A DNA stretch of 64,000 nucleotides from Planctomycetota bacterium (lineage in GTDB: Bacteria > Planctomycetota > UBA1135 > UBA2386), in NCBI GenBank assembly GCA_046290465.1, contig JBKAGP010000001.1, positions 6,112,001 through 6,176,000 of the forward strand, given 5' to 3'. Positions within the stretch are counted from its first letter, which is position 1; each line of letters begins with the position of its first letter. Positions 1-64,000 of the stretch are shown here, in pieces. A program made the position numbers and the translations under genes. Below the pieces are notes generated by a model. That model was not told the DNA's origin, searched no databases, and saw only the letters and a program-made list of their open reading frames with translations.

Positions 1-210
1 CTGTCCGCCCCCTTGAGCCCCAGGGAGCACACCTCCGGGTGTAACCCCTTGCCGCTCAGCCCCTTGTGACCATCCAGGCCATCTCGGGCAACCGGGGGAT
101 GTGACGGGATCGCAGGCCTGCGACTCGCTCACAGTTCCCGCAGTACTGCCACAACCCTTTACCGGACCCTCGTTTGGGCCAACCCAGCGAGCCCGTCCGT
201 TCCGACTGTC

Positions 211-519
211 ATGCAAGAGCGAATCCAGATCCGGATGGAGGCCTACGATCACGAGGCCCTCGACCAGGCGTCACTCGACATCGTCGAGACGAGCAAGCGC
301 ACGGGTGCCCGTGTGGCTGGCCCGGTCCCGCTGCCGACGCGCATCGAGCGCTACACGGTGCTTCGTTCGCCGCACGTCGACAAGAAGAGCCGTGAGCAGT
401 TCGAGGTGCGCACGCACAAGCGCCTCATCTACATCTCGGAGCCGACCACCAAGACGGTCGACGCGCTGAGCAAGCTCAACATGCCCGCGGGCGTGGACAT
501 CCGCATCAAGGCCTGCTGA
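211..519 (+). CDS. rpsJ: 30S ribosomal protein S10
   Basis: [11 protein letters not shown]...GPVPLPT...[20 protein letters not shown] is the uS10 signature. Confidence 0.99.
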
Positions 520-557
520 GGCCGGCACGCAGCAGCACACCTAGGAGCACGATTCCC

Positions 558-1187
558 ATGGTCGAGGTCAAGGTATTCCAGGGCGGTTCGGTCGCGACGA
601 AGGACGTCGACGCCGGCGCCTTCGGGGCGAAGGTGCTTGGGCGCACGCTCAAGGACGCCGTCGTCATGTATGAGGCGAACGCACGTCAGGGCACCGTCCA
701 GGCGAAGACGCGTTCGATGGTGCGCGGCGGCAACAAGAAGCTGTGGCCGCAGAAGCACACCGGCCGTGCGCGCATGGGCACGACCAAGTCGCCGATCTGG
801 CGCGGCGGTGGCCGTATCCACCCGCCGGCGCCGCGCGACCACGCCTACCACATGCCGAAGAAGGCGCGCCGGGTCGCCCTGCGCAACGCCATCTTCACCA
901 AGTTCCGCGACGGCGAGGTCGCCATCGCCGAGGGCTTCCCGACCGACGCGCCGAACACCAAGTCGGCGTTCGCGATCCTGTCGCAGCTCGGCATGAACAA
1001 GAGCGCCACCGTCGTGACCGACGTCAAGGACGACACGCTCTACAAGTCGCTGCGCAACGTCCCGCTGGTCGACGTCGCGAAGCTCGACGACCTCAACGCC
1101 CGCCAGGTGCTGCTGCGCCGCTACCTGGTGCTGACCCCGGCCGCCTACGAATCGCTCGAGAAGCGCTTCGCCAAGAAGGAGAGCTAA
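558..1187 (+). CDS. rplD: 50S ribosomal protein L4
   Basis: RQGT..KTRS.VRGG.KK.W.QK.TGRAR.G...SPIWRGGG uL4 loop; SD AGGAG upstream. Confidence 0.98.
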   Translation: MVEVKVFQGGSVATKDVDAGAFGAKVLGRTLKDAVVMYEANARQGTVQAKTRSMVRGGNKKLWPQKHTGRARMGTTKSPIWRGGGRIHPPAPRDHAYHMPKKARRVALRNAIFTKFRDGEVAIAEGFPTDAPNTKSAFAILSQLGMNKSATVVTDVKDDTLYKSLRNVPLVDVAKLDDLNARQVLLRRYLVLTPAAYESLEKRFAKKES

Positions 1188-1190
1188 GCC

Positions 1191-1481
1191 ATGGCCAACG
1201 CCGAACAGTACTACGACGTCGTGCGTCGCCCGGTCGTGACCGAGAAGTCCGCCGGCGTGCAGGAGTCGAAGAACCAATACACCTTCGAGGTCGCCAAGAC
1301 GGCCAACAAGGTCGAGGTCCGCAAGGCGGTCGAGACGCTGTTCTCGGTCAAGGTCGAGGCGGTCAACATGATCACCATGCCGGCCAAGCGCCGTCGCGTC
1401 TTCGGCCGTCCCGGCCACACGCCGGCGTGGAAGAAGGCGGTCGTCACCCTCAAGGATGGCGACACGATCGACATCAACTAG
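1191..1481 (+). CDS. rplW: 50S ribosomal protein L23
   Basis: PVVTEKS...YTFEV...ANKVEVRKAVE.LF.VKV..VN...WKKAVVTL. Confidence 0.98.
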   Translation: MANAEQYYDVVRRPVVTEKSAGVQESKNQYTFEVAKTANKVEVRKAVETLFSVKVEAVNMITMPAKRRRVFGRPGHTPAWKKAVVTLKDGDTIDIN

Positions 1482-1550
1482 GTAGCTGAACGCCAGAGCA
1501 GGCAGCAACGCCAACCGGCAGCAACGCCAACACAGGCAGCCACGAAAGAC
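1481..1550. repeat. Short degenerate tandem repeat (~16-20 bp, GGCAGCAACGCCAAC core) in the rplW-rplB spacer
   Basis: ggcagcaacgccaacc (1501-1516) and ggcagcaacgccaaca (1517-1532), with degenerate copies on either side. Confidence 0.7.
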
Positions 1551-1558
1551 CCAGACCG

Positions 1559-2419
1559 ATGCCAGTCAAAGTCTACAAGCCCACGTCCGCCGGCCGACGC
1601 AACGCGTCGGTCCTGGACTTCAGCCACCTGACGAAGGGCAAGCGCCCCGAGAAGTCGCTGACCGAGCGTCTGAAGAAGACGGGCGGTCGCAACGCGCACG
1701 GCCACATCACCAGCCGCTTCCGCGGTGGTGGTGCCCGCAAGCTCTACCGCAAGGTCGACTTCCGCCGCGACAAGGACGGTGTCCCGGGCACCGTCAAGGC
1801 GCTCGAGTACGATCCGAACCGCACCGCCGACATCGCGCTGATCTTCTACGCCGACGGCGAGAAGCGCTACATCCTCGCGCCGAAGGGCCTGAAGGTGGGC
1901 GACCAGATCATGTCGGGCCAGAAGGTCGAGCCGGACGTCGGCAACTGCATGCCGCTCGAGTCGATCCCGCTGGGCCTCGACGTGCACAACGTCGAGCTGC
2001 AGCCCGGCAAGGGCGGCCAGCTGGCGCGCTCGGCCGGCAACTCCTGCACGCTGATGGCGCGCGACGCCGGCTTCGCGACGATCGTGCTGCCGAGCGGCGA
2101 GACCCGCAAGGTCCCGTGGAGCTGCCGCGCGACGATCGGCGAGATCGGCAACAGCGACTGGCAGAACGTTCGCATCGGCAAGGCCGGTCGCAAGCGTCAC
2201 ATGGGCCGTCGCCCGCACAACCGCGGCACGTCGATGAACCCCGTCGCGCACCCGATGGGTGGTGGTGAGGGTCGCACCGGCGGTGGCCGTCACCCCGTGT
2301 CGCCGACGGGCAAGCTCGCGAAGGGTGGTCGCACCCGCCGCGGCAAGGCCCGCAGCAACCAATACATCCTGCGTCGCCGCTCGCCCGGCAAGCACGTCGC
2401 CGTCGGCAGTGGCAGCTAA
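1559..2419 (+). CDS. rplB: 50S ribosomal protein L2
   Basis: [31 protein letters not shown]. Confidence 0.99.
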
Positions 2420-2431
2420 TAGGAGCTCACG

Positions 2432-2698
2432 ATGAGTCGCAGTATCCACAAGGGCCCGTTCGTCCACCCGAAGCTCCTGAAGAAGGTGGACGCCCAGAAC
2501 GACGCGGGCACCAAGAACCCCATCAAGACGTGGTCGCGCGCCAGCGTGATCCTGCCGGAGTTCGTCGGCCACACCTTCGAGGTGCACAACGGCCGCGCGT
2601 TCATCAAGGTCTACGTGACGGAAGACATGGTCGGTCACCGTCTCGGCGAGTTCGCGGCGACGCGAACCTTCCGCGGCCACGCGAAGAAGGACAAATGA
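2432..2698 (+). CDS. rpsS: 30S ribosomal protein S19
   Basis: [11 protein letters not shown]...[15 protein letters not shown]...HNG...MVGHRLGEF. Confidence 0.99.
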
Positions 2699-3132
2699 GC
2701 TTCGAAACGCGAGCAGTACACCGCCGCGCGCGCATGGGCGTCAACAAGGCCCGTCGCGTTCTGGCGCTGATCCGTGGTCGGACCGCCAACCAGGCGCTCG
2801 ACGAGCTGCGACACGACAAGCACCGCGCCGCCAAGGCGATCTACAAGGTGCTGGCGTCGGCCGTGGCGAACGCGATGCAGAACCCGTCGGTTCGTCCGAA
2901 CCGCCTGGTGATCTCGAAGACCTTTGCCCAGGACGGTCCGCCGCTCCCGGGTGGTCGTCGCATGCGTCCGGGCCCGCAGGGGCGCGCGATGCCGTTCAAG
3001 CGTCGCACCTGCCACATCCACGTTCACGTCGAGGACCCCGAGGCGCGCGATCCGCGCGAGCTCGAGGCCGAAGCTGCGGCCGCTGCCGCCGCACAACCCG
3101 CCGCCGAGACCACCGAAGGGGGCGAGGAGTAG
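2695..3132 (+). CDS. rplV: 50S ribosomal protein L22 with acidic/Ala-rich C-terminal tail
   Basis: ATGA overlap with rpsS; KARRV..LIRG...KVL.SAVANA...GRA.P.KRRT.HI.V; syntenic position. Confidence 0.96.
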
Positions 3133-3136
3133 AACC

Positions 3137-3829
3137 ATGGGCCAGAAGATCCACCCCACCGGCTTCCGCGTCGCCGTCACCGAGCCCTGGCGCTCGCGTT
3201 GGTACGCCAACAAGCGTGACTTCGCGCAGAACCTGATCGAAGACCAGAAGATCCGCCGCTTCATCAAGAAGGAGTGGCAGTTCGCGGCCATCCCGAAGGT
3301 CGAGATCGAGCGCGCTGGCGAACTGATCACGGTGTTCGTGCACACCGCCCGCCCGGGCGTGCTGATCGGCAAGAAGGGCACCAAGGTGGACGAGTTCCGC
3401 CAGGCGCTCGAGAAGCTGACCAGCAAGCCGGTGCGCATGAAGATCATCGAGATCCACCGCCCGGAGGTCGAGGCCAACCTCGTCGCCGAAGCGGTCGCCG
3501 AGCAACTCGGCAAGCGCATCAACTACCGCCGCGCCCTCAAGAAGGTCGCCGACGCCTCGATGGCGGCCGGCGCCAAGGGCATCAAGATCCGGGTGGCCGG
3601 TCGTCTGCAGGGCGCCGAGATGTCGCGCGTCGGCAACTTCCGCAAGGGGCGCGTGCCGTGCAGCACGCTCCGCGCGCAGATCGACTACGGCTTCGCGCTG
3701 TCCCACACCAAGTCGGGCGTGCTCGGCTGCAAGGTGTGGATCTTCAAGGGCGAGTATGGCCCTGGCGAGACCACCAACGGCCTGCTGCCCGTCCGGACCG
3801 CCGCCTCGCAGAGCGAGCGCAGCGCCTGA
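3137..3829 (+). CDS. rpsC: 30S ribosomal protein S3
   Basis: MGQKIHPTGFR...W.SRWYA, ARPG.LIGKKG, GRL.GAEM.R; start set at ATG 3137. Confidence 0.99.
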   Translation: MGQKIHPTGFRVAVTEPWRSRWYANKRDFAQNLIEDQKIRRFIKKEWQFAAIPKVEIERAGELITVFVHTARPGVLIGKKGTKVDEFRQALEKLTSKPVRMKIIEIHRPEVEANLVAEAVAEQLGKRINYRRALKKVADASMAAGAKGIKIRVAGRLQGAEMSRVGNFRKGRVPCSTLRAQIDYGFALSHTKSGVLGCKVWIFKGEYGPGETTNGLLPVRTAASQSERSA

Positions 3830-3870
3830 TCCTGAAGCTAACCCGAGAACTGTCAAACGGAGTCTGACCC

Positions 3871-4281
3871 ATGTTGATGCCCAAGAGGACCAAGTGGCGC
3901 CGACAGCAGCGTGGCCGCATCCGCGGTGAAGCCACGCGCGGCAACACGGTCGCGTTCGGCGAATACGGCCTGCAAGCCATCGAGCCGGGCTGGGTTTCCG
4001 CCCGCGTCATCGAGGCCGGCCGTATCGCGTGCGGCCGCAACGCGCCCGAAGGCAAGGTGTGGATCCGGATCTTCCCGCACAAGTCGATCACCAAGAAGCC
4101 GGCCGAGACCCGTCAGGGCTCCGGCAAGGGTGACGTCGACTTCTGGGCCGCCGTCGTCAAGCCGGGCACGATCCTCTACGAGATCGACGGCGTCAGCGAG
4201 GCGGTGGCGAAGCGCGCCTTCAACCGCGTGGCCCACAAGCTGCCGGTCAAGGTCCGCCTGGTCCGCCGTCGTCACAACTAA
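3871..4281 (+). CDS. rplP: 50S ribosomal protein L16
   Basis: [16 protein letters not shown]...[22 protein letters not shown]. Confidence 0.99.
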
Positions 4282-4307
4282 GCGGCCGAGTCGCAAGGAA
4301 CAGCAAG

Positions 4308-4532
4308 ATGAACAAGGCCATTGACGAGATTCGCGGTCAGGACTCCGCCGAGCTCAAGACGAAGCTCAGCGAGCTCCGCAAGGAGCAGTTCGAGCTGCGC
4401 TTCAGCGGTTCGGGCAACGAAGGCCAGGCCACCGGCCGCGCCCGCGCCATCCGCCGCACGATCGCCCGCATCCTGACGGTCCTCGGGGACCGTGAACGCC
4501 AAGAGGCCCAGAAGGCCGGAGAGCAGAACTGA
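4308..4532 (+). CDS. rpmC: 50S ribosomal protein L29
   Basis: LRKEQFELRF...IRRTIARILT; lies between rplP and rpsQ. Confidence 0.95.
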   Translation: MNKAIDEIRGQDSAELKTKLSELRKEQFELRFSGSGNEGQATGRARAIRRTIARILTVLGDRERQEAQKAGEQN

Positions 4533-4843
4533 TGAGCGCCGAACAGACCCAAGAGGACCAGCAGCCGACCGCGAACGCAGACGGCAAGGCGCGCACCGAG
4601 CGCAAGGTCGCCCGCGGCGTCGTGATGTCCAACAAGATGGACAAGACGCTCGTCGTCCAGGTCAACCGCAAGGTCCGTCACCCGGTCTACGAGAAGTTCG
4701 TCTCGAAGAAGACCAAGCTCTACGCACACGACGATCAGGGCGAGGCCAACATCGGCGACATCGTCGAGATTGTGCAGACCCGCCCGCTCAGCAAGCTGAA
4801 GCGCTGGCGCCTGCTGCGGATCGTCCAGAAGGCCACCGTCTGA
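4532..4843 (+). CDS. rpsQ: 30S ribosomal protein S17
   Basis: GVV.SNKMDKT.VV...HP.Y.K...AHD...GD.VEI..TRPLSK.KRW. Confidence 0.99.
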   Translation: MSAEQTQEDQQPTANADGKARTERKVARGVVMSNKMDKTLVVQVNRKVRHPVYEKFVSKKTKLYAHDDQGEANIGDIVEIVQTRPLSKLKRWRLLRIVQKATV

Positions 4844-4938
4844 ACGCGGCCGGACGTTCCCCAAACCACCTTCCGAACCGCACCGTCTGACGCAACCAGA
4901 CAGCTGACTGAACCAGACAGTCTGAACAGGACTCTCCC

Positions 4939-5307
4939 ATGATCCAAGAAATGTCGATGCTCGATGTGACCGACAACACGGGCGCCAAGCGCGCGATGTG
5001 TGTCAAGGTCCTCGGGGGCAGCAAGCGGCGCTATGCGTCGGTCGGCGACGTCATCGTCGCCGTCATCAAGAAGGCCCTGCCGGCCGGTGAGGTCAAGGAG
5101 CACGATGTGGTCAAGGGCGTCGTCGGCCGCACGGCCAAGGCCGTGCGTCGCCCCGACGGTTCCTACATCAAGTTCGATCGCAACGCCCTGGTCGTCATCG
5201 ACAAGGACAACAACCCGCGCGGCACCCGAATCTTCGGCGCCGTTGCGCGTGAGCTGCGCGACAGCAACTTCATGAAGATCGTCTCGCTCGCGGAGGAGGT
5301 CGTCTGA
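4939..5307 (+). CDS. rplN: 50S ribosomal protein L14
   Basis: MIQ..S.L.V.DNTGAK...[15 protein letters not shown]...KIVSLA.EV. Confidence 0.99.
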
Positions 5308-5654
5308 TGCTGTTCAACAAGGCGAAGCAGAAGCGCATCGCGCTTCACGTCAAGAAGGGCGACAAGGTCGTGGTCACCGCCGGGCAGTACAAGTCCGAGG
5401 AGCCGCGCGAGGTGCTCAAGGTCGACGCCATCAACCGCCGCGTGATCGTGGAGGGCGTCAACCTGCGCTGGAAGCACCAGAAGCCTTCGCAGCAGAACCC
5501 CAAGGGCGGTCGGGTGCAGATGGAGCAGCCGATCGACGTCAGCAACGTGCTGCTGTTCAGCGAGAAGCTGGGCAAGGGCACCCGCACCAAGATCGAACTC
5601 GTCGAGGGCAAGAAGGTCCGCGTCGGTGTTCGCTGTGGAACCAAGTTCGACTAG
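5307..5654 (+). CDS. rplX: 50S ribosomal protein L24
   Basis: VKKGDKV.V..G KOW motif, VIVEGVN...E.PI.VSNV. Confidence 0.97.
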   Translation: MLFNKAKQKRIALHVKKGDKVVVTAGQYKSEEPREVLKVDAINRRVIVEGVNLRWKHQKPSQQNPKGGRVQMEQPIDVSNVLLFSEKLGKGTRTKIELVEGKKVRVGVRCGTKFD

Positions 5655-5664
5655 GGCCTGAGCA

Positions 5665-6249
5665 ATGACCACCACCGAGACCGCTGAAGGAACCCCGGCC
5701 GAGCCGCGCGCCCTGCCGCGTCGCCAGCAGATGTATCGCGACAAGGTCGTCGATGCGCTGCGCCAGGAGTTCAACTACCCGAACCCGATGATGATCCCGC
5801 GCCTGAGCAAGATCGTCGTCAACATGGGCGTCGGCCAGGCCGTCGAGAACAAGAACCGCATGGACGCCGCGGTCAAGGACCTCACCGCGATCACCGGCCA
5901 GAAGCCGTTGATCCGCAAGGCCCGCGTCGCCGTGTCCGGCTTCCGTCTGCGCATCGGCTACGCCGTCGGCGTCGCCGTCACCCTGCGGGGCGCGCGCATG
6001 TGGGAGTTCCTCGATCGTCTGATCACCCTCGCGATGCCGCGCATCCGAGACTTCCGTGGCGTGCCGAAGAAGTTCGACGGCCGCGGCAACTACACCATGG
6101 GCCTTGGCGAGCAGAGCGTCTTCCCGGAGATCCAGCTCGACAAGGTCGAGTTCGTGCAAGGCATGGACATCACGTTCGTCACGACCGCCGAGACCGACCA
6201 GGAGGGCTTCGCCCTGCTCAAGGCCCTCGGGATGCCGTTCAAGAAGTAA
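5665..6249 (+). CDS. rplE: 50S ribosomal protein L5
   Basis: KIVVNMGVG...ITGQKP...[13 protein letters not shown]...PRIRDFRG...FDGRGNY. Confidence 0.99.
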
Positions 6250-6289
6250 CGAGTGACGTCCAACCAGAACCAACCGATCGCATACTGAT

Positions 6290-6475
6290 ATGGCCAAGAA
6301 GTGCTTGAAGGTTAAGCAGCAGCGCAAGCCGAAGTTCTCGACTCGGCAGTACAACCGCTGCCAGCTCTGCGGCCGTCCGCGCGCCTACTACCGCAAGTTC
6401 GGTATCTGTCGCTGCTGTTTCCGTCAACTGGCACTGCAGGGTGAGATCCCCGGCGTGCGCAAGGCCTCGTGGTAG
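6290..6475 (+). CDS. rpsN: 30S ribosomal protein S14, short zinc-binding (type Z) form
   Basis: 61 aa, RCQLCGRPR...GICRCCFR...IPGVRKASW. Confidence 0.98.
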
Positions 6476-6489
6476 GAGACTGAATCGCC

Positions 6490-6885
6490 ATGATGACCGA
6501 TCCGATCGCCGACATGCTGACGCGTATGCGCAACGCTCTGATGAGCGGAGCGACCAACTGCGTCGTGCCCGGCAGCCGTCTCAAGGTGGCCATTCTGGAC
6601 ACCCTCAAGCGCGAAGGTTTCATCGACCGCTACGAGGTTGCCGCGAACGGCCCTCGCTCGGTGGTGAGCGTCGAGTTCCGCTATGGCCCTGACGGAGAGC
6701 GCGTGATCACGTCGCTCGCCCGCTTCAGCAAGCCTGGCTGCCGTCGCTACCGCTCGGTGAAGGAACTGCCGAAGGTCCGCGGTGGCCTCGGCATCGCCGT
6801 GGTGTCCACCAACCAGGGTGTGCTGTCCGACCGTGAGTGTCGCCAGCGCAAGGTTGGTGGCGAAGTGCTCTGCACGGTTGACTAG
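6490..6885 (+). CDS. rpsH: 30S ribosomal protein S8
   Basis: MTDPIADMLTR.RN...SKPG.R.Y...GLGIAVVST..GV...GGEVL. Confidence 0.99.
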   Translation: MMTDPIADMLTRMRNALMSGATNCVVPGSRLKVAILDTLKREGFIDRYEVAANGPRSVVSVEFRYGPDGERVITSLARFSKPGCRRYRSVKELPKVRGGLGIAVVSTNQGVLSDRECRQRKVGGEVLCTVD

Positions 6886-6898
6886 CCGGAGATAAGCA

Positions 6899-7444
6899 AT
6901 GTCCAGAATTGGCAAGACTCCCATCGACGTGCCGAAGGCCGTGACGATCGACGTCACGGACGACCTGGTCACGGTCAAGGGCCCGAAGGGCGAGCGCAAG
7001 CTGCCCGTCCGCTCCGAGATCAAGGTCTCGCTCGACGACGGCACGCTGACGGTCGACACGACCCAGTCGACCCGCTTCGCCCACGCGATGCGCGGCACGA
7101 TGCGGTCGCTGCTCAGCAACGCCATCCACGGCGTGACCGAGGGCTACACCAAGAAGCTCGAGGTGCAGGGCGTCGGCTTCGAGGTCGACATCAAGGGCAA
7201 GGAGCTGATCCTGAAGATCGGCTTCAACATGCCGAAGAAGTTCGCGATCCCGGACACGGTCCAGGTCGAGTGCCCGACGCTCACCGACATCGTGATCAGC
7301 GGCCCGGACAACCAGCAGGTTGGCCAGGTCGCCGCCGAGATCCGCAAGCTGCGCAAGCCGGAGCCCTACAAGGGCAAGGGCATCAAGTACGCCGACGAAG
7401 TCATCAAGCGCAAGGCCGGCAAGGCCTTCGGCTCGGGTGGCTAA
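6899..7444 (+). CDS. rplF: 50S ribosomal protein L6
   Basis: MSRIGK.PI...VKGPKG...[13 protein letters not shown]. Confidence 0.99.
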
Positions 7445-7473
7445 CCGCGAGGACCTCAACAGAGCCAATAGCA

Positions 7474-7842
7474 ATGACTTCGACGAAGAAGAAGCACAAG
7501 GCCCGCCGCGGCAAGGCCACCTCCCTGCGCAAGCGCTTGCGGGCGCGCAGCGAGCGGCCGCGCCTGTCGGTGTTCCGCAGCCTCACCAACATCTCGGTCC
7601 AGGTCATCGACGACCTGGACGGCAAGACGCTGGCCTCGGCCTCGTCGCTCGAGAAGGACGTGCGCGGCGCCATCGAGGGCATGAACAAGACCGACGTCGC
7701 CAAGAAGGTCGGCTCGCTCGTCGGCGAGCGCGCCAAGAAGGCCGGCGTCTCGAAGGTCTCGTTCGATCGCGGCACCTACAAGTATCACGGTCGCGTCAAG
7801 GCGCTCGCCGACGGCGCGCGCGAAGCCGGACTGGAGTTCTGA
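7474..7842 (+). CDS. rplR: 50S ribosomal protein L18
   Basis: RPRLSVFRS...[13 protein letters not shown]...[22 protein letters not shown]; start set at ATG 7474. Confidence 0.98.
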
Positions 7843-7846
7843 TCCG

Positions 7847-8359
7847 ATGACCAAGTCGAACTACACTCTCATCCCGATCGACGAGGCGCTGGCCTCGGAC
7901 GTCGAAGACGACGTCGTCGCGATCAACCGCAGCGCTGCGGTGGTCAAGGGCGGCCGGCGCTTCTCGTTCAGCTCGCTGACCGTCGTCGGCAACCGCAACG
8001 GCCTCGTCGGCGTCGGTTACGGCAAGGGCCGCGAGGTCCCGCTGGCGATCGAGAAGTCGGTCAAGGACGCGCGCAAGAACCTGATGCGCGTGACCCGCGA
8101 AGGCACGACCATCCCGCACGCGGTCGACGGCAAGTACTGCTCGACGACCGTTCGCCTGATCCCGGCCGCGCCGGGCACGGGCATCATCGCCGGCAAGGCG
8201 GTGCGCAAGGTCCTCGAGCGCGCCGGCATCACCGACATCCTCACCAAGAACTACGGCTCGACGAACGCCCTGAATGTGGTCAAGGCCACGATGGTCGCTC
8301 TCGACATGCTGCGCAGCCGCGAAGAGACCGCGAAGCTGCGAGGAGTGGAACTCGAATGA
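7847..8359 (+). CDS. rpsE: 30S ribosomal protein S5
   Basis: INR...VVKGGRRFSF..L.VVG...G.GK..EV..AI.K, PA.PGTGIIAG. Confidence 0.99.
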   Translation: MTKSNYTLIPIDEALASDVEDDVVAINRSAAVVKGGRRFSFSSLTVVGNRNGLVGVGYGKGREVPLAIEKSVKDARKNLMRVTREGTTIPHAVDGKYCSTTVRLIPAAPGTGIIAGKAVRKVLERAGITDILTKNYGSTNALNVVKATMVALDMLRSREETAKLRGVELE

Positions 8360-8928
8360 ACCTCGCCGAAGCAAAGACCCTCGGCATCGCCTTCCCTGAG
8401 CGCAAGCGCCGCGGCCGCGGCACCGGCTCCGGCAACGGCAAGACCGCCGGCAAGGGCCACAAGGGCGCGAAGGCGCGCTCGGGTTGGTCGCGCCGTATCG
8501 GTTGGGAAGGTGGCCAGATGCCGCTCTACCGCCGACTGCCCAAGCGCGGCTTCAACAACAAGATCTTCAAGAAGGTCTACACCGTCGTCAACGTCTCGGA
8601 TCTCGAGGCCTTCGACGCCGGCGCGACCGTCGACCTGAAGGCGATCCTCGAGAAGGGCCTCGCCTCCAAGGCGAAGCACTCGGAGATGTTCAAGATCCTC
8701 GGCGACGGGGAGGTCACCAAGGCCGTCACGGTCAAGGTCGACGCCATCACCGCGACCGCGCGCGAGAAGATCGAGAAGGCCGGCGGCACCGTCGACCTGA
8801 TCGAGAAGAAGGCCATGCGGCCGAAGTTCGTCGCCAAGGACGGCAGCAAGAAGACGCCGGGCAAGCCGCGCATCCGCCGCGGTAACGGCAAGGCCAAGCT
8901 CAACGAAGAGGCGGAAGCCAACTCGTAG
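8356..8928 (+). CDS. rplO: 50S ribosomal protein L15 with basic C-terminal extension
   Basis: KRRGRG.GSG.GKTAG.GHKG...EGGQMPLYRRLPKRGF; overlaps rpsE stop (ATGA). Confidence 0.98.
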   Translation: MNLAEAKTLGIAFPERKRRGRGTGSGNGKTAGKGHKGAKARSGWSRRIGWEGGQMPLYRRLPKRGFNNKIFKKVYTVVNVSDLEAFDAGATVDLKAILEKGLASKAKHSEMFKILGDGEVTKAVTVKVDAITATAREKIEKAGGTVDLIEKKAMRPKFVAKDGSKKTPGKPRIRRGNGKAKLNEEAEANS

Positions 8929-8976
8929 GACCCTGGTCCCGTCGCCCGAACGCCGAGCTCGAGAACGAATCCCAGC

Positions 8977-10362
8977 ATGAACGTGTCGATCGCCAACCTG
9001 TTCAAGGTCCCGGAGATCAGGAACAAGGTCCTGATCACCCTGGGCCTGCTGTTGATCTACCGCATCGGGTTCTTCATCCCGCTGCCGGGGGTCAACGCCG
9101 AGGTCATGCTGGCCAACCTGGGCAGCATGGAGGGCGTCGGCCGCCTGTTCGGCATGATGAACGTGCTGACCGGCGGCTCGCTGAACAGCGCGACGCTGTT
9201 CTCGCTGGGCGTGATGCCGTACATCTCGGCCAGCATCATCTTCAGCCTGCTCGCCAAGGCGGTGCCGGCGCTGGAGAAGATCAGCAAGGAAGGCGCGAGC
9301 GGCCAGCGCAAGATCAACCAGTACACCCGTCTGGCGACGGTCGTGATCTGCCTGATCCAGTCGTGGTTCGTGATCGGCGGCACGCTCAGCGGGGCGGAGT
9401 CGAAGATCCTGCACGCCGGCGTCGAGCAGTGGTTCGGCCTCTACAGCATCGTCGTGATGGTGTCGCTGACCGCCGGCACGATGTTCATCATGTGGCTGGG
9501 TGAGCAGATCACCGAGCACGGCATCGGCAACGGCATCTCGCTGATCATCATGGCCGGCATCATCTCGAACCTGGCGCCGGCCCTCAGCGGGTTCATCACC
9601 CAGGGCTTCGGCACGGCCGAGTGGCAGAGCCTGCTGATGTTCCTCGGAGCGTGGGGGGTCACGGTCGTCGCGGTCGTGTTCATGACCAAGGCGCAGCGAC
9701 GCATCCCGATCCAGCAGGCAAAGCAGGCCCGCGGTCGCCAGGTCTACGGCGGCCAGAAGACCTACCTGCCGTTCAAGGTCAACCAGGCCGGCGTCATGCC
9801 GATCATCTTCGCCTCGGCGCTGACGATGATCCCGGCGATGCTGGGCACGGCCCTGAGCATCACGTTCCTCGAACAGACGTTCGGCCAGAACCAGGGCTTC
9901 TGGTACGTGGTCACGTTCTCGGCGCTGATCTTCTTCTTCGCCTTCTTCTGGACGTCGATGATGTTCCAGCCGAACGAGATCGCGAAGAACCTGCAGGAAG
10001 GCGGCTCGTTCATCCCGGGCATTCGCCCCGGCAAGCCGACCGCCAAGTTCCTCGAGCAGACGATGGTCCGCATCACGCTGGCCGGCTCGACGTTCCTGGC
10101 GGTGATCGCCGTGATGCCGTCGCTGATCGGCACCACCGGCAACACCACCGACCAGGTGCTGATCTACTTCATGTCGGGCACGTCGATCCTGATCGTCGTC
10201 GGGGTCGCGCTCGACATGGTCGAGAAGATCAACGCCCTGCTGGTCATGCGCAACTACGAGGGTGCGATGGCCGAGCCCGGCGGCCCGGCGGCCGGCGGCG
10301 GCGGCGGCGATGGCCAGACCGCGGGTGCGACCGCCGGCTGGGGCCGTCGCTCGCAGAGCTGA
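8977..10362 (+). CDS. secY: Preprotein translocase subunit SecY
   Basis: LGVMPYISASII, WLGEQITEHGIGNGISLII, NQAGVMPIIFA, FIPGIRPG, GTSILIVVGV. Confidence 0.99.
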   Translation: MNVSIANLFKVPEIRNKVLITLGLLLIYRIGFFIPLPGVNAEVMLANLGSMEGVGRLFGMMNVLTGGSLNSATLFSLGVMPYISASIIFSLLAKAVPALEKISKEGASGQRKINQYTRLATVVICLIQSWFVIGGTLSGAESKILHAGVEQWFGLYSIVVMVSLTAGTMFIMWLGEQITEHGIGNGISLIIMAGIISNLAPALSGFITQGFGTAEWQSLLMFLGAWGVTVVAVVFMTKAQRRIPIQQAKQARGRQVYGGQKTYLPFKVNQAGVMPIIFASALTMIPAMLGTALSITFLEQTFGQNQGFWYVVTFSALIFFFAFFWTSMMFQPNEIAKNLQEGGSFIPGIRPGKPTAKFLEQTMVRITLAGSTFLAVIAVMPSLIGTTGNTTDQVLIYFMSGTSILIVVGVALDMVEKINALLVMRNYEGAMAEPGGPAAGGGGGDGQTAGATAGWGRRSQS

Positions 10363-10421
10363 GCCGCGCCCGATCCCTTCCCGATCCCGATCCAGATTCC
10401 ACCGACCTCCCCGACCTGACG

Positions 10422-11078
10422 ATGGCCAACCAGCTGCAAGCTCGCTGCGTGTTCCTCGGCGCCCCCGGCGCTGGCAAGGGCACGCAGGCCAAGCGCGTCG
10501 CCGAGAACGCCGAGATCGCGCACATCTCGACGGGCGACATGCTGCGGGCGGAGGTCAAGTCGGGCAGCGAGCTGGGAGCCCAGGCCAAGACCTTCATGGA
10601 CGACGGCAAGCTGGTCCCCGACCAGCTGATCATCGACATGGTCAAGGCGCGCATCCAGCAGCCGGACGCGCAAGCCGCCTGGATCCTGGACGGTTTTCCC
10701 CGTACACTCCCGCAGGCCGAAGCGCTGGACCAGAACCTGTCCGGCGCCAACGCCCTGACGCACGTGGTCTACTTCGCCGTTCCGGAGGACGTCCTGATGG
10801 GGCGCCTGACGGGCCGTCGCACCTGCTCGCAATGCGGTGCCATCTGGCACATCGAGCACAAGCCGACGAGCAAGGAAGGTGTCTGTGACAACTGCGGCGG
10901 TGAGTTGACCCAACGCGCCGACGATCGCGAGGAAGCGATCGGCAAGCGCCTCGAAGTGTATCGGACCCAGACTGCGCCGCTGCTGGCGTACTACCGGGAC
11001 CGTGGTGTTCTGCGGGAGATCGATGCGCATCGATCCCCCGATGTCGTTTTCCAGGAGCTGCTGACGCAAATGCAATGA
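10422..11078 (+). CDS. adk: Adenylate kinase with Zn-type LID (CxxC...CxxC)
   Basis: GAPGAGKGTQA P-loop, HISTGDMLR, LDGFPRT, CSQC/CDNC; start set at ATG 10422. Confidence 0.98.
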   Translation: MANQLQARCVFLGAPGAGKGTQAKRVAENAEIAHISTGDMLRAEVKSGSELGAQAKTFMDDGKLVPDQLIIDMVKARIQQPDAQAAWILDGFPRTLPQAEALDQNLSGANALTHVVYFAVPEDVLMGRLTGRRTCSQCGAIWHIEHKPTSKEGVCDNCGGELTQRADDREEAIGKRLEVYRTQTAPLLAYYRDRGVLREIDAHRSPDVVFQELLTQMQ

Positions 11079-11305
11079 CCACAGGCGCAGGACAGCCTGA
11101 ACAGGGCGAGCGGGCCACCGTGCTCGAGCCCCTGAACAACGGGTTGTTCCGCCTGCAGATGGCCGATGGCCGCACCGTCGTGGCGCACGTCGCGAAGGAC
11201 CTCCGGATGGCGTTCTCTCGCCTCCTGCCCGGTGACCCGGTCCTCGTCGACGTGTCTCCCTTCGACCCCGGCAAGGCACGCATCTGCAAGTTGCTCGATC
11301 AGTAG
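11075..11305 (+). CDS. infA: Translation initiation factor IF-1 (divergent or IF-1-like)
   Basis: TVLE.L.N..FR.....G..V.AH....R....R.LPGD.V.V..SP.D..K.RI pattern; syntenic before rpmJ; several conserved residues changed. Confidence 0.8.
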   Translation: MTTGAGQPEQGERATVLEPLNNGLFRLQMADGRTVVAHVAKDLRMAFSRLLPGDPVLVDVSPFDPGKARICKLLDQ

Positions 11306-11347
11306 CCCCAACCCAGTCCGTATTCCTCCAACCCAGCGAGAACTGTT

Positions 11348-11464
11348 GTGAAGGTCAGAGCCAGCGTCCGTCGCATGTGCGACAAGTGCAAGGTCGTCAA
11401 GCGCCGCGGCATCGTTCGCGTCATCTGCGAGAACCCGCGCCACAAGCAGCGCCAGGGCAAGTAG
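11348..11464 (+). CDS. rpmJ: 50S ribosomal protein L36, Zn-binding form (not in ORF track)
   Basis: Read by hand from GTG 11348: [38 protein letters not shown]. Confidence 0.98.
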
Positions 11465-11487
11465 CCCGAGGCCTTCAAGGAAGCACT

Positions 11488-11865
11488 ATGCCCAGACTCC
11501 TCGGCGTCGACATCCCGAACGAGAAGCGCATCGACGTTGCGCTCCAGTACCTCTATGGCGTTGGTCCGGCCGTGGCCAAGAAGTGCCTGGACGAACTGGC
11601 GATCAACCCCTCGGTCCGCGCGAAGGACCTGAAGGACGACGAGGTCGCCAACATCGCCGGCTACCTCGAGTCCAACTTCCCGGTCGAAGGTGCTCTGCGT
11701 CGCCTGAACATGCAGAACATCCAGCGCCTGAAGGAAATCTACTGCTACCGGGGTCTGCGTCACCGTCGCGGCCTGCCGGTGCACGGTCAGCGCACGCGCT
11801 GCAAGGCACGCACCCGCAAGGGCCCGCGCAAGACGGTGGCCAACAAGAAGATCCTGAGGAAGTAA
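11488..11865 (+). CDS. rpsM: 30S ribosomal protein S13
   Basis: [21 protein letters not shown]...[18 protein letters not shown]. Confidence 0.99.
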
Positions 11866-11867
11866 GC

Positions 11868-12254
11868 ATGAGCGCTGGCGACAAGAAGAAGACCAAGGTC
11901 CGCAAGAACGTCGGCAAGGCCGTCGCTCACGTGAAGGCCTCGTTCAACAACACGATCATCACGGTCGTCGACACCGCCGGTCAGGTCATCGCCTGGGACT
12001 CGGCGGGCACGATCGGCTACAAGGGCTCGCGCAAGAGCACGCCGTTCGCGGCGCAGCGCGCGGCCGAGAAGGTGGCCGACAAGTGCAAGAAGATGGGCGT
12101 GCACGAGATGGAGGTGCTGGTCCGCGGTCCGGGTTCGGGTCGCGAGTCGGCCATCCGCGCGCTCGCCAACTCGGGCATCGACGTCAAGTCCATCGAGGAC
12201 TGCACGCCGCTGCCCCACAACGGTTGCCGGCCGCGCAAGCGCCGCCGCGTCTGA
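11868..12254 (+). CDS. rpsK: 30S ribosomal protein S11
   Basis: [13 protein letters not shown]...[11 protein letters not shown]...[13 protein letters not shown]...TP.PHNGCRP.KRRRV. Confidence 0.99.
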
Positions 12255-12281
12255 TCCAAGCACCAGTATTCGATCCCAGTA

Positions 12282-12905
12282 ATGGCACGTAACGACACCA
12301 ACGTCTGCAAGCTCTGCCGCCGCGAAGGCGTCAAGCTGTTCCTGAAGGGGCAGCGATGCTTCTCGGAGAAGTGCGCGGTCAACCGTCGCAACTACCCGCC
12401 GGGTCAGCACGTCCGCCCGAAGAAGGGCACGGACTACGGCACCCAGCTGCGCGAGAAGCAGAAGTGCAAGCGGATCTATGGCGTGCTCGAGCGCCAGTTC
12501 CAGCACTACTTCAACATCGCTCGCCGCCAGAAGGGCAACACCGGTGAGAACCTGCTGATCCTGATGGAACGTCGTCTCGACAACGTCCTGCTCAGCCTCG
12601 GCCTCGCGTTCTCGCGCTTCGATGCCCGCCAGATGGTCGCGCACGGCCACGTGCAGGTGAACGGCCGCCGCCTGGACATCCCGAGCTACCTGGTCCGCGC
12701 GGGCGACGAGATCTCCGTCGTCGGCAAGGAGAAGATCTCCAAGAAGGCGGGCGACGCCATCGAGATGAACAAGGGCCGGCCGCTGCCGACCTGGCTCGAA
12801 GCGACGCCGGCCGACAACAAGGGGCGCGTCATCCAGCTGCCGAAGCGCGAGGATGTCAGCGTCGAACTCAACGAGCAGCTCATCGTCGAGCTGTGTTCCA
12901 AGTAG
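12282..12905 (+). CDS. rpsD: 30S ribosomal protein S4, Cys-containing form
   Basis: CKLCRREG.KLFLKG.RC...KC, YG.QLREKQK, ERRLDN, ARQ.V.HGH. Confidence 0.99.
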   Translation: MARNDTNVCKLCRREGVKLFLKGQRCFSEKCAVNRRNYPPGQHVRPKKGTDYGTQLREKQKCKRIYGVLERQFQHYFNIARRQKGNTGENLLILMERRLDNVLLSLGLAFSRFDARQMVAHGHVQVNGRRLDIPSYLVRAGDEISVVGKEKISKKAGDAIEMNKGRPLPTWLEATPADNKGRVIQLPKREDVSVELNEQLIVELCSK

Positions 12906-13012
12906 GAGCCAGCTGATCGAGGACCCGGCCCGCCGGGTTCCGCTGCTCGTGATTGCACAATCCGGCCCCGGACCCATCGGTCCAGGGCCAACCTGTTTCA
13001 GGGAGAAACGAT

Positions 13013-14011
13013 ATGCGTATTCGTTGGCGTAACTTCGAGTTGCCTTCGCAGGTCCGTCTGGAGCGCGAAACCGCCACGCCTCAGTACGGTCGCTTCACGG
13101 TCGAGCCGTTCGAGAAGGGCTTCGGCACGACGATCGGCAACGGCCTGCGCCGCGTGCTGCTGTCCTCGATCGAGGGCACCGCGGTCACGTGGGTCCGCAT
13201 CGACGGCGTCGTGCACGAGTTCTCGACCATCCAGGGGGTGCTCGAGGACGTCACGCAGATCGTTCTGAACATCAAGAAGCTGCGCGTCAAGATGCACACC
13301 GACGCGCCGACGACGCTGCGTCTGGACGTCAGCGAGAAAGGCGAGGTGCTCGCCGAGAAGATCGAAGGCGACCACAACGTCGAGATCGCCAACCCCGAGC
13401 TCAAGATCTGCACGCTGACCGAAGACGTGCGCTTCTTCTGCGAGATGCAGGTCCGCAAGGGCCGCGGCTACGTCACCGCCGAGGAGAACGTCCAGGACGA
13501 CCTCGAGATCGGCACGATCCCGGTCGACTCGATCTTCAGCCCGGTGCACCGCGTGCGCTACGCGATCGAGAACACCCGCGTCGGCAAGTCGACCGACTAC
13601 GACCGCCTGGTGCTCGAGGTCTGGACCGACGGCACCGTGTCGCCGGAGATGGGCCTGGTCGAGGCGTCGAAGATCTACCGCAAGCACCTGAACCCGTTCG
13701 TCCAGTACTTCGAGATGAAGGAAGAGCTGGCGGTCGAAGGTGGCGTGCTCGCGCCGGAAGGTGACGAGAGCGCGCGTCGTCGCGAGATGGTCGACCTGCT
13801 CAACAAGAGCATCGACATGCTGGAGCTGTCGGTCCGTTCGAAGAACTGCCTGGACAGCGAGAACGTCGCGCTGATGCGCGATCTGGTGCAGATGTCCGAG
13901 CCCGAGCTGCTGAAGGTCCGCAACTTCGGCAAGACCTCCCTGAAGGAGGTCAAGAGCAAGCTCGCGGCACTGGGTCTGTCCCTGGGAATGAACGTCGAAG
14001 AGTACAAGTAG
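13013..14011 (+). CDS. rpoA: RNA polymerase subunit alpha
   Basis: EPFE.GFGTT.GN.LRRVLLSSI.G, VRKGRGYV, LSVRS.NCL, NFGKTSL.E; N-terminus MRIRWR; SD GGAG. Confidence 0.99.
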   Translation: MRIRWRNFELPSQVRLERETATPQYGRFTVEPFEKGFGTTIGNGLRRVLLSSIEGTAVTWVRIDGVVHEFSTIQGVLEDVTQIVLNIKKLRVKMHTDAPTTLRLDVSEKGEVLAEKIEGDHNVEIANPELKICTLTEDVRFFCEMQVRKGRGYVTAEENVQDDLEIGTIPVDSIFSPVHRVRYAIENTRVGKSTDYDRLVLEVWTDGTVSPEMGLVEASKIYRKHLNPFVQYFEMKEELAVEGGVLAPEGDESARRREMVDLLNKSIDMLELSVRSKNCLDSENVALMRDLVQMSEPELLKVRNFGKTSLKEVKSKLAALGLSLGMNVEEYK

Positions 14012-14073
14012 CCGCGAGCCCCTGACCCGGAGGCACTCTCTCCGGGCCGGTTCCTCTCGCAAGGAATGTAGTC

Positions 14074-14538
14074 ATGAAGCACAAGGTTGCCGGCAAGCAT
14101 CTCAACCGGAACAGCGCGCACCGTAAGGCGCTGCGCATGAACTTCTGCGTCTCCGTGATCAAGCACGAGCGCGTCACGACGACCCTGGCCAAGGCCAAGG
14201 CGCTGCGTCCGTTCGTCGAGAAGATGATCACGCTGGCCAAGAAGGCGGCCAACGCCGAAGGCAAGGACCGTCTGCACCTGATCCGCACGGCGGTCTCCTA
14301 CCTGCAGGACAAGTCCGCGGTGAAGAAGCTGTTCGAGGAGATCGCGCCGCGCTTCGCCAACCGTCAGGGCGGCTACACGCGGGTCCTGCGCCTGGCCGAC
14401 CACCGCATCGGGGACGGCAGCGATCGCGCGATCTTCGAGCTCGTCGACAACAACGTGCTCGAGCAGCAGATCAAGAAGGCCGAAGAAGAGGCCACGGTCG
14501 TCGACGACGAGGTCGACGCCGAAGAGCAGGCCGTCTGA
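14074..14538 (+). CDS. rplQ: 50S ribosomal protein L17
   Basis: L.R.SAHRKAL...HER.TTTLAKAK.LR..VEK.IT...R.GGYTR. Confidence 0.99.
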   Translation: MKHKVAGKHLNRNSAHRKALRMNFCVSVIKHERVTTTLAKAKALRPFVEKMITLAKKAANAEGKDRLHLIRTAVSYLQDKSAVKKLFEEIAPRFANRQGGYTRVLRLADHRIGDGSDRAIFELVDNNVLEQQIKKAEEEATVVDDEVDAEEQAV

Positions 14539-14598
14539 TCCAAGCGAGCGGTGCCCGCGATGGCACCGGCACGTGATCGACGCCTCGCGGTCGAAGCA

Positions 14599-14631
14599 GG
14601 CGGCGCCCAGGTGGCGCCGTTTTGCGGTTTT
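14599..14631 (+). terminator. Probable intrinsic terminator of the ribosomal operon
   Basis: GGCGGCGCC-CAGGT-GGCGCCGTT stem followed by TTT.GCGG.TTTT. Confidence 0.6.
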
Positions 14632-14659
14632 GGGCAGCCTCGGCCAGGCGTGCCCATCC

Positions 14660-14775
14660 GGCCCCGACAACCAGCCGGCCCCGACAGTTGGCTCCGACAA
14701 CCATCTGGCTACCCGGCCTTGCTGGCCAACCGAGCATGCCGGCTACCAGAGGCATGCCGGCTACCAGACCATGCT
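14660..14775. repeat. Degenerate ~17-bp tandem array (7 units) ending in the stop codon of the Kelch gene
   Basis: ggccccgacaaccagcc / ggccccgacagtt / ggctccgacaaccatct / ggctacccggccttgct / ggccaaccgagcatgcc / ggctaccagaggcatgcc / ggctaccagaccatgct. Confidence 0.65.
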
Positions 14776-16170
14776 GCGCACGCCCTGCGACGTGACCAGG
14801 ATGTCGGCGCCGTTGCCGCACAGCGCCTGCGCGTAGACGTCGACGCCGTAGACCGACGGCACGTTGGGGATCGGCAACGAGAACGCCGCGGTCCTCGTCC
14901 AGCCGTTCGGCTGGGTCGGCTGCCACTGGGTGACCGCCGGCTCGACCAGCAGGTCGCACACCGCGTTGCCGACGGGGCCGAGGTTGAACGGCAGCGGAAC
15001 CCCGTTCCAGCTGCTGTTGCTGAGCCCGAACGCGAACAGCGCCCACGAGATGTTGTTGGGCACGCTGACGCTGCCCTGCCAGTCCGCGCCGCGCTCGCAG
15101 AGGCCGCCGTACAGCGTCGCCGACACCGGGAACGCCGAGCACGAACTGCCGAACCACTCGGACACGACCCCCGGCTCGAACTCCCAGTGCTGCGGGTTGA
15201 GCAGCGAGGCCGGTCCGTCGAGCGCGCCGCCGAACAGGACGACGCGTCGTCGATCCGGGTCGAACGCGGCGGCCGCGCCGATCGTCGCCGGCGGCTTCGT
15301 CGGCGTCGCCAGTTCGGTCCAGCGGTCGCCGTCGAAGCGCCACAGCTCGCCCTGCGCCGGCAGCACGCCGCCCGGGCCGCGGCCGCCGACGAGCAGCGTC
15401 GACCTGGACGCGGCGTCGTAGACGAGCCGGTGCTCGCTGCGCGGCGGCGCCGTCGCCAGGCCGTTGGCCGGCACCGCGCTGCCGACGGTCACGATGAAGC
15501 CGTCGGACAGCACCGTTCCTTGCGCGTCGACCCCGCCGTAGAGGAACAGCCGTTCGGCCGGGTTGCCGTTGTAGGTCTGGGTCGTCCAGGTGAGCCCGAT
15601 GGCCGCGTCACGCCGCGGCGGGACCGCCGACGGGAACTGGGACCAGCCGAAGTTCGGACTCCACGACCAGTAGTCGCCGAGCATGCCCTGCACCGGCGAC
15701 CAGCCGCCGATGACGATCATGCCGCCGTCCCCGTAGGCCGCCGCGCCGGCGCGGGCGATCGGCGCCGTGGAGTAGTACTGCGTCTGCCAGTCGATGCCGT
15801 CGAACCACCAGACGTCGTTGAGCGGGCTGCCCTGGCTGTCGATGCCGCCGAACACCACGACCAGGCCCTGGTAGGGCAGGTAGCACATGCTGTGCTGGCT
15901 GCGCGCCGGTGGCACGTTGGCGGTCGTGCGCTGGGTCCAGGCGCCGTTGCGGTACTCCCAGGTCTCGGCGAGGGGTTGCGGCGGCGGCCAGATCCCGTCG
16001 TCGGCCTCGAGTCCGCCGAACAGCACCAGCGCGTCGCGGTCCTCGTGGTAGGCCATCCGGGTCGCGTAGCCGGGCGTCGGCGTCGGCGTGAACACCCGGG
16101 TCCAGTCCTGGGCGGTTGCGGTGGCGGCGATCGCGAGCAGTACGAACGGGATGGCGGGCACGGTCTTCAT
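14761..16170 (-). CDS. Secreted Kelch-repeat beta-propeller protein with lineage-type C-terminal domain
   Basis: Signal peptide; repeated P.R..H.m.Y....VLFGG....TW.y.G..W blades; C-terminal LPIP..P...G...YAQ domain. Confidence 0.85.
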   Translation of the reverse strand: MKTVPAIPFVLLAIAATATAQDWTRVFTPTPTPGYATRMAYHEDRDALVLFGGLEADDGIWPPPQPLAETWEYRNGAWTQRTTANVPPARSQHSMCYLPYQGLVVVFGGIDSQGSPLNDVWWFDGIDWQTQYYSTAPIARAGAAAYGDGGMIVIGGWSPVQGMLGDYWSWSPNFGWSQFPSAVPPRRDAAIGLTWTTQTYNGNPAERLFLYGGVDAQGTVLSDGFIVTVGSAVPANGLATAPPRSEHRLVYDAASRSTLLVGGRGPGGVLPAQGELWRFDGDRWTELATPTKPPATIGAAAAFDPDRRRVVLFGGALDGPASLLNPQHWEFEPGVVSEWFGSSCSAFPVSATLYGGLCERGADWQGSVSVPNNISWALFAFGLSNSSWNGVPLPFNLGPVGNAVCDLLVEPAVTQWQPTQPNGWTRTAAFSLPIPNVPSVYGVDVYAQALCGNGADILVTSQGVRSMVW

Positions 16171-16312
16171 GGGGTTCTCCTTCGGCGTCCGAGCATACCG
16201 GTGCAGCTGCGAGCCTGCAGGCCGTGGCCGTCTTCACGCAACCCTGACAGTTCGTTGTCCGATGGGCCAGCTGCGCTGGCTAGAAGACTGGGTCCCCATC
16301 CCCGCAACCAAC

Positions 16313-17524
16313 ATGCGCTTCGCTACCGCCGCCCTCTCCGCCCTCTTCGCCGCATCCGCGCTGACCGCGCAGGTCGACACCCAGCAGGACCCCGACGAGA
16401 TCGACCTCAAGCCGTCGCCGATCCTGCCGCCGGTGGTCGACTCGCCGGCGCTGCAGCTCGCCCGCCAGGTGCAGGACGGCTTCTCCGACATCGCCGAGCA
16501 CGTCTGGCCCTCGATCGTGACCGTGCGCGCGTACCGCCGCATCGGCAAGCAGGGTGAGGCGCAGCAGGAAGGCGGCTGGGTCGCCTCGACCGAGGACACC
16601 TACCCGGGCTTCGTCGAGTTCTCGGCGCTGACCGGTTGGGTGGTCGACGAGAAGGGCGAGATCCTGACCTGCAACCACGGCCTGGTCGCCGCCGACGGCA
16701 AGGCGCCGGACCTGATCGACATCGAGACGCACGACTTCCAGCGCATCATCGTCGAGCGCGTCGGCACCGAGCCGACCGTCAACCTCGCGATCCTGCAGGC
16801 GATGGTGTGGCCCAACAGCCACCCCAAGAAGCTGCCGGCGCTGCAGTGGGGCAACAGCGACCGCCTGCGCACCGGCGCCTGGCTGCTGTGCTTCGGCGAC
16901 CCGTCGGGCCCCGAGCGCTTCCTGTCGCTCGGCACGTTCATCTCGCGGCCATCGCGCGATTGCTACCAGGACCTGCTCAGCTCGTTCTTCATGCAGGCGG
17001 GCCTGGTCGCGCACCCGCAGGCCTACGGCGGTCCGATGATCGACCTCAAGGGCCGGGTCGTCGGCATCCTCGCGCCGGGGCAGCCCGAGCCGAAGAAGTG
17101 GCAGGAGTCCAAGCGCCAGGGCGTCGAGCTCGGCCTGCCGAGCAAGATCGTGCAGGGCCTGCACGACGCGATCCGCACCGCGCGCAGCTTCCGTTCGCCG
17201 TGGCTCGGCTACGCGGTGATGAGCCGCCCGGAGATCGCCAAGGTGCGCGGCATCAAGGCCTACCAGGAGATGGACAAGCCGCGCAACGGCATCCTGATCG
17301 AGAACGTCTTCGACCCGGGCCCGGCGTTCGCCGCCGGAATCCAGCCCAACGACTGGCTGGTCACGTTCGACAAGACGCGCATCTTCACGCCCGTCGACTT
17401 CCAGAAGCAGCTCTACCTCGCCGGCATCGGCACCAAGGTCAAGGTCGAGATCTTCCGCGACGGCGCCACCAGGTGGTACGAACTCGAGATCCAGGAGCGT
17501 CCGCAGGCCGCGACGCCTCGCTAG
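16313..17524 (+). CDS. HtrA/DegP-like (S1C) trypsin fold plus PDZ protein, catalytic triad degenerate
   Basis: Signal peptide; ILTCNH, EPTVNLAIL, PQAYGGPMIDLKGRVVGI; WLG...PA..AGI...D PDZ domain. Confidence 0.85.
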   Translation: MRFATAALSALFAASALTAQVDTQQDPDEIDLKPSPILPPVVDSPALQLARQVQDGFSDIAEHVWPSIVTVRAYRRIGKQGEAQQEGGWVASTEDTYPGFVEFSALTGWVVDEKGEILTCNHGLVAADGKAPDLIDIETHDFQRIIVERVGTEPTVNLAILQAMVWPNSHPKKLPALQWGNSDRLRTGAWLLCFGDPSGPERFLSLGTFISRPSRDCYQDLLSSFFMQAGLVAHPQAYGGPMIDLKGRVVGILAPGQPEPKKWQESKRQGVELGLPSKIVQGLHDAIRTARSFRSPWLGYAVMSRPEIAKVRGIKAYQEMDKPRNGILIENVFDPGPAFAAGIQPNDWLVTFDKTRIFTPVDFQKQLYLAGIGTKVKVEIFRDGATRWYELEIQERPQAATPR

Positions 17525-17936
17525 CGGGCAAAGCCCATCCGCACGCGTACACGTCGCTTCCGTGATCCCGGTTGGCAGCGCGTCCACTGCATGGACGCGC
17601 TCCTAGCGGGCAAAGCCCGTCCGCACGCGTACACGCCGCTTCCGTGATCCCGGTTGGCAGCGCGTCCACTGCATGGACGCGCTCCTAGCGGGCAAAGCCC
17701 ATCCGCACGCGTACACGCCGCTTCCGTGATCCCGTTTGGCAGCGCGTCCACTGCATGGACGCGCTCCTAGCGGGCAAAGCCCATCCGCACGCGTACACGC
17801 CGCTTCCGTGATCCCGTTTGGCAGCGCGTCCACTGCATGGACGCGCTCCTGGCGGGCAAAGCCCATCCGCACGCGTACACGCCGCTTCCGTGATCCCGTT
17901 TGGCAGCGCGTCCACTGCATGGACGCGCTCCTGGCG
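17521..17936. repeat. Tandem array of five near-identical 82-bp units, each with a 10-bp hairpin
   Basis: Units start at 17521, 17603, 17685, 17767, 17849; AGCGCGTCCA-ctgca-TGGACGCGCT stem in each; lies between convergent genes. Confidence 0.97.
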
Positions 17937-17941
17937 TCCGG

Positions 17942-19306
<1,365 letters not shown>

Positions 19307-19308
19307 CG

Positions 19309-20451
19309 CTACTCGCCGGGCTCCACCGGCAGGTCGTGGCCGAGCTGCTTGCCGACGATCAGCAGCACCTCGGTCTGCTGCTCGAGGCTCTCGATGGCGC
19401 GCAGCATCGCCTTGCGCCCCGGGCCGCCGTCGGGGCCGAGGAACGCCTGGTCGAACGGCTTGGGGATCGCCCGCAGCGCCTTCTCGGTGCGTCGCAGCGC
19501 CGCCTCGAGCGCGTCGGCGACGTCTGGCTGGTCGCGGACCAGCTCGATCAACCCCGGGCCCTTGCTGCCGCCGACCTCGCTGCCGAGCACGACCGCCATC
19601 AGCCCGAGCTGGTTGGAGACGAAGTCCTGCCAGGTGTTGTCGCTGAAGCAGCTGTGTTCCTGCTCCTGGTCCTGGGTCTCGTAGGCGACGACCATGCGTT
19701 CGCCACCGAGCTCGAACGCCGTCAGCACGGTGACGCCGACGAGGATGCGACGCACCGACGCCTCGACCTCCTTCTCGAAGCGCACGCGGTACTTTGCGCC
19801 CGGCGCCCACTCGCGCTGCAGCTCCGAGAGATGCTGCACCAGCAGCGCGCTGACGGCGCGCAGGTACTGGCCGCGGCGCGCGGCATTCGCGGCCTTGCCG
19901 ACCACGTAGTCGGTGAACGGGCGCGCGCCGGGGCCGTCGGCCGACAGGTCCTGGCCCCACAACAGGAACTCGATCGCGTGCCAGCCGACGCAGATGTTGG
20001 CCTCGCCGCCGCGTTCGTTGGCGAGCACCAGCAGCGGGGCGGCCAGCGTCGGGAAGCGCTCCTTGTCGTTGACGATGCCGCAGTCGCGCCGGCCCTCGAC
20101 GTAGTCGACGTAGGCCTCGTCGATCGGCCACGCGTTGAGCAGCGGCTCACGCGTCTCGATCGGACCGTCGTGGAAGCGCAGCGCCTCGGTCATGCCGTAG
20201 AGCTCACGCGCGTGCAGCCACGCCTTCCTGGCGGCCGCGAGGTTCGCCGCACTCGGCTGCTCGGTCAGCTCGACGATGCGTTCGTGCATCGCGGCGGCGC
20301 GTTGCCGCACCTGGCCGTACAGCTGGTGGCTCCACGCCGCGTGGTGGCGCACGACCTCGCGCTTTTGCTGGGCGAGGTCCTGGGCGCTGAGCAGGGCCGG
20401 AAAACCGAACAAGCCGAGCGCGAGGGCCCGGCCGGGATGGCTGGCGAACAT
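19309..20451 (-). CDS. Imelysin (peptidase M75)/IrpA-family iron-regulated protein
   Basis: Signal peptide; AR.AW..AR..Y..TEA.RF..GPI, NAWP.DE, GWHAIEFLLWGQD (GxHxxE), EHSCFSDNT. Confidence 0.92.
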   Translation of the reverse strand: MFASHPGRALALGLFGFPALLSAQDLAQQKREVVRHHAAWSHQLYGQVRQRAAAMHERIVELTEQPSAANLAAARKAWLHARELYGMTEALRFHDGPIETREPLLNAWPIDEAYVDYVEGRRDCGIVNDKERFPTLAAPLLVLANERGGEANICVGWHAIEFLLWGQDLSADGPGARPFTDYVVGKAANAARRGQYLRAVSALLVQHLSELQREWAPGAKYRVRFEKEVEASVRRILVGVTVLTAFELGGERMVVAYETQDQEQEHSCFSDNTWQDFVSNQLGLMAVVLGSEVGGSKGPGLIELVRDQPDVADALEAALRRTEKALRAIPKPFDQAFLGPDGGPGRKAMLRAIESLEQQTEVLLIVGKQLGHDLPVEPGE

Positions 20452-20566
20452 GATGGGATCGGTATGTCGGATCGGGCGGGGCGCGTCCAGCGGGACGGCG
20501 CATGGCCAAAGCCCATCCGGGTGTGTGCGGGTGGTCGGCGGGCGGGGGCGGGCCCCGCCGGCCGGG

Positions 20567-20588
20567 GCTCCGGGGCGAACCCCGGAGC
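20567..20588 (-). terminator. Strong GC hairpin just after the phoX stop (terminator or mRNA stabiliser)
   Basis: GCTCCGGGG-CGAA-CCCCGGAGC, perfect 9-bp stem, UUCG loop on the minus strand; no U-tract. Confidence 0.45.
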
Positions 20589-20596
20589 GGTCGGGA

Positions 20597-22390
20597 TCAG
20601 AACTGCAGTTCGACGCCGTCCGTCAGGATCAGCGCGCCGGTCGCGTCGACGCCGATGCCCTGGACCATGACGCTCAGGCCCGACAGGCCCGGCGGCACGA
20701 TCACGGCCACGGCACCGCCGCCGAACGGCAGCGCGTACGGGAAGCCACCCGTGAAGCCGCCGATGAGCGGGAAGCTCGGGGCGAACGGGTTCAGCCACAG
20801 CGGCGGCAGGAAGGTCGACTGGCCGGCGGCCGTGTCGAACAGCTGGAACATCGCGGCGAACGGCTGGCCGTAGAGCGAGCCGTTCGGCGAGTCGACGCGG
20901 ACCGAGACGCTCTGGAACGCCTGCGGGTTGCGCACGAACTCACCCGGGCCCTTGCTCGGCACGGCGTCGACGCCGGTCTTGAGGGTCAGGTCCAGGTCGG
21001 CGCCCGGGTACGGACGCGTCTCGAACGCCCACAGCGCATCGTTGCCCGAGGCCGGGTGCTGGATGTTGCAGATCGCGCGGTACGGGTTGTTCGGGTCGAA
21101 GATCAGGCCGGTCGGCTCCGAGCCGGTGGTGGCCAGCGACGCGAAGATCGCGAGGTGCTCGGCGACGCCGTCGCCGTCGGCGTCGACGGCCTTCCAGATG
21201 TCACCGGGGGTCTCGTCCTCGAGGATGTAGATCGCGCCGTCGGGGCCGATCGTCAGGTTGTCCGGATCGTCGAAGTTGGTCTCCGTGTCCGGGCCGGGGC
21301 TGGTGAAGGGGTCCTGCTGCGTCGGGTTGACGTCGGTGCCCGTCGCCAGGTTGATCGTGTCGTAGTTGCAGAAGTCGCGGACCATGCAGGTCGTGCTGCT
21401 GATCAGCTCGATCGACAGCACGCGGTTCTCGCTGGTCAGGGCGACGTAGACGCACTCGTTGCCGTTGGCGAGGAAGCCGATGTCGAGGTCCTCCGGGCGG
21501 CCGAACGGCGTGCCGAAGACTTCGTCGGCGGCGAGCTGGCCGGCCGTGACCGTCACGTAGGTGAACGGGTTGGTCGGGGTCAGCGGCTGGTTGTTGACGT
21601 CGGTCAGCGGGACCCACGTGGCCATGCCTTCGCGGGTGGTCAGCTGGTTGGCCGCCGAGTTGAAGTTCTCGGCCGGGTTGGCGTTCGGGTCGTTGGCGTA
21701 GCCGTCGACGCTGAGCACGAACGACTGGCCCGAGCTGAGGTCGCCGTAGGTCGTCGGCACGAACTTGTAGATGCTGCCCGTGTTGCTCTCGTCGATGTAG
21801 TAGAGCGTGCCTTCCGAGTCGATGCGCATGCCTTCGTGGCGGACCGACGGGATCGAGTCGTGCCAGATGACGTTGAACGGCCCGGTCGGGTCGAGCGGGT
21901 TGGTGCACTCGAAGAAGCGACCACCGGTGGTCTCCTCACCGAAGATGATCGAGCCCCACGGGGTCCAGGTGCACGGGTCGTTGGCGACGGTCTCGTCGGT
22001 GGTGTGGTCGAACGTGTTCGGGTCCGACTGACGGTTGGCGGCACCGGCGGCGTTGCCGATGAAGATCTCGATCCAGTCACCGGTCAGCGTGTCGTAGCGG
22101 AAGATGCCGCCGCCCGCGCCGAAGTTCTCGCACGGCACGAAGATGAAGCGGCTGTCGGGGCTGAACGCGACCATGTCCCAGTTGTTGGCGGTGGCCGGCA
22201 GGCCTTGCGCCATCAGGGTGTTGCGGTCGGTGATCTTGGTCTGGGTGACGCCGGTCGGCACCAGGAACGGAGCCGTGTTCTCGTTCGACGACGTGATCGG
22301 CGCCGAGTCGGGGATCGGGTAGAAGGTGCCTTGGGCGGCCAGCGAACCGGCGGCGACGAGCACGGAGGTAGTGAGGATGATGTTGCGCAT
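20597..22390 (-). CDS. phoX: PhoX-family (DUF839) alkaline phosphatase-like protein with C-terminal accessory domain
   Basis: TPWG....GEE, RHEG, IYKFVP, RPED, PDNL, EPTG, NIQHP; Sec-type signal; start set at ATG 22390. Confidence 0.85.
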   Translation of the reverse strand: MRNIILTTSVLVAAGSLAAQGTFYPIPDSAPITSSNENTAPFLVPTGVTQTKITDRNTLMAQGLPATANNWDMVAFSPDSRFIFVPCENFGAGGGIFRYDTLTGDWIEIFIGNAAGAANRQSDPNTFDHTTDETVANDPCTWTPWGSIIFGEETTGGRFFECTNPLDPTGPFNVIWHDSIPSVRHEGMRIDSEGTLYYIDESNTGSIYKFVPTTYGDLSSGQSFVLSVDGYANDPNANPAENFNSAANQLTTREGMATWVPLTDVNNQPLTPTNPFTYVTVTAGQLAADEVFGTPFGRPEDLDIGFLANGNECVYVALTSENRVLSIELISSTTCMVRDFCNYDTINLATGTDVNPTQQDPFTSPGPDTETNFDDPDNLTIGPDGAIYILEDETPGDIWKAVDADGDGVAEHLAIFASLATTGSEPTGLIFDPNNPYRAICNIQHPASGNDALWAFETRPYPGADLDLTLKTGVDAVPSKGPGEFVRNPQAFQSVSVRVDSPNGSLYGQPFAAMFQLFDTAAGQSTFLPPLWLNPFAPSFPLIGGFTGGFPYALPFGGGAVAVIVPPGLSGLSVMVQGIGVDATGALILTDGVELQF

Positions 22391-22577
22391 TGGGTATCGG
22401 GTGGGCCGCGACCAACGCGGCCCGTTCGAGAGCACCCGACCCTAGGCAGCGGTGACAAAGTCACCGGTCCATCACGTTAAGAGTGGTGGCATGCGCGTTC
22501 CTTCACATGCGCTTGTCGCGGTGCATTGCCTCGCTGCCAATACGGCAATGCCTCGCAATGCACGTTCGTGCGCGCCG

Positions 22578-22976
22578 CTACTGGATCTTGATCTCGACGG
22601 CGTTGCTGAGGCCGAAGTAGAAGTCGAGCTGGCACAGCCCGGCGCCGAACAGCACGCCCTGGGCGTAGAACGTGAAGTCGACCAGCATCGGATCGTTCGG
22701 GATCGAGACCTGGTAGGTGACCAGCGTGATCAGGTCGAGGTCGGGCACCAGCACGCTCGAGCAGTTGGCGCCGATCGAGGTCATCGGCACGTCGGCGCGC
22801 GTGAGCCCGAGCACGACCGCGGGCAGCGGCGCGATCAGCGGGCTGATCTGCAGGGTGCTGCCGATCGTCGGCGTTCCGGAGATGAACAGCGGCGAGGTGC
22901 CGCCGCCAAGGGGCGTGATCTGGGCCGAAGCGGCGGTGGTCAACAGCAGGGCGCAGGCGAGGGTGGTCGTCTTCAT
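22578..22976 (-). CDS. Small secreted protein: signal peptide plus lineage-type C-terminal domain only
   Basis: MKTTTLACALLLTTAASA|Q...G.P.IG...LG...GANC..LVP...SIPNDP.L....FYAQ...SNAVEI; coding-like GC3 bias. Confidence 0.8.
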   Translation of the reverse strand: MKTTTLACALLLTTAASAQITPLGGGTSPLFISGTPTIGSTLQISPLIAPLPAVVLGLTRADVPMTSIGANCSSVLVPDLDLITLVTYQVSIPNDPMLVDFTFYAQGVLFGAGLCQLDFYFGLSNAVEIKIQ

Positions 22977-23101
22977 GGCGTCGGTCGCGTAGCGGTCGGT
23001 TGGGCCCGTGACGATGGGTCGCGGGCAGGATCAGAGCCGACAGCCTGGCGGCCGATCGCGTAGCCGGAGCCAATGCTCCGCGAGCAATCGATGAGGATCC
23101 G

Positions 23102-26100
23102 CTACATCCGCGTGAACGACAGGTTCTCCGGTCCGACCAGCAGCGCCAGCTCGTCGAGCAGCTGGTCGGTGATGCGCACGCCGTTGTCCGAGCGCACGCG
23201 GAACCAGTCGCCGTCGTCCTCGATGTCCATGTGGAAGTGCGCGTCGCCCTTGTGGCGCTCGACGACCTCGTAGATCCGTTCGATCGACTGCTCGGTCGCC
23301 AGCGCACCGTCGAGGTTGAGCACGATGCCGGCGACCTCGCGCCGCACCACCTCCTCGGCGGCGTTCAGCTCGTCCAGCAGCAGCGCCGGCTCGTCGCTGC
23401 CCTTGTCGCGGCGCGCCTTCACGAACACGATCGCGTCCTCGACGATGTGGTCCTTGACGGTCTCGAACGTGCGCGCGAAGCACGTCACCGGCACCTGGCC
23501 GTCGAGGTCCTCGAGCAGGAACTTGGCCATCTTCTTGCCGGCGTTCTTGCCCTGCTTGATCTGCAGGATGCGCGCGCCGCTGATCATGCCGGCGATGCGG
23601 ATCTGGTCACCCTGCTGCATCGTCTCGACCGCGCCGATGGTGCTGCCGGCGATGCGCGCCAGGAACCGACCCCGCTTCTCGAACGGGTGCCCCGACAGGT
23701 AGAAGCCGAGCGACTCCTTCTCGCGCGCCAGGCGGTCGTGCTCGGGCCACTCCGGCACGCCGTCGTCGACCGCCTCGGCGACCGCCACCGGCTCGGCCGC
23801 GAACAGCATCTTCTGGCCCTTGCGCTTGTCCTCGCGCGCGTTGGCCGCGGCGCGCAGCGCCGACTCGATCTGCTTGCTGTTGCCGGCGCGGGTGCGCCCC
23901 ATGTCGTCGAACGCGCCGGACGTCACCAGGGACTCGAGCGCGGTCTTGTTGATCAGCGTGCCGTCGAGCCGCTCACACAGGTCGTCCATGTTCACGTACG
24001 GCCCGTTCTGGGCGCGTTCCTCGGCGATCGCGTCGGCGCAGCGCGAACCGACGCCCTTGATCGCGCCGAGGCCGTAGCGGATGCAGCCGTCCTCGACGTT
24101 GAAGTAGCGCATCGAGTGGTTGACCGACGGCGGCAGGATCGTCATGCCCGAGCGGCGGATGTCGTCGACGAACTCCTTGATCTTCTCGCTGTTGTTCGAC
24201 TCCGTCGTCAGGTTCGCCGCGGTGAACTCGGTCGGGTAGTGGGCCTTGAGCCAGGCGGTCTGGTAGGTGACCAGCGCGTACGCCGTCGAGTGCGACTTGT
24301 TGAAGCCGTAGCCCGCGAAGTACTCCATCGTCTCGAAGAGCTCCTTGGCGAACTTGCCGTCGTAGCCCTTCGCCTCGGCCCCCTCGATGAACTGGTCCTT
24401 GAACTTGAGCATGACCTCGGGCTTCTTCTTGCCCATGGCCTTGCGCAGGTTGTCCGCCTCGGACATCGAGAAGCCCCCGATGCTGCCCGAGATCTGCATG
24501 ACCTGTTCCTGGTAGACGATGACGCCGTAGGTCGGCTCGAGGATCGTCGAGGTGTCCTCGTGCGGGTCGACGGTCTTCTCCTCGCCGTGCTTTCTGCGCA
24601 CGAACATGTCGACCATGCCCGAGCCGAGCGGGCCCGGGCGGTAGAGCGCCAGCACCGCGATCACGTCCTCGAAGTTGTCCGGCTTGAGCCGCGTCAGCAG
24701 TTCGCGCATGCCGGACGATTCCAGCTGGAACACGCCCTGCGTGTCGCCGCGCGCCATCAGCTCGTAGGTCGGCTTGTCGTCGAGCGGCAGGTGGTTGAGG
24801 TCGAGGTCGACGCCGTGCACCTCCTTCACCAGCCGCGCACCCTCGGCCAGGATCGTCAGCGTCTTGAGGCCGAGGAAGTCCATCTTGAGGAGGCCGACCT
24901 CCTCGAGCTCCGTCATCTGCCACTGGGTGATGACGTCGTCGCCGTTCTTGGCCAGCGGCACGTATTCGAGCACCGGCTTGTCGGCGATGACGACGCCGGC
25001 GGCGTGGATCGAGTTGTGGCGGGCCGAGCCCTCGAGCTTGAGCGCCAGCTCGAACAGGCGCTTGTGTTGCGGCGAGCTGTCGCGGATCTCCTGCAGTTCG
25101 GTGTCGGTCTCGAGCGCGGCCTTCAGCGACGCGCCGGGGCCCTGCGGCACCTTCTTGCACAGCGCGTTGATGTCCGAGACCGGGAAGTCGAGCACGCGGC
25201 CGACGTCCTTCAGCACGCCGCGCGACGCCATCGTACCGAACGTGATGATCTGGCAGACGCAGTCGTAGCCGTACTTCTCACGCACGTACTGGATGACCTC
25301 CTCGCGCCGGTTGCCGCAGAAGTCGATGTCGATATCCGGCATCGACACGCGGCCCGGGTTGAGGAAGCGCTCGAACAGCAGGTTGTACTCGAGCGGGCAG
25401 ACGTCGGTGATGCCGAGGCAGTACGCGACGATCGAGCCGGCCGCCGAACCGCGCCCCGGGCCGACCGGGATGCCCATGTCCTTGGCGACCTTGATGAAGT
25501 CCCAGGTGATCAGGAAGTAGCTGACGAAGCCGAGCTTCTTGATGATCCCGACCTCGTAGTCGAGCCGTTCCTGCACCTGCTCGGTGATCTCGCCGTAGCG
25601 CTCGATCGCACCTTCGCGGCAGAGCTTGGCGAAGTAGTCGTCCGGGGTGCTCTTGTCCTCGGGTTCGTAGACCGGCACGTGGTAGACGCCGAACTCGATG
25701 TCGACGTCGCAGCGGTCGGCGATCTTGACGGTGTTCTCGAGCGCCTCCGGCCAGCTCGCGAACGCCTTGTGCATCTCGGCGCGCGACTTCAGGTAGAGCT
25801 CGCGCGAACCCATGCGGAAGCGCTCCTGGTCGGCGACCGACTTTCCCGACCGGATGCACAGCATGATGTCCTGCGCCAGCCAGTCTTCCTGCTTGAGGTA
25901 GTGCACGTCGTTGGTCGCGACGCACGGGATGCCGAGTTCTGCGCCGAGCTTCTTCAGCCCGACGGTGACCTTGCGCTGCGCCTCGTAGCCGGTGATCGCG
26001 ACCTCGAGGAAGAAGTTCTCCTCGCCGAAGAGGTCGCGCAGCGACAGCGCCGCCTGCTTGGCGGCCTCGTAGTCGTTCTGCTGGATCGCCATCGCGACCT

Positions 26101-26530
26101 GCGACGAGACCGTGCCGGACAGGCAGATGATGCCCTCCTTGTGCGCCTCGATCATCTCGCGGTCGACGCGCGGCCGGTAGCTGAAGCCCTCGAGCCACGC
26201 CTTGCCGCTGAGCTTCTTGAGGTTCTCGAAGCCGACGTTGTTCTCGGCCAGCAGCGTCAGGTCGAACGTCGGGTTGTCGGCGCCGGCGGTCTCCTTGGCG
26301 GTGCGGCCGGCGTAGTAGGTCGTCTGGCCGAGGATCGGCTTGATCTCCGCCTTCTTGCACGCCTTGAACAGGTCCACCGACCCGAACATGTTGCCGTTGT
26401 CGGTCAGCGCGATGGCCGGCTGGCCATCCTCCTTGGCGGCCGCGACCAGCGGCCCGACCTGGGCCGGAGCGGTCAGCAGGCTGTAGTGCGAACGCACGTG
26501 CAGGTGGACGAACGGCGGCGCTTCGGTCAT
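23102..26530 (-). CDS. dnaE: DNA polymerase III subunit alpha
   Basis: PHP HLHV.S.YSLL, GPGRGSAAGS, FERFLNP.R.SMPDIDIDF, GLLKMDFLGL, YGFNKSH, OB fold. Confidence 0.99.
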   Translation of the reverse strand: MTEAPPFVHLHVRSHYSLLTAPAQVGPLVAAAKEDGQPAIALTDNGNMFGSVDLFKACKKAEIKPILGQTTYYAGRTAKETAGADNPTFDLTLLAENNVGFENLKKLSGKAWLEGFSYRPRVDREMIEAHKEGIICLSGTVSSQVAMAIQQNDYEAAKQAALSLRDLFGEENFFLEVAITGYEAQRKVTVGLKKLGAELGIPCVATNDVHYLKQEDWLAQDIMLCIRSGKSVADQERFRMGSRELYLKSRAEMHKAFASWPEALENTVKIADRCDVDIEFGVYHVPVYEPEDKSTPDDYFAKLCREGAIERYGEITEQVQERLDYEVGIIKKLGFVSYFLITWDFIKVAKDMGIPVGPGRGSAAGSIVAYCLGITDVCPLEYNLLFERFLNPGRVSMPDIDIDFCGNRREEVIQYVREKYGYDCVCQIITFGTMASRGVLKDVGRVLDFPVSDINALCKKVPQGPGASLKAALETDTELQEIRDSSPQHKRLFELALKLEGSARHNSIHAAGVVIADKPVLEYVPLAKNGDDVITQWQMTELEEVGLLKMDFLGLKTLTILAEGARLVKEVHGVDLDLNHLPLDDKPTYELMARGDTQGVFQLESSGMRELLTRLKPDNFEDVIAVLALYRPGPLGSGMVDMFVRRKHGEEKTVDPHEDTSTILEPTYGVIVYQEQVMQISGSIGGFSMSEADNLRKAMGKKKPEVMLKFKDQFIEGAEAKGYDGKFAKELFETMEYFAGYGFNKSHSTAYALVTYQTAWLKAHYPTEFTAANLTTESNNSEKIKEFVDDIRRSGMTILPPSVNHSMRYFNVEDGCIRYGLGAIKGVGSRCADAIAEERAQNGPYVNMDDLCERLDGTLINKTALESLVTSGAFDDMGRTRAGNSKQIESALRAAANAREDKRKGQKMLFAAEPVAVAEAVDDGVPEWPEHDRLAREKESLGFYLSGHPFEKRGRFLARIAGSTIGAVETMQQGDQIRIAGMISGARILQIKQGKNAGKKMAKFLLEDLDGQVPVTCFARTFETVKDHIVEDAIVFVKARRDKGSDEPALLLDELNAAEEVVRREVAGIVLNLDGALATEQSIERIYEVVERHKGDAHFHMDIEDDGDWFRVRSDNGVRITDQLLDELALLVGPENLSFTRM

Positions 26531-26607
26531 CGCGCCGCAAGGTTACCGCTTCCGTCGTCCGGCTTCGAGCCACTGCGTGCGAGCCCGCGGGCGCGCGTTG
26601 GTTGCGT

Positions 26608-26768
26608 TGCGAAGCAACGCGCTCGAGAAAGCGCGCGGCTTCAGCCGCGCGCGATCCACGCGATGCGAAGCAACGCGCTCGAAGAAGCGCGCGGCCTTAG
26701 CCGCGCGCGATCCACGCGATGCGAAGCAACGCGCTCGAGAAAGCGCGCGGCTTCAGCCGCGCGCGATC
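26608..26768. repeat. Tandem array of ~2.9 x 56-bp units with palindromic hairpin, overlapping the 3' end of the SPT gene
   Basis: Units start at 26608, 26664, 26720; GCGCGCGGC-TTCA-GCCGCGCGC stem; SPT stop at 26753-26755 lies in unit 3. Confidence 0.93.
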
Positions 26769-27973
26769 GAAGCGCTGTTCGGCGGCAGGTCGGCGATCAG
26801 GCCGATCTTGCGTCCCGCCTCGGCGAAGCGGTCTAGCACCTGGTCGATCTGCTCGTCGGTGTGGCTGGCGATGTACGACGTGCGGATCAGGTCGGCGCCG
26901 ACCGGCACTGCCGGTTGGGTCACGGCGTTGGTGAACAATCCACAGTCGAACAGCGTTCTCCACAGCCGCAGCATGCGGTCCTGGTCGCCGACGATGACCG
27001 GCACGATCGGGCTGGCCAGCGTGCCTTCCGTCTTGAAGCCCATCTCGGCCAGTCCCGTGCGCACGCGGTGCGCGATCTGCAGCACGCGCTTGCGCATGTC
27101 GGGCTGCTGCTCGATCAGGTCGAGCGACGCCAGCGCGGCGGCCGCCGACGACGGCGTGATCGACGCCGAGAAGATCAGCGAACGCGCCTGGTGGCGCATG
27201 TAGTGGATCACCTTGGCCGGACCGGCGACGAACCCGCCGAGGCTGGCGAAGCTCTTCGAGAACGTGCCCATCACCAGGTCGGGGTGGATGCCGCAGTGCT
27301 CGGCCGCGCCCCGGCCGGTCTCGCCGAGCACGCCGATCGCGTGCGCCTCGTCGACCATCAGGCGCGCGCCGTACTGGTCGGCAAGCGCGCGGATCTCGGC
27401 GAGCGGCGCGAGGTCGCCCATCATCGAGTAGAGACCGTCGACGACGATCATCATGCCGCGCTGCTGTTCGCTGGCGAGCTGCAGGTGGCGCTCGAGGTCC
27501 TCGACGTCGCTGTGGCGGAACTTGCGCACGTCGGCGAACGCCAGCCGGCAGCCGTCGATGATCGACGCGTGGTTCTCGCGGTCACAGAAGATCACGTCGC
27601 CCTTGCCGCAGATCGACGAGATCGCGCCGAGGTTGACCTGGAAGCCGGTCGAGTAGCACAGCGCAGCTTCCTGCCCCATGAACTTTGCCAGCCGTCGTTC
27701 CAACTCCTCGTGGAGCTCGAGCGTGCCGTTGAGGAACCGCGAGCCCGAGCACGACGTGCCGTAGCGGTCGATGGCTTCGCGTGCAGCAGCGCGCACCTTC
27801 GGGTGGTGGGTCAACCCGAGGTAGTTGTTGCTGCCGATCATGATCAGCTGCTTGCCGCCGATCTCGACCTCGGTGCCCTCACTCCCTTCCAGTGGAATGA
27901 AGTAGGGATACACACCGAGCGCCTTCAGCTCGTCGGGCCGGTCAAAGCCGTCGCACTTTTCGAAGATGTCCAA
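26753..27973 (-). CDS. spt: PLP-dependent alpha-oxoamine synthase, probably serine palmitoyltransferase (Bacteroides-type)
   Basis: GVYPYF, GSNNYLGL..HP.V, GSRFLNGTL, YSTGFQVNLG, HASI, VDEAH, MGTFSKS, LRH/MRH..RS.IFSAS; TTG start. SPT versus BioF/Kbl is inferred from these motifs. Confidence 0.75.
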   Translation of the reverse strand: MDIFEKCDGFDRPDELKALGVYPYFIPLEGSEGTEVEIGGKQLIMIGSNNYLGLTHHPKVRAAAREAIDRYGTSCSGSRFLNGTLELHEELERRLAKFMGQEAALCYSTGFQVNLGAISSICGKGDVIFCDRENHASIIDGCRLAFADVRKFRHSDVEDLERHLQLASEQQRGMMIVVDGLYSMMGDLAPLAEIRALADQYGARLMVDEAHAIGVLGETGRGAAEHCGIHPDLVMGTFSKSFASLGGFVAGPAKVIHYMRHQARSLIFSASITPSSAAAALASLDLIEQQPDMRKRVLQIAHRVRTGLAEMGFKTEGTLASPIVPVIVGDQDRMLRLWRTLFDCGLFTNAVTQPAVPVGADLIRTSYIASHTDEQIDQVLDRFAEAGRKIGLIADLPPNSASIARG

Positions 27974-28051
27974 GGTCCGTCAGGATGGTAGATTCCGGCG
28001 CCTGGACTGACAAAACCTTTGTCCGCGCCGGGTTCCAGAGGATTCGAGAGG

Positions 28052-29077
28052 ATGGTGGAAACTGCGTCAGCGCCGAATCGGTTGCCGGGATCCGGCAGCC
28101 TGCTGGTGACCGGGGCGACGGGGTTCCTCGGTGGCGTGCTGGTGCGTCGGTTATTGGCGGATGGTATCGCACCGGAGCGCCTGCGGTGCCTGGTTCGCGA
28201 CCCCGCGCGGGCGGCCCGCGGTGGCCTGCCGACCGAATCGCTGGTCCACGCCGACCTCGGTGCGCACGACTGCGGTGCCGCGATCGCCGAGGCGGCGCGC
28301 GGGGCCGACCTGGTCGTGCACCTGGCCGGCTCGCTGAAGGCCTACGACCGCGCGGGCTTCGACGAGGTCAACGTGCACGGCACCGAACGGCTGGTCGCGG
28401 CCGTGCGCGAGGCGGCGCCGCGAGCGCACTTCGTGCACGTCTCGTCGCTGGCTGCGGCCGGGCCGAGCGTCGACGGTGCGGGCAGCGATCGGCCGGCGGC
28501 GGAATGTCGCACCGTCTCGCGCTACGGCGAGAGCAAGCGGCGCGGCGAACTGGCGGTGGTCGGCAGCGGCATGGCCTTCACGGTGCTGCGCCCGCCGGTC
28601 GTCTACGGCCCCGACGACGGCGCGACGCAGCTGTTGTTCCGCCAGGTGCTGGCGCCGCTGACCGCGGTGCCGAGGCGGCCGCGGCCGCTGTCGGTGATCC
28701 ACGCCGACGACGTCGCCGAGGCCTTGTGGCTGGCGGTGTGCAGGCGGCCGGCCGGCGCGTTCCTGCCGCTCGACGGCCCCGAACGGACCGATACCCACGC
28801 GTTCCTGCGCGCGATCGGCGCTGCCTGCGACCGCCCGCCGCGGCTGCTGCCGGTGCCGATGGCGGTCGCCGGCCTGGCTGCTCGTGCCAGCGACCTGTGG
28901 GCGCGGCTGCGTCGAACACCTGGCTACTTCAACCGCGACAAGGTGCGCGAGATCGCGGCGCCGGGCTGGGTCGCCGACGGCGGCCCGGCGCGGCGGCTGC
29001 TCGGCTTCTCGGCGGGCACCCGACTGGCCGACGGCCTGCGCGCGGTTGCGGTCGCCGAGGGCTTCGCGGCTCGGTAG
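28052..29077 (+). CDS. Extended SDR (NAD-dependent epimerase/dehydratase family), candidate ceramide reductase CerR-like
   Basis: TGATGFLG, VHLAG, NV.GT, SSLAA.GP, YGESK (YxxxK), RPP.VYGP; divergent from spt. Confidence 0.85.
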   Translation: MVETASAPNRLPGSGSLLVTGATGFLGGVLVRRLLADGIAPERLRCLVRDPARAARGGLPTESLVHADLGAHDCGAAIAEAARGADLVVHLAGSLKAYDRAGFDEVNVHGTERLVAAVREAAPRAHFVHVSSLAAAGPSVDGAGSDRPAAECRTVSRYGESKRRGELAVVGSGMAFTVLRPPVVYGPDDGATQLLFRQVLAPLTAVPRRPRPLSVIHADDVAEALWLAVCRRPAGAFLPLDGPERTDTHAFLRAIGAACDRPPRLLPVPMAVAGLAARASDLWARLRRTPGYFNRDKVREIAAPGWVADGGPARRLLGFSAGTRLADGLRAVAVAEGFAAR

Positions 29078-29078
29078 G

Positions 29079-29438
29079 TCAGCGCCGGGTCCGCGCGAAG
29101 CGCAGCAGCTCCAGCAGATCGGCCGACGTCAGCGTGGCCAACGAGCACCTCGCGACGACGTCGTCGCCGTCGGTCGCGACCTCGATGGCCTGCAGCGAGC
29201 GGACCAGCTTGTCGTGGGCCGTGTCGCGTGCGCCGTCCGGGATCACTCCGTCGATCATCGCGACGAACGTGTGATCCAGACGACCGGCGAAGGTCCGCCA
29301 CGCCTCGACCTCGTCGCTTGCGAGGAACCGGAGTTCGGCCACGGCCGTCGGCGCGAAGTCCACCGTCAGGGTCGCCCTCGTCGGTTTCGGCGCGCCCGCG
29401 AACGCCGACCACAAGGAGCTGGTCTCGGGCATGGTCAC
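29079..29438 (-). CDS. Hypothetical protein, possibly the frameshifted 3' part of the upstream ORF
   Basis: Coding-like codon usage; GTGA overlap with the upstream ORF stop; no recognisable motif. Confidence 0.5.
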   Translation of the reverse strand: MTMPETSSLWSAFAGAPKPTRATLTVDFAPTAVAELRFLASDEVEAWRTFAGRLDHTFVAMIDGVIPDGARDTAHDKLVRSLQAIEVATDGDDVVARCSLATLTSADLLELLRFARTRR

Positions 29439-30595
29439 GTGGATGGCGGCCGGCCGACGGCCGAGCGCGCGGCGATGGCGGTGGCGGCGGCCGCGTCGGC
29501 GAACGCGACCTTGCCGAGCGTGCCGGTCGCGGCTTCTGCCGTGACGTCGAGCTTGCCGTCCTGCCAGGCGTCACCGCGCACGGTCGCGGGCAGCTGGGCG
29601 TCGCGGTACCGCTCGGGTTCGAACGAGCCGACCGCCTGCCACGCGATGTCGAAGGGGCGTTGCTCGTTCGATCCGGCGAGGAAGAACAGCGCCGAGTGGT
29701 CGATTCGCACGTCGCCAAAGCGCTCCGTGAGCGCGAACGGCAGCTCGGCCGCGCTGTCGATCACCCGCTGGCAGCCGTTCCGCATCGCCGCGGTCGTCGG
29801 GCGCCCGAACGTCTCCAGCATGCCGCTGATCTGCTCGCAGCTCAGCTGCCGTCGTCCGGCAGCGAGCCAGCTGAGGTCCGGCAGCCGGGCGTGGTCGACG
29901 ACCAGGCTCAGGTCGTAGGCCTTCGGCACGCGCAGGTCCACAGCGGCGAGTCGTCGTCGTGGGATCGGCACCGGCGCGGCTCGGTCGTCGAGCGCCACCA
30001 GCGCGCGCCTCGCGCGCTCGCGCAGCGCCTCCGGCTGATCGCCTTTGGCGAGCGCGGTCAGCTCGGGCCTGGCGTTCCTGCAGCCGCGTCGGAGCAGCAC
30101 GTCGATCGCGACCATGCGGTCGAGGATCGCGACGCGGCGGGCGACCGGATCCGATGGCAACGGCGTCGGCAGCATCTGCCGCAGGCCGAAGTCGGAAGGG
30201 TCGTAGCCACAGCGTTCGAGGTGAAAGGCGCCGTCGGTCATGGCCAGCAACTCGTGCGGGCCGTGGTAGAGCAGCGTCACGAAGCCGAGCAGGTCGGTGT
30301 TGCCCAGCCCGAAGTCGAACTCGTCCCCGCACAGCGGCACCCAGCGCGGCGAGCCGGTGTGCGAGCCGCCGATGTCCGCGATGTAGTCGAACTCCAGCAC
30401 GCCTTCGTCGGTGCGCCGGTAGCGCGACGTCTCGAACCGGCCGCCGCTGCGCACGCGCTCGGCGACCTTCGCGCCGGGTTCCTCCGCGAGCCGTTCGTCC
30501 TCGACGTCGGGCAGCTGCGGTTGCGTGGGGGAGGTCGGCTCCTGCTGGCCGGCGAGGCAGGCGCAGGCGGCGACGACGCAGAGGACTCCCTTCAT
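29435..30595 (-). CDS. Hypothetical secreted protein
   Basis: Signal-like MKGVLCVVAACACLAG|QQ; short HEAT-like helix pair; no recognised family. Confidence 0.65.
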   Translation of the reverse strand: MKGVLCVVAACACLAGQQEPTSPTQPQLPDVEDERLAEEPGAKVAERVRSGGRFETSRYRRTDEGVLEFDYIADIGGSHTGSPRWVPLCGDEFDFGLGNTDLLGFVTLLYHGPHELLAMTDGAFHLERCGYDPSDFGLRQMLPTPLPSDPVARRVAILDRMVAIDVLLRRGCRNARPELTALAKGDQPEALRERARRALVALDDRAAPVPIPRRRLAAVDLRVPKAYDLSLVVDHARLPDLSWLAAGRRQLSCEQISGMLETFGRPTTAAMRNGCQRVIDSAAELPFALTERFGDVRIDHSALFFLAGSNEQRPFDIAWQAVGSFEPERYRDAQLPATVRGDAWQDGKLDVTAEAATGTLGKVAFADAAAATAIAARSAVGRPPST

Positions 30596-30640
30596 CGCGG
30601 CAGTCGAAGCCCGCACCGGATCGCGGTCAAGCCCCGCCGG

Positions 30641-31639
30641 CTACTTCAGTAGCTGCATCAACAGCGCCTTCTGCACGTGCGCGCGGTTGGCCGCCTGGTC
30701 GTAGATCTTGGAGCGTTCGCCGTCGAGCACCTCGTCGGTCGCGGCGACGTTGCGACGCACCGGCAGCGGATGCATCAGCATCGCGTTGTCGGTCCCGGCC
30801 ATCAGCCCGGCGTCGACGCGCCAGTCCTGCAGCGAACGCTTGACCATCGCCTCGCGTTCGTCGTCGTCCCAGTACTTGGTGCAGCCCCACGAGCGCGCGT
30901 AGAGGACCTCGGCGCCCTTGGTGCCCTCGAGGCGGTCGTTGACGACCCGCACCGAGCCGCCGGCGTGCTCGGCCGCCGCCTTGCTGCGCTGCAGCACCTC
31001 GTCGTCGACCTCGAAGCCGAGCGGGTGGGCGAGCGTGATCTCCATGCCCATCAGCGAGGCCAGCTGCAGCACCGAGTGGGTCGGTCCGAGCGACTTCGGT
31101 TCGGGGTGGTTGCACCACATCAGCGTCACCTTGCGACCCTGCATGTTGACCAGGTTCTCGCGCATCGTCAGCATGTCGGCGAGCGCCTGGCACGGGTGCT
31201 CGAACACCGTTTCGAGGTTGATGACCGGCACCGAGCTGTGCTGCGCGTAGCTGCGCAGCAGCAGCTCCTGGCGGTCGCGTTCCCAGGTGCCGGTGCGCGC
31301 CGCGGCGCGGATGCCGAGCGCGTCGACGTAGCGGGACAGCGTGCGCGCCGCGTCCTTGACGTGCTCCTCGGCGCGGCCGTCCATGATCGCCTGCTCGTTG
31401 GGCTCGAGCTCGTAGAGGTCGTCGGCCGACAGGTTGATGCAGTGGCCGCCGAGCTGCTGCATGCCGACCTCGAACGACACGCGCGTGCGCAGGCTCGGCT
31501 GGAAGAACAGCATGCCGAGCGTCTTGCCGCCGAGCACCTGCCCAGGCCGCTTGCCCTTGACGCGCGTGGCGAGGTCGAGGAGGTCGTCGAGTTCGTGCCG
31601 GGTCATTCCGGCGGTGGACAGGAAGTCGCGCTTGCTCAA
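30641..31639 (-). CDS. argF: N-acetylornithine carbamoyltransferase (ArgF' type)
   Basis: FF.PSLRTR.SFE, MDG..EEH, HPCQALAD, W..HP.P, YA.SWG, H.LPVRRNV; start set at TTG 31639 to avoid overlapping tadA. Confidence 0.85.
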   Translation of the reverse strand: MSKRDFLSTAGMTRHELDDLLDLATRVKGKRPGQVLGGKTLGMLFFQPSLRTRVSFEVGMQQLGGHCINLSADDLYELEPNEQAIMDGRAEEHVKDAARTLSRYVDALGIRAAARTGTWERDRQELLLRSYAQHSSVPVINLETVFEHPCQALADMLTMRENLVNMQGRKVTLMWCNHPEPKSLGPTHSVLQLASLMGMEITLAHPLGFEVDDEVLQRSKAAAEHAGGSVRVVNDRLEGTKGAEVLYARSWGCTKYWDDDEREAMVKRSLQDWRVDAGLMAGTDNAMLMHPLPVRRNVAATDEVLDGERSKIYDQAANRAHVQKALLMQLLK

Positions 31640-31674
31640 GGTTGGTCGCTCCGGTGGACTGGGGGCGACCTTAG

Positions 31675-32142
31675 ATGTCCACGACGCCTCCGACAAGCGC
31701 AGACGAACGCCGTATGGCGCAGTGTCTCGAACTGGCCCGCGAGGCCGCCGCCCGCGACGAGGTCCCGGTCGGCGCGATCGTCGTGCTCGGCGACGAGGTC
31801 ATCGGGGTCGGCCGCAACCGCGTCGAGGAGCTACGCTCGCCGCTGGCCCATGCCGAGATCGAGGCGCTGCAGCAGGCGTTCGCGCACACCGGCGACAAGC
31901 GGCTGCCGGACGCGCAGCTGTTCTGCACGCTCGAGCCGTGCTTCTTGTGTGCCGGGGCGATCCTGCATGCGCGCATCCGGCGGGTCGTGTTCGGCGCCCG
32001 CGACCCCAAGTTCGGTGCGGTGCGTTCGCTCGGAGCGATCCTCGAGGACGACCGGCTCAACCACCGCTGCGAGGTGGTGGAGGGGGCCGGTGCGGCGACC
32101 AGCGCCGAACTGCTGCGCGCCTTCTTCCGGGCGCGCAGGTGA
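31675..32142 (+). CDS. tadA: tRNA adenosine(34) deaminase
   Basis: EVPVGA.VV, HAE, TLEPC..CAGAI..ARI..VVFGA.DPK.GA, LNH, FF..RR. Confidence 0.95.
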   Translation: MSTTPPTSADERRMAQCLELAREAAARDEVPVGAIVVLGDEVIGVGRNRVEELRSPLAHAEIEALQQAFAHTGDKRLPDAQLFCTLEPCFLCAGAILHARIRRVVFGARDPKFGAVRSLGAILEDDRLNHRCEVVEGAGAATSAELLRAFFRARR

Positions 32143-32279
32143 ACGGACGGTGCCGCCGGAGGTTGGCGGACGGGCTGTAGCTTCACGACGTTTCCCGACG
32201 ACCAAGGTTGAAATGCATCGGCGGATCTGCACGATCCGTCGCCCCATTCGTCTTCGCGTCCCCACGCGGAGACCCTCGC

Positions 32280-32369
32280 GGAGAGGTGCCAGAGTGGCTG
32301 AATGGCCCGGTTTCGAAAACCGGTTAGTGCGCAAGTGCTACGGGGGTTCGAATCCCCCCCTCTCCGCCA
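32280..32369 (+). tRNA. tRNA-Ser(CGA)
   Basis: GGAGAGG/CCTCTCC acceptor stem, CCGGT-TT-CGA-AA-ACCGG anticodon arm, long variable arm, GGTTCGAATCC, G73, encoded CCA. Confidence 0.97.
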
Positions 32370-32376
32370 CTTTTTC

Positions 32377-32393
32377 CCCTCGCCTGGCGAGGG
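32377..32393 (+). terminator. Hairpin just downstream of tRNA-Ser(CGA)
   Basis: CCCTCGC-CTG-GCGAGGG inverted repeat; no downstream U-tract. Confidence 0.35.
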
Positions 32394-32400
32394 TCGTGTC

Positions 32401-32775
32401 ATGGCCGAACGGGACGACGCCGACCGCAGCTACCGGGCGATCGCCGCCCGCATCGAGGCCTGCCTGCGCGAGCACCTGCCCGACGGCTTCCGCCATCGGC
32501 TGCTCGACCGGCAGCGCGGCTGGGTGATCGAGCCCCCGCCGACGTCGGCGACCGCCCGCCCCGGCGAGTTCGGCCTGTGGGTCACCCGCGACGCCGACTG
32601 GATCGTCGCGAGCTACGGCAACACCGACGCCGGCTTCGACCCGCCGTGCACCCTGCAGACCCTGTCGCTCGCGACCGAGCTGACCACCACCCCGCTGCCC
32701 AGCGGCCGCGACCCTCTGCGCACCTTCCTGCTCGACCTGATCGCCCGCACCCCCAACCTCTGGGCCTGCACCTGA
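32401..32775 (+). CDS. Hypothetical protein (124 aa)
   Basis: ATG 32401 after GAGGG SD-like sequence; strong GC3 bias; no recognised motif. Confidence 0.65.
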   Translation: MAERDDADRSYRAIAARIEACLREHLPDGFRHRLLDRQRGWVIEPPPTSATARPGEFGLWVTRDADWIVASYGNTDAGFDPPCTLQTLSLATELTTTPLPSGRDPLRTFLLDLIARTPNLWACT

Positions 32776-32778
32776 CCC

Positions 32779-32886
32779 CCGTCCCTGAGATTGGTTCCGT
32801 CCCTGAGGTTGGTTCCGTCCCTGAGGTTGGTTCCGTCCCTGAGATTGGTTCCGTCCCTGAGATTGGTTCCGTCCCTGAGGTTGGTT
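32779..32886. repeat. 18-bp tandem repeat x6 (CCGTCCCTGAG[A/G]TTGGTT)
   Basis: Units at 32779, 32797, 32815, 32833, 32851, 32869; starts 3 nt after a stop codon, between convergent genes. Confidence 0.97.
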
Positions 32887-32982
32887 CGGGGAGCAAACCT
32901 CACCTTCCGGGTTCCGCCTGGCGCATGCCGAGCTGTGCGCCGGCGACGACGACCAGCTGCTGCCGCGGCCCGATCCGCGCGG

Positions 32983-33543
32983 CTAGACGTCGACGCGCGG
33001 CACGACGCGTTCGCTGGCGTCGTCCAGCTCGAAGAAGGTCGGCATCTCGACGCCCATCGCGCCGCCGACGATGCTGGTCGGGAACGCCTCGAGCACGTTG
33101 CGCAGGTCGCGCACGTTGCCGTTGAAGAAGCGGCGCGCCGCCGCGATCCGGTCCTCGGTGATCGCCAGCTCCTCCTGCAGGGTGCGGAAGTGGGCGTCGC
33201 TCTTGAGCTCGGGGTAGCCCTCGGCGACCGCGAACAGCGTCTTCATCGCCAGGCCGAGCTGGCTCTCGTCGCGGCCCTGGCTCTCGGCCGAGCCGTGGTT
33301 CTGCATCGCGGTGTTGCGCAGCTGCACGACCCGCTCGAGCGTCTCCTGCTCGTGCCGGGCGTAGCCCTTGACGGTCTCGACCAGGTTCGGGATCAGGTCG
33401 TAGCGGCGCTTCAGCTCGACATCGATGTCGGCCCAGCTCTCCTTGGTGGTGTTGCGCAGGCGGGTGATGCGGTTGAACACGGCGATGCCCCAGATCAGCG
33501 GGATCAGCACGGCCACCGCGACGACGATCAGGATCGGTTCCAT
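32983..33543 (-). CDS. lemA: LemA family protein
   Basis: N-terminal TM; W.DIDV.LKRR.DLIPNLVETVKGYA.HE, AVAE.YPELK, TEDRIAAARRFFN, FP. Confidence 0.95.
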   Translation of the reverse strand: MEPILIVVAVAVLIPLIWGIAVFNRITRLRNTTKESWADIDVELKRRYDLIPNLVETVKGYARHEQETLERVVQLRNTAMQNHGSAESQGRDESQLGLAMKTLFAVAEGYPELKSDAHFRTLQEELAITEDRIAAARRFFNGNVRDLRNVLEAFPTSIVGGAMGVEMPTFFELDDASERVVPRVDV

Positions 33544-34229
33544 CAGCTGTCGAGCTCCTTCACGAGGTGGCGCGGCCACCATTCGCAAAACCTGCCGAGG
33601 AAGGCGATCTCGGCCTTGAAGCGCGCAGGCTCCCAGCGGCCGCGGCCGTCGCTCAGGCACAGGGCACCGTGCTCGATGTCGATCATCGGCGGCCGCTCCG
33701 CCAGCAGGAACTCCATCATGCGCGGGTGCAGCACGTCGTAGGCGAACCGGCGGTCGCTCGACTTGACGAAGTACTTGCGGCTGAACTCGTCCGACTCGAA
33801 GTCGATGTCGTCGAAGCCGAACGCGCCCTTCAGCTTGTCCCACATGCCCTCCGGCCGGACCAGCAGCGGCGGCGTGTCCCACGGCGGGTGCACGATCAGG
33901 TAGCTGAAGTTGTAGGTCGTCGTGCTGCGGTTCTTGCCGCTGCCCGACGTCACCTTGTAGCGGAAGTCGCCGGCTACCAGCCGGCACGGCCGATCGAACA
34001 GCAGCACGGTGCCGGTCATCGTGTTGCGCGCGACGCGGCCGTGGCCGCGTCGGAAGATCTCGAACTGCGCATACTCGTCGTCGTGGCCGTGGTCGACGCC
34101 GGGGTCGAAGCGCAGGCCTAGCTCCTGCGCCAACCCCTGCAGCGCCTCACGGCGCTTCTTCTCCTGCAGCCAGCCGAAGTACGCGAAGACCGCGACCAGC
34201 AGGATCCCCGCGACGATCAGGAACGGCAT
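33543..34229 (-). CDS. Membrane-anchored hypothetical protein (DUF3137-like), coupled to lemA
   Basis: N-terminal TM; DIDFES.EFS..Y.V.S.D..FAY.VL.P.MME pattern; TGATG overlap with lemA. Confidence 0.75.
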   Translation of the reverse strand: MPFLIVAGILLVAVFAYFGWLQEKKRREALQGLAQELGLRFDPGVDHGHDDEYAQFEIFRRGHGRVARNTMTGTVLLFDRPCRLVAGDFRYKVTSGSGKNRSTTTYNFSYLIVHPPWDTPPLLVRPEGMWDKLKGAFGFDDIDFESDEFSRKYFVKSSDRRFAYDVLHPRMMEFLLAERPPMIDIEHGALCLSDGRGRWEPARFKAEIAFLGRFCEWWPRHLVKELDS

Positions 34230-34260
34230 GCCGCGAGGGTAGCGTGGGCTCCGGCCCGCG

Positions 34261-37191
34261 CTACTTCTTGTCGCCGCCGCCGGCTTCGCCGCCGAGCTTG
34301 CCGGCGCCGTGCAGCTGCGTGATCGCGGCGCGCGCGGCCTTCTGCACCTCCCGGTCGTCGTCGGTGGTCCAGTCGATCAGGTAGGGAAGCGCCGCCGGCT
34401 CGCCGAGCAGCGCCAGCGAACGGATCGCCAGCAGCCGCTGCGCCTTGTCCTGATCGGGCATCGCCTGCGCGATCAGCTTGGCCGCGGCACTCGCCGGGGT
34501 CGTGTCGATGCGCCGGCTGGCGTCGCCCCAGAAGTCCTCCTGTTGGCGGATGGCGCGCAGGTCGTCCAGCGTGTTCTTCGCGTACTTGCGCACGTACGTG
34601 TCGTCGTCGCGCAGCAGCGGCAGCAGGTAGGCAGCGGCGCGCGAACCGAGCGCGCGCACCAGGGCCTGTGCGGCGCCGCTGCGCGTGCCCGATCGATCGT
34701 CGGCCAGCAGCGCTGCGACCTGCGTCTCGAGCTCGACGACGCGCGCGTCGGGCATCGCCTTCAGCGTCGAGTAGGTGTTCTCCTGGAGCAGCAGCAGCCA
34801 CAGGTCGCGATCGAATTCGAGGCGCTGCATCAGGCGCTCGATGTTGCCGATCCGCGGGTTGGCGCGAAGCGCCCGTTTGCCCGCCTCGGCGTAGCGGCGC
34901 GCGACCTCGGCGGGCAGCTGCGAGAGGACGCCCAGCCAGAGCCGGGCGTCGGAGGTCGAAGCCAGCCGCGAGACGCAGCTCTCGAGTCGCGGGTGGCGCT
35001 GCAGTTCTTCGGCATCGAGCGCGCGGAATGACGTCACCAGCGTGTAGCGGTTCTCGGGCTGGTCCTTCGGCCGCTCGGTGCTGTTGGCCAACAGCAGCGT
35101 GGTCAGCGCCGGCAGGCCGGCGGTGGGCACCCTCGCGCCGTCGCCGCCGTTGCCGTGCAGCAGGTCGAACCACACCTTGTCGGCGTGCGGGCCGGCGACC
35201 AGCGCCTGCCACAGGCGGACCTGCGCGTCGAACGGGTAGCCGACCTCGCCGGTGCAGAGGTAGTCGATGCGGCGCGTGCCGCGATTGGTGCGGGCGCCGC
35301 CGCGGTTGGCCCGGGTGGTCGCCGTGCCCTGCACGGTCGACGCCGAATCGCTCCAGTCGATGTCGTAGTGCGCGGCCAGCAGCGGGATCGCTGCCTCGTC
35401 GCCGGCGCGCACCAGCTCCTGGAACAGCCTGTCGGCGGTGTTGCCGTCGAGCTTCGCGTGGAAGCGTTCGAGCAGGTCGCGCAGTTGGTCACGCGCTGCG
35501 GCGTGATCCTGCTGCGACAGCTCGACCAGCACGCCGATGCAGTGCGGCAGCAGCTGAGGGCGCGCCGCCGCGATCGCACCGATCCACGGCGCGGCGCGGT
35601 CGGGCGCGGCCACACCGCCGAGACGCAGCAGCTCGAGCACTTCCGGGCGCCAGTGGATGCGGCCGTCGTGCAGCGTGCCGCGCCACGACACCGACGGGTC
35701 CTCGAAGCACTGCTGCACGGCCGCCCGGCAGGCCTCGAACCACGACGGATGCGGTTCGCGCTGGCGCAGCACGTTGAGCGCCTGACGGGGATCCCGCTGT
35801 TCGGGCAACGAACGGATCACGCGTGCCGCCTGCGCCGGGCTCGCCTGCCGGTAGATGTCCTCGAGCCAGCTCGTCTGCTTCTGGAAGTAGCCGAGCTCGA
35901 CCAGCGTGACGACGTCGTCGCGCGCGGCGTCGGTCCACGCCACCTGCATGCGGTCGAGCATGCCGGACAGCCCGGCCGCCGGACCGACCGGTGGCGACTG
36001 TGGCTCCCGTCGCGGCAGACGTCCGAGTTGGCTCGCCGTCTGCGCGGCCCGGTGGATCCAGGCATCGTCGGCCTCGACCCGGAACTCGTTGCCAGGACCG
36101 CCCGGGAAGTAGAAGTTGAAGTTGGCCGGCAGCGTGGTCGCGACCTCGAAGAACAGCTCGGTGCCGCCTTGCGGCCCGAATGCGAGCAGGGTCATCAGCA
36201 GGGTCTGTGCCGCCGTCCGCTGCGACGCGACCGGCGACGCCAGCGCGGCCCGGATGCGCTGGTGGTGCATCGAGAAGAACACCTCGCGTTCGACCTCGGA
36301 GTAGCGCTGCCAGTTGTTGGTGGCGGCGTTCATGGCGAGCGCCCGGGCGTCGGCGTTCTCGTTGCCGGCCAGCGCCAGCACGTCCTGCGGGCCGAGGTCG
36401 TGCGCGACCCGACGAAGGTTGCGCCAGGTCTCGCCGGTCGGATCGTTGCTGCGGGCGAACGCCGCGAACACGTCGGCCATGCCCTTGCCGCGCGCCGACG
36501 CGTTGGCCGACGCGAACCGCACCAGCGGCAGCGGCCCGGACGCGGCGGTCTTCAGCAGGAACGCGCGCGCCGGCTCGCCGCCGATCGACCACAGCAACTC
36601 GTAGAAGTACGACAGCTTCGGCGACAGGTTGCGCAGCCGCCAGTCCTCGCGCGCGATCGAGTCGTCGACGGCGAGCTGCCGGGCGACGACGCGCGCGGCC
36701 GGGTCGCCGAGCCACAGCACCTCGGTGCGCAGCGCCTGCAGGCGGCGTTCGTCCTCGCGCGACAGCTTCTGGTCGTTGGCGTAGCGCGACAGGATCTCGG
36801 CCATCCGGATCACCAGCGCCTCGGCCTTCTGTTCGCGCTCGCGGTCCTGCTGGCGGTCCTGGTTGCCGCTCTCGAGCAGCGCCTTGGCCTGCTCGGCGCG
36901 CTCGCCGCCGGACCTGGTGGCGCGCTCGAGCAGCGGCCGGGCCTCGTCGCGGCGGTCGAGCGTCCACAGCAGACGGCCGAGCCGCAGCGCGGTGTCCTCG
37001 TGCACGTCCTTGGCGCGCGCGTCGGCGAGCAGGCCGCGGTAGAGCTGCTCGGCGTGGTCGAGGCGGCCCTCGGAGGTCTCGACGACGGCGGCGTAGTCGA
37101 GCCGTTCCTTGGGCGTGGCTTCCCGGATCTGGCAGGGGATCGACGCGGCCAGGGCGGCCAGCGTCAGCGACGTTCGTAGGAGTTCCTTCAT
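34261..37191 (-). CDS. Large secreted TPR/HEAT-repeat alpha-solenoid protein
   Basis: Signal peptide; N-terminal TPR-like helices; C-terminal HEAT repeats (LL.DD...VR..A, LG...A.P.L......D.D.EV..AA). Confidence 0.8.
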   Translation of the reverse strand: MKELLRTSLTLAALAASIPCQIREATPKERLDYAAVVETSEGRLDHAEQLYRGLLADARAKDVHEDTALRLGRLLWTLDRRDEARPLLERATRSGGERAEQAKALLESGNQDRQQDREREQKAEALVIRMAEILSRYANDQKLSREDERRLQALRTEVLWLGDPAARVVARQLAVDDSIAREDWRLRNLSPKLSYFYELLWSIGGEPARAFLLKTAASGPLPLVRFASANASARGKGMADVFAAFARSNDPTGETWRNLRRVAHDLGPQDVLALAGNENADARALAMNAATNNWQRYSEVEREVFFSMHHQRIRAALASPVASQRTAAQTLLMTLLAFGPQGGTELFFEVATTLPANFNFYFPGGPGNEFRVEADDAWIHRAAQTASQLGRLPRREPQSPPVGPAAGLSGMLDRMQVAWTDAARDDVVTLVELGYFQKQTSWLEDIYRQASPAQAARVIRSLPEQRDPRQALNVLRQREPHPSWFEACRAAVQQCFEDPSVSWRGTLHDGRIHWRPEVLELLRLGGVAAPDRAAPWIGAIAAARPQLLPHCIGVLVELSQQDHAAARDQLRDLLERFHAKLDGNTADRLFQELVRAGDEAAIPLLAAHYDIDWSDSASTVQGTATTRANRGGARTNRGTRRIDYLCTGEVGYPFDAQVRLWQALVAGPHADKVWFDLLHGNGGDGARVPTAGLPALTTLLLANSTERPKDQPENRYTLVTSFRALDAEELQRHPRLESCVSRLASTSDARLWLGVLSQLPAEVARRYAEAGKRALRANPRIGNIERLMQRLEFDRDLWLLLLQENTYSTLKAMPDARVVELETQVAALLADDRSGTRSGAAQALVRALGSRAAAYLLPLLRDDDTYVRKYAKNTLDDLRAIRQQEDFWGDASRRIDTTPASAAAKLIAQAMPDQDKAQRLLAIRSLALLGEPAALPYLIDWTTDDDREVQKAARAAITQLHGAGKLGGEAGGGDKK

Positions 37192-37285
37192 GCCGGTAAC
37201 AGACGGGATCGGTCGTTCGGACTTGTCGCGGGTGCGCGGATTCGATGTCGCCCAGATGTCAAGGTCGGCCGGATGTCGCGGTCGC

Positions 37286-37355
37286 CCAGGTCACGATCGA
37301 CCAGGTCACGATCGACCCGGTCACGATCGACCCGGTCACGATCGACCCGGTGACG
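37286..37355. repeat. 15-bp tandem repeat x4.6 (CC[A/C]GGTCACGATCGA) containing the response regulator stop
   Basis: Units at 37286, 37301, 37316, 37331, partial 37346; TGA stop at 37336-37338 is in unit 4. Confidence 0.92.
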
Positions 37356-38067
37356 TGGCGGCGGGGCCGCCGTCGGCGTCGGGCACCAGCCGGTAGCCGA
37401 CGCCGTGCACGGTGACCAGGTGCCTGGGCTTCTTCGGGTCGTTCTCGAGCTTCTTGCGAAGGTGCAGCAGGTGGGTGTCGATGGTGCGGTCGCCGATCGT
37501 CGCGCCGTTCCAGACCTCGTCGAGGAACATCGTGCGGTCGACCACGCGGCCGCGCTCGCGCCACAGCAGTTCGAGCATCGCGGCCTCGGTCGGCGACAGC
37601 CGGTGGCTGTGGCCGGCGCGGGTCAGCTCGTAGGCGGCCAGATCGACGGCGACGTCGCCGAACGCAAACCGGCCGCTCATCTGCTCGCTCGGCGCATCGG
37701 CCTCGCGGCGCCGCAGCAGCGCCTTGATGCGGGCGCGCAGTTCGCGCAGCCCGAACGGCTTGGTTACGTAGTCGTCGGCGCCGAGCTCGAGGCCGAGCAC
37801 CTTGTCGGCCTCGCTGCTGCGCGCGGTCAGCAGCAGGATCGGCGTGCGGCGGTCGTGCTCGCGCACCGAGCGCAGGATCTCGAGGCCGCTCGGGCCGGGC
37901 AGCATCACGTCGAGGATCAGCAGGTCGAACCGGCGCTCCCTCAGGATCGCCAGCGCCTCGTCGCCGTCCTGCGCGACGGTCGCGCTGTGGCCGTCGTGCT
38001 GCAGCGCATCGTGCAGCACGGTGCGGATCGACGCGTCGTCTTCTACGAACAGGACCTCGAAGGTCAT
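37336..38067 (-). CDS. OmpR/PhoB-family response regulator
   Basis: VEDD, LDVMLP, LTA, GADDYVTKPF, winged helix with RTIDTH...LRKKLE.DP...TV.GVGY. Confidence 0.96.
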   Translation of the reverse strand: MTFEVLFVEDDASIRTVLHDALQHDGHSATVAQDGDEALAILRERRFDLLILDVMLPGPSGLEILRSVREHDRRTPILLLTARSSEADKVLGLELGADDYVTKPFGLRELRARIKALLRRREADAPSEQMSGRFAFGDVAVDLAAYELTRAGHSHRLSPTEAAMLELLWRERGRVVDRTMFLDEVWNGATIGDRTIDTHLLHLRKKLENDPKKPRHLVTVHGVGYRLVPDADGGPAATSPGRS

Positions 38068-39932
38068 CGTTGCGGCTCCTCGGTCATGGTCTGGGAGGTG
38101 CTGGTGATGGGCAGTACCAGGTCGAACGCGCAGCCGTCGCCGTCGTCGGGCGCGTTGCAGGTCAGCGTGCCGCCGTGGTGGCTGACGATCGCGCGCGACA
38201 GGAACAGGCCGAGGCCGACGCCGGCGATCGCGCCGCTCTGGTGCGCCGTGCCGCGGCGGAATCGCTCGAAGATCCGTTCGCGCTCGGGGCCGGGCACGCC
38301 CGGGCCGTGGTCGCGCACGCGCACCGTGAAGCGGCCGTCGCCGCCGAACGTGTGCACGTCGACGCGGCGACCGCCGCTCGCGTACTTGCGCGCGTTCTCG
38401 AGCAGGTTGAGCAGTGTCTGGGTGATCGCGCCGCGGTCGAGCCGCGCCGGCGCCGCCGCCGCGCCCTCGTGCAGCGTGACCGTCAGGCCGTGCCGTTCGC
38501 CGAGCGGCGCGTAGGTGCGCACGGCCTCGCGCACGACGTCGGCGGCGTCGTCGTCGCGCAGGTCGTAGGCGCGCTCGCCGCGCTCGAGCTGGCCGAGGTC
38601 GAGCACGTTGTCGATCAGCGCCGACAGCCGCGCGGTCTCGCCGGCCATCATCGCGAAGTAGTCGCGCTGGCGTTCGGGCCGCACCTCGTCGTCGTGCAGC
38701 ACGTCGGCGATCAGGCGCAACGACGCGACCGGCGTCTTCAGCTCGTGGGTCACGCCGGACAAGAACTCGGTGCGCGCGCGCATCGCCGCGTTCTCGCGCC
38801 GCAGCGCGCGCATCGTCGCCCAGACGCTGCCGCCGAACAGCAGCAGCAGCAGCGCGCCGAGCGACCAGACCGCGGCCGGCCGCGCATACCACGGCAGCGC
38901 CGGCACCGGGGGCGGTGCGATCCAGGCCAGCGGCGACAGCACGGTGGCGGCGGCGGCGCTCGGCTCGAAGCGCAGCGCGCCGCGCGCCGGCACCGGCGGC
39001 AGTTCGAGCGGGTTGGGCGTGCGCGTGCCGAGGCCGTGCAGCTGCTGCAGGAACGCGCGCGGCAGCAGCGCCCCGCGGCCCGCGCCGTCGCCGCCCGGAA
39101 ACCACAGCGCGACCTGGCCGTCGAACGCCTGCGCGTGCCGCAGGCCGTCCGGTTCGCGCAGCAGGCGGTTGGCGCGCCGCAGCAGCGCGCGTCGCTCGGT
39201 GCGCGCGGCGTGGTCCGTCTCGATCGCGGCGACGTCGTGGCCGTGCTCGTGCAGGCGACGCAGCGTCGTCGTCGCGACCCGGCGCGGCAGCGCAGCCAGC
39301 TGCCCGGCCCGTTCGGCGAGCGCGAACCGGCCGCGCTCGGCCTGCAGCAGGCACAGCGCCGCGAACGCGTCGGCGACGTCGCGTTCGCCGAACGCCGCCG
39401 GCGGCAGCTTCGCGAGGTATCGCTGCAGGTCCGCCAGCAGCGCCTCGCAGCGCGCGTCGTCCCCGCGGCGGTGCGCCTGCCAGGCGGCGGCGCCGAGCAC
39501 CGGCCAGCTGCGGCGGGCGCCGCCGTCGAGGCGCCGCAGCACCGCGTCCATGCGCTGCGCGGCGGCGATCTGCTCGCCGTCGTTGAACTCGAGCCGCTGC
39601 ACCTCGACCAGCCGTTCGCGCGTCAGCGAGTCGAGCGGCACGCCGTCGGTCTCGAGCAGCCAGCCGATCCGATCGGCGACCACGACCTCGCCGTCGCGCA
39701 CCTCGAACCGCTGCTCGACCGGGCACAGTTCGAGCACCGCCGGCTGCGCCAGCACCGCACGCATCGCCAGCGCGGTGTCGCGGGCGTCCCGTTCGGCGGC
39801 CCAGACGGCGCGTTCGTGCGCCTCGCTGGTGGCCTGCACCAGGCCCCAGCCGGCGAACGCGACCAGCGCGGTGCCGGACGCGAGCGCGAGCAGCAGCAGC
39901 AGCGGACGGGCGGTGTGGCGGCGGCGGGCGAT
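38064..39932 (-). CDS. Membrane sensor histidine kinase (start uncertain: ATC 39932 or GTG 39839)
   Basis: THELKTP H-box, NLLENA.KY, VRDHGPG, IFERF.RG, GLGL; in-frame TM helix lies upstream of the first canonical start. Confidence 0.92.
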   Translation of the reverse strand: MARRRHTARPLLLLLALASGTALVAFAGWGLVQATSEAHERAVWAAERDARDTALAMRAVLAQPAVLELCPVEQRFEVRDGEVVVADRIGWLLETDGVPLDSLTRERLVEVQRLEFNDGEQIAAAQRMDAVLRRLDGGARRSWPVLGAAAWQAHRRGDDARCEALLADLQRYLAKLPPAAFGERDVADAFAALCLLQAERGRFALAERAGQLAALPRRVATTTLRRLHEHGHDVAAIETDHAARTERRALLRRANRLLREPDGLRHAQAFDGQVALWFPGGDGAGRGALLPRAFLQQLHGLGTRTPNPLELPPVPARGALRFEPSAAAATVLSPLAWIAPPPVPALPWYARPAAVWSLGALLLLLFGGSVWATMRALRRENAAMRARTEFLSGVTHELKTPVASLRLIADVLHDDEVRPERQRDYFAMMAGETARLSALIDNVLDLGQLERGERAYDLRDDDAADVVREAVRTYAPLGERHGLTVTLHEGAAAAPARLDRGAITQTLLNLLENARKYASGGRRVDVHTFGGDGRFTVRVRDHGPGVPGPERERIFERFRRGTAHQSGAIAGVGLGLFLSRAIVSHHGGTLTCNAPDDGDGCAFDLVLPITSTSQTMTEEPQR

Positions 39933-39982
39933 GGCAGCACGCTAACGGGCCCGGTCGCGGAGTTGTCAACGAGATGTCGCGG

Positions 39983-40372
39983 TCAGCGCAGCAGCACGTC
40001 GTAGACCTGCAGCCGCGCCACGTGCGGGCCCAGCAGTTCGTCGACGGCCTGCCGGTGCAGCGGATGGTCGGCGTAGGCCTCCAGCGCCGGCAGGTCTTCG
40101 AAGTTCATCACGAACGCGGCGTGGTAGTCGTTGTCGATCGCGGGGTGGTCGAGCAGCGGCTGGCCGAACGAGACCCGGGTCAGCCCGGGGATCCGGCCGA
40201 CGAAGCCGCGGCCGGTGCGCTCGATCCGTTCGAGCACGTCGCGGTCGTCCGGGTCCTTCAGCCACATCAACACGACGTGGTCGACCTGGCCGGCCTCGGA
40301 GTCGGTGGTCTGGCAGCCCGTCAGCAGCGTCGCAGCCAGCATCACGGCCAGCATCACATTACGGCAGCGCAT
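39983..40372 (-). CDS. Dabb (stress-responsive A/B barrel) family lipoprotein
   Basis: Lipobox LTGC; HVVL.WLK...IPG.......F.D...L.AY..HP.H; TGATG coupling to the upstream gene. Confidence 0.85.
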   Translation of the reverse strand: MRCRNVMLAVMLAATLLTGCQTTDSEAGQVDHVVLMWLKDPDDRDVLERIERTGRGFVGRIPGLTRVSFGQPLLDHPAIDNDYHAAFVMNFEDLPALEAYADHPLHRQAVDELLGPHVARLQVYDVLLR

Positions 40373-42471
40373 CACGGCAGCGTCTCCCACAAGAACGTCC
40401 ACGAGAGCGCCGCCATGAACGCGGCCTGCTTGTTGTCGGCGGCGCCGCCGTGGCCGCCCTCGATGTTCTCGTAGTAGAGCACGTCGTGGCCCTGCGCCAT
40501 CATGCGCGCCATCATCTTGCGCGCGTGGCCGGGGTGCACGCGGTCGTCGCGCGTCGACGTCGTGAACAGCACCTTCGGGTACTTCGTGTCCTTGTCGACG
40601 TTGTGGTACGGCGAGTAGCGCCGCAGCCACTCGGCCTCTTCGGGCACGTCGGGATCGCCGTACTCGCCCATCCACGAGGCCCCGGCGAGCAGCTTGTGGT
40701 AGCGCAGCATGTCGAGCAACGGCACCTGGCAGACGACCGACCGGAACAGGTCGGGGTACATCACGGTCATGTTGCCCATCAACAGCCCGCCGTTGCTGCC
40801 GCCCTGGATGCCGAGGTGGCGCGGCGACGTGATCTGCGCGTCGATCAGGTCCTCTGCGACCGCGGCGAAGTCCTGGTAGCACTTGTCGCGGTTGGCCTTC
40901 AAAGCCGCCTGGTGCCAGCGCGGGCCGAACTCGCCGCCGCCGCGGATGTTGGCGACCGCGTAGACGCCGCCGCGTTCGAGCCAGCTGGCGCCGACCGTCG
41001 CGCTGTAGCCCGGCGTCAGCGAGACCTCGAAGCCGCCGTAGCCGTACAGCAGCGTCGGGTTGCTGCCGTCGCGCGCGGCGTCGTCCTTCATCACCAGGAA
41101 GTAGGGCACGCGCGTGCCGTCCTTCGACGTCGCCTCGCGCTGCTCGACGACCAGGCCCGCGGTGTCGAAGAACGCCGGCAGGCTCTTCAGCTTCTGCGGA
41201 GCGCCCTTGCCGATCGTGCCGCGCCACAGGCTGGTCGGCGTCAGGTAGTCGGTCACCGTCAGCCAGTAGTCGTCGCCCTGCTCGTCGTCGACCGGCGACG
41301 CCGAGATCGTGCCGAACTCCGGCAGACCCGGCAGCTTCTCGAGCCGCCAGCCGTCGTCGCCGTGGGTGGCCGCGTAGACGACGTTGCGCACGTTGTCGAG
41401 CACGTTGACCAGCAGGTGGTTCCTGGTGCCCGACCAGCCGCTCAAAGAGCTGCGTTCGGTCGGTGCGAACAGCACGTCGAACCGGCGCTTGCCGGCCAGG
41501 AAGTCGTCGAACCGGGTCACCAGCAGCGAGCCGGCCGCGTAGCGTTCGCCGCCGACCTGCCAGTCCTCGCGCAGCTCCAGCAACAGCCACTCGCGGTGCA
41601 CGGACGCGTTGGCGCTGTCCTGCTTGTCGAGCTTGACGATCTGGTCGCCGCTGACGAAGAACATCTCGTTGGTGTAGAACGTGACGCCGCGGTAGAGGAA
41701 GTCGCGTTCGAAGCCGACGGTCGGGTCGCGGTAGGCGTAGAAGAACACGTCGCTGGCCTCGCCCTGCTCGAGCGTGACGGCGTCCGCGATCGGCGTGCCG
41801 CGCTTCCAGACCTTGGCGACGCGCGGGTAGCCGGACTCGGTCATCGAGCCCTCGCCGAAGTCGGTGCCGACGTAGAGCGTGTCGCGGTCCTTCCAGGCGA
41901 CCTGCGTCTTGGCCTCCGGCAGTTCGAAGCCGCCGGCGACGAACTGCTTCTTCACCGGGTCGAACTCGCGCACGACGGTCGCGTCGGCGCCGCCGCGCGA
42001 CAGGCTCAACAGGCACCGCGAGCGATCCGGCAGCAGCCAGCTCGAGCCCTTCCAGACCCAGTTCTCACCCTCCTCCTTGCCGAGCGCGTCGAGGTCGAGC
42101 ACGACCTCCCATTCGGGTTCGTCCTGCTGGTACGACTCCCAGCTGGTCCGCCGCCACAGGCCGCGCGGGTTGTTCGCGTCCTGCCAGAGGTTGTAGTAGT
42201 GCTCCCCGCGCTTGGCGACGTAGGCGATGCGATCGTCGGAGTCGAGGATCGACAGAATGCGCTGCTGCAGTTCGCCGAAGCGCTTGCCGCCGGTCAGGGC
42301 CTGCTGGCTCTCCTTGTTGCGCGCGCGCACCCAGTCGAGCGGCTCGTCGCCGCCGACGTCTTCCAGCCAGAGAAACGGATCGTTCGCAGCTTCGTTCGGC
42401 ATCGGGTCCTGTGCAGTCGTGGCCAGCGTCGTGCAGACAATGGCGGCCAGCGTCGGTAGTCGGTGGTTCAT
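40372..42471 (-). CDS. Secreted prolyl oligopeptidase (S9A)
   Basis: DP..WLED, SKDGT.VPY, YGYGGF, N.RGGGEFG..WH, GGSNGG (Ser), DDRVHP (Asp), GGHG (His). Confidence 0.96.
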   Translation of the reverse strand: MNHRLPTLAAIVCTTLATTAQDPMPNEAANDPFLWLEDVGGDEPLDWVRARNKESQQALTGGKRFGELQQRILSILDSDDRIAYVAKRGEHYYNLWQDANNPRGLWRRTSWESYQQDEPEWEVVLDLDALGKEEGENWVWKGSSWLLPDRSRCLLSLSRGGADATVVREFDPVKKQFVAGGFELPEAKTQVAWKDRDTLYVGTDFGEGSMTESGYPRVAKVWKRGTPIADAVTLEQGEASDVFFYAYRDPTVGFERDFLYRGVTFYTNEMFFVSGDQIVKLDKQDSANASVHREWLLLELREDWQVGGERYAAGSLLVTRFDDFLAGKRRFDVLFAPTERSSLSGWSGTRNHLLVNVLDNVRNVVYAATHGDDGWRLEKLPGLPEFGTISASPVDDEQGDDYWLTVTDYLTPTSLWRGTIGKGAPQKLKSLPAFFDTAGLVVEQREATSKDGTRVPYFLVMKDDAARDGSNPTLLYGYGGFEVSLTPGYSATVGASWLERGGVYAVANIRGGGEFGPRWHQAALKANRDKCYQDFAAVAEDLIDAQITSPRHLGIQGGSNGGLLMGNMTVMYPDLFRSVVCQVPLLDMLRYHKLLAGASWMGEYGDPDVPEEAEWLRRYSPYHNVDKDTKYPKVLFTTSTRDDRVHPGHARKMMARMMAQGHDVLYYENIEGGHGGAADNKQAAFMAALSWTFLWETLP

Positions 42472-42639
42472 CGGTGGGCGTGAGCCTCGGGTGCAGGATG
42501 CGCCTGCACAGGTCTCTGCGACCTGCGGGCGGAGTCCAGGTTTACCGGCTGCGCGGCGCGTTCGCGCCAGAAGGCGCAAAAGCCCGGGCGGATGCCGCGC
42601 CGCGCGCAACCCGATCACAGCACGGCTGCACCGCTCCGA

Positions 42640-45192
42640 TCAGAACATCCCGATCGTGTGCTGCAGGCGGTTGCCGGCGCTGAGTCCGGTCAGCGCGCCC
42701 GCGGTCAGCTCGACGCCGACGACCTGCTGGTAGAGCGCCGAGCCGAGCAGCGCGGCGCTCGCCGGGATCGGCAGCGACAGCTGCGCGCGGCCCTGGCTGT
42801 GCCCCGCGACCTGCACGAAGTCGGGCGTCACCCACAGCGTGCACGCCGACAGCGGCAGCGGCTGCACGGTCGGCGACAGGCCGAGCACGTCGAGCGCGAG
42901 GCCGCCGGTCGGCAGCCCCTCGGCGACGCTGCGCAGCTCGCCGCCGAGGAACGCGCCCTGCTCGGCGCGCAGCACGTTCGGGCCGCCGCTGCCGACGCAG
43001 TTGGGGCCGAAGCTCTGGCCGGTCGCCGGGCAGTCCGTCCGCACGCGCGTGAAGTGGACGGCGACGAGGCCGTCGTGCTCGACGAAGCGGCCGGCGACGT
43101 GGAGTTCGCCGCGGCGCGTGAACTGCAGGTCGAGCACGGTGCCCGGGGTGCCGTCGGCCGCGCCGACCCCGCCGGCGAGCTGGCTCCAGCCGGTGCCGTC
43201 GAAGCGCGCCAGGCTGCGCGCCGCGACGCCGCCGATCGCGTCGAACTCGCCGCCGACGACCAGGTCGCCGTCCGGCAGCACCGCGATCGTGTGTAGCACG
43301 CCGGCCGTCGGCGCCGGCAGCGATTGCCAGCTGCTGCCGTCGAAGCTGGCGACGAACGGCTGGGCGGTGGTCGTGCCGCAGACGAACAGCACGCCGTCGC
43401 GCCGCACCACGCAGTCGCTGACGACGTGGCCCGTGCCCGCGACCGCGCTGGTCAGCCCGGCGCCGAGCGGCAGCCACGCCTGGCCGTTCCAGCGCATCAC
43501 GCCCGGCTGGCCGCCGCCCGGGATCGACTGCAGCGCGCCGCCGGCGACGAGGTCGCCGCCGGGCAATTCGGCGAGCGTTGCGAACTGTCCGGACAGGCCG
43601 CTCTGCTGCGTGCTGAGCAACGTCCAGCCGGTGGGGCCGTGGCGGAACAGGCCGTTGCCGCCGGCATACACGGTGCCGTCCTCGAGCTCCACCACGCAGC
43701 TCGCGCCGCCGAGGAACGGGGTGTTGCCGAAGCCCGACCAGGTCGCGCCGTCGAAGCGCATGACGTCACCGTTCGGGCCGACGACGAACGAGCCGGCGAT
43801 CAGCACCGAGCCGTCGGCGGCGGGCTCGATCGCGCGCACCTCGGGCAAGAACGGCGCGCCCTGCAGCACCGGCCCGTTGGCCGTCGACTGCGGCAGCCAG
43901 GTGCCGCCGACGCCGCGCACCAACCCCGGCGAGTAGTTGCGTTCGACCCGGTAGAACGAGCCGCCGAGCAGCAGGTCGCCGTTGGGCAGCGCGGTCGAAG
44001 CCTGCACCGGCGCGTCGATGCCGCCGCCCATCGGGTCCGCCTGCCAGCTGCCGACCACCGCGACGCCGTTGCACGGCTCCCCGCTGACGGCCTCGAACGG
44101 GCCGGCGAGCGCGAACGCCGTCGGCGTGTTCTGGCCCGGGCGCGGGTCGATCGACAGCGACAGGCGTGACGGCGTGAACGTCGCCGCGGTCGCCAGCGGG
44201 GCATAGAGCGCCGTCCAGCCGGCCAGCGGCTCCCACAGCGCCACGCCGGCCTGCTGGCCGAACGCGTCGAAGTCGCCCACGGCCATCAGGGCCTCGCCCT
44301 GGAAGCCCGTGGTGATGCCGAGCGCGCCGATCCACGGCCCCGCGGGGAACGAGTTGCTCGGCCCCAGTCCTGGCAGGTCGCTCCAGGTGCTGCCGTCCCA
44401 TCGGCGCACGGCCGGCAGCGTGGGGGCGGCGGCGAACACGTCGCCGCCCGACATCACCGCGATCGACGCGACCGGCTGCGCGACGCCGGCACCGAGCGCC
44501 GACCAGCCGGAGCTGCTCCAGCGCGCGAGGTTCTGTGCCGGGGTCGAGCCGGCGGTCGCGAACGCGCCGCCGGCCAGCAGGTCGCCGTTGGCGTCGATGC
44601 AGATGGACTGCACCAACGGGTCCGGGCCACCGGCCACGCCGCCGCCCAGTCCGACCCACTGCGAGCCGTTCCAGCGGGCGAGGCGCGCGGTCGGCTGTCC
44701 GGCACAGGCCGTGAAGCGTCCGCCGGCGACCGGGTCGCCGTTGGCGAGGGTGCCGACGACGAGCGGTTCGGCGTCGAAGTCGCCGCCGAGCACCGTCCAC
44801 ACGCTGCCGTTCCAGCGCGCGACCCGATGCACGGCCGCTGCACCTTGCCCGAGCGAGCCCGCGACCAGCAGCGTGTTGTTGCCATCGACGGCGGCCGCGC
44901 GCACATGGTCGAACGGGCCTGCGGGCAGGGTCGTCCAGCTCCGGGTGGCTGGGTCGTACAGCGCCGCGCCGGCGCACGGGGTCGCCTCGACGTATGCGAA
45001 CGCGCCGCCGACGAAGACGAGCATCGGAGCCGGCCCGGCGCCATCGGAGTCCCAGTAGCGCACGACGTCCGGACGTGCGGACGGGCCGCGGTGGGCGAAC
45101 GCGGGCGTCGCGACCAGCCCGCACTGGGCGGACACGAGTGCGGTGGACAGCGACAGGCCGATGGCCGCGAGGATCGGATGGGTGGGGTTCAT
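42640..45192 (-). CDS. Secreted multi-blade beta-propeller protein with lineage-type C-terminal domain
   Basis: Signal peptide; ~14 repeats of G.L.AGG.F...G......ARW.G..W..LG.G; C-terminal FG..C...LPIP....L.G..LYQQ domain. Confidence 0.88.
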   Translation of the reverse strand: MNPTHPILAAIGLSLSTALVSAQCGLVATPAFAHRGPSARPDVVRYWDSDGAGPAPMLVFVGGAFAYVEATPCAGAALYDPATRSWTTLPAGPFDHVRAAAVDGNNTLLVAGSLGQGAAAVHRVARWNGSVWTVLGGDFDAEPLVVGTLANGDPVAGGRFTACAGQPTARLARWNGSQWVGLGGGVAGGPDPLVQSICIDANGDLLAGGAFATAGSTPAQNLARWSSSGWSALGAGVAQPVASIAVMSGGDVFAAAPTLPAVRRWDGSTWSDLPGLGPSNSFPAGPWIGALGITTGFQGEALMAVGDFDAFGQQAGVALWEPLAGWTALYAPLATAATFTPSRLSLSIDPRPGQNTPTAFALAGPFEAVSGEPCNGVAVVGSWQADPMGGGIDAPVQASTALPNGDLLLGGSFYRVERNYSPGLVRGVGGTWLPQSTANGPVLQGAPFLPEVRAIEPAADGSVLIAGSFVVGPNGDVMRFDGATWSGFGNTPFLGGASCVVELEDGTVYAGGNGLFRHGPTGWTLLSTQQSGLSGQFATLAELPGGDLVAGGALQSIPGGGQPGVMRWNGQAWLPLGAGLTSAVAGTGHVVSDCVVRRDGVLFVCGTTTAQPFVASFDGSSWQSLPAPTAGVLHTIAVLPDGDLVVGGEFDAIGGVAARSLARFDGTGWSQLAGGVGAADGTPGTVLDLQFTRRGELHVAGRFVEHDGLVAVHFTRVRTDCPATGQSFGPNCVGSGGPNVLRAEQGAFLGGELRSVAEGLPTGGLALDVLGLSPTVQPLPLSACTLWVTPDFVQVAGHSQGRAQLSLPIPASAALLGSALYQQVVGVELTAGALTGLSAGNRLQHTIGMF

Positions 45193-45378
45193 GGACGACA
45201 TGCGGGGGGCCGCGCGGTGGAGCAAGGAGTGTACCCGGCGCCGAGCGGGCGCCCGCGACGCCTGCCGGTGCGGGATCGCAGGCCCGTGTTTCGGCGGCGA
45301 AACGGCAAGCCCGCGCCTTGGCGCGAACCGGTCGAAGGAATCCCTGTAAGCAGCCTCCCGCTCCAGCATCCGTGGCAC

Positions 45379-46926
45379 ATGCGATCGTCCAGCTTCGTCG
45401 TGGCCGTGCCCCTCTTGCTCCTCGCCGTCCTGCCCGCCCAGGAGGGCTCGCGCGCCGTCGGCTCCGGCCGCGCGTTCACCGAACAGAAGGTGCTGACGCC
45501 CGGCCAGCGCGATCGCTGGGAGGTCGACGTCGCAGCGGACGAGGTGCTGCGGTTCCGGGTGACGGCGCAGCAGTTCGATCCGGTGCTCGAACTGGTCGAC
45601 GCGGCGGGCACGGTGCTGGCGAGCGACGACGGCGTTGGCTCGCAGAGCTACGTGCAGCACCGCGTGCCGCAGGCGGGCAAGGTCGCGTTCGTCGTGCGCG
45701 GCTACCGCGGCGGCGGCGGCGGCCGCTACGACGTCTGGATGGAGCGCTACCGGACCGTCGCCGCGGCCGTCGGTGACGAGGTCGAAGGGCGCATCGGAGA
45801 GCACGGCTGGGCGCACGTCCGGCTGCAGCTCGAGCAGGGCGCGCGGTTCTTGCCGCTCGTCGACGGCGCGCGGCTGACCTACGTGATGGAGTTCGGTCCG
45901 GACCGCCAGCTGCACGCGCGCTTGAACACCTACACAGCGCTCGCCGCCGGCGAACACCATCTGCGCGTCGAGGGCCGCGCCGGCGACGCGTTCTGCCTGC
46001 GGACCCTGCGCCCGACGACGCGCGAACCCGAGGTCGGCGAACGGCTCGACGTCACCCTCGCGCCGGGGGGGATGGACGTGCTGCGGATCCGGCTGCCGCC
46101 CGACCGCGCCTGCATGCTCGATCTGGCGATGCCCGGCGTGCAGCTGCAGCAGCACCTGCAGCTGGTCGACCTGCGGCGGCCGTACTGCCAGCTCGGCACC
46201 GCGATCAAGGGCGGCCGGGTGCGGCGGCTGTTCTGGGCGCAGCAGGGCGCCGACCTGGAGCTGTGGCTGCACCATGCCGGCGGCGGCGAGGCTGGCTACA
46301 CGTTCTGTCTGCGCGACGCCGATCGGCCGGCGCCGGACGACCAGCAGGCGCAGCTCGCGCTCGGCGACCTGCAGTGCCACACGATCCCGGCGCGGACCGG
46401 CGACATCGTGTCGCTGGTGGCGCGCTCGGAGCGGTTCGATCCGAGCATGGTGGTGATCGATCCGCATGGCCACGAGGTGTGCCACGTGCACGATCGCGGC
46501 GCACTCGACCGGGCCGCGAGCGCGACGTTCGACGCGCGCCACGACGGCTCCTACCGCGTGCTCGTCTACGCGCCGGCCCACGCGGGCTCAGGTGGCTACG
46601 ACCTCGACGTGACCCGCCACGAAGTGCCCGAAATCGCGTTCGGCCGGTCGCTGCAGCTCGCCTGCGATCCGACCGCGAACGCGCACGCGCAGCTGCGGCT
46701 GCCGGCGGGCCAGGAGGTCTGGTTGTCGGTCAAGGGGGCCGGCGTCGATCCCGCGCTGACCGTCGTCGACGACCGCGGCCACACGCTCGGCTGCTGGGAG
46801 GGCGGCGGCGTGCGCGGCGACGTGCTGCAGGCGCTGCGGCTGGACCGGACCTCGCGGCTGACGCTGTTCGTGCACGCGCGTTCGGGCCAGGGGGTCTGCA
46901 CGGTTCGCGCGATCGCGGTCGAATGA
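45379..46926 (+). CDS. Secreted protein of tandem PPC (pre-peptidase C-terminal)-like beta-sandwich domains
   Basis: Signal peptide; repeated FDP.L...D..G......DD.G...G.Y...V......G.G.Y.L modules. Confidence 0.75.
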   Translation: MRSSSFVVAVPLLLLAVLPAQEGSRAVGSGRAFTEQKVLTPGQRDRWEVDVAADEVLRFRVTAQQFDPVLELVDAAGTVLASDDGVGSQSYVQHRVPQAGKVAFVVRGYRGGGGGRYDVWMERYRTVAAAVGDEVEGRIGEHGWAHVRLQLEQGARFLPLVDGARLTYVMEFGPDRQLHARLNTYTALAAGEHHLRVEGRAGDAFCLRTLRPTTREPEVGERLDVTLAPGGMDVLRIRLPPDRACMLDLAMPGVQLQQHLQLVDLRRPYCQLGTAIKGGRVRRLFWAQQGADLELWLHHAGGGEAGYTFCLRDADRPAPDDQQAQLALGDLQCHTIPARTGDIVSLVARSERFDPSMVVIDPHGHEVCHVHDRGALDRAASATFDARHDGSYRVLVYAPAHAGSGGYDLDVTRHEVPEIAFGRSLQLACDPTANAHAQLRLPAGQEVWLSVKGAGVDPALTVVDDRGHTLGCWEGGGVRGDVLQALRLDRTSRLTLFVHARSGQGVCTVRAIAVE

Positions 46927-46964
46927 CGGGCGCCGCCGTGCTAAGGTGCGCACGGCGGTCAGGC

Positions 46965-48221
46965 ATGCTGCGGATACCGGTCGAATCCAGAGCAAGCCGT
47001 ACGGTCTCGGCTTGGGTCGAGGTCGATCTCGGCAACATCGCGCACAACGTGGGCGCGTTCCGCCAGCGGCTGCCCGCGGCGACCCGCCTGACGGCGGTGG
47101 TCAAGGCCGACGGTTACGGCCACGGCATGCTGCGGGTGGCGCGCACCGCGCTGCACGCCGGCGCCGAAGAACTCGCGGTCGCGACCGTGCACGAGGGCGC
47201 CGCGCTGCGGGCCGCCGGCCTGCACGCACCGATCCTGATCGCCGGTCCGGTCGCGCCGGAGGAGGCGCCGCTGGTCGTGCAGCACGGGCTGGTGCCGAGC
47301 GTGGCGTGCTTCGAGGTCGCGGCGGCGCTGACCCGGGCGACCCGCAGGTTCTTGCCGGTGCAGATCGAGGTCGACACCGGCATGACCCGGCACGGCGTCG
47401 CGGCCGGCGAGCTGGCCAACTTCGTCAAGACGCTCGAGGAGCGCGGCCGGCTGTCGATCGCGGGCGTCTACACGCACTTCGCCGGGCTGTCGGCGCAGGA
47501 CCTGCCGGCGATGCGGCAGCAGCTGCAGCTGTTCTCGTCGGTGGTCGACTCGGTGCAGTCGCTGCGCGGCGTGCGGCGGCACGCGTGCAACACGCTCGGC
47601 GCGCTGCTGCTGCCGGATGCGGCGCTCGACAGCGTGCGCATCGGCGGGGGCCTCTACGGGTTCGATCCGCTGGCCGGAGCCGGCCGGATCGCGCTGCGGC
47701 GCGCGCTGTCGCTGAAGGCCCACGTCGTCGGCCTGCGTACGGCTCGGGCCGGCGAACGGGTCGGCTACGGCGGCGAGTTCGTCTGTCGGCGCCCGACCCG
47801 GCTGGCGCTGCTGCCGATCGGCTACGGCGACGGACTGGTGCGCGAGCTGTGGCGCGGGGCCGAGGTGCTGGTGCGCGGCCGGCGCGCGCCGATCGTCGGC
47901 GCGATCAGCATGAACCAGACGCTGGTCGACGTGACCGACCTGCCCGAGATCGTGTTCGGCGAAGAGGTCGTGCTGCTCGGCGCGATGGGCGACGACGAGG
48001 TGACGGCGGACGAGCGCGTGCCGGCCGGCGGCTCGGCCTACGAGGTCACGTCGGTGTTGAGCCCGCGGTTGCCGCGCCTGTTCGTCGGCAGCCCGCTGGA
48101 TGCGTCGAGCGAAGCCAACCAGGAACGGGCGGCTGCAGATCGGGCGGCTGCAGATCGGGCGGCTGGCGATCGCACGGCCGGGCCGCATTCGCCAGCGACG
48201 CCGAAGTCGCAAGCGACGTAG
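46965..48221 (+). CDS. alr: Alanine racemase family protein (alternative start ATG 46923)
   Basis: AW.EVDL, VVKADGYGHG (PLP Lys), VDTGM.R.G, THFA, VGYG (Tyr), PIGYGDG, YE; repetitive C-terminal tail RAAAD x3. Confidence 0.92.
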   Translation: MLRIPVESRASRTVSAWVEVDLGNIAHNVGAFRQRLPAATRLTAVVKADGYGHGMLRVARTALHAGAEELAVATVHEGAALRAAGLHAPILIAGPVAPEEAPLVVQHGLVPSVACFEVAAALTRATRRFLPVQIEVDTGMTRHGVAAGELANFVKTLEERGRLSIAGVYTHFAGLSAQDLPAMRQQLQLFSSVVDSVQSLRGVRRHACNTLGALLLPDAALDSVRIGGGLYGFDPLAGAGRIALRRALSLKAHVVGLRTARAGERVGYGGEFVCRRPTRLALLPIGYGDGLVRELWRGAEVLVRGRRAPIVGAISMNQTLVDVTDLPEIVFGEEVVLLGAMGDDEVTADERVPAGGSAYEVTSVLSPRLPRLFVGSPLDASSEANQERAAADRAAADRAAGDRTAGPHSPATPKSQAT

Positions 48222-48270
48222 CTGGCAGGCACGTCGCAGGCGAGATCATCGCGGGCCGCGTGCGAGCCGC

Positions 48271-48353
48271 CGACTTGTAGGCCGCCGACGTGCAAGCTGC
48301 GTCGACGTGCAAGCTGCGTCGACGTGCAGGCCGCGTCGACGCGCGGCCCGCGA
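48271..48353. repeat. 17-bp degenerate tandem repeat (CGACGTGCAAGCTGCGT) between the alr stop and the ffs 3' end
   Basis: Units at 48286, 48303, 48320, 48337, with a degenerate copy at 48271. Confidence 0.8.
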
Positions 48354-48480
48354 AGGTGGGATCCGCCAGGCACCCCGGGCACAAGGAACAGCCACCGTTG
48401 GCTGCTACCTTCCGGTCCTGACCAGGTGCGCCGACTGCCCCCTTGCTCGGGACCCGGCAGACCCCACCTTCGCGAGCCGC
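48343..48480 (-). ncRNA. ffs: Small signal recognition particle RNA (4.5S); ends approximate
   Basis: Minus strand GGTCAGGACCGGAAGGTAGCAGCC (SRP helix 8) inside a long hairpin closed by GCGAAGGTGGG/CCCACCTTCGC. Confidence 0.93.
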
Positions 48481-48490
48481 GCGAAGAAAC

Positions 48491-48581
48491 TGGCGGAGAG
48501 GGGGGGATTCGAACCCCCGACGGCCTTTTGGGCCGTACCCGCTTTCCAGGCGAGCTCCTTAAGCCACTCGGTCACCCCTCC
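48491..48581 (-). tRNA. tRNA-Ser(GGA)
   Basis: GGAGGGG/CCTCTCC acceptor stem, CTCGC-CT-GGA-AA-GCGGG anticodon arm, long variable arm, GGTTCGAATCC, CCA. Confidence 0.97.
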
Positions 48582-48712
48582 GCACGGTCCCGTTTGCTCG
48601 CACTGTGGCGCCTGGACGGGAATTGGGGACGGAGAACCCTAGCTGCCGACGGCGCGCCAGGCAAGGTCGCCATGCTCTTTCGCGGCGCTTCGCGATCCGG
48701 CATGCTGGCGGC

Positions 48713-50524
48713 ATGGCGGCAGCCGGCAACGACAACGGATCCGAGGGCAGCAGCGGCAACTACCAGGTCGTCGCGCGCCGGTTCCGCCCGCAGACGTTCG
48801 ACGAGCTGGTCGGCCAGGAAGAGGTGCTGCAGTCGCTGCGTCGGGCCCTCGAGCAGGGCCGGGTGCCGCACGCGTTCCTGTTCACCGGCAGCCGCGGGGT
48901 CGGCAAGACCACGTCGGCGCGGATCCTGGCGCGCTGCCTCAACTGCGAGCAGGGGCCGACGCCCAGCCCGTGCGGCGTCTGCGAGCCGTGCCGGTCGATC
49001 CTCGACGGCAGCAACCCGGACGTGATCGAGATGGACGCCGCGTCCAACCGCGGCGTCGACGAGGTCCGCCGGCTGCGCGAGAGCGTGTCGTTCGCGACCA
49101 TGCAGTCGCGCTACCGCGTCGTGATCCTCGACGAGGTGCACATGTTCACCAAGGAGGCGTTCAACGCCTTCCTCAAGACGCTCGAGGAGCCGCCGCCGCA
49201 GGTGGTGTTCGTGCTGGCGACGACCGAGCGCCACAAGGTGCCGGACACGATCATCTCGCGCTGCCAGGTGCTGCCGTTCCGGCGGGTGGGCGAGACCGAC
49301 CTGGTCAAGCGCCTGCGCATGATCGCCGACAAGGAAGGCGTCACGCTGGTCGACGCGGTGCTCGAGGAGATCGCGATGGCGGTGCGCGGCGGCGTGCGCG
49401 ACGCCGAGACCGCGCTCGAACGGATCCTGCCGTTGGCGCGCGAGATGGGCGATGCGTTCGACCTCGACGCCTACCGCACGCTGACCGCGCGGGTCGGCCT
49501 CGATGCCGTCATCGACGTCGTCAAGGCGCTGCTGCAGGGCGACGCCAGGCAGGGCCTGCAGTTCGCCCGCGCGATGCAGGAGCAGGGCTTCGACGAGCGC
49601 GAGGCGCTCGGGGAGATCACGTCGATGCTGCGCAGCCTGCTGCTGATGAAGATCGACGGCGAGGACACCGGCCTGGTGCCGCTGTCGGGGGCGCTGCGCG
49701 AGCGCGTGCAGGAGGTCGCCAAGGACGTCGACACGGCGCGTCTCGACGCGATGATCGGCGCCGGCATCCTCGGTCGCGAGCGGCTGCGCAAGCTCGAGGA
49801 CCGCGGGGTCGTGTTCGAGATCGCGCTGGTGCGCATGGCCCAGGCCGGCGCGTTGCCGACCCTCGCCGACCTGCTCGCCGAGGTGCGGGCGGGGGGCGGA
49901 GCGGCGCTCGCGGCGGCCGCGCCGGCGCCGGCGGCCGCTGCTCCTTCGCGTTCGGCGCCGCCACCGACTGCCGCTCCGCGCGCCGCTGCGTCGGCGCAGG
50001 CCGCGCCGCAACGTCCTAGCGCGCCGCAGCGTCCGAGCACGCCGGTCAGCGACTCCAACGAGTTGAAGGCCCGTTCGCTGGCCCGGCTCAGCGACCGCAA
50101 GCTGCTGCAGACGACGCTCGAGCTGTGCCGATTCACCGGTCCCGACCAGAACGGCCGGGTCGTCGTCACTCTGGAGAGCGAGCGCAAGATGTTCATCGAT
50201 CGGCTGAAGTCGCCGGTGATCGAACAGGAACTCAAGCAGGTCATCCAGGAGGCCGCCGCGCGCGACCTGTCGGTCGAGATCCGCACCAAGGGTGGCGGTG
50301 GCGGCGAGGCAGCGGCCGGGGGCGGCGGCGCCGGCGGCGGCCGCAAGCCACCGCAAAAGGACGCGCAGCCGGGGCCCAAGGCCAAGCGCGTGCTGAAGAA
50401 GTTCGGCGGCCGCGTCGTCCAGGTGAACCCGCAGGATCGAGTCCAGCAGCCGCCCGCGGCCCCGCCGAGCGAGCCCGACTACGACCAGGAGATGCTGGAT
50501 CCGGGCCTGCCGCCGGAGGACTAG
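48713..50524 (+). CDS. dnaX: DNA polymerase III subunit gamma/tau
   Basis: YQV.ARR.RPQTF, G.RGVGKT, LNC...PCG.C..C, DAASNRG, LDEVHM, LKTLEEPP, SRC; Ala/Pro linker. Confidence 0.98.
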   Translation: MAAAGNDNGSEGSSGNYQVVARRFRPQTFDELVGQEEVLQSLRRALEQGRVPHAFLFTGSRGVGKTTSARILARCLNCEQGPTPSPCGVCEPCRSILDGSNPDVIEMDAASNRGVDEVRRLRESVSFATMQSRYRVVILDEVHMFTKEAFNAFLKTLEEPPPQVVFVLATTERHKVPDTIISRCQVLPFRRVGETDLVKRLRMIADKEGVTLVDAVLEEIAMAVRGGVRDAETALERILPLAREMGDAFDLDAYRTLTARVGLDAVIDVVKALLQGDARQGLQFARAMQEQGFDEREALGEITSMLRSLLLMKIDGEDTGLVPLSGALRERVQEVAKDVDTARLDAMIGAGILGRERLRKLEDRGVVFEIALVRMAQAGALPTLADLLAEVRAGGGAALAAAAPAPAAAAPSRSAPPPTAAPRAAASAQAAPQRPSAPQRPSTPVSDSNELKARSLARLSDRKLLQTTLELCRFTGPDQNGRVVVTLESERKMFIDRLKSPVIEQELKQVIQEAAARDLSVEIRTKGGGGGEAAAGGGGAGGGRKPPQKDAQPGPKAKRVLKKFGGRVVQVNPQDRVQQPPAAPPSEPDYDQEMLDPGLPPED

Positions 50525-50625
50525 ACGCGCGGCGGGGACGGGCGCGGATGCGCTCGGCCGCGATCGGTGGCACAGGATGAACCCGGTTCGGTATGCGGCA
50601 CTTGGTGGACCGGGTTCGGTATGGG

Positions 50626-52041
50626 TCAGTTCGCGGTGGGGGCGAACTCGACGTGGCCGAGCTGCGAGATGCGCTTGTGGATCTGCGACTCGGGGCTCCA
50701 GTTGCCGGTCCAGCCGGTCTTCTGCATCTCGGCGAGCTCGTCCTGCCACCACCAGCTGTCGCCGAAGGCCGGCTTCAGGTCGTCGAGCCAGCGCGCGTGC
50801 TCGTCGAACTTGGCGAAGAACACCTGGTTGACCCAGGCCGGGTTGCGGCCCTGGATGAACTTCAGCACGTAGACCTTCTCGCCGTTGACCTCGGCGACGC
50901 CGTCGACGAGCACCTTGCCCGGCGTGCACGACATCGACGGGCCGCGCACCGTGCGGGCCAGGCCCGAGACCTTGCGGTAGGCCTCGCTGAAGATCTCGAA
51001 CGCCTTGCCCAGCGGCACCTCGAAGTACTGGCGCGGGCCGGTGTCGCGCTCGACGAACATGTAGTACGGGATCGCGCCGAGCGTGACCTGGCGCTTCCAC
51101 ATGTTGGCCCAGACGGTGGCGTCGTCGTTGACGTGGCGGATCAGCGGCGCCTGGCAGCGGACCACCGCGCCGGTCTGGCGGATCCGCTCCATCGCGGCCT
51201 GGCCCATCGGCGTGTCGAGTTCGACCGGGTGGCTGTAGTGCGCCATGATCGCCAGGTTGCGGCCGGCGCTGTGCACCTCGTCGAACAGCTTCATCAGGTC
51301 GTCGGCATCGTCGTCGGTGACGAAGCGGCCCGGCCAGTAGGCCATCGCCTTGGTGCCGATGCGGATGCTGACGATGTGGTTGAGCTCCTCCGACAGCAGC
51401 GGCTCGAGGTAGCGGCGCAGGACCTTGGTCTTCATGACCATCGGGTCGCCGCCGGTGAACAGCACGCTGTTCACCTCGGGGTGCTTCTTGAGGTACTCGA
51501 TCATGCGGTCCGCCTCCTTGGCGGCGAACTTCATGTCGTCGAGGCCGACGAACTGCGGCCAGCGGAAGCAGTAGGTGCAGTAGCTGTGGCAGACCTGACC
51601 GGCCGACGGGAAGAACAGCACCGTCTCGCGGTACTTGTGCTGCATGCCGGCGACCTCGATGCCCTCGAGCTTCGGCACGTTCATCGACTTCTGGCCGGCC
51701 GGGTGCGGGTTGAGGCCGAGCTGGATGCGACGCGCCTCCGCCTTGATCTCGTCGCGACCGGCCTGCTTCTTGAGCAGGTCGATCATCGTGTCGAGCTCGC
51801 CGTCCTTCAGCATGCCCGGTTGCGGGAACGTCAGCTGGAACATCGGGTCGTCCGGCACGCGATCCCAGTCGATCAGCTCGTCGATGACGTAGTCGTTGAC
51901 GCGGAACGGCAACACCTGCGCGACGGCGCGCATGGCCAGCACCTGGTCCGGGCGGAAGCGCGACAGCTGGGGGATCTTCTCGAGGTTCTTCTCGGTGTAG
52001 ACCGTGAAGGGGCGAGGGGCGACTTGGATGTTCTTGGGCAT
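50626..52041 (-). CDS. KamA/lysine 2,3-aminomutase-related radical SAM protein
   Basis: HKY.ETVL, CHSYCTYCFR (CxxxCxxC), VLFTGGDP, RIGTK, H.SHP.E, QAPL...VND, PYY, PGK. Confidence 0.88.
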   Translation of the reverse strand: MPKNIQVAPRPFTVYTEKNLEKIPQLSRFRPDQVLAMRAVAQVLPFRVNDYVIDELIDWDRVPDDPMFQLTFPQPGMLKDGELDTMIDLLKKQAGRDEIKAEARRIQLGLNPHPAGQKSMNVPKLEGIEVAGMQHKYRETVLFFPSAGQVCHSYCTYCFRWPQFVGLDDMKFAAKEADRMIEYLKKHPEVNSVLFTGGDPMVMKTKVLRRYLEPLLSEELNHIVSIRIGTKAMAYWPGRFVTDDDADDLMKLFDEVHSAGRNLAIMAHYSHPVELDTPMGQAAMERIRQTGAVVRCQAPLIRHVNDDATVWANMWKRQVTLGAIPYYMFVERDTGPRQYFEVPLGKAFEIFSEAYRKVSGLARTVRGPSMSCTPGKVLVDGVAEVNGEKVYVLKFIQGRNPAWVNQVFFAKFDEHARWLDDLKPAFGDSWWWQDELAEMQKTGWTGNWSPESQIHKRISQLGHVEFAPTAN

Positions 52042-52309
52042 AGGGTTCCTGTCGAGGACTCCGGCTTCGTTTCGTCGAAGCGAATTGCGGGCGTCAGGAT
52101 GCTGACCGCCTTCTCCCCGGGCTCGCGCGGCGCCGCGAAGGCGCCCACGTGCGTTTTCGAGCCCGATCGGGGGCGAGCATCATAGCGAACGTTCGCCTTC
52201 GTGCCCACCCCGCACCCTCTTCGGTGGCCGGGCGGGTCCGGATGCCGGTCGGGCAGCGTTCGCGTTTCTCCTTGTCCTGCGGCATGATGCGGTCAGGAGA
52301 ACCGACACG

Positions 52310-52636
52310 ATGGCATCTGGATTCGGAGACATGCAGAGCCTGCTCAAGCAGGCGCAGGACATGCAGCGTCGCATGCAGGAGACCCAGCGGGCGCTCGCCG
52401 AGCGGGTGCTCGAGGGCAGCGCCGGTGGTGGGGTCGTCAAGGCCTACGTCAACGGCAACCAGGAGCTGCAGTCGATCAAGATCGACAAGGCTGCGGTCGA
52501 CCCGGACGACGTCGAGACCCTGGAGGACCTGGTCAGCGGCGCGGTCCGCCAGGCGCTGGCCGCGGCCCGCGAGCTGAAGGAGCAGGAGACGGCCAAGATC
52601 ACCGGCGGCATGAACCTGCCCGGGCTGGGCTTCTAG
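52310..52636 (+). CDS. ybaB: YbaB/EbfC nucleoid-associated protein
   Basis: M..L.KQAQ.MQ..M...Q..L....EGSAGGG.V....NG...I.....DPDD.E.LEDL...TGG..LPG. Confidence 0.96.
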   Translation: MASGFGDMQSLLKQAQDMQRRMQETQRALAERVLEGSAGGGVVKAYVNGNQELQSIKIDKAAVDPDDVETLEDLVSGAVRQALAAARELKEQETAKITGGMNLPGLGF

Positions 52637-52658
52637 GGCGACCGGGTCTCTCGGGCGG

Positions 52659-52737
52659 CTGGATTCCCGCGCGGCTGCGAGCTGGATCTCTCGCGGCTGC
52701 GGGCTGTATCTCTCGCGGCTGCGGGCTGGGATTCCCC
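52659..52737. repeat. ~22-bp tandem repeat x3.5 after the ybaB stop
   Basis: ctggattcccgcgcggctgcgag / ctggatctctcgcggctgcggg / ctgtatctctcgcggctgcggg / ctgggattcccc; resembles the ybaB 3' end cgggctgggcttc. Confidence 0.8.
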
Positions 52738-52762
52738 CCGCCCCGTTCTACAACGGCTCAAC

Positions 52763-54079
52763 ATGCACGCCCCTAGCTGGACCGCCCTGCTGGCCGCGGC
52801 CGTGCTGGCCGCCTCGTGCGGCTGGCCGTCGCGCCACGCCTCGCTGGCCGAACTCCCGACCGAACTGGTGCCGATGGAGGGCTTCGAGGACGTGCGGGCG
52901 GTCGACGGCTACCCGGACGCCGCGTTCCAGGCGTCGTTCGACGCGGCGATCGCGCAGCTGGCGGCCTCGCCGGTGCCCGCCGACGGCCGCCGCGACTTCG
53001 ACATGCTGGTGCTCAGCAGCGGCGGCGTGAACGGCTCCTTCGGCGCCGGCATCCTGACCGCGTGGTCGCAGCGCGGCGACCGGCCGACGTTCGAGACCGT
53101 CACCGGGGTCAGCGTCGGCGCGCTGATGGCGCCGTTCGCGTTCGCCGGCCCCGCGTTCGACCACCGCCTCGAGCAGCTGTTCCGCCACATCAACCCGGGG
53201 GACCTGCACCGCGAGAAGGGCGTGCTGACGTCGGTGCTGTGGGACGAGTCGCTCGCCGACAACCGGCCGCTGCGCCGGCTGGTCGCGCGCGGCGTCGACG
53301 ACGAGCTGATGCGCGCGATCGCCAAGGGGCACGCCGAGGGTCGTCGCCTCTACGTCGGCTCGACCAACATGGACATCGGCCAGTTCTGCATCTGGGACCT
53401 CGGCGCGATCGCGACCCGCGGCACCGACGAGGCGCGCGACCTGCTGTGCGACGTGCTGGTCGCGTCGGCGTCGATCCCGGTGGTCTATCCGCCGATGCGC
53501 TTCGAGGTCGGCGGCCGCGACGAACTGCACAGCGACGGCGCGGTGACGCGGCCGCTGTTCATGCCGCAGAACGTGTTCGACGGCTACCTGTCGGCCGAGC
53601 GCGCCGGCGTCAGCTGGGACGACATCGACGCGACCCTCTACGTCGTGCACAACGGTTCGCTACGCGCCTGCCCGACCGACGTGCAGCGCGACACGCTCGC
53701 GATCGCGACGCGCACCGTCACGATGATGAGCTACACGATGGTGTCGGAGCACATCCTGCACCTCTACCTGCTGGCGCGCGCGTGGGGCGCCGAGTTCCGC
53801 TTCCACACGCTGCCCGGCGGCCAGGAACTGCCGATCGACAGCTTTACGTCGGCGGACACCAACCGGCTGTTCCTGCTCGGCCAGGGGCTGATGGAGCGCA
53901 ACGAACCGTGGCTGCAGGCGCCGCCCGGCTACGTCGTCAACGAGGACCTGCACCGGGTCCAGCCGCACTCGACCCCGGCGGCGGTGGTCGACGAGCGAGG
54001 CCTGAGCGAGCGCCTGACCGTCATCGAGGAGCAGCTGCGGCTGCTGCGTGAGGAACTGCGCGCGGCGCGCGAGCAATAG
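52763..54079 (+). CDS. Patatin-like phospholipase, lipoprotein
   Basis: Lipobox LAASC; LSSGG..G oxyanion loop, GVSVG nucleophile, ASASIP, DGA; C-terminal coiled coil. Confidence 0.9.
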   Translation: MHAPSWTALLAAAVLAASCGWPSRHASLAELPTELVPMEGFEDVRAVDGYPDAAFQASFDAAIAQLAASPVPADGRRDFDMLVLSSGGVNGSFGAGILTAWSQRGDRPTFETVTGVSVGALMAPFAFAGPAFDHRLEQLFRHINPGDLHREKGVLTSVLWDESLADNRPLRRLVARGVDDELMRAIAKGHAEGRRLYVGSTNMDIGQFCIWDLGAIATRGTDEARDLLCDVLVASASIPVVYPPMRFEVGGRDELHSDGAVTRPLFMPQNVFDGYLSAERAGVSWDDIDATLYVVHNGSLRACPTDVQRDTLAIATRTVTMMSYTMVSEHILHLYLLARAWGAEFRFHTLPGGQELPIDSFTSADTNRLFLLGQGLMERNEPWLQAPPGYVVNEDLHRVQPHSTPAAVVDERGLSERLTVIEEQLRLLREELRAAREQ

Positions 54080-54082
54080 CCC

Positions 54083-54682
54083 ATGGCCGGACGCGATCGC
54101 ACCATCGAGAACCTGATCGAACGGCTCAACCGCCTGCCGGGCGTCGGGCCGAAGACCGCCGAACGGCTGGCGTTCCACCTGCTGCGCGTCGAGCAGCAGG
54201 AGGCGATGGAGCTGGCGCAGGCGATCGAAGCGGTGCGCAAGGCGGTCAAGAGCTGCAGCGTCTGCTTCCAGCTCGACGCCAGCGACCCGTGCAGCGTCTG
54301 CAGCGACGACACCCGCGAACGCGACATGCTGCTGGTCGTCGAGGACCCACGCGAGGTGGCGCGCTTCGAGGACATCGGCTACCGCGGCGTCTACCACGTG
54401 CTGCAGGGCCGGCTGTCGCAGCTCGAGGGCATCAAGCTCGAGGACCTGACGATCACGGCGCTGATGCAGCGCGTCGAGGAGGGCGACTTCCAGGAGGTCT
54501 GCCTCGCGACCAATCCGGACCTCGAGGGCGAGGGCACCGCGCAGGTGCTGGCCGAGAAGCTGCAGAAGAGCGGTGCGCGGCTGACGCGGCTGGCCCGCGG
54601 CCTGCCGGCCGGCTCGTCGATCGCGCAGGTCAGCACGTCGATCCTGTCGGACGCGATCGAGGGGCGCCGGCCGCTGTCGTGA
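54083..54682 (+). CDS. recR: Recombination mediator RecR
   Basis: LPGVGPKTA.RLAF, CSVC...PCSVC, VVE, YHVL.G, ATNP..EGE.TA, TRLA.GLP.G. Confidence 0.98.
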   Translation: MAGRDRTIENLIERLNRLPGVGPKTAERLAFHLLRVEQQEAMELAQAIEAVRKAVKSCSVCFQLDASDPCSVCSDDTRERDMLLVVEDPREVARFEDIGYRGVYHVLQGRLSQLEGIKLEDLTITALMQRVEEGDFQEVCLATNPDLEGEGTAQVLAEKLQKSGARLTRLARGLPAGSSIAQVSTSILSDAIEGRRPLS

Positions 54683-54692
54683 TGGCGCTGTC

Positions 54693-57212
54693 GTGAGCCG
54701 CCGCGAACCGCTGCCGATCGACGCGTCGCTGCCCGACGTGCTGCGCGCGCTCGAGCGCAGCACGACGGCGCTGCTGATGGCGCCGCCGGGCTCCGGCAAG
54801 ACCACGCGCGTGCCGCCGGCCCTGCTCGATGCGCTGGCCGACGGCGGCCAGGTCGTCGTGCTCGAGCCGCGTCGCCTCGCTGCGCGCGCCGCCGCGCAGC
54901 GGGTCGCGCAGGAACTCGGCTGCGAGCTCGGTGGCCTGGTCGGCTACCAGGTGCGCGGCGACTCCAAGGTCTCCAGGCAGACGCGGGTGCGGTTCGTGAC
55001 CGAAGGTGTGCTGGTGCGGCAGATGGTGCAGGACCCGTTCCTCGACGGCGTCGCCGCGGTCTGCCTCGACGAGTTTCACGAACGGCACCTCGAGGGCGAC
55101 CTGGCGCTGGCGATGCTGCAGGAGACCCGCACGACGGTGCGCGAGGACCTGCTGCTGTGCGTGATGTCGGCGACGCTCGACCCCGGCCCGCTGCAGGCGT
55201 TCCTCGCCGGCGCCGAGGTCGTCGAAGCGGACGGCCGCCTGCACCCGGTCGAGGTCGTGCACCTGCCGCGCGTCACCACCGCCGACCTCGAGGTGCTGGT
55301 GCGCGACGCCGTCGAGCGCGCGCTCGACGAGACCGACGGCGACGTGCTGGTGTTCCTGCCGGGCGTCGGCGAGATCTCGCGCTGCCAGCAGGCGCTGCAC
55401 AACCTCGCGCGCCGCCGCAACGTCGCGGCGCTGCCGCTGCACGGCCGCCTCGACCTCAAGGAGCAGAGCCGCGCGATCCGGCCGCTCGACCAGCGCAAGG
55501 TGGTGCTGTCGACCAACGTCGCCGAGAGCTCGCTGACGATCGCCGGCGTCACGGCGGTGGTCGACTCGGGCCTCGCCCGCGAACTGCGCTTCGACCGCGG
55601 CCGCGGCGTCGATGTGCTCGAACTCGGCCGCATCAGCCTCGCGTCGGCGACCCAGCGCGCCGGTCGCGCCGGCCGCACCGGCCCCGGCCGCTGCTATCGG
55701 CTATGGTCGCAGGCCGAGGAGCGCGGCATGCGGCCGCACTCGCTGCCCGACGTGCAGCGCGTCGACCTGTGCGGCCCGGCGCTGTCGGTGCGCGCGTTCG
55801 CCGGCCGCGACCCGGTCGCGTTCGGCTGGTTCGAAGCGCCGCCCGAGGACGCGCTGCAGCGCGCCGACGAGCTGCTGGCGATGCTCGACGCGATCGACGG
55901 CGCCGACGGCCGGCTGACCGCGCTCGGGCGCGAACTGCTGGCGATGCCGCTGCATCCGCGGCTCGGCGCGGTCGTGCTCGCCGGCCGCGAACTCGGCTGT
56001 TCGGTCGCCGCGGCGACCGCGGCGGTGCTGCTCAGCGACGTCGAGTCGCTCGGTCGCGACCGCGACGGCGCCGACCTGCACGCGGCGGTCGAGGCGTTCC
56101 TGCTGGCCGAGGAGCGTGGCTTCCCCGAGCACCTGTGCCGCGAGTTCGGTTCGTTTCCGGGCCCGGCGCGCGCGCTGCAGAAGACCCGCGACCGCATGTT
56201 GCGCCGCGGGGATCGCGACGACCCGCGGCGACGCGATACGACCCTGCTCAACCGCTGCCTGCTGCGGGGCTTCCCCGACCGGGTCGTGCGGCGCACGCCC
56301 GGTGCGGCGCTCGACGTGCGAACCGGCACGATGGTCTCCGGCCGCGGCGTGAGCTTGCCGAAGGTCTGCGACGGCGAGGAGCTGGTGCTGGCGCTGCGCC
56401 TGCACGAGGCCGGCCGCCAGCAGCGCTCGCAGGCCAACCTGACCGCGTCGCTGACGATGGAGGACCTGGAGCAGGCCGAGGGCCGCGCCCTCGAGAGCGT
56501 CGTCGTCGCCGAACTCGACGAGGCGCAGGGCCGCGTGTTCGCCGTTCGGCAGCAGCGCTACCGCGACCTGCCGCTGCGCTCGGCGCGCGGTGGCGAGCCG
56601 CCGCTCGATGAGGCGCGCGAGCTGCTGCTGCCGATCCTGGCGCGCGATCCGTGGCGCTGGCTCGGCGAGCAGAAGGAGCTGCGTCGCCTGCTCGGTCGCA
56701 TGGCCTGGCTGGCCGAACGCGCGCCGGACCTCGACCTGCCTGCTTTCGACGACGAGGCGGTGGCCCGCGCCGCGCTCGACCTGCTGGCCGGCACCGACCT
56801 CAAGCAGCTGCGCGACGTCAAGGTCAAGGAGGTGCTGATCCACCGGCTGACCCCGCAGCAGCAGCGCACGCTCAAGCAGGCAGCGCCGGACCGCATCGAG
56901 CTGCCGACCGGCCGCGCCGCCGTGGTCGACTACACCGCCGAGGCCGGCCCGACCGTCGCCGCGCGCCTGCAGGAGTTCTTCGGCCTGCCCGAGGTCGCGC
57001 GCCTCGCCGGCGGCCGCGTGCCGGTCGTGCTGCAGCTGCTCGCTCCAAACCACCGCCCGGTGCAGGTCACGACCGACCTCGCGAGCTTCTGGCAGAACGT
57101 CTACCCGCAGGTTCGCAAGGAGCTGAGCCGCCGCTATCCGCGCCACAGCTGGCCCGAGGATCCGCTGGCGGCCAACCCGGAGTCGCGGCCGAAGCCGCGG
57201 CGACGGCGGTAA
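54693..57212 (+). CDS. hrpB: ATP-dependent RNA helicase HrpB
   Basis: GSGKTT, EPRRLAAR, DEFHER, MSAT, TNVAESSLT, QRAGRAGR, C-terminal RLQE.FG...LLAPN.RP.Q.T.DL.SFW...RYP.H.WP. Confidence 0.96.
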   Translation: MSRREPLPIDASLPDVLRALERSTTALLMAPPGSGKTTRVPPALLDALADGGQVVVLEPRRLAARAAAQRVAQELGCELGGLVGYQVRGDSKVSRQTRVRFVTEGVLVRQMVQDPFLDGVAAVCLDEFHERHLEGDLALAMLQETRTTVREDLLLCVMSATLDPGPLQAFLAGAEVVEADGRLHPVEVVHLPRVTTADLEVLVRDAVERALDETDGDVLVFLPGVGEISRCQQALHNLARRRNVAALPLHGRLDLKEQSRAIRPLDQRKVVLSTNVAESSLTIAGVTAVVDSGLARELRFDRGRGVDVLELGRISLASATQRAGRAGRTGPGRCYRLWSQAEERGMRPHSLPDVQRVDLCGPALSVRAFAGRDPVAFGWFEAPPEDALQRADELLAMLDAIDGADGRLTALGRELLAMPLHPRLGAVVLAGRELGCSVAAATAAVLLSDVESLGRDRDGADLHAAVEAFLLAEERGFPEHLCREFGSFPGPARALQKTRDRMLRRGDRDDPRRRDTTLLNRCLLRGFPDRVVRRTPGAALDVRTGTMVSGRGVSLPKVCDGEELVLALRLHEAGRQQRSQANLTASLTMEDLEQAEGRALESVVVAELDEAQGRVFAVRQQRYRDLPLRSARGGEPPLDEARELLLPILARDPWRWLGEQKELRRLLGRMAWLAERAPDLDLPAFDDEAVARAALDLLAGTDLKQLRDVKVKEVLIHRLTPQQQRTLKQAAPDRIELPTGRAAVVDYTAEAGPTVAARLQEFFGLPEVARLAGGRVPVVLQLLAPNHRPVQVTTDLASFWQNVYPQVRKELSRRYPRHSWPEDPLAANPESRPKPRRRR

Positions 57213-57321
57213 GCCGCGCTGGCGCCAGATGGCGGGCCATGGCCAGGCCGCGCCGAAAACCCGTAGATTCGGGCCGCTCCCTGTACCCTCTTGGTGCACT
57301 CCGGCATTTGGGCCGCCGTCC

Positions 57322-57882
57322 ATGAGCCACTCCATCGCCGCGCCCCTGACCCACAGTCGGACCGAGCTGTTCGTCGACCGGCACCAGGTCGGGCTGTGGC
57401 GGTTCCTGCGCGCGCTCGGCTGTGATGCGCTGCATGCCGAGGAGCATTGCCAGGACGCGCTGCTCGCCGCGTTGCACCGCGGCATCGACCGGCTGCCGGA
57501 GCGCGAAGCGCACCGATGGCTGCGAACGGCCGCCCGCAACCTGTTTCGGATGCAGCTTCGCAAGGATGGGCGACGGCCGAAGACCGTCTCGCTGGACCTG
57601 CTGGAGGCCGGGTTCGGGGAGTTGCACGGTCAGGATCCGGACGGCGGGCGGGCGCTGCAGGCGCTGCGCTCGTGCCTGCGGGCCTTGCCGGGCCGGCAGC
57701 GCGACCTGATTGCGCGGCGCTACGAGCACGGACAGTCACGGCGCCAGATTGCGGCCGCGTTCCGTCTCGGAGAGGCGGCGATCAAGCAGGCACTGCGACG
57801 AGTGCGTCTGCGCCTGAAGGATTGCGTGACCCGTGCGTTGCACGGCCAGAGCCACTGCCCCGATGACCAGGAGACGACCTGA
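57322..57882 (+). CDS. ECF RNA polymerase sigma factor
   Basis: Region 2 (LWRFL..LG.D...AEE..QD...WL...ARN) and region 4 (CL..LP.RQR....RY..G.S...IA......A....L.R.R..L..C). Confidence 0.88.
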   Translation: MSHSIAAPLTHSRTELFVDRHQVGLWRFLRALGCDALHAEEHCQDALLAALHRGIDRLPEREAHRWLRTAARNLFRMQLRKDGRRPKTVSLDLLEAGFGELHGQDPDGGRALQALRSCLRALPGRQRDLIARRYEHGQSRRQIAAAFRLGEAAIKQALRRVRLRLKDCVTRALHGQSHCPDDQETT

Positions 57883-59273
57883 TGAGCCACCGAACGGATC
57901 CGGAGCTGGCGCCCGAATGGGACGAGCAGGCGATCGACGCGCTGCTCTGCGAGTATCTGACGCGCGAAGCGCCTCCGCGGATGACCGACGCGGTGCTGGA
58001 ACGGCATCACCGGGGCGACGGGGCCCTGGCCGCATCCGTCGTCGACGCTGCGGCCCACGCGGCGACCCGCCGATCGAACGGGACGTGGCTCGCGGCTGCT
58101 CTGCTGCTGCTCGGGGTCGGCGCGGTGCTCGGCACGATCTGGATGGCGGACGCCGACGACGCTGGTCGGCGCATGGCAGCGAACGGGCCGAAGGACCCGA
58201 TGCCGGAGCTGTGGCAGGATCCAGAGCCGCGGGAACGGCAGGATCCGAAGGGGAAGAAGGAAGCAGGTCGTGCCGAGCAGGAGCAGCAGGGAGGGGCGGG
58301 CCAGGAGCGACGGCCAGCGAAGCTGCCGTTCGAGATGCCGCCGTCGGAGGCCGGGGGGGACGAGCGGTTCTTCTTGCGCGTGGTCGACCATCAGGGCGGT
58401 CCGGTGCAGTCGTTCCGCTTCCGCGTGCTCGGCTCTTCGCTCGGCGATCGACCGCTGTTCGTCGGCATTCCCGCACTGCGCGACCTGCGTCGCGAGCCGC
58501 GCGACTTCTCGAAAGACGAGGGCCGCACCGCGGTGGAAGGGCTGCGCCCAGGGGTCTACCGCGTGCTGGTCGACGACGGGGTGCACGCGCCGTCGATGAG
58601 CGCCGCGTTCGCGGTAGCTCAGGGCTCGGCGGTCGAGGTCCTCGCCCAGCTGAAGATCGGTGGCACGATCTCGGGCGTCGTTCGCGATTCGCGCGGTGCG
58701 CCGGTGGCGGGTGCGGTCGTATCCACCGGGCTCACGTTGCCCGAAGGCATGGTCGATGCGAGTGCGTTCGGGGCGCACGTCCTGGACAGGCTGCCTGGTG
58801 TGATCACGCCGCGTCAGGTTACGACCGCGGCCGATGGCTCCTACTCGCTGCAGCGGCTGCGGCCCTCGAGCTACCACCTCAGCGTCGTGCACCCGGACTT
58901 CTGTGTCGAACGCCACCGCGACATCCAGGTCGAGGGCGGCAAGGAAGCGGCGGCAGCGAGGTTCGACGTTCGGTTGCGCGATGGCGCGCTGGTGCGGGGC
59001 AAGGTGTCGCTCGACGGGGCACCGGTGCCCGGCGCCCGCATCGCGGTCTTCACCGACGAGCGCGATGCCCGCCAGAAGTTGAGCATGCGGGCAGACGCGC
59101 AGGGACGGTTCGTTGCGCGGTTCCGGCTGCCGCCTGGCGACTACAAGATCTGCGGCAACGTCGAGCCGGTCGGCCGGCAGGCATCGAAGCTGGAGCAGCG
59201 GCGCCGCAGCAGCATCGCGTTCGCGGTCCGTCCGCGACAGGCGGAAGCCGAGGTCGACGTCGTGTTGCGCTGA
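57882..59273 (+). CDS. Putative anti-sigma factor: short cytoplasmic N-terminus, one TM, carboxypeptidase-regulatory-like repeats
   Basis: TGATG coupling to the ECF gene; WLAAALLLLGVG TM; G.V.D..G.PVAGA.V...TT.ADG.Y....L.P..Y.L.V.HP repeats. Confidence 0.78.
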   Translation: MSHRTDPELAPEWDEQAIDALLCEYLTREAPPRMTDAVLERHHRGDGALAASVVDAAAHAATRRSNGTWLAAALLLLGVGAVLGTIWMADADDAGRRMAANGPKDPMPELWQDPEPRERQDPKGKKEAGRAEQEQQGGAGQERRPAKLPFEMPPSEAGGDERFFLRVVDHQGGPVQSFRFRVLGSSLGDRPLFVGIPALRDLRREPRDFSKDEGRTAVEGLRPGVYRVLVDDGVHAPSMSAAFAVAQGSAVEVLAQLKIGGTISGVVRDSRGAPVAGAVVSTGLTLPEGMVDASAFGAHVLDRLPGVITPRQVTTAADGSYSLQRLRPSSYHLSVVHPDFCVERHRDIQVEGGKEAAAARFDVRLRDGALVRGKVSLDGAPVPGARIAVFTDERDARQKLSMRADAQGRFVARFRLPPGDYKICGNVEPVGRQASKLEQRRRSSIAFAVRPRQAEAEVDVVLR

Positions 59274-59485
59274 CCCGATCCGCGACCGGTCGAGAGCCGA
59301 TGCATTGGTCGTTCGGCACGTTGACGAGCTTGCCGACCGCGTCGTGGTCGCAACGGGCGCCGCGCCCGCGTCCGGTCCGGCCGTTGCCAACGGCAGTCCT
59401 CGCGACTGCCGCATTCCTGGACGCCGCGTGCCAACTGCTCAAGATCTGGGCGGTTGTGGTCGAAACCACTCATGGAACCGGACCC

Positions 59486-60859
59486 ATGAGCCTCGACCTG
59501 AAACTCGGACAACGGCAGGAGCAGCGCATGGCGCTGCTGCCCCAGATGCTGCAGTCCATCGAGGTGCTGCAGCTGGCAACCGCCGATCTGGTGGCGTTCG
59601 TCGACGCCGAGCTGCAGCAGAACGAGACGCTCGAGGTGCAGCGCCGCGAGGTCGAAGCGCCCGATGCCCCCGAGCCCAAGAGCAACGAACGCGACGAGCC
59701 GGACTTCGAGGAGTTCCGGCGAGCGCGCCCGGACGGCGACGACAAGAAGCTCGGCTTCCTCAACTCGGTGCCGGCGCGCGGGGGCAACCTGGTCGACCAC
59801 GTTCGCGAACAGCTGGCCTTCCGCGACGTGCCGCCGCTGATCGCCGAGGTCGTGGTGCTGCTGGCCGAACGCGTCGACGAGCGCGGCCTGCTGCCGCAGC
59901 CCGACACCGAACTGGCCGTCGAACTCGACCTCGGCAGCGACCTGGTCGGCGAGGCGCGCACGGCGCTGCAGCAGCTCGAGCCGGCCGGGGTCGGCGCGCA
60001 CGATGCCATCGAGGCGATGCTGATCCAGGCGCAGGCCGACCCGGACCTGCCGCTGATCGAGATGATGCTGCGCGAACACCTCGAGGAGCTGTCGCGCAAC
60101 AAGCTGCCCGACGTCGCGCGCGCGCTGTCGCTGTCGATCGACGAACTGCAGGACCTGATGGGGCGGGTGCGGTCGCTCAACCCGCGGCCGGGCGCCGAGT
60201 TCGTCGCCGACGACGACCTGCCGGTGCAGCCCGATGCGTTCGCCTGGCTGCAGAACGGCGAGGTGCGCGTCGCGCTCGACGACGAGGCGCTGCCCGACCT
60301 GCAGGTCAACGAGCAGTACGCGGCGCTGTTCGGCGACCGCCGGACCGAGCGTGAGGTGCGCGACTACCTGCGGCCGAAGCTGCGCTCGGCGCGGGACCTG
60401 ATCGACGCGATCCAGCAGCGCAAGGCGACGCTCGCGCGCGTCGTGCAGGCGACCATGGAGCAGCAGCGCGCCTTCCTCGAGAAGGGCCGCGCGGCGATCA
60501 AACCGCTGCGCATGAGCGACATCGCCGACCAGCTCGAACTGCACACGTCGACCGTCAGCCGCACGATCGCCGGCAAGTTCGTGCAGACCGATCGCGGCGT
60601 GTTCTCGTTGCGCGAGTTCTTCGACGGCAGCCGCATCGACGCGGCCAAGGCCGAGGGGCAGGGTCGCATGGCGGTCTCGCAACAGATCCAGGACCTGGTC
60701 GACCAGGAGGACAAGCTGCACCCGATGTCGGACGACGACATCGTCGCGGCGCTTTCCGGTCGCGGCGTGCAGGTGGCGCGCCGGACCGTTGCCAAGTACC
60801 GACGGGAGCTCAGCATCCCGTCCAGCTACCAGCGCAGGAAGTTCACCGACCCGTCATGA
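59486..60859 (+). CDS. rpoN: RNA polymerase sigma-54 factor
   Basis: Q.Q...L.PQ..QSI..LQL, EPAGVGA, LNPRPG, H.STVSR, SD..I, RpoN box ARRTVAKYR. Confidence 0.98.
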   Translation: MSLDLKLGQRQEQRMALLPQMLQSIEVLQLATADLVAFVDAELQQNETLEVQRREVEAPDAPEPKSNERDEPDFEEFRRARPDGDDKKLGFLNSVPARGGNLVDHVREQLAFRDVPPLIAEVVVLLAERVDERGLLPQPDTELAVELDLGSDLVGEARTALQQLEPAGVGAHDAIEAMLIQAQADPDLPLIEMMLREHLEELSRNKLPDVARALSLSIDELQDLMGRVRSLNPRPGAEFVADDDLPVQPDAFAWLQNGEVRVALDDEALPDLQVNEQYAALFGDRRTEREVRDYLRPKLRSARDLIDAIQQRKATLARVVQATMEQQRAFLEKGRAAIKPLRMSDIADQLELHTSTVSRTIAGKFVQTDRGVFSLREFFDGSRIDAAKAEGQGRMAVSQQIQDLVDQEDKLHPMSDDDIVAALSGRGVQVARRTVAKYRRELSIPSSYQRRKFTDPS

Positions 60860-61584
60860 CGCGCTACGACCCGTTCTCCTACGGCGAGGTTCCCCTCGAT
60901 TCCAAGCAGCCAGGCGACGCCGCTCCGGACGCCGAGGACCTGCTGTTCGCGGCAGGCGAGCAGAACAGCCAGGCGCCGCCGGCCGACGACAGCTGGTCGC
61001 TGTTGGAGGACAACGTCGATGGCCTGATGCCGGGCGAGACCGCCAGCACGGCGGAGACGATCGCGTTCGGCACCGAAGTGCTCGGTGAGGATGCCGGCGC
61101 CGGCGCGGCGATGCACGATCCGCTGACCGGCGGCGAGGCGATGAGCCTCGAGGACCTGCAGGACGCGTCGCCGCCGTCGGCGGGGATGGGCCAGCAGACG
61201 GGCCAGCAGACGGGCCAGCAGATGGCCCAGCAGATGGACCAGCCGAGCGAGCCGGCGATGGCCGAGCCGCCAGCCGCGCCCACCGGCGACGCCGAGCCGA
61301 GCACGCCGCGCGGCCGCGCGGTTAGGCGCCAGCCACTGGCGCCGCGCGCCGCCGCGCAGCCCGGCAGCGAGCCCGAGGCGCCGCAGCAGAAGCAGTTCGC
61401 GGCGGTGCCGCCCCGACGCGGTCTGCCGATCCTCGCGGCGTTCCTGCCGATCGCGCTGTGTGCCGGTGGCGGCACCGCGGCGTCGTGGTTCTGGGTGATG
61501 CAGAACAACCCGGTGATGGCCGGCATCCTCGGCGCGACCACGCTGGTCAGCGCGCTGTTCGCCTGGCTGCTTCTGCGCGGCTGA
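60856..61584 (+). CDS. Hypothetical protein: acidic low-complexity N-terminal region and two C-terminal TM helices
   Basis: ATGA overlap with rpoN; D/E/P/Q-rich, internal 12-bp repeat GQQT/GQQM at 61189-61245; hydrophobic hairpin at the end. Confidence 0.8.
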   Translation: MTRYDPFSYGEVPLDSKQPGDAAPDAEDLLFAAGEQNSQAPPADDSWSLLEDNVDGLMPGETASTAETIAFGTEVLGEDAGAGAAMHDPLTGGEAMSLEDLQDASPPSAGMGQQTGQQTGQQMAQQMDQPSEPAMAEPPAAPTGDAEPSTPRGRAVRRQPLAPRAAAQPGSEPEAPQQKQFAAVPPRRGLPILAAFLPIALCAGGGTAASWFWVMQNNPVMAGILGATTLVSALFAWLLLRG

Positions 61585-61602
61585 CGCTATCTGGTCGGCG
61601 GC

Positions 61603-62394
61603 TTGCCGACCTACCTGCTGACAGTCGCCTATGACGGCACGCACTTCCACGGCTGGCAGCGCCAGGTGGGCGTGCGCACGGTGCAGGAAGAGCTCGAGAA
61701 GGCGTGCGCGGCGATCGACCTGCCCGACACCCACGTCGAAGGTGCCGGGCGCACCGACACCGGCGTGCACGCGTTCGGGCAGTGCGCGCACATCCGCATC
61801 GGTCGGGAGTTCCCGCCCGCCAAGCTGCAGCTGGCGCTGAACTCCAACCTGCCCGAGGACGTCGCCGTGCAGCGCGTGGTCGAAGCGCCCGAGGGCTTCC
61901 ACGCGCGGTTCTTCGCCGGCGGCAAGCGCTACCTCTACCGTGTCGTCTGCAGCCCGGTGAAGCCGGCGGTGGGCCGGCCGTACTTCCACTGGAGCCGCCG
62001 GCCGGTCGACGTCGACGCGATGCGGGGCGCGATGCAGTGCCTGCGCGGCAAGCACGACTTCGCGTCGTTCGCGACCAACCCCGGCTACGCGCGCTCGCGC
62101 GGCACGGTGCGCACGCTGCAGCACGTGCACCTGGTGCGCCGGCGCGACGGCTTCGACTTCGCCGTGCAGGGCTCTGGCTTCCTCTATAACATGGTGCGCA
62201 ACCTGGTCGGCACGCTGCTCGAAGTCGGCTACGGCAACCGGCCGGTCGGTTGGGTGGACGAGGTGCTGCGCGGTCGCGACCGGCGGCTGGCCGGGGCGAC
62301 CGCGCCGGCGCGCGGCCTCTACCTGCTGCGCGTGCTGTACGGGCGGGATCTGAGCGTGCCGGCCGGCGAAGAACCGGGCCGCGACGACGGCTGA
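61603..62394 (+). CDS. truA: tRNA pseudouridine(38-40) synthase
   Basis: AYDGT.FHGWQRQ, TVQ, AGRTD.GVHA.GQ, FHARF, HDF.SF, GFLYNMVR.LVG, TAPA.GL.L; TTG start. Confidence 0.98.
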   Translation: MPTYLLTVAYDGTHFHGWQRQVGVRTVQEELEKACAAIDLPDTHVEGAGRTDTGVHAFGQCAHIRIGREFPPAKLQLALNSNLPEDVAVQRVVEAPEGFHARFFAGGKRYLYRVVCSPVKPAVGRPYFHWSRRPVDVDAMRGAMQCLRGKHDFASFATNPGYARSRGTVRTLQHVHLVRRRDGFDFAVQGSGFLYNMVRNLVGTLLEVGYGNRPVGWVDEVLRGRDRRLAGATAPARGLYLLRVLYGRDLSVPAGEEPGRDDG

Positions 62395-62420
62395 TCCGAT
62401 CTCGTCTACGATGCTCGGGG

Positions 62421-63266
62421 ATGAACGGATCCGATCTCGAACCCGGTAGCAGCGCCCCGACAACCCGGGTCGTCGGACGGCGCGATGCCGACCCTCGCGA
62501 GGCGGAGCTGTGGCGCCGGCTGCAGGCGTTCGAGCTGGACGCGGTCGACGCGGCGCTGCCGTTCTCGCAGCGGCTGGCGCGTGAGAACGGCTGGAGCCGC
62601 GCGTTCGCGCAGCGCGCGATCGACGAGTACCGGCGGTTCGTGTTCCTGGCGATGGTCGCCGGCCACCCGGTCACGCCGTCCGACGAGGTCGACCAGGTCT
62701 GGCACCTGCACCTCTGCTACACGCGTTCGTACTGGGACGAGCTGTGCTGTACGATCCTGCCGCGGCCGCTGCACCACGGGCCGACGCGCGGCGGCGGCGA
62801 CGAACGGCACAAGTACGACGTGTGGTACCGCCGCACGCTGGCCAGCTACCGGCGGGTCTTCGGCGAGGAGCCGCCGCCCGCGTGGTGGCCGTCGCCGCAG
62901 CTTCGGTTCGCCCCGCGGCGCTGGCGGCGCGTCGACGTCGGCTCACAGCTGGTCGTCGCGCGCGCGTGGCTGGTGGCGGCCGTCGCGCTGGCCTCGTTGC
63001 TGCTGCTGCCGGCGTGCCGGGGCGTGCACGTCGCCGTTGGCATCGTCACGTTGGTCGGCTTGTTCGGGCTCGGGTGCATCATCTGGGCGGCGATCCGCAG
63101 CGGCGGCGGCGGCGGCCGAGGCGGCGACCACGGCGGCTGCGGCGATGCCGGCGGCTACGGGTGTGGCGGCGGTCGCGACGGCGATTCCGGCTGCGGCAAC
63201 AGCGGCTGCGGCGGCAGTGGTTGTGGCGGTGGTGGTTGTGGCGGCGGTGGCTGCGGCGGCGACTGA
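62421..63266 (+). CDS. Glycine-rich-domain (GRDP/DUF1399-like) membrane protein with Gly/Cys-rich tail
   Basis: RLARENGW....A.RAI.EY.RF.FL...PSD.VDQVWHLH..YTRSY...C......LHH.P; two hydrophobic segments; tail with 7 GCG units. Confidence 0.85.
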   Translation: MNGSDLEPGSSAPTTRVVGRRDADPREAELWRRLQAFELDAVDAALPFSQRLARENGWSRAFAQRAIDEYRRFVFLAMVAGHPVTPSDEVDQVWHLHLCYTRSYWDELCCTILPRPLHHGPTRGGGDERHKYDVWYRRTLASYRRVFGEEPPPAWWPSPQLRFAPRRWRRVDVGSQLVVARAWLVAAVALASLLLLPACRGVHVAVGIVTLVGLFGLGCIIWAAIRSGGGGGRGGDHGGCGDAGGYGCGGGRDGDSGCGNSGCGGSGCGGGGCGGGGCGGD

Positions 63267-63445
63267 CCGGCGCGGTTGGCCCCCGAACGGGAACTTCGTC
63301 TTTTCGCGACCGATCGGCGCGGCCGTTCGGCCACTGGACGCCCCGTGCCCGGGGCTGCCATCCAGGGCACGGATTTCCGCACGGAATGACGAATATGGCC
63401 CAACGCCGGTCGTTGGGCCGCCCTTTCCAAGACCGCCCACCTGCC

Positions 63446-64000
63446 ATGCTCCTTCGCACGCTCACCGTCTCCGCGCTGACCACGCTGGTCGCCGCCCAGT
63501 CCGTCCCGCTGCAACCCCGCTCGGTCGCCGACGCGCTGCCGGCCTCCACCTACGCCGCGGTGCGGTTCGGTGGCCTCGACGCCTGTCGCGAGGCGGTCGG
63601 CCAGCTGCCGATGACCGCGCTGGTCGAGTCGTTCTTCGGGGAGCTGCCGGCCGAGCTGCGCGACCAGGTCCTCGAGGACGGCCTCGCCGACGCCGCCGAC
63701 GAGCTGCGCCAGCACCTGCAGGAAGCGGGCATCAAGCCGGCCGAGCTGCGCGCGGTGCTGAGCCAGCCGATGGCCGTCGCGGTCGGCCGCCTGTCGATCG
63801 AGGGCATGGGACCGTCGCTGTGCCTGCTGGTCGAAGAAGGCAACCGCCGTCAGGCGATCAACAACACCATGCGCGCGGTCGGCCGGCTGCTGCCGCGCCT
63901 CGGCGCCAACGTCGAGCTCGGTCGCGACGAGATCGCCGGCCACAAGCTCTACCGCCTGCAGATCGAGGACGGCCCGCCGGTGTTCGCGGGCTGGCTCGGC
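63446..64000 (+). CDS. Secreted hypothetical protein, truncated by the window end (not in ORF track)
   Basis: Open from ATG 63446 to the end: MLLRTLTVSALTTLVAA|QSVPLQPRSVADALPASTYAAVRF...; strong GC3 bias. Confidence 0.8.
   Translation, partial: MLLRTLTVSALTTLVAAQSVPLQPRSVADALPASTYAAVRFGGLDACREAVGQLPMTALVESFFGELPAELRDQVLEDGLADAADELRQHLQEAGIKPAELRAVLSQPMAVAVGRLSIEGMGPSLCLLVEEGNRRQAINNTMRAVGRLLPRLGANVELGRDEIAGHKLYRLQIEDGPPVFAGWLG

Follow-up and report, generated by a model that had tools for sequence, protein, structure and literature searches.

Predicted glutamine-first exported proteins and candidate membrane-tethered glutaminyl cyclases in an uncultured planctomycete

The closest described system is the Q-rule of Bacteroidetes, in which most substrates of signal peptidase I (SPase I) begin with Gln after cleavage and are capped by a glutaminyl cyclase (QC), a single enzyme, PgQC (PG2157), in Porphyromonas gingivalis (PMC5837995; PMC10653852). 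A 2023 paper describes the rule as applying “exclusively in the Bacteroidetes phylum”, with protection from periplasmic peptidases put forward as an untested reason (PMC10653852). Neither of the two papers mentions planctomycetes, and a literature search found no published report of a Gln-first secretome in planctomycetes. The genome studied here (G000, 94% complete) appears to work like a Q-rule genome yet lies outside this published range: more than 48% of its SPase I substrates, the majority that marks a Bacteroidetes-type Q-rule, are Gln-first according to our own predictors, and capping is predicted. While the rule is near-universal in Bacteroidetes, it is patchy within Planctomycetota, where up to three QCs, including a conserved pair, are found in place of the single PgQC.

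The stretch of DNA analysed (64 kb; hereafter, the window) belongs to a genome of the same order as Engelhardtia mirabilis. The RpoA encoded in the window is 97% identical to two “Planctomycetota bacterium” records, which ruled out a Bacteroidota origin of the contig, an outcome that would have undone the preliminary description of this DNA.

That description listed 12 Gln-first junctions in the window (Table 1). All are present as written in ORFs that translate as given, and in each of these ATG-started ORFs the Gln is the first one past residue 12, at residues 17-24. Pfam matches bear out the statement that the families are unrelated (Kelch, Trypsin_2 with PDZ, DHOR, imelysin, PhoX, S9, HEAT_2 and PPC), and the two lipoproteins said to have Cys instead do so (LLTGC and, by eye, LAASC). 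The authors of the list had suspected themselves of a bias toward Ala-Gln. A Gln-blind classifier, which applies charge and hydrophobicity cut-offs to N-termini, assigns nine of the 12 to the SPase-I type and puts their junctions at the same Gln; read from the starts originally given, the ORFs starting at 16313, 45192 and 63446 fail on charge or on hydrophobicity. An independent scan of the 62 called genes of the window retrieved 10 SPase-I-type N-termini, all Gln-first, and no non-Gln candidate of this type. Even at a background of 33%, the level of our method in Proteobacteria, 12 Gln out of 12 would be expected by chance with P = 1.7e-6. All cleavage sites in this work are predictions by home-made tools.

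Table 1. Exported proteins of the window with their predicted N-termini, and QC genes elsewhere in the genome
Feature	Position	Strand	Predicted +1 residue (codon) and remarks	Family source
Kelch-repeat exported protein, 469 aa	14761..16170	-	Gln21 (16108-16110); C-terminal end is the shared C-terminal domain	Pfam
HtrA-like protease (Trypsin_2 + PDZ), 403 aa	16313..17524	+	Gln20 (16370-16372)	Pfam
Di-haem oxidoreductase (DHOR), 454 aa	17942..19306	-	Gln21 (19244-19246)	Pfam
Imelysin-family protein, 380 aa	19309..20451	-	Gln24 (20380-20382)	Pfam
PhoX-family protein, 597 aa	20597..22390	-	Gln20 (22331-22333)	Pfam
132-aa protein, signal peptide + stand-alone shared C-terminal domain	22578..22976	-	Gln19 (22920-22922)	
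Exported protein, no Pfam match, 386 aa	29435..30595	-	Gln17 (30545-30547)	
HEAT-repeat exported protein, 976 aa	34261..37191	-	Gln21, Cys at -1 (37129-37131)	Pfam
Dabb-domain lipoprotein	39983..40372	-	Lipobox LTGC; internal contrast as an SPase II substrate	
S9A prolyl oligopeptidase, 699 aa	40372..42471	-	Gln21 (42409-42411); Pfam S9_N match from residue 19	
Beta-propeller exported protein, 850 aa	42640..45192	-	Gln23 (45124-45126); C-terminal end is the shared C-terminal domain	
PPC-domain exported protein, 515 aa	45379..46926	+	Gln21 (45439-45441)	Pfam
Patatin-family lipoprotein	52763..54079	+	Lipobox LAASC (by eye); internal contrast as an SPase II substrate	
Exported protein, 596 aa, 5' part only, continues beyond window end	63446..64000	+	Gln18 (63497-63499)	
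QC, tandem pair member 1	G000:C1 1870230-1871270		Lipobox-type Cys	
QC, tandem pair member 2	G000:C1 1871278-1872387		Lipobox-type Cys	
QC	G000:C1 2691760-2692794		Uncleaved-looking hydrophobic anchor	

The reading of these junctions as a property of the lineage implied a genome-wide +1 Gln frequency above background, and it is far above: Gln follows internal hydrophobic runs in 190 of 1993 cases (9.5%), while two junction methods that are blind to which polar residue occurs assign it the +1 position at 430 of 551 junctions (66% of all 650 candidates, 99 of which have no junction) and, with D/E/K/R/N/Q/H recoded to one letter, in 478 of 568 (leaving out 82 of the 650 below the posterior or score cut). 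A stricter score with the same recoding gave 456/514. As a model-free DNA pattern, 12 apolar codons followed by Ala and one further codon, in frame near gene starts, end in Gln 182 times, in Glu/Asp six times and in Lys never. The Gln-first share is uniform along the chromosome (66-87% across ten bins). Only 9 of 187 lipoproteins have Gln directly after the Cys, and 22 candidate Tat substrates, which were left out of the counts, have no obvious Gln pattern by eye. Recent acquisition of the non-Gln substrates was considered and set aside; their coding score is barely lower (0.29 versus 0.31 per codon) in a set that is mixed with miscalls.

Comparison genomes were sampled at 100 kb, which yielded 2-18 candidates each; sampling of this type lowers G000 itself to 44/79 from 450/650 in the whole genome, and the samples were therefore pooled. 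The comparison covered the planned genomes less eight, two of which contributed a single 20-kb locus each, and a PhoX search for control plasmids gave no match. By our methods the background in other diderms, ~17-33%, is not near the 4% frequency of Gln in the proteome: +1 Gln was found in 8/32 (recoded method) and 11/33 (the other polar-blind method) in Proteobacteria, in 4/23 in Planctomycetaceae pooled with family f69 (f45 and f69 are family labels) and in 11/40 in QC-less planctomycetes; even in controls, Gln thus ranks first or second among the polar residues at +1. The Bacteroidota control gave 6/10, and lower shares than in G000 were obtained for further families of the order (17/34 and 4/9).

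An extracytoplasmic QC had been predicted to lie elsewhere in the genome, to be sought among M28-type and plant-type enzymes. Three animal-type (M28, type II) QC genes were identified, all outside the window; two of the products, encoded in tandem, are predicted to be tethered to the membrane on its periplasmic side by a lipobox and the third by an anchor. PF05096, the plant-type (type I) QC, has no match in G000 (controls matched 3/14), and the search of G000 for pyroglutamyl peptidase C15 was also negative (controls matched 4/14). NCBIfam gave no name to the three QCs. Counterparts of the Zn/catalytic residues D159, E201, E202, D248, H330 and W329 of the human enzyme are present in all three; in tandem pair member 2, D187, E219, E220, D262 and H332 correspond to D159, E201, E202, D248 and H330. 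M28 aminopeptidases (e.g. PDB 1QQ9, 2EK8) share the fold and the metal-binding residues, but have Asn/Asp after the Zn-binding Asp, where QCs have Gly/Ser, and a second metal site (PMC7948796). By this mark the three proteins, with Gly in GA[NI]DG and the xDDH and WH patterns, side with QCs, while the remaining 10 of the 13 M28 proteins of the genome have, by eye, the aminopeptidase Asn/Asp.

For the AlphaFold model of tandem pair member 2 (pLDDT 95.5), Foldseek ranks 1-10 are taken by QCs of bacteria or by proteins that have been reassigned to the QCs (7d18, 7cjg, 7d1b, 6qro, 6qql). In the comparisons made with the three candidates, QCs come far above aminopeptidases. The best matches are QCs of an Acidobacteriales bacterium (PDB 7D18) and of Fimbriiglobus ruber (PDB 7D1B), with E 1e-33 and 1.4e-25 and TM 0.85, at only 28-34% identity; the latter is a planctomycete M28 protein already solved as a QC. 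At the E202 position, the G000 QCs have Glu and bacteroidal QCs have Asp. The position of human F325 is occupied by Tyr in one of the three and by the non-aromatic Gly in two, in a loop that differs in 7D18 too. Motifs show type II QC identity in all three, and the modelled fold does so in one; the proteins would be expected to cyclise Gln.

A QC of either type is present in 59 of 61 genomes of the order: type II in 55, with four of the other six having only the plant type, which occurs in six genomes overall and carries a lipobox-like Cys (by eye) in all four. That QC is kept in 59 genomes via either of two unrelated folds suggests that the activity is needed. Two QC matches are found in 21/21 genomes of G000's own family. 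Among 151 genomes of the phylum, where kinship between genomes inflates the significance of any co-occurrence, and with 6/35 weak type II and 2/12 weak PF05096 matches counted as QC-negative uninspected, a Gln index of at least 1.2 is reached by 13/20 genomes with QC and S46 dipeptidyl peptidases, 0/17 with QC only, 1/10 with S46 only and 5/104 with neither. In this set the Gln bias tracks QC and S46 jointly, not QC alone. Eight of the nine families with an index of at least 1.0 include QC-positive genomes. The rule is not phylum-wide: Planctomycetaceae have QC in 8/8 genomes sampled without Gln dominance (family index 0.43), and one genome, G149, has both QC types and an index of 0.28. Bias is also possible without a recognised QC, since four f45 genomes with an index of 1.4-1.6 are PF05096-negative in the phylum sample and have M28 matches of aminopeptidase length only.

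We hold with considerable confidence that the lineage runs a Bacteroidota-like Q-rule, with capping by QC and protection from its own exopeptidases. Signal peptides of Sec-exported proteins end in (L/A/V)-x-Ala followed by Gln; SPase I is predicted to cleave directly before this Gln, and zinc-dependent type II QCs on the periplasmic side would turn it into pyroglutamate. Since most exported proteins are predicted to be Gln-first and three membrane-tethered QC-type enzymes are encoded, G000 very probably caps its exported proteins in this way. The blocked alpha-amino group would shield them from the exported S46 and M28 exopeptidases of the cell, of which G000 encodes five S46 enzymes and ten aminopeptidase-type M28 enzymes; this we infer from work on P. 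gingivalis and from the co-occurrence across the phylum.

One can instead suppose that Gln at +1 reflects an SPase (P1') or compositional preference, with pyroglutamate formed spontaneously and the QCs serving few substrates. The frequency of Gln in Proteobacteria and QC-less planctomycetes, the biased f45 and unbiased Planctomycetaceae, and the three S26 peptidases of G000, two of them large, are in line with this, but the 78-84% Gln of G000 equals or exceeds the Bacteroidota control, and the retention of QC by two folds and its presence in nearly all high-index families also make this explanation improbable.

Misplacement of the sites is very improbable; in that case SPase I would cut at an A-x-A box further upstream or behind A-Q-A, and Gln would not be the mature N-terminus. 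Ala-rich c-regions do hold several boxes: an upstream-only -3/-1 rule, which often picked earlier Ala boxes, finds Gln in only 253/650 (39%) and a hand-weighted masked rule in 318/555 (57%), both lower bounds, and ~30 “x-x-A-Q-A” junctions are ambiguous. An EM with only the +1 column masked slid two residues upstream and was discarded as not blind. Against misplacement, the Ala-richest column (72%) under polar recoding directly abuts the polar boundary, and L/A/V occupy the position two residues before it, as in the canonical -3/-1 box; among 450 cases in which Gln is the first polar residue, Ala comes next in only 36; and in 5/5 aligned sequences of the 132-aa protein a variable signal peptide gives way to an invariant block that begins at Ala18-Gln19-Ile20.

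That an N-terminal Gln or pyroglutamate marks proteins for routing to the surface together with a ~135-aa domain, which has no NCBIfam name and is common to 169 G000 proteins (at the extreme C-terminus in 155; 87 carriers are SPI/Gln and 54 not classifiable), is scarcely credible, as most of the 515 Gln-first proteins (with start rescue) lack the domain, presumed periplasmic enzymes are Gln-first too and, according to PMC5837995, pyroglutamate is no generic sorting signal in Bacteroidetes.

Returning to capping by QC, a second, distant phylum with graded bias is the comparison that the peptidase-protection idea had been missing. If hundreds of N-termini were rewritten in concert, this would amount to proteome-wide co-evolution with a single enzyme, which is rare. 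Taken together, the data tentatively allow a broader reading, somewhat less likely to be right than wrong: proteome-wide capping may be a repeatedly evolved answer to periplasmic dipeptidyl peptidases rather than a Bacteroidetes peculiarity, gained in Planctomycetota lineage by lineage, to differing degrees and only with tethered QC and S46 together; either QC fold would serve, G000's family would keep a dedicated two-enzyme pair, and f45 may use a third, unrecognised cyclase. Blocked N-termini would alter N-terminomics and signal-peptide prediction for such uncultured lineages. A direct test is within reach, since the order includes a named species, Engelhardtia mirabilis, whose genome encodes a type I QC and whose index is intermediate (96/87 = 1.10).

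The window spans positions 6112001-6176000 of a single contig, C1 (6.59 Mb, 70% GC, 94% complete). All 12 exported proteins that the preliminary description listed as Gln-first translate as described; in each, an apolar run leads to a small residue that is followed by Gln, which falls between residues 17 and 24. Eight family labels of window proteins were borne out by Pfam; of the two lipoproteins, one was recovered by an independent scan and the other was recognized by eye. Our own scan of 62 called genes retrieved ten N-termini of the signal peptidase I (SPase I) type, each of them Gln-first (10/10), plus one lipoprotein. In an alignment of the 132-aa protein with four homologues, the signal peptide is variable and the invariant block begins at Ala18-Gln19. 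The DNA is not of Bacteroidota origin: its RpoA is 97% identical to two "Planctomycetota bacterium" records and 48% identical to an Acidobacteriota record. This taxonomic marker comes from a ribosomal S10-spc-alpha operon at 211-14538(+).

Across the host genome (G000), the N-termini of 4756 called genes were sorted by our own rules, blind among D, E, K, R, N, Q and H, into 650 SPase-I-like and 257 lipoprotein-like sequences. Gln is the first strongly polar residue past the apolar run in 450/650; in mature regions it makes up 12.9% of polar residues. A junction rule placed Gln at +1 in 430/551 cases, and the same rule applied to internal hydrophobic runs gave 190/1993. When these seven polar residues were collapsed to one letter for training, an EM matrix yielded the canonical box (Ala 72% at -1, L/A/V at -3) and Gln at +1 in 478/568 sequences, or 456/514 under a stricter score. 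Tabulated genome-wide with these polar-blind predictors, +1 Gln is thus far above background, as had been proposed from the window. We also counted, in frame near gene starts, a DNA pattern made up of 12 apolar codons and Ala: Gln follows it 182 times, Glu/Asp 6 times and Lys 0 times. Counting against dominance, upstream-only rules gave lower figures (253/650 and 318/555), and the register slipped in an EM run with only +1 masked. By eye, ca. 50 of 121 "non-Gln" junctions have Gln at a plausible box close by, and many others resemble lipoproteins or anchors. We estimate the true Gln-first share at 75-90% and conclude that the pattern is real and genome-wide. G000 lipoproteins showed no Gln bias after Cys (9/187). 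The clearest exceptions to the rule are three paralogous exported proteins (C1 722847(-), 725032(-) and 3893117(+)), whose mature parts all open with HGGQYRGP and in which His at +1 may be functional.

Control samples, all small, were scored with the recoded EM model and with the junction rule, respectively. Gln at +1 was found in 6/10 and 8/13 cases for a Persicobacter plasmid (Bacteroidota), 8/32 and 11/33 for Proteobacteria, 4/23 and 10/37 for Planctomycetaceae plus family f69, 10/32 and 11/40 for planctomycetes lacking glutaminyl cyclase (QC), and 30/41 and 27/40 for the family of G000. (Of the family labels, f7 denotes Planctomycetaceae and f29 contains Kuenenia.) These counts set the background at 17-33%, well over the proteome frequency, and G000 is far higher. 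Other families of the order gave 17/34 (type II QC) and 4/9 (type I), and QC-positive loci from other classes 11/13. In homologue pairs with a non-Gln outside protein and a G000 match with a junction, G000 has Gln in 6/9. Small samples of Acidobacteriota and Rokubacteria QC loci (L042-L113) gave 7/17 for Vicinamibacterales, 4/6 for Pyrinomonadaceae/Blastocatellia and 3/9 for Rokubacteria.

An extracytoplasmic QC had been predicted elsewhere in the genome, and three M28 type II candidates with a lipobox or anchor are indeed encoded outside the window; a search of G000 for plant-type QC gave no match. The three candidates are the short members among 13 M28 matches and carry H-x-D-T-K, GA[NI]DG, D[GA]EE, D-x-x-G, DDH and WH. 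We take the first Asp of DDH to be the counterpart of human D305. According to the available part of PMC7948796, QCs are told from aminopeptidases by Gly/Ser rather than Asn/Asp after the Zn-binding Asp, and by a Trp and a Phe close to the His ligand. All three candidates have both Gly/Ser and Trp; the Phe position is aromatic in one of the three, as Tyr. The remaining ten M28 proteins have Asn/Asp, judged by eye. Sequence searches ranked 7D18, 7D1B and Bacteroidales QCs at the top, and an AlphaFold model of one candidate (pLDDT 95.5) best matched Acidobacteriales, P. gingivalis, Fimbriiglobus and Tannerella QCs (TM 0.80-0.85). Beyond the phylum, relatives among the best 80 of 596 matches are mostly from Acidobacteriota and Rokubacteria. 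The tandem pair is divergent from three genes at C1 1865394-1870118(-), presumably a PrkA/YhbH/SpoVR-type cluster.

Coordinates of QC candidates in G000 and of C-terminal domain copies in the window
Feature	Location	Strand	Remark
Tandem QC pair	C1 1870230-1872387		lipobox-type Cys in both
Third QC	C1 2691760-2692794		hydrophobic anchor
C-terminal domain copy	window 14761-15168	-	
C-terminal domain copy	window 22578-22922	-	
C-terminal domain copy	window 42640-43038	-	

Type II QC was matched in 55/61 order genomes, with two matches in each of the 21 other genomes of the family, and plant-type QC in 4/6 order genomes without type II. This division echoes the Bacteroidia/Flavobacteriia split in QC type described in the accessible text of PMC5837995. 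Among 151 phylum genomes, 35 matched type II QC, 12 type I QC and 30 S46. The Gln index (Gln over Glu+Asp matches of the DNA pattern), which includes membrane-helix background and varies with secretome size and GC, is 2.92 in G000 vs. a median of 0.48. An index of at least 1.2 was found in 13/20 genomes with QC and S46, 0/17 with QC only, 1/10 with S46 only and 5/104 with neither, related genomes not being independent. Four of these last five belong to family f45 (G129, G100, G048 and G067; index 1.4-1.6), in which our queries found no type I or II QC; two further f45 genomes have 0.93-0.97. Engelhardtia mirabilis has 1.10; its records are identical to two proteins of G180, a genome placed in the same order, and the accessible part of bioRxiv 10.1101/817700 assigns it to the OM190/UBA1135 clade. 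QC genes at G174:C7 359680-360290, G135:C20 16327-17199 and G153:C1 230919-231806 are seemingly split or have an internal stop, through either assembly error or decay.

G000 has Ala-Gln junctions, the motifs and fold of QCs, and genes for S46 (five) and S26 (three) peptidases. Cleavage is predicted right before Gln and the QCs are predicted to be periplasmic; by analogy with P. gingivalis, the exposed Gln would be cyclised and the proteins thereby stabilised. In the portion of PMC10653852 available, stabilisation is supported by data without a mechanism, protection from dipeptidyl peptidases is proposed, and the rule is called exclusive to Bacteroidetes. The co-occurrence of QC and S46 fits such protection. 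PMC5837995 covers Bacteroidetes, Chlorobi, Spirochaetes, Chlamydiae and Cyanobacteria, with Ignavibacterium (77%) among its outliers; a search of its accessible text and supplement found no mention of planctomycetes. A literature search, with most subscription papers and bioRxiv supplements outside its scope, found no report of a Gln-first rule for Planctomycetota. The G000 pattern is well explained by the known system, as yet unpublished for this phylum.

A domain of ~135 aa, a candidate sorting or anchoring tag, is present in 169 G000 proteins, in 155 at the extreme C-terminus. It had no NCBIfam match, and its look-alikes are only unnamed Planctomycetota proteins. The PhoX tail is similar by eye, yet gave no match in the domain search.

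One RpoA, under the label Leptolyngbya valderiana BDU 20041 (P0057, cluster 7), groups at 90% with those of Phycisphaerales. The Leptolyngbya assembly is perhaps mixed, and this would account for its 45% Q-value, a cyanobacterial outlier in the accessible data of PMC5837995.

Follow-up and report, generated by a model that had tools for sequence, protein, structure and literature searches.

What does a shared C-terminal domain do for otherwise unrelated secreted proteins? The question is raised by the window, a 64,000-nucleotide stretch (C1:6112001-6176000) of the genome G000, in which an earlier note had described four signal-peptide proteins with similar tails. We found all four ORFs and the quoted tail motifs as claimed, with each protein ending in a domain of about 135 residues. 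The relevant features, in window coordinates, are:

14761..16170, minus strand: Kelch-repeat secreted protein, 469 aa (PF24681 and other Kelch families); signal peptide at about 16111-16170, by eye
14761..15204, minus strand: tail of the Kelch protein, two-cysteine subtype A (profile E 3.5e-21); Ig/FnIII-like sandwich in the model, pLDDT 91.5
20597..22390, minus strand: PhoX-family phosphatase, 597 aa (PF05787); signal peptide at about 22334-22390
20597..21013, minus strand: tail of PhoX, divergent cysteine-free subtype C, starting at the point that marks the end of the catalytic domain in homologues without a tail
22578..22976, minus strand: stand-alone copy, 132 aa, consisting of a signal peptide (about 22923-22976) and the tail domain only (profile E 7.5e-15)
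42640..45192, minus strand: beta-propeller secreted protein, 850 aa (PF12768, PF17164); signal peptide at about 45127-45192
42640..43065, minus strand: tail of the propeller protein, subtype A (profile E 1.1e-22)

G000 is a single-contig genome of 6.59 Mb, 94% complete, for which our own gene calls gave 4,825 genes, with starts often placed too far downstream. Close homologues of the window proteins carry the label Planctomycetota. The GC content of the window is 65-74%; a preprint (10.64898/2026.10.26.761892) gives about 70% for the 'Saltatorellus' clade, and we infer that G000 belongs to this clade. Among contigs from RNA libraries, X1 spans most of phoX and part of its tail; as DNA may be its source and just a small share was present in both runs, we do not count it as evidence.

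A domain family absent from the catalogues searched

Compared pairwise, the four tails do not match one another. However, an iterated profile seeded with the Kelch tail only collected 172 ORFs, including the Kelch, small and propeller proteins, and one seeded with the propeller tail only also reached 172 and recovered the same three. Counting profile matches per genome, as the earlier note had proposed, gave 209 in G000 at E<0.01, whereas reversed decoys yielded none. Subtype B, which lacks the cysteines, contributes 12 further genes and aligns with subtype A in HHalign (80%, E 1.4e-5), and the PhoX tail, rightly described as more divergent, belongs to the likewise cysteine-free subtype C, which matches the main alignment at 85% (E 6e-6). 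The union of subtypes comprises 234 of the 4,825 genes (4.8%; best decoy E 2.8), a lower bound given that several still more divergent tails were seen by eye. Members are about 27% identical per column, and the two cysteines covary, both being present in 101 of 149 sequences, neither in 26 and a single one in 22.

Searches of Pfam, NCBIfam and PDB sequences returned no match to the tail domain. We also found no account of it in the literature as covered by full-text search listings and abstract openings, and term searches of passages from 10.1101/817700, 10.64898/2026.10.26.761892, PMC11131199 and PMC12419801 yielded no description. The domain is a real family that is absent from the catalogues searched.

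The structure predicted for the Kelch tail (pLDDT 91.5) is an all-beta, Ig/FnIII-like sandwich with a 30-residue insertion. The domain is hydrophobic and nearly uncharged (GRAVY +0.42, K+R 2%), and this composition, the all-beta model and the lack of an NCBIfam match agree with the earlier observation that it has neither a TM helix nor a basic tail and does not fit the PEP-CTERM or LPXTG motifs. In the model, strands 54-60 and 122-131 carry much of the hydrophobicity, on either face, and it may be buried under the insertion rather than facing a membrane. A near-invariant Gln was considered as a cross-linking site and set aside, as the cysteine-free subtypes retain it and the insertion probably covers the face of the strand on which it lies.

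Beyond G000, the family matches 27,144 public 50%-identity clusters at E<=0.001. Among 301 Planctomycetota genomes, 61 have matches (G000, 54 genomes with at least three scored matches and six with one), and presence is close to all-or-none per family. Two PhoX proteins under the name Engelhardtia mirabilis bear the tail. An additional C-terminal module in two genomes of family f57 was considered as another expanded tag and rejected, having just 2 and 1 matches.

Passengers and placement of the domain

In G000, 196 passengers fall into 94 clusters. A protease of the matrixin type, an adhesin-like protein of 2,300 residues and numerous propellers are among the proteins that bear the domain. The expected co-occurrence with signal peptides was borne out: 187 of 234 proteins fit a signal-peptide-plus-Q pattern and most others have a leader by eye, although the Q is not specific, since 551 of 3,122 other proteins fit too. 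(For signal peptides and lipoboxes we relied on simple patterns of our own instead of SignalP.) The median K+R content is 4.5% for passengers and 12.3% for the other proteins with a signal peptide, and CBM2, M10, M14, FG-GAP, SBBP and TIG domains were found among 29 tail proteins scanned in the distant genome G177; together, these features give the passengers an extracellular look. Among non-membrane proteins, in K+R classes that count the tail itself, the tail is present on 107 of 145 proteins below 4%, 84 of 147 at 4-6%, 21 of 148 at 6-8%, 3 of 502 at 8-10% and none of 2,538 above 10%. Additionally, three enzyme pairs consist of a low-charge copy with the tail and a high-charge copy without it, which suggests two destinations.

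The domain forms the C-terminal tail in 213 of the 234 G000 genes (91%). The last four residues before the stop are reached by 182 of 209 profile matches, with the final strand mostly at the stop codon, and in 146 of the best 150 of the 27,144 public matches the domain lies within five residues of the end (three are N-terminal). A strictly C-terminal position, for which the earlier note had proposed a test, is nevertheless not what we observe: 21 copies lie elsewhere. Of these, 8 are N-terminal, sometimes directly behind the signal peptide, 9 precede an extension of some 25-45 residues, 2 are internal and 2 probably result from read-through. In G177, 3 of 22 matches are N-terminal. An apparent kinase-tail fusion at 3775494 in G000 looks like a gene remnant and was discarded. 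One weak copy (E 1e-3) sits on a protein with an apparently uncleaved N-terminal membrane anchor.

Much of this distribution could be produced by an outer-membrane export signal, analogous to the T9SS CTD and serving type II secretion or an unrecognised translocon. The concentration at the very C-terminus, the charge gradient, as if the tail marked a whole exported class, the three enzyme pairs, the near all-or-none presence by family and the predicted Ig-like fold, a type known from T9SS tails, all fit such a signal. It sits less easily with the N-terminal, internal and stand-alone copies, and we consider it less likely than not, yet a strong alternative in view of how closely the domain keeps to the C-terminus and how nearly completely it marks the low-charge class; an export signal may persist as an anchor, and both roles could coexist.

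Twelve proteins with the domain are shorter than 200 aa, about half of them comprising only a signal peptide and the domain. Such copies could serve as filler in an S-layer-like or amphipathic coat in which tail proteins co-polymerise through self-assembling domains, an arrangement that would also suit the hydrophobic, charge-poor composition and the final strand at the stop codon. Identity of about 27% per column is, however, low for a common lattice and no one conserved protein stood out as a major subunit, and we consider such a coat improbable.

What the domain replaces and how it may act

What occupies the position of the domain in related proteins bears on its function. We found 558 PhoX homologues, and among the 120 listed, 80 have a full tail, 60 of which score solely with a profile built on 9 PhoX tails (the main profile directly matches 20 of the 120), and 26 have nothing after the catalytic domain. 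The other listed homologues carry a PEP-CTERM-like tail (6, by eye), a dockerin (1) or another module of about 90 residues (3), or are fragments or frameshifts (4). Two of the six PEP-CTERM-like tails score above the TIGR02595 cut-off, one is VPLPA-like and below it, and three give no match. Across genomes, 5 of the 44 that lack a tail expansion have a dockerin expansion (at least 12 matches), whereas none of the 36 tail-expanded genomes does; the numbers are small and the genomes related.

A second replacement concerns the lipid anchor. Passengers of N-terminal or internal copies have eight tail-free paralogues in G000, seven of which have a lipobox by eye; these lipoproteins carry the lipobox and a stalk of 115-700 residues in place of the domain. 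Specifically, 96842 (with tail) and 214750 (tail-free) are 49% identical over 410 aa, 6211652 and 1960310 are 49% identical over 575 aa, and in both pairs the alignment begins at the first residue past the domain. Three of the eight N-terminal-copy proteins have no tail-free paralogue. By our own strict pattern, none of the 234 tail proteins has a lipobox, whereas 19 of 143 proteins without the tail and with similarly low K+R have one, although the genes are not independent; a looser pattern flags 15 of 212 tail proteins, no more than two of which look genuine by eye. Thus, the tail domain holds the place of lipid anchors or known sorting tails in related proteins.

We therefore favour, with a probability of roughly one half, a reading in which the domain is a folded tether that keeps exported proteins on the envelope in place of a lipid anchor, presumably by binding a ligand. 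The N-terminal copies, the exchange with lipoproteins, the lack of strict lipoboxes on tail proteins and the PEP-CTERM and dockerin modules in the PhoX slot all speak more for a tether than for an export signal of the T9SS kind. Composition and passenger type make the outer surface the most likely side of the envelope. Proteins would be exported by Sec and the disulphide between the two conserved cysteines would form in the periplasm; the folded protein would then cross the outer membrane, most simply via a type II secretion system, a route we prefer because T9SS genes were not found; finally, the nearly uncharged domain would bind an envelope component non-covalently and uncleaved, with outer-membrane lipid, a surface glycan or a scaffold protein as candidate ligands.

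Several observations weigh against the tether. A C-terminal export signal would equally give 91% C-terminal placement, and the exchange with lipoproteins comes from few passenger families in one genome, with lipoboxes judged by eye. The long stalk of the lipoproteins means that the domain could replace a spacer or export signal rather than the anchor. In addition, one passenger paralogue (453968 in G000) has neither tail nor lipobox, and our searches yielded no ligand, scaffold or machine.

Docking could instead take place within the periplasm, at peptidoglycan or on the periplasmic side of the outer membrane. The di-haem peroxidases, multicopper oxidase, amidase and GSDH among the passengers have periplasmic relatives, lipoproteins can face the periplasm, and the weak copy on an apparently membrane-anchored protein would be at home there. 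A CBM2 domain, the matrixin-type protease, the adhesin-like protein and the many propellers are harder to place in this compartment, as are a composition that differs from other signal-peptide proteins and a slot shared with PEP-CTERM and dockerin modules, and we give periplasmic docking little credence.

Both the tether and the export signal call attention to the machinery. PorV (PF19572) has no match in G000, with a positive control in B. thetaiotaomicron; SprA, GldM and the PorU/C25 protease have none in G000 and sets of five genomes, where the control genomes were silent as well. Both G000 and G177 possess genes for GspD, GspE, GspF and pseudopilins; type IV pilus genes are present too, and a GspE-like gene scores near the cut-off in five of five genomes. 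Contigs 1-20 of G177 (86% complete) total about 2.36 Mb, of which a partial partner screen compared 2.31 Mb with G000, a design blind to divergent barrels and to genes absent or cut at stretch ends. It gave 998 reciprocal best hits, 182 of which passed a hydrophobic N-terminus filter; a Pfam scan of 72 of these left 17 without a family at 1e-6, one of which was profiled across genomes and another of which looks LptD-like from its neighbours. Among 56 barrel-like or large envelope candidates, no unexplained barrel was common to both genomes, which speaks against the export signal; the strong G177 matches were a porin, proteins resembling a TonB receptor and PilM, and two partial domain matches. 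The cognate beta-barrel or protease anticipated earlier did not emerge from this screen, and the sole profiled candidate failed. A giant pseudopilin (about 1,700 aa, conserved pilin locus) occurs in 35 of 36 tail-expanded and 4 of 6 single-hit genomes, but also in 15 of 38 tail-negative genomes, which have no tails by a broader tail profile, and it has no match in G105, which has at least 90 tails; we rejected it as a specific partner, and its presence in tail-negative genomes counts against the export signal too.

More broadly, and tentatively, the Ig-like domain might be the address of an undescribed surface-anchoring route in several uncultured Planctomycetota classes, used by the products of up to about 5% of genes and represented in culture by E. 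mirabilis; as parts of the same tentative picture, the address would work from either end and replace lipidation, and it would be read by a receptor in the envelope or by an export machine, without relation to T9SS, sortases or cohesins. At least 27,000 protein clusters lack an entry in the catalogues searched, and a single profile would allow the surface proteins of entire uncultured planctomycete classes to be predicted, hydrolases and adhesins included. If it serves as a tether or export address, the domain would define a new way of directing proteins to the envelope, in a phylum where the biology of this structure is little understood, and the two tailed PhoX proteins of the cultured E. 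mirabilis make the idea directly testable.

Comparison with known systems

Our results support the proposal of a module for targeting or attachment, lineage-specific and carried by diverse signal-peptide proteins; the T9SS-like reading that accompanied it is weak. Like the T9SS CTD of Bacteroidota, the domain is C-terminal, found on hundreds of varied signal-peptide proteins and, as predicted, Ig-like, and the SBBP/DUF7948, FG-GAP, M14 and Golvesin passengers are of kinds also linked to T9SS. The loose resemblance to a T9SS CTD noted earlier gains little support, however: no T9SS tail model (Por_Secre_tail, TIGR04183) is among the Pfam or NCBIfam matches at E<=0.1 of the 63 members examined or of the four window proteins, the tail domain is longer, with the 30-residue insertion and the cysteine pair, it also occurs at N-terminal and internal positions, and PorV, SprA and GldM were not found (the latter two with silent controls).

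Dockerins (type I, PF00404; GC-type, NF041540) are likewise portable exoprotein modules, expanded in other Planctomycetota and found in the same slot on one PhoX homologue. They are small helical calcium-binding domains, whereas the tail domain is all-beta, unrelated in sequence and without a match to either model. PEP-CTERM/exosortase tags (TIGR02595) share the PhoX slot and, as in LPXTG/sortase systems, the logic of many proteins addressed to one machine; in contrast, the tail is a folded unit of about 135 residues with neither TM helix nor basic tail, and no processing enzyme was found. On paralogous passengers, the domain is found in alternation with a lipoprotein anchor (lipobox, signal peptidase II), but the leaders of tail proteins are of the signal-peptidase-I type and contain no strict lipobox. 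Two features of non-covalent surface anchors as a class are present: portability, on unrelated passengers and at both protein ends, and alternation with other anchors on homologous passengers. As far as sequence comparison can tell, the tail domain appears to fail the tested features of T9SS cargo, PEP-CTERM and dockerin modules, yet acts like such portable tags.

PhoX and its neighbours

Among 120 listed homologues of the window's PhoX-family phosphatase, 15 (including P0228, P0229, P0238 and P0277) stop exactly at the catalytic boundary, most of them with proline as the last residue, and this stop point is the site where PEP-CTERM or the tail, a predicted Ig/FnIII-like domain of ~135 residues, would start. 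The phosphatase gene is followed by two genes that we read as imelysin-like and di-haem oxidoreductase-like, a neighbourhood that raises the possibility of an iron-supply connection to PhoX.

Genes of the window
17942-22390 (-): phoX with the downstream imelysin-like and di-haem oxidoreductase-like genes
19309-20451 (-): presumed imelysin-like gene, after phoX
17942-19306 (-): presumed di-haem oxidoreductase-like gene, after the imelysin-like gene
211-14538 (+): an unremarkable ribosomal protein operon that includes secY and rpoA (S10, spc, alpha)

Tail variants and other modules

In nine host-genome proteins of 300-390 aa (genes 1574876, 303090, 3264950, 3869823, 6592983, 468966, 4614759, 4707972 and 3776803), a short extension comes after the domain, which perhaps sits as an insert within a host domain. 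On L215 and L216, from two genomes without tail expansion (G220 and G187), a peroxidase-like protein retains a degenerate tail followed by an additional ~310-aa module. A 2.5-kb contig of 70% GC titled Luminiphilus sp. (L208) carries two tail genes resembling those of the host genome, and is probably a mis-binned planctomycete contig.

Seven large, mostly low-charge host-genome proteins (genes 1763608, 1960310, 1963075, 1967342, 1994057, 2521255 and 1998181) share a glycine-rich region as well as a beta-rich module at the C-terminus, with a lipobox, read by eye, in most. Two of the proteins with the domain right after the signal peptide finish in a similar module.

A conserved pilin locus, which encodes PilM-like proteins together with a pilin-leader protein of 1,700 aa, lies at 863-881 kb of host contig C1, on L075 of G177, a distant tail-bearing planctomycete, and on L192. 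The pilin-leader protein has no Pfam match; its C-terminal part is present in 54 of 80 Planctomycetota genomes, where the open frames of the matches are mostly 1,300-2,300 aa.

A tandem repeat array

Between a serine-protease-like gene and the di-haem-like gene lies a repeat array, and related sequence occurs near window 16180-16280 and at host-genome position 2388149.

17512-17936: tandem array of ~5 units of 82 nt, 94-96% identical, with a palindrome inside

The array is REP-like.
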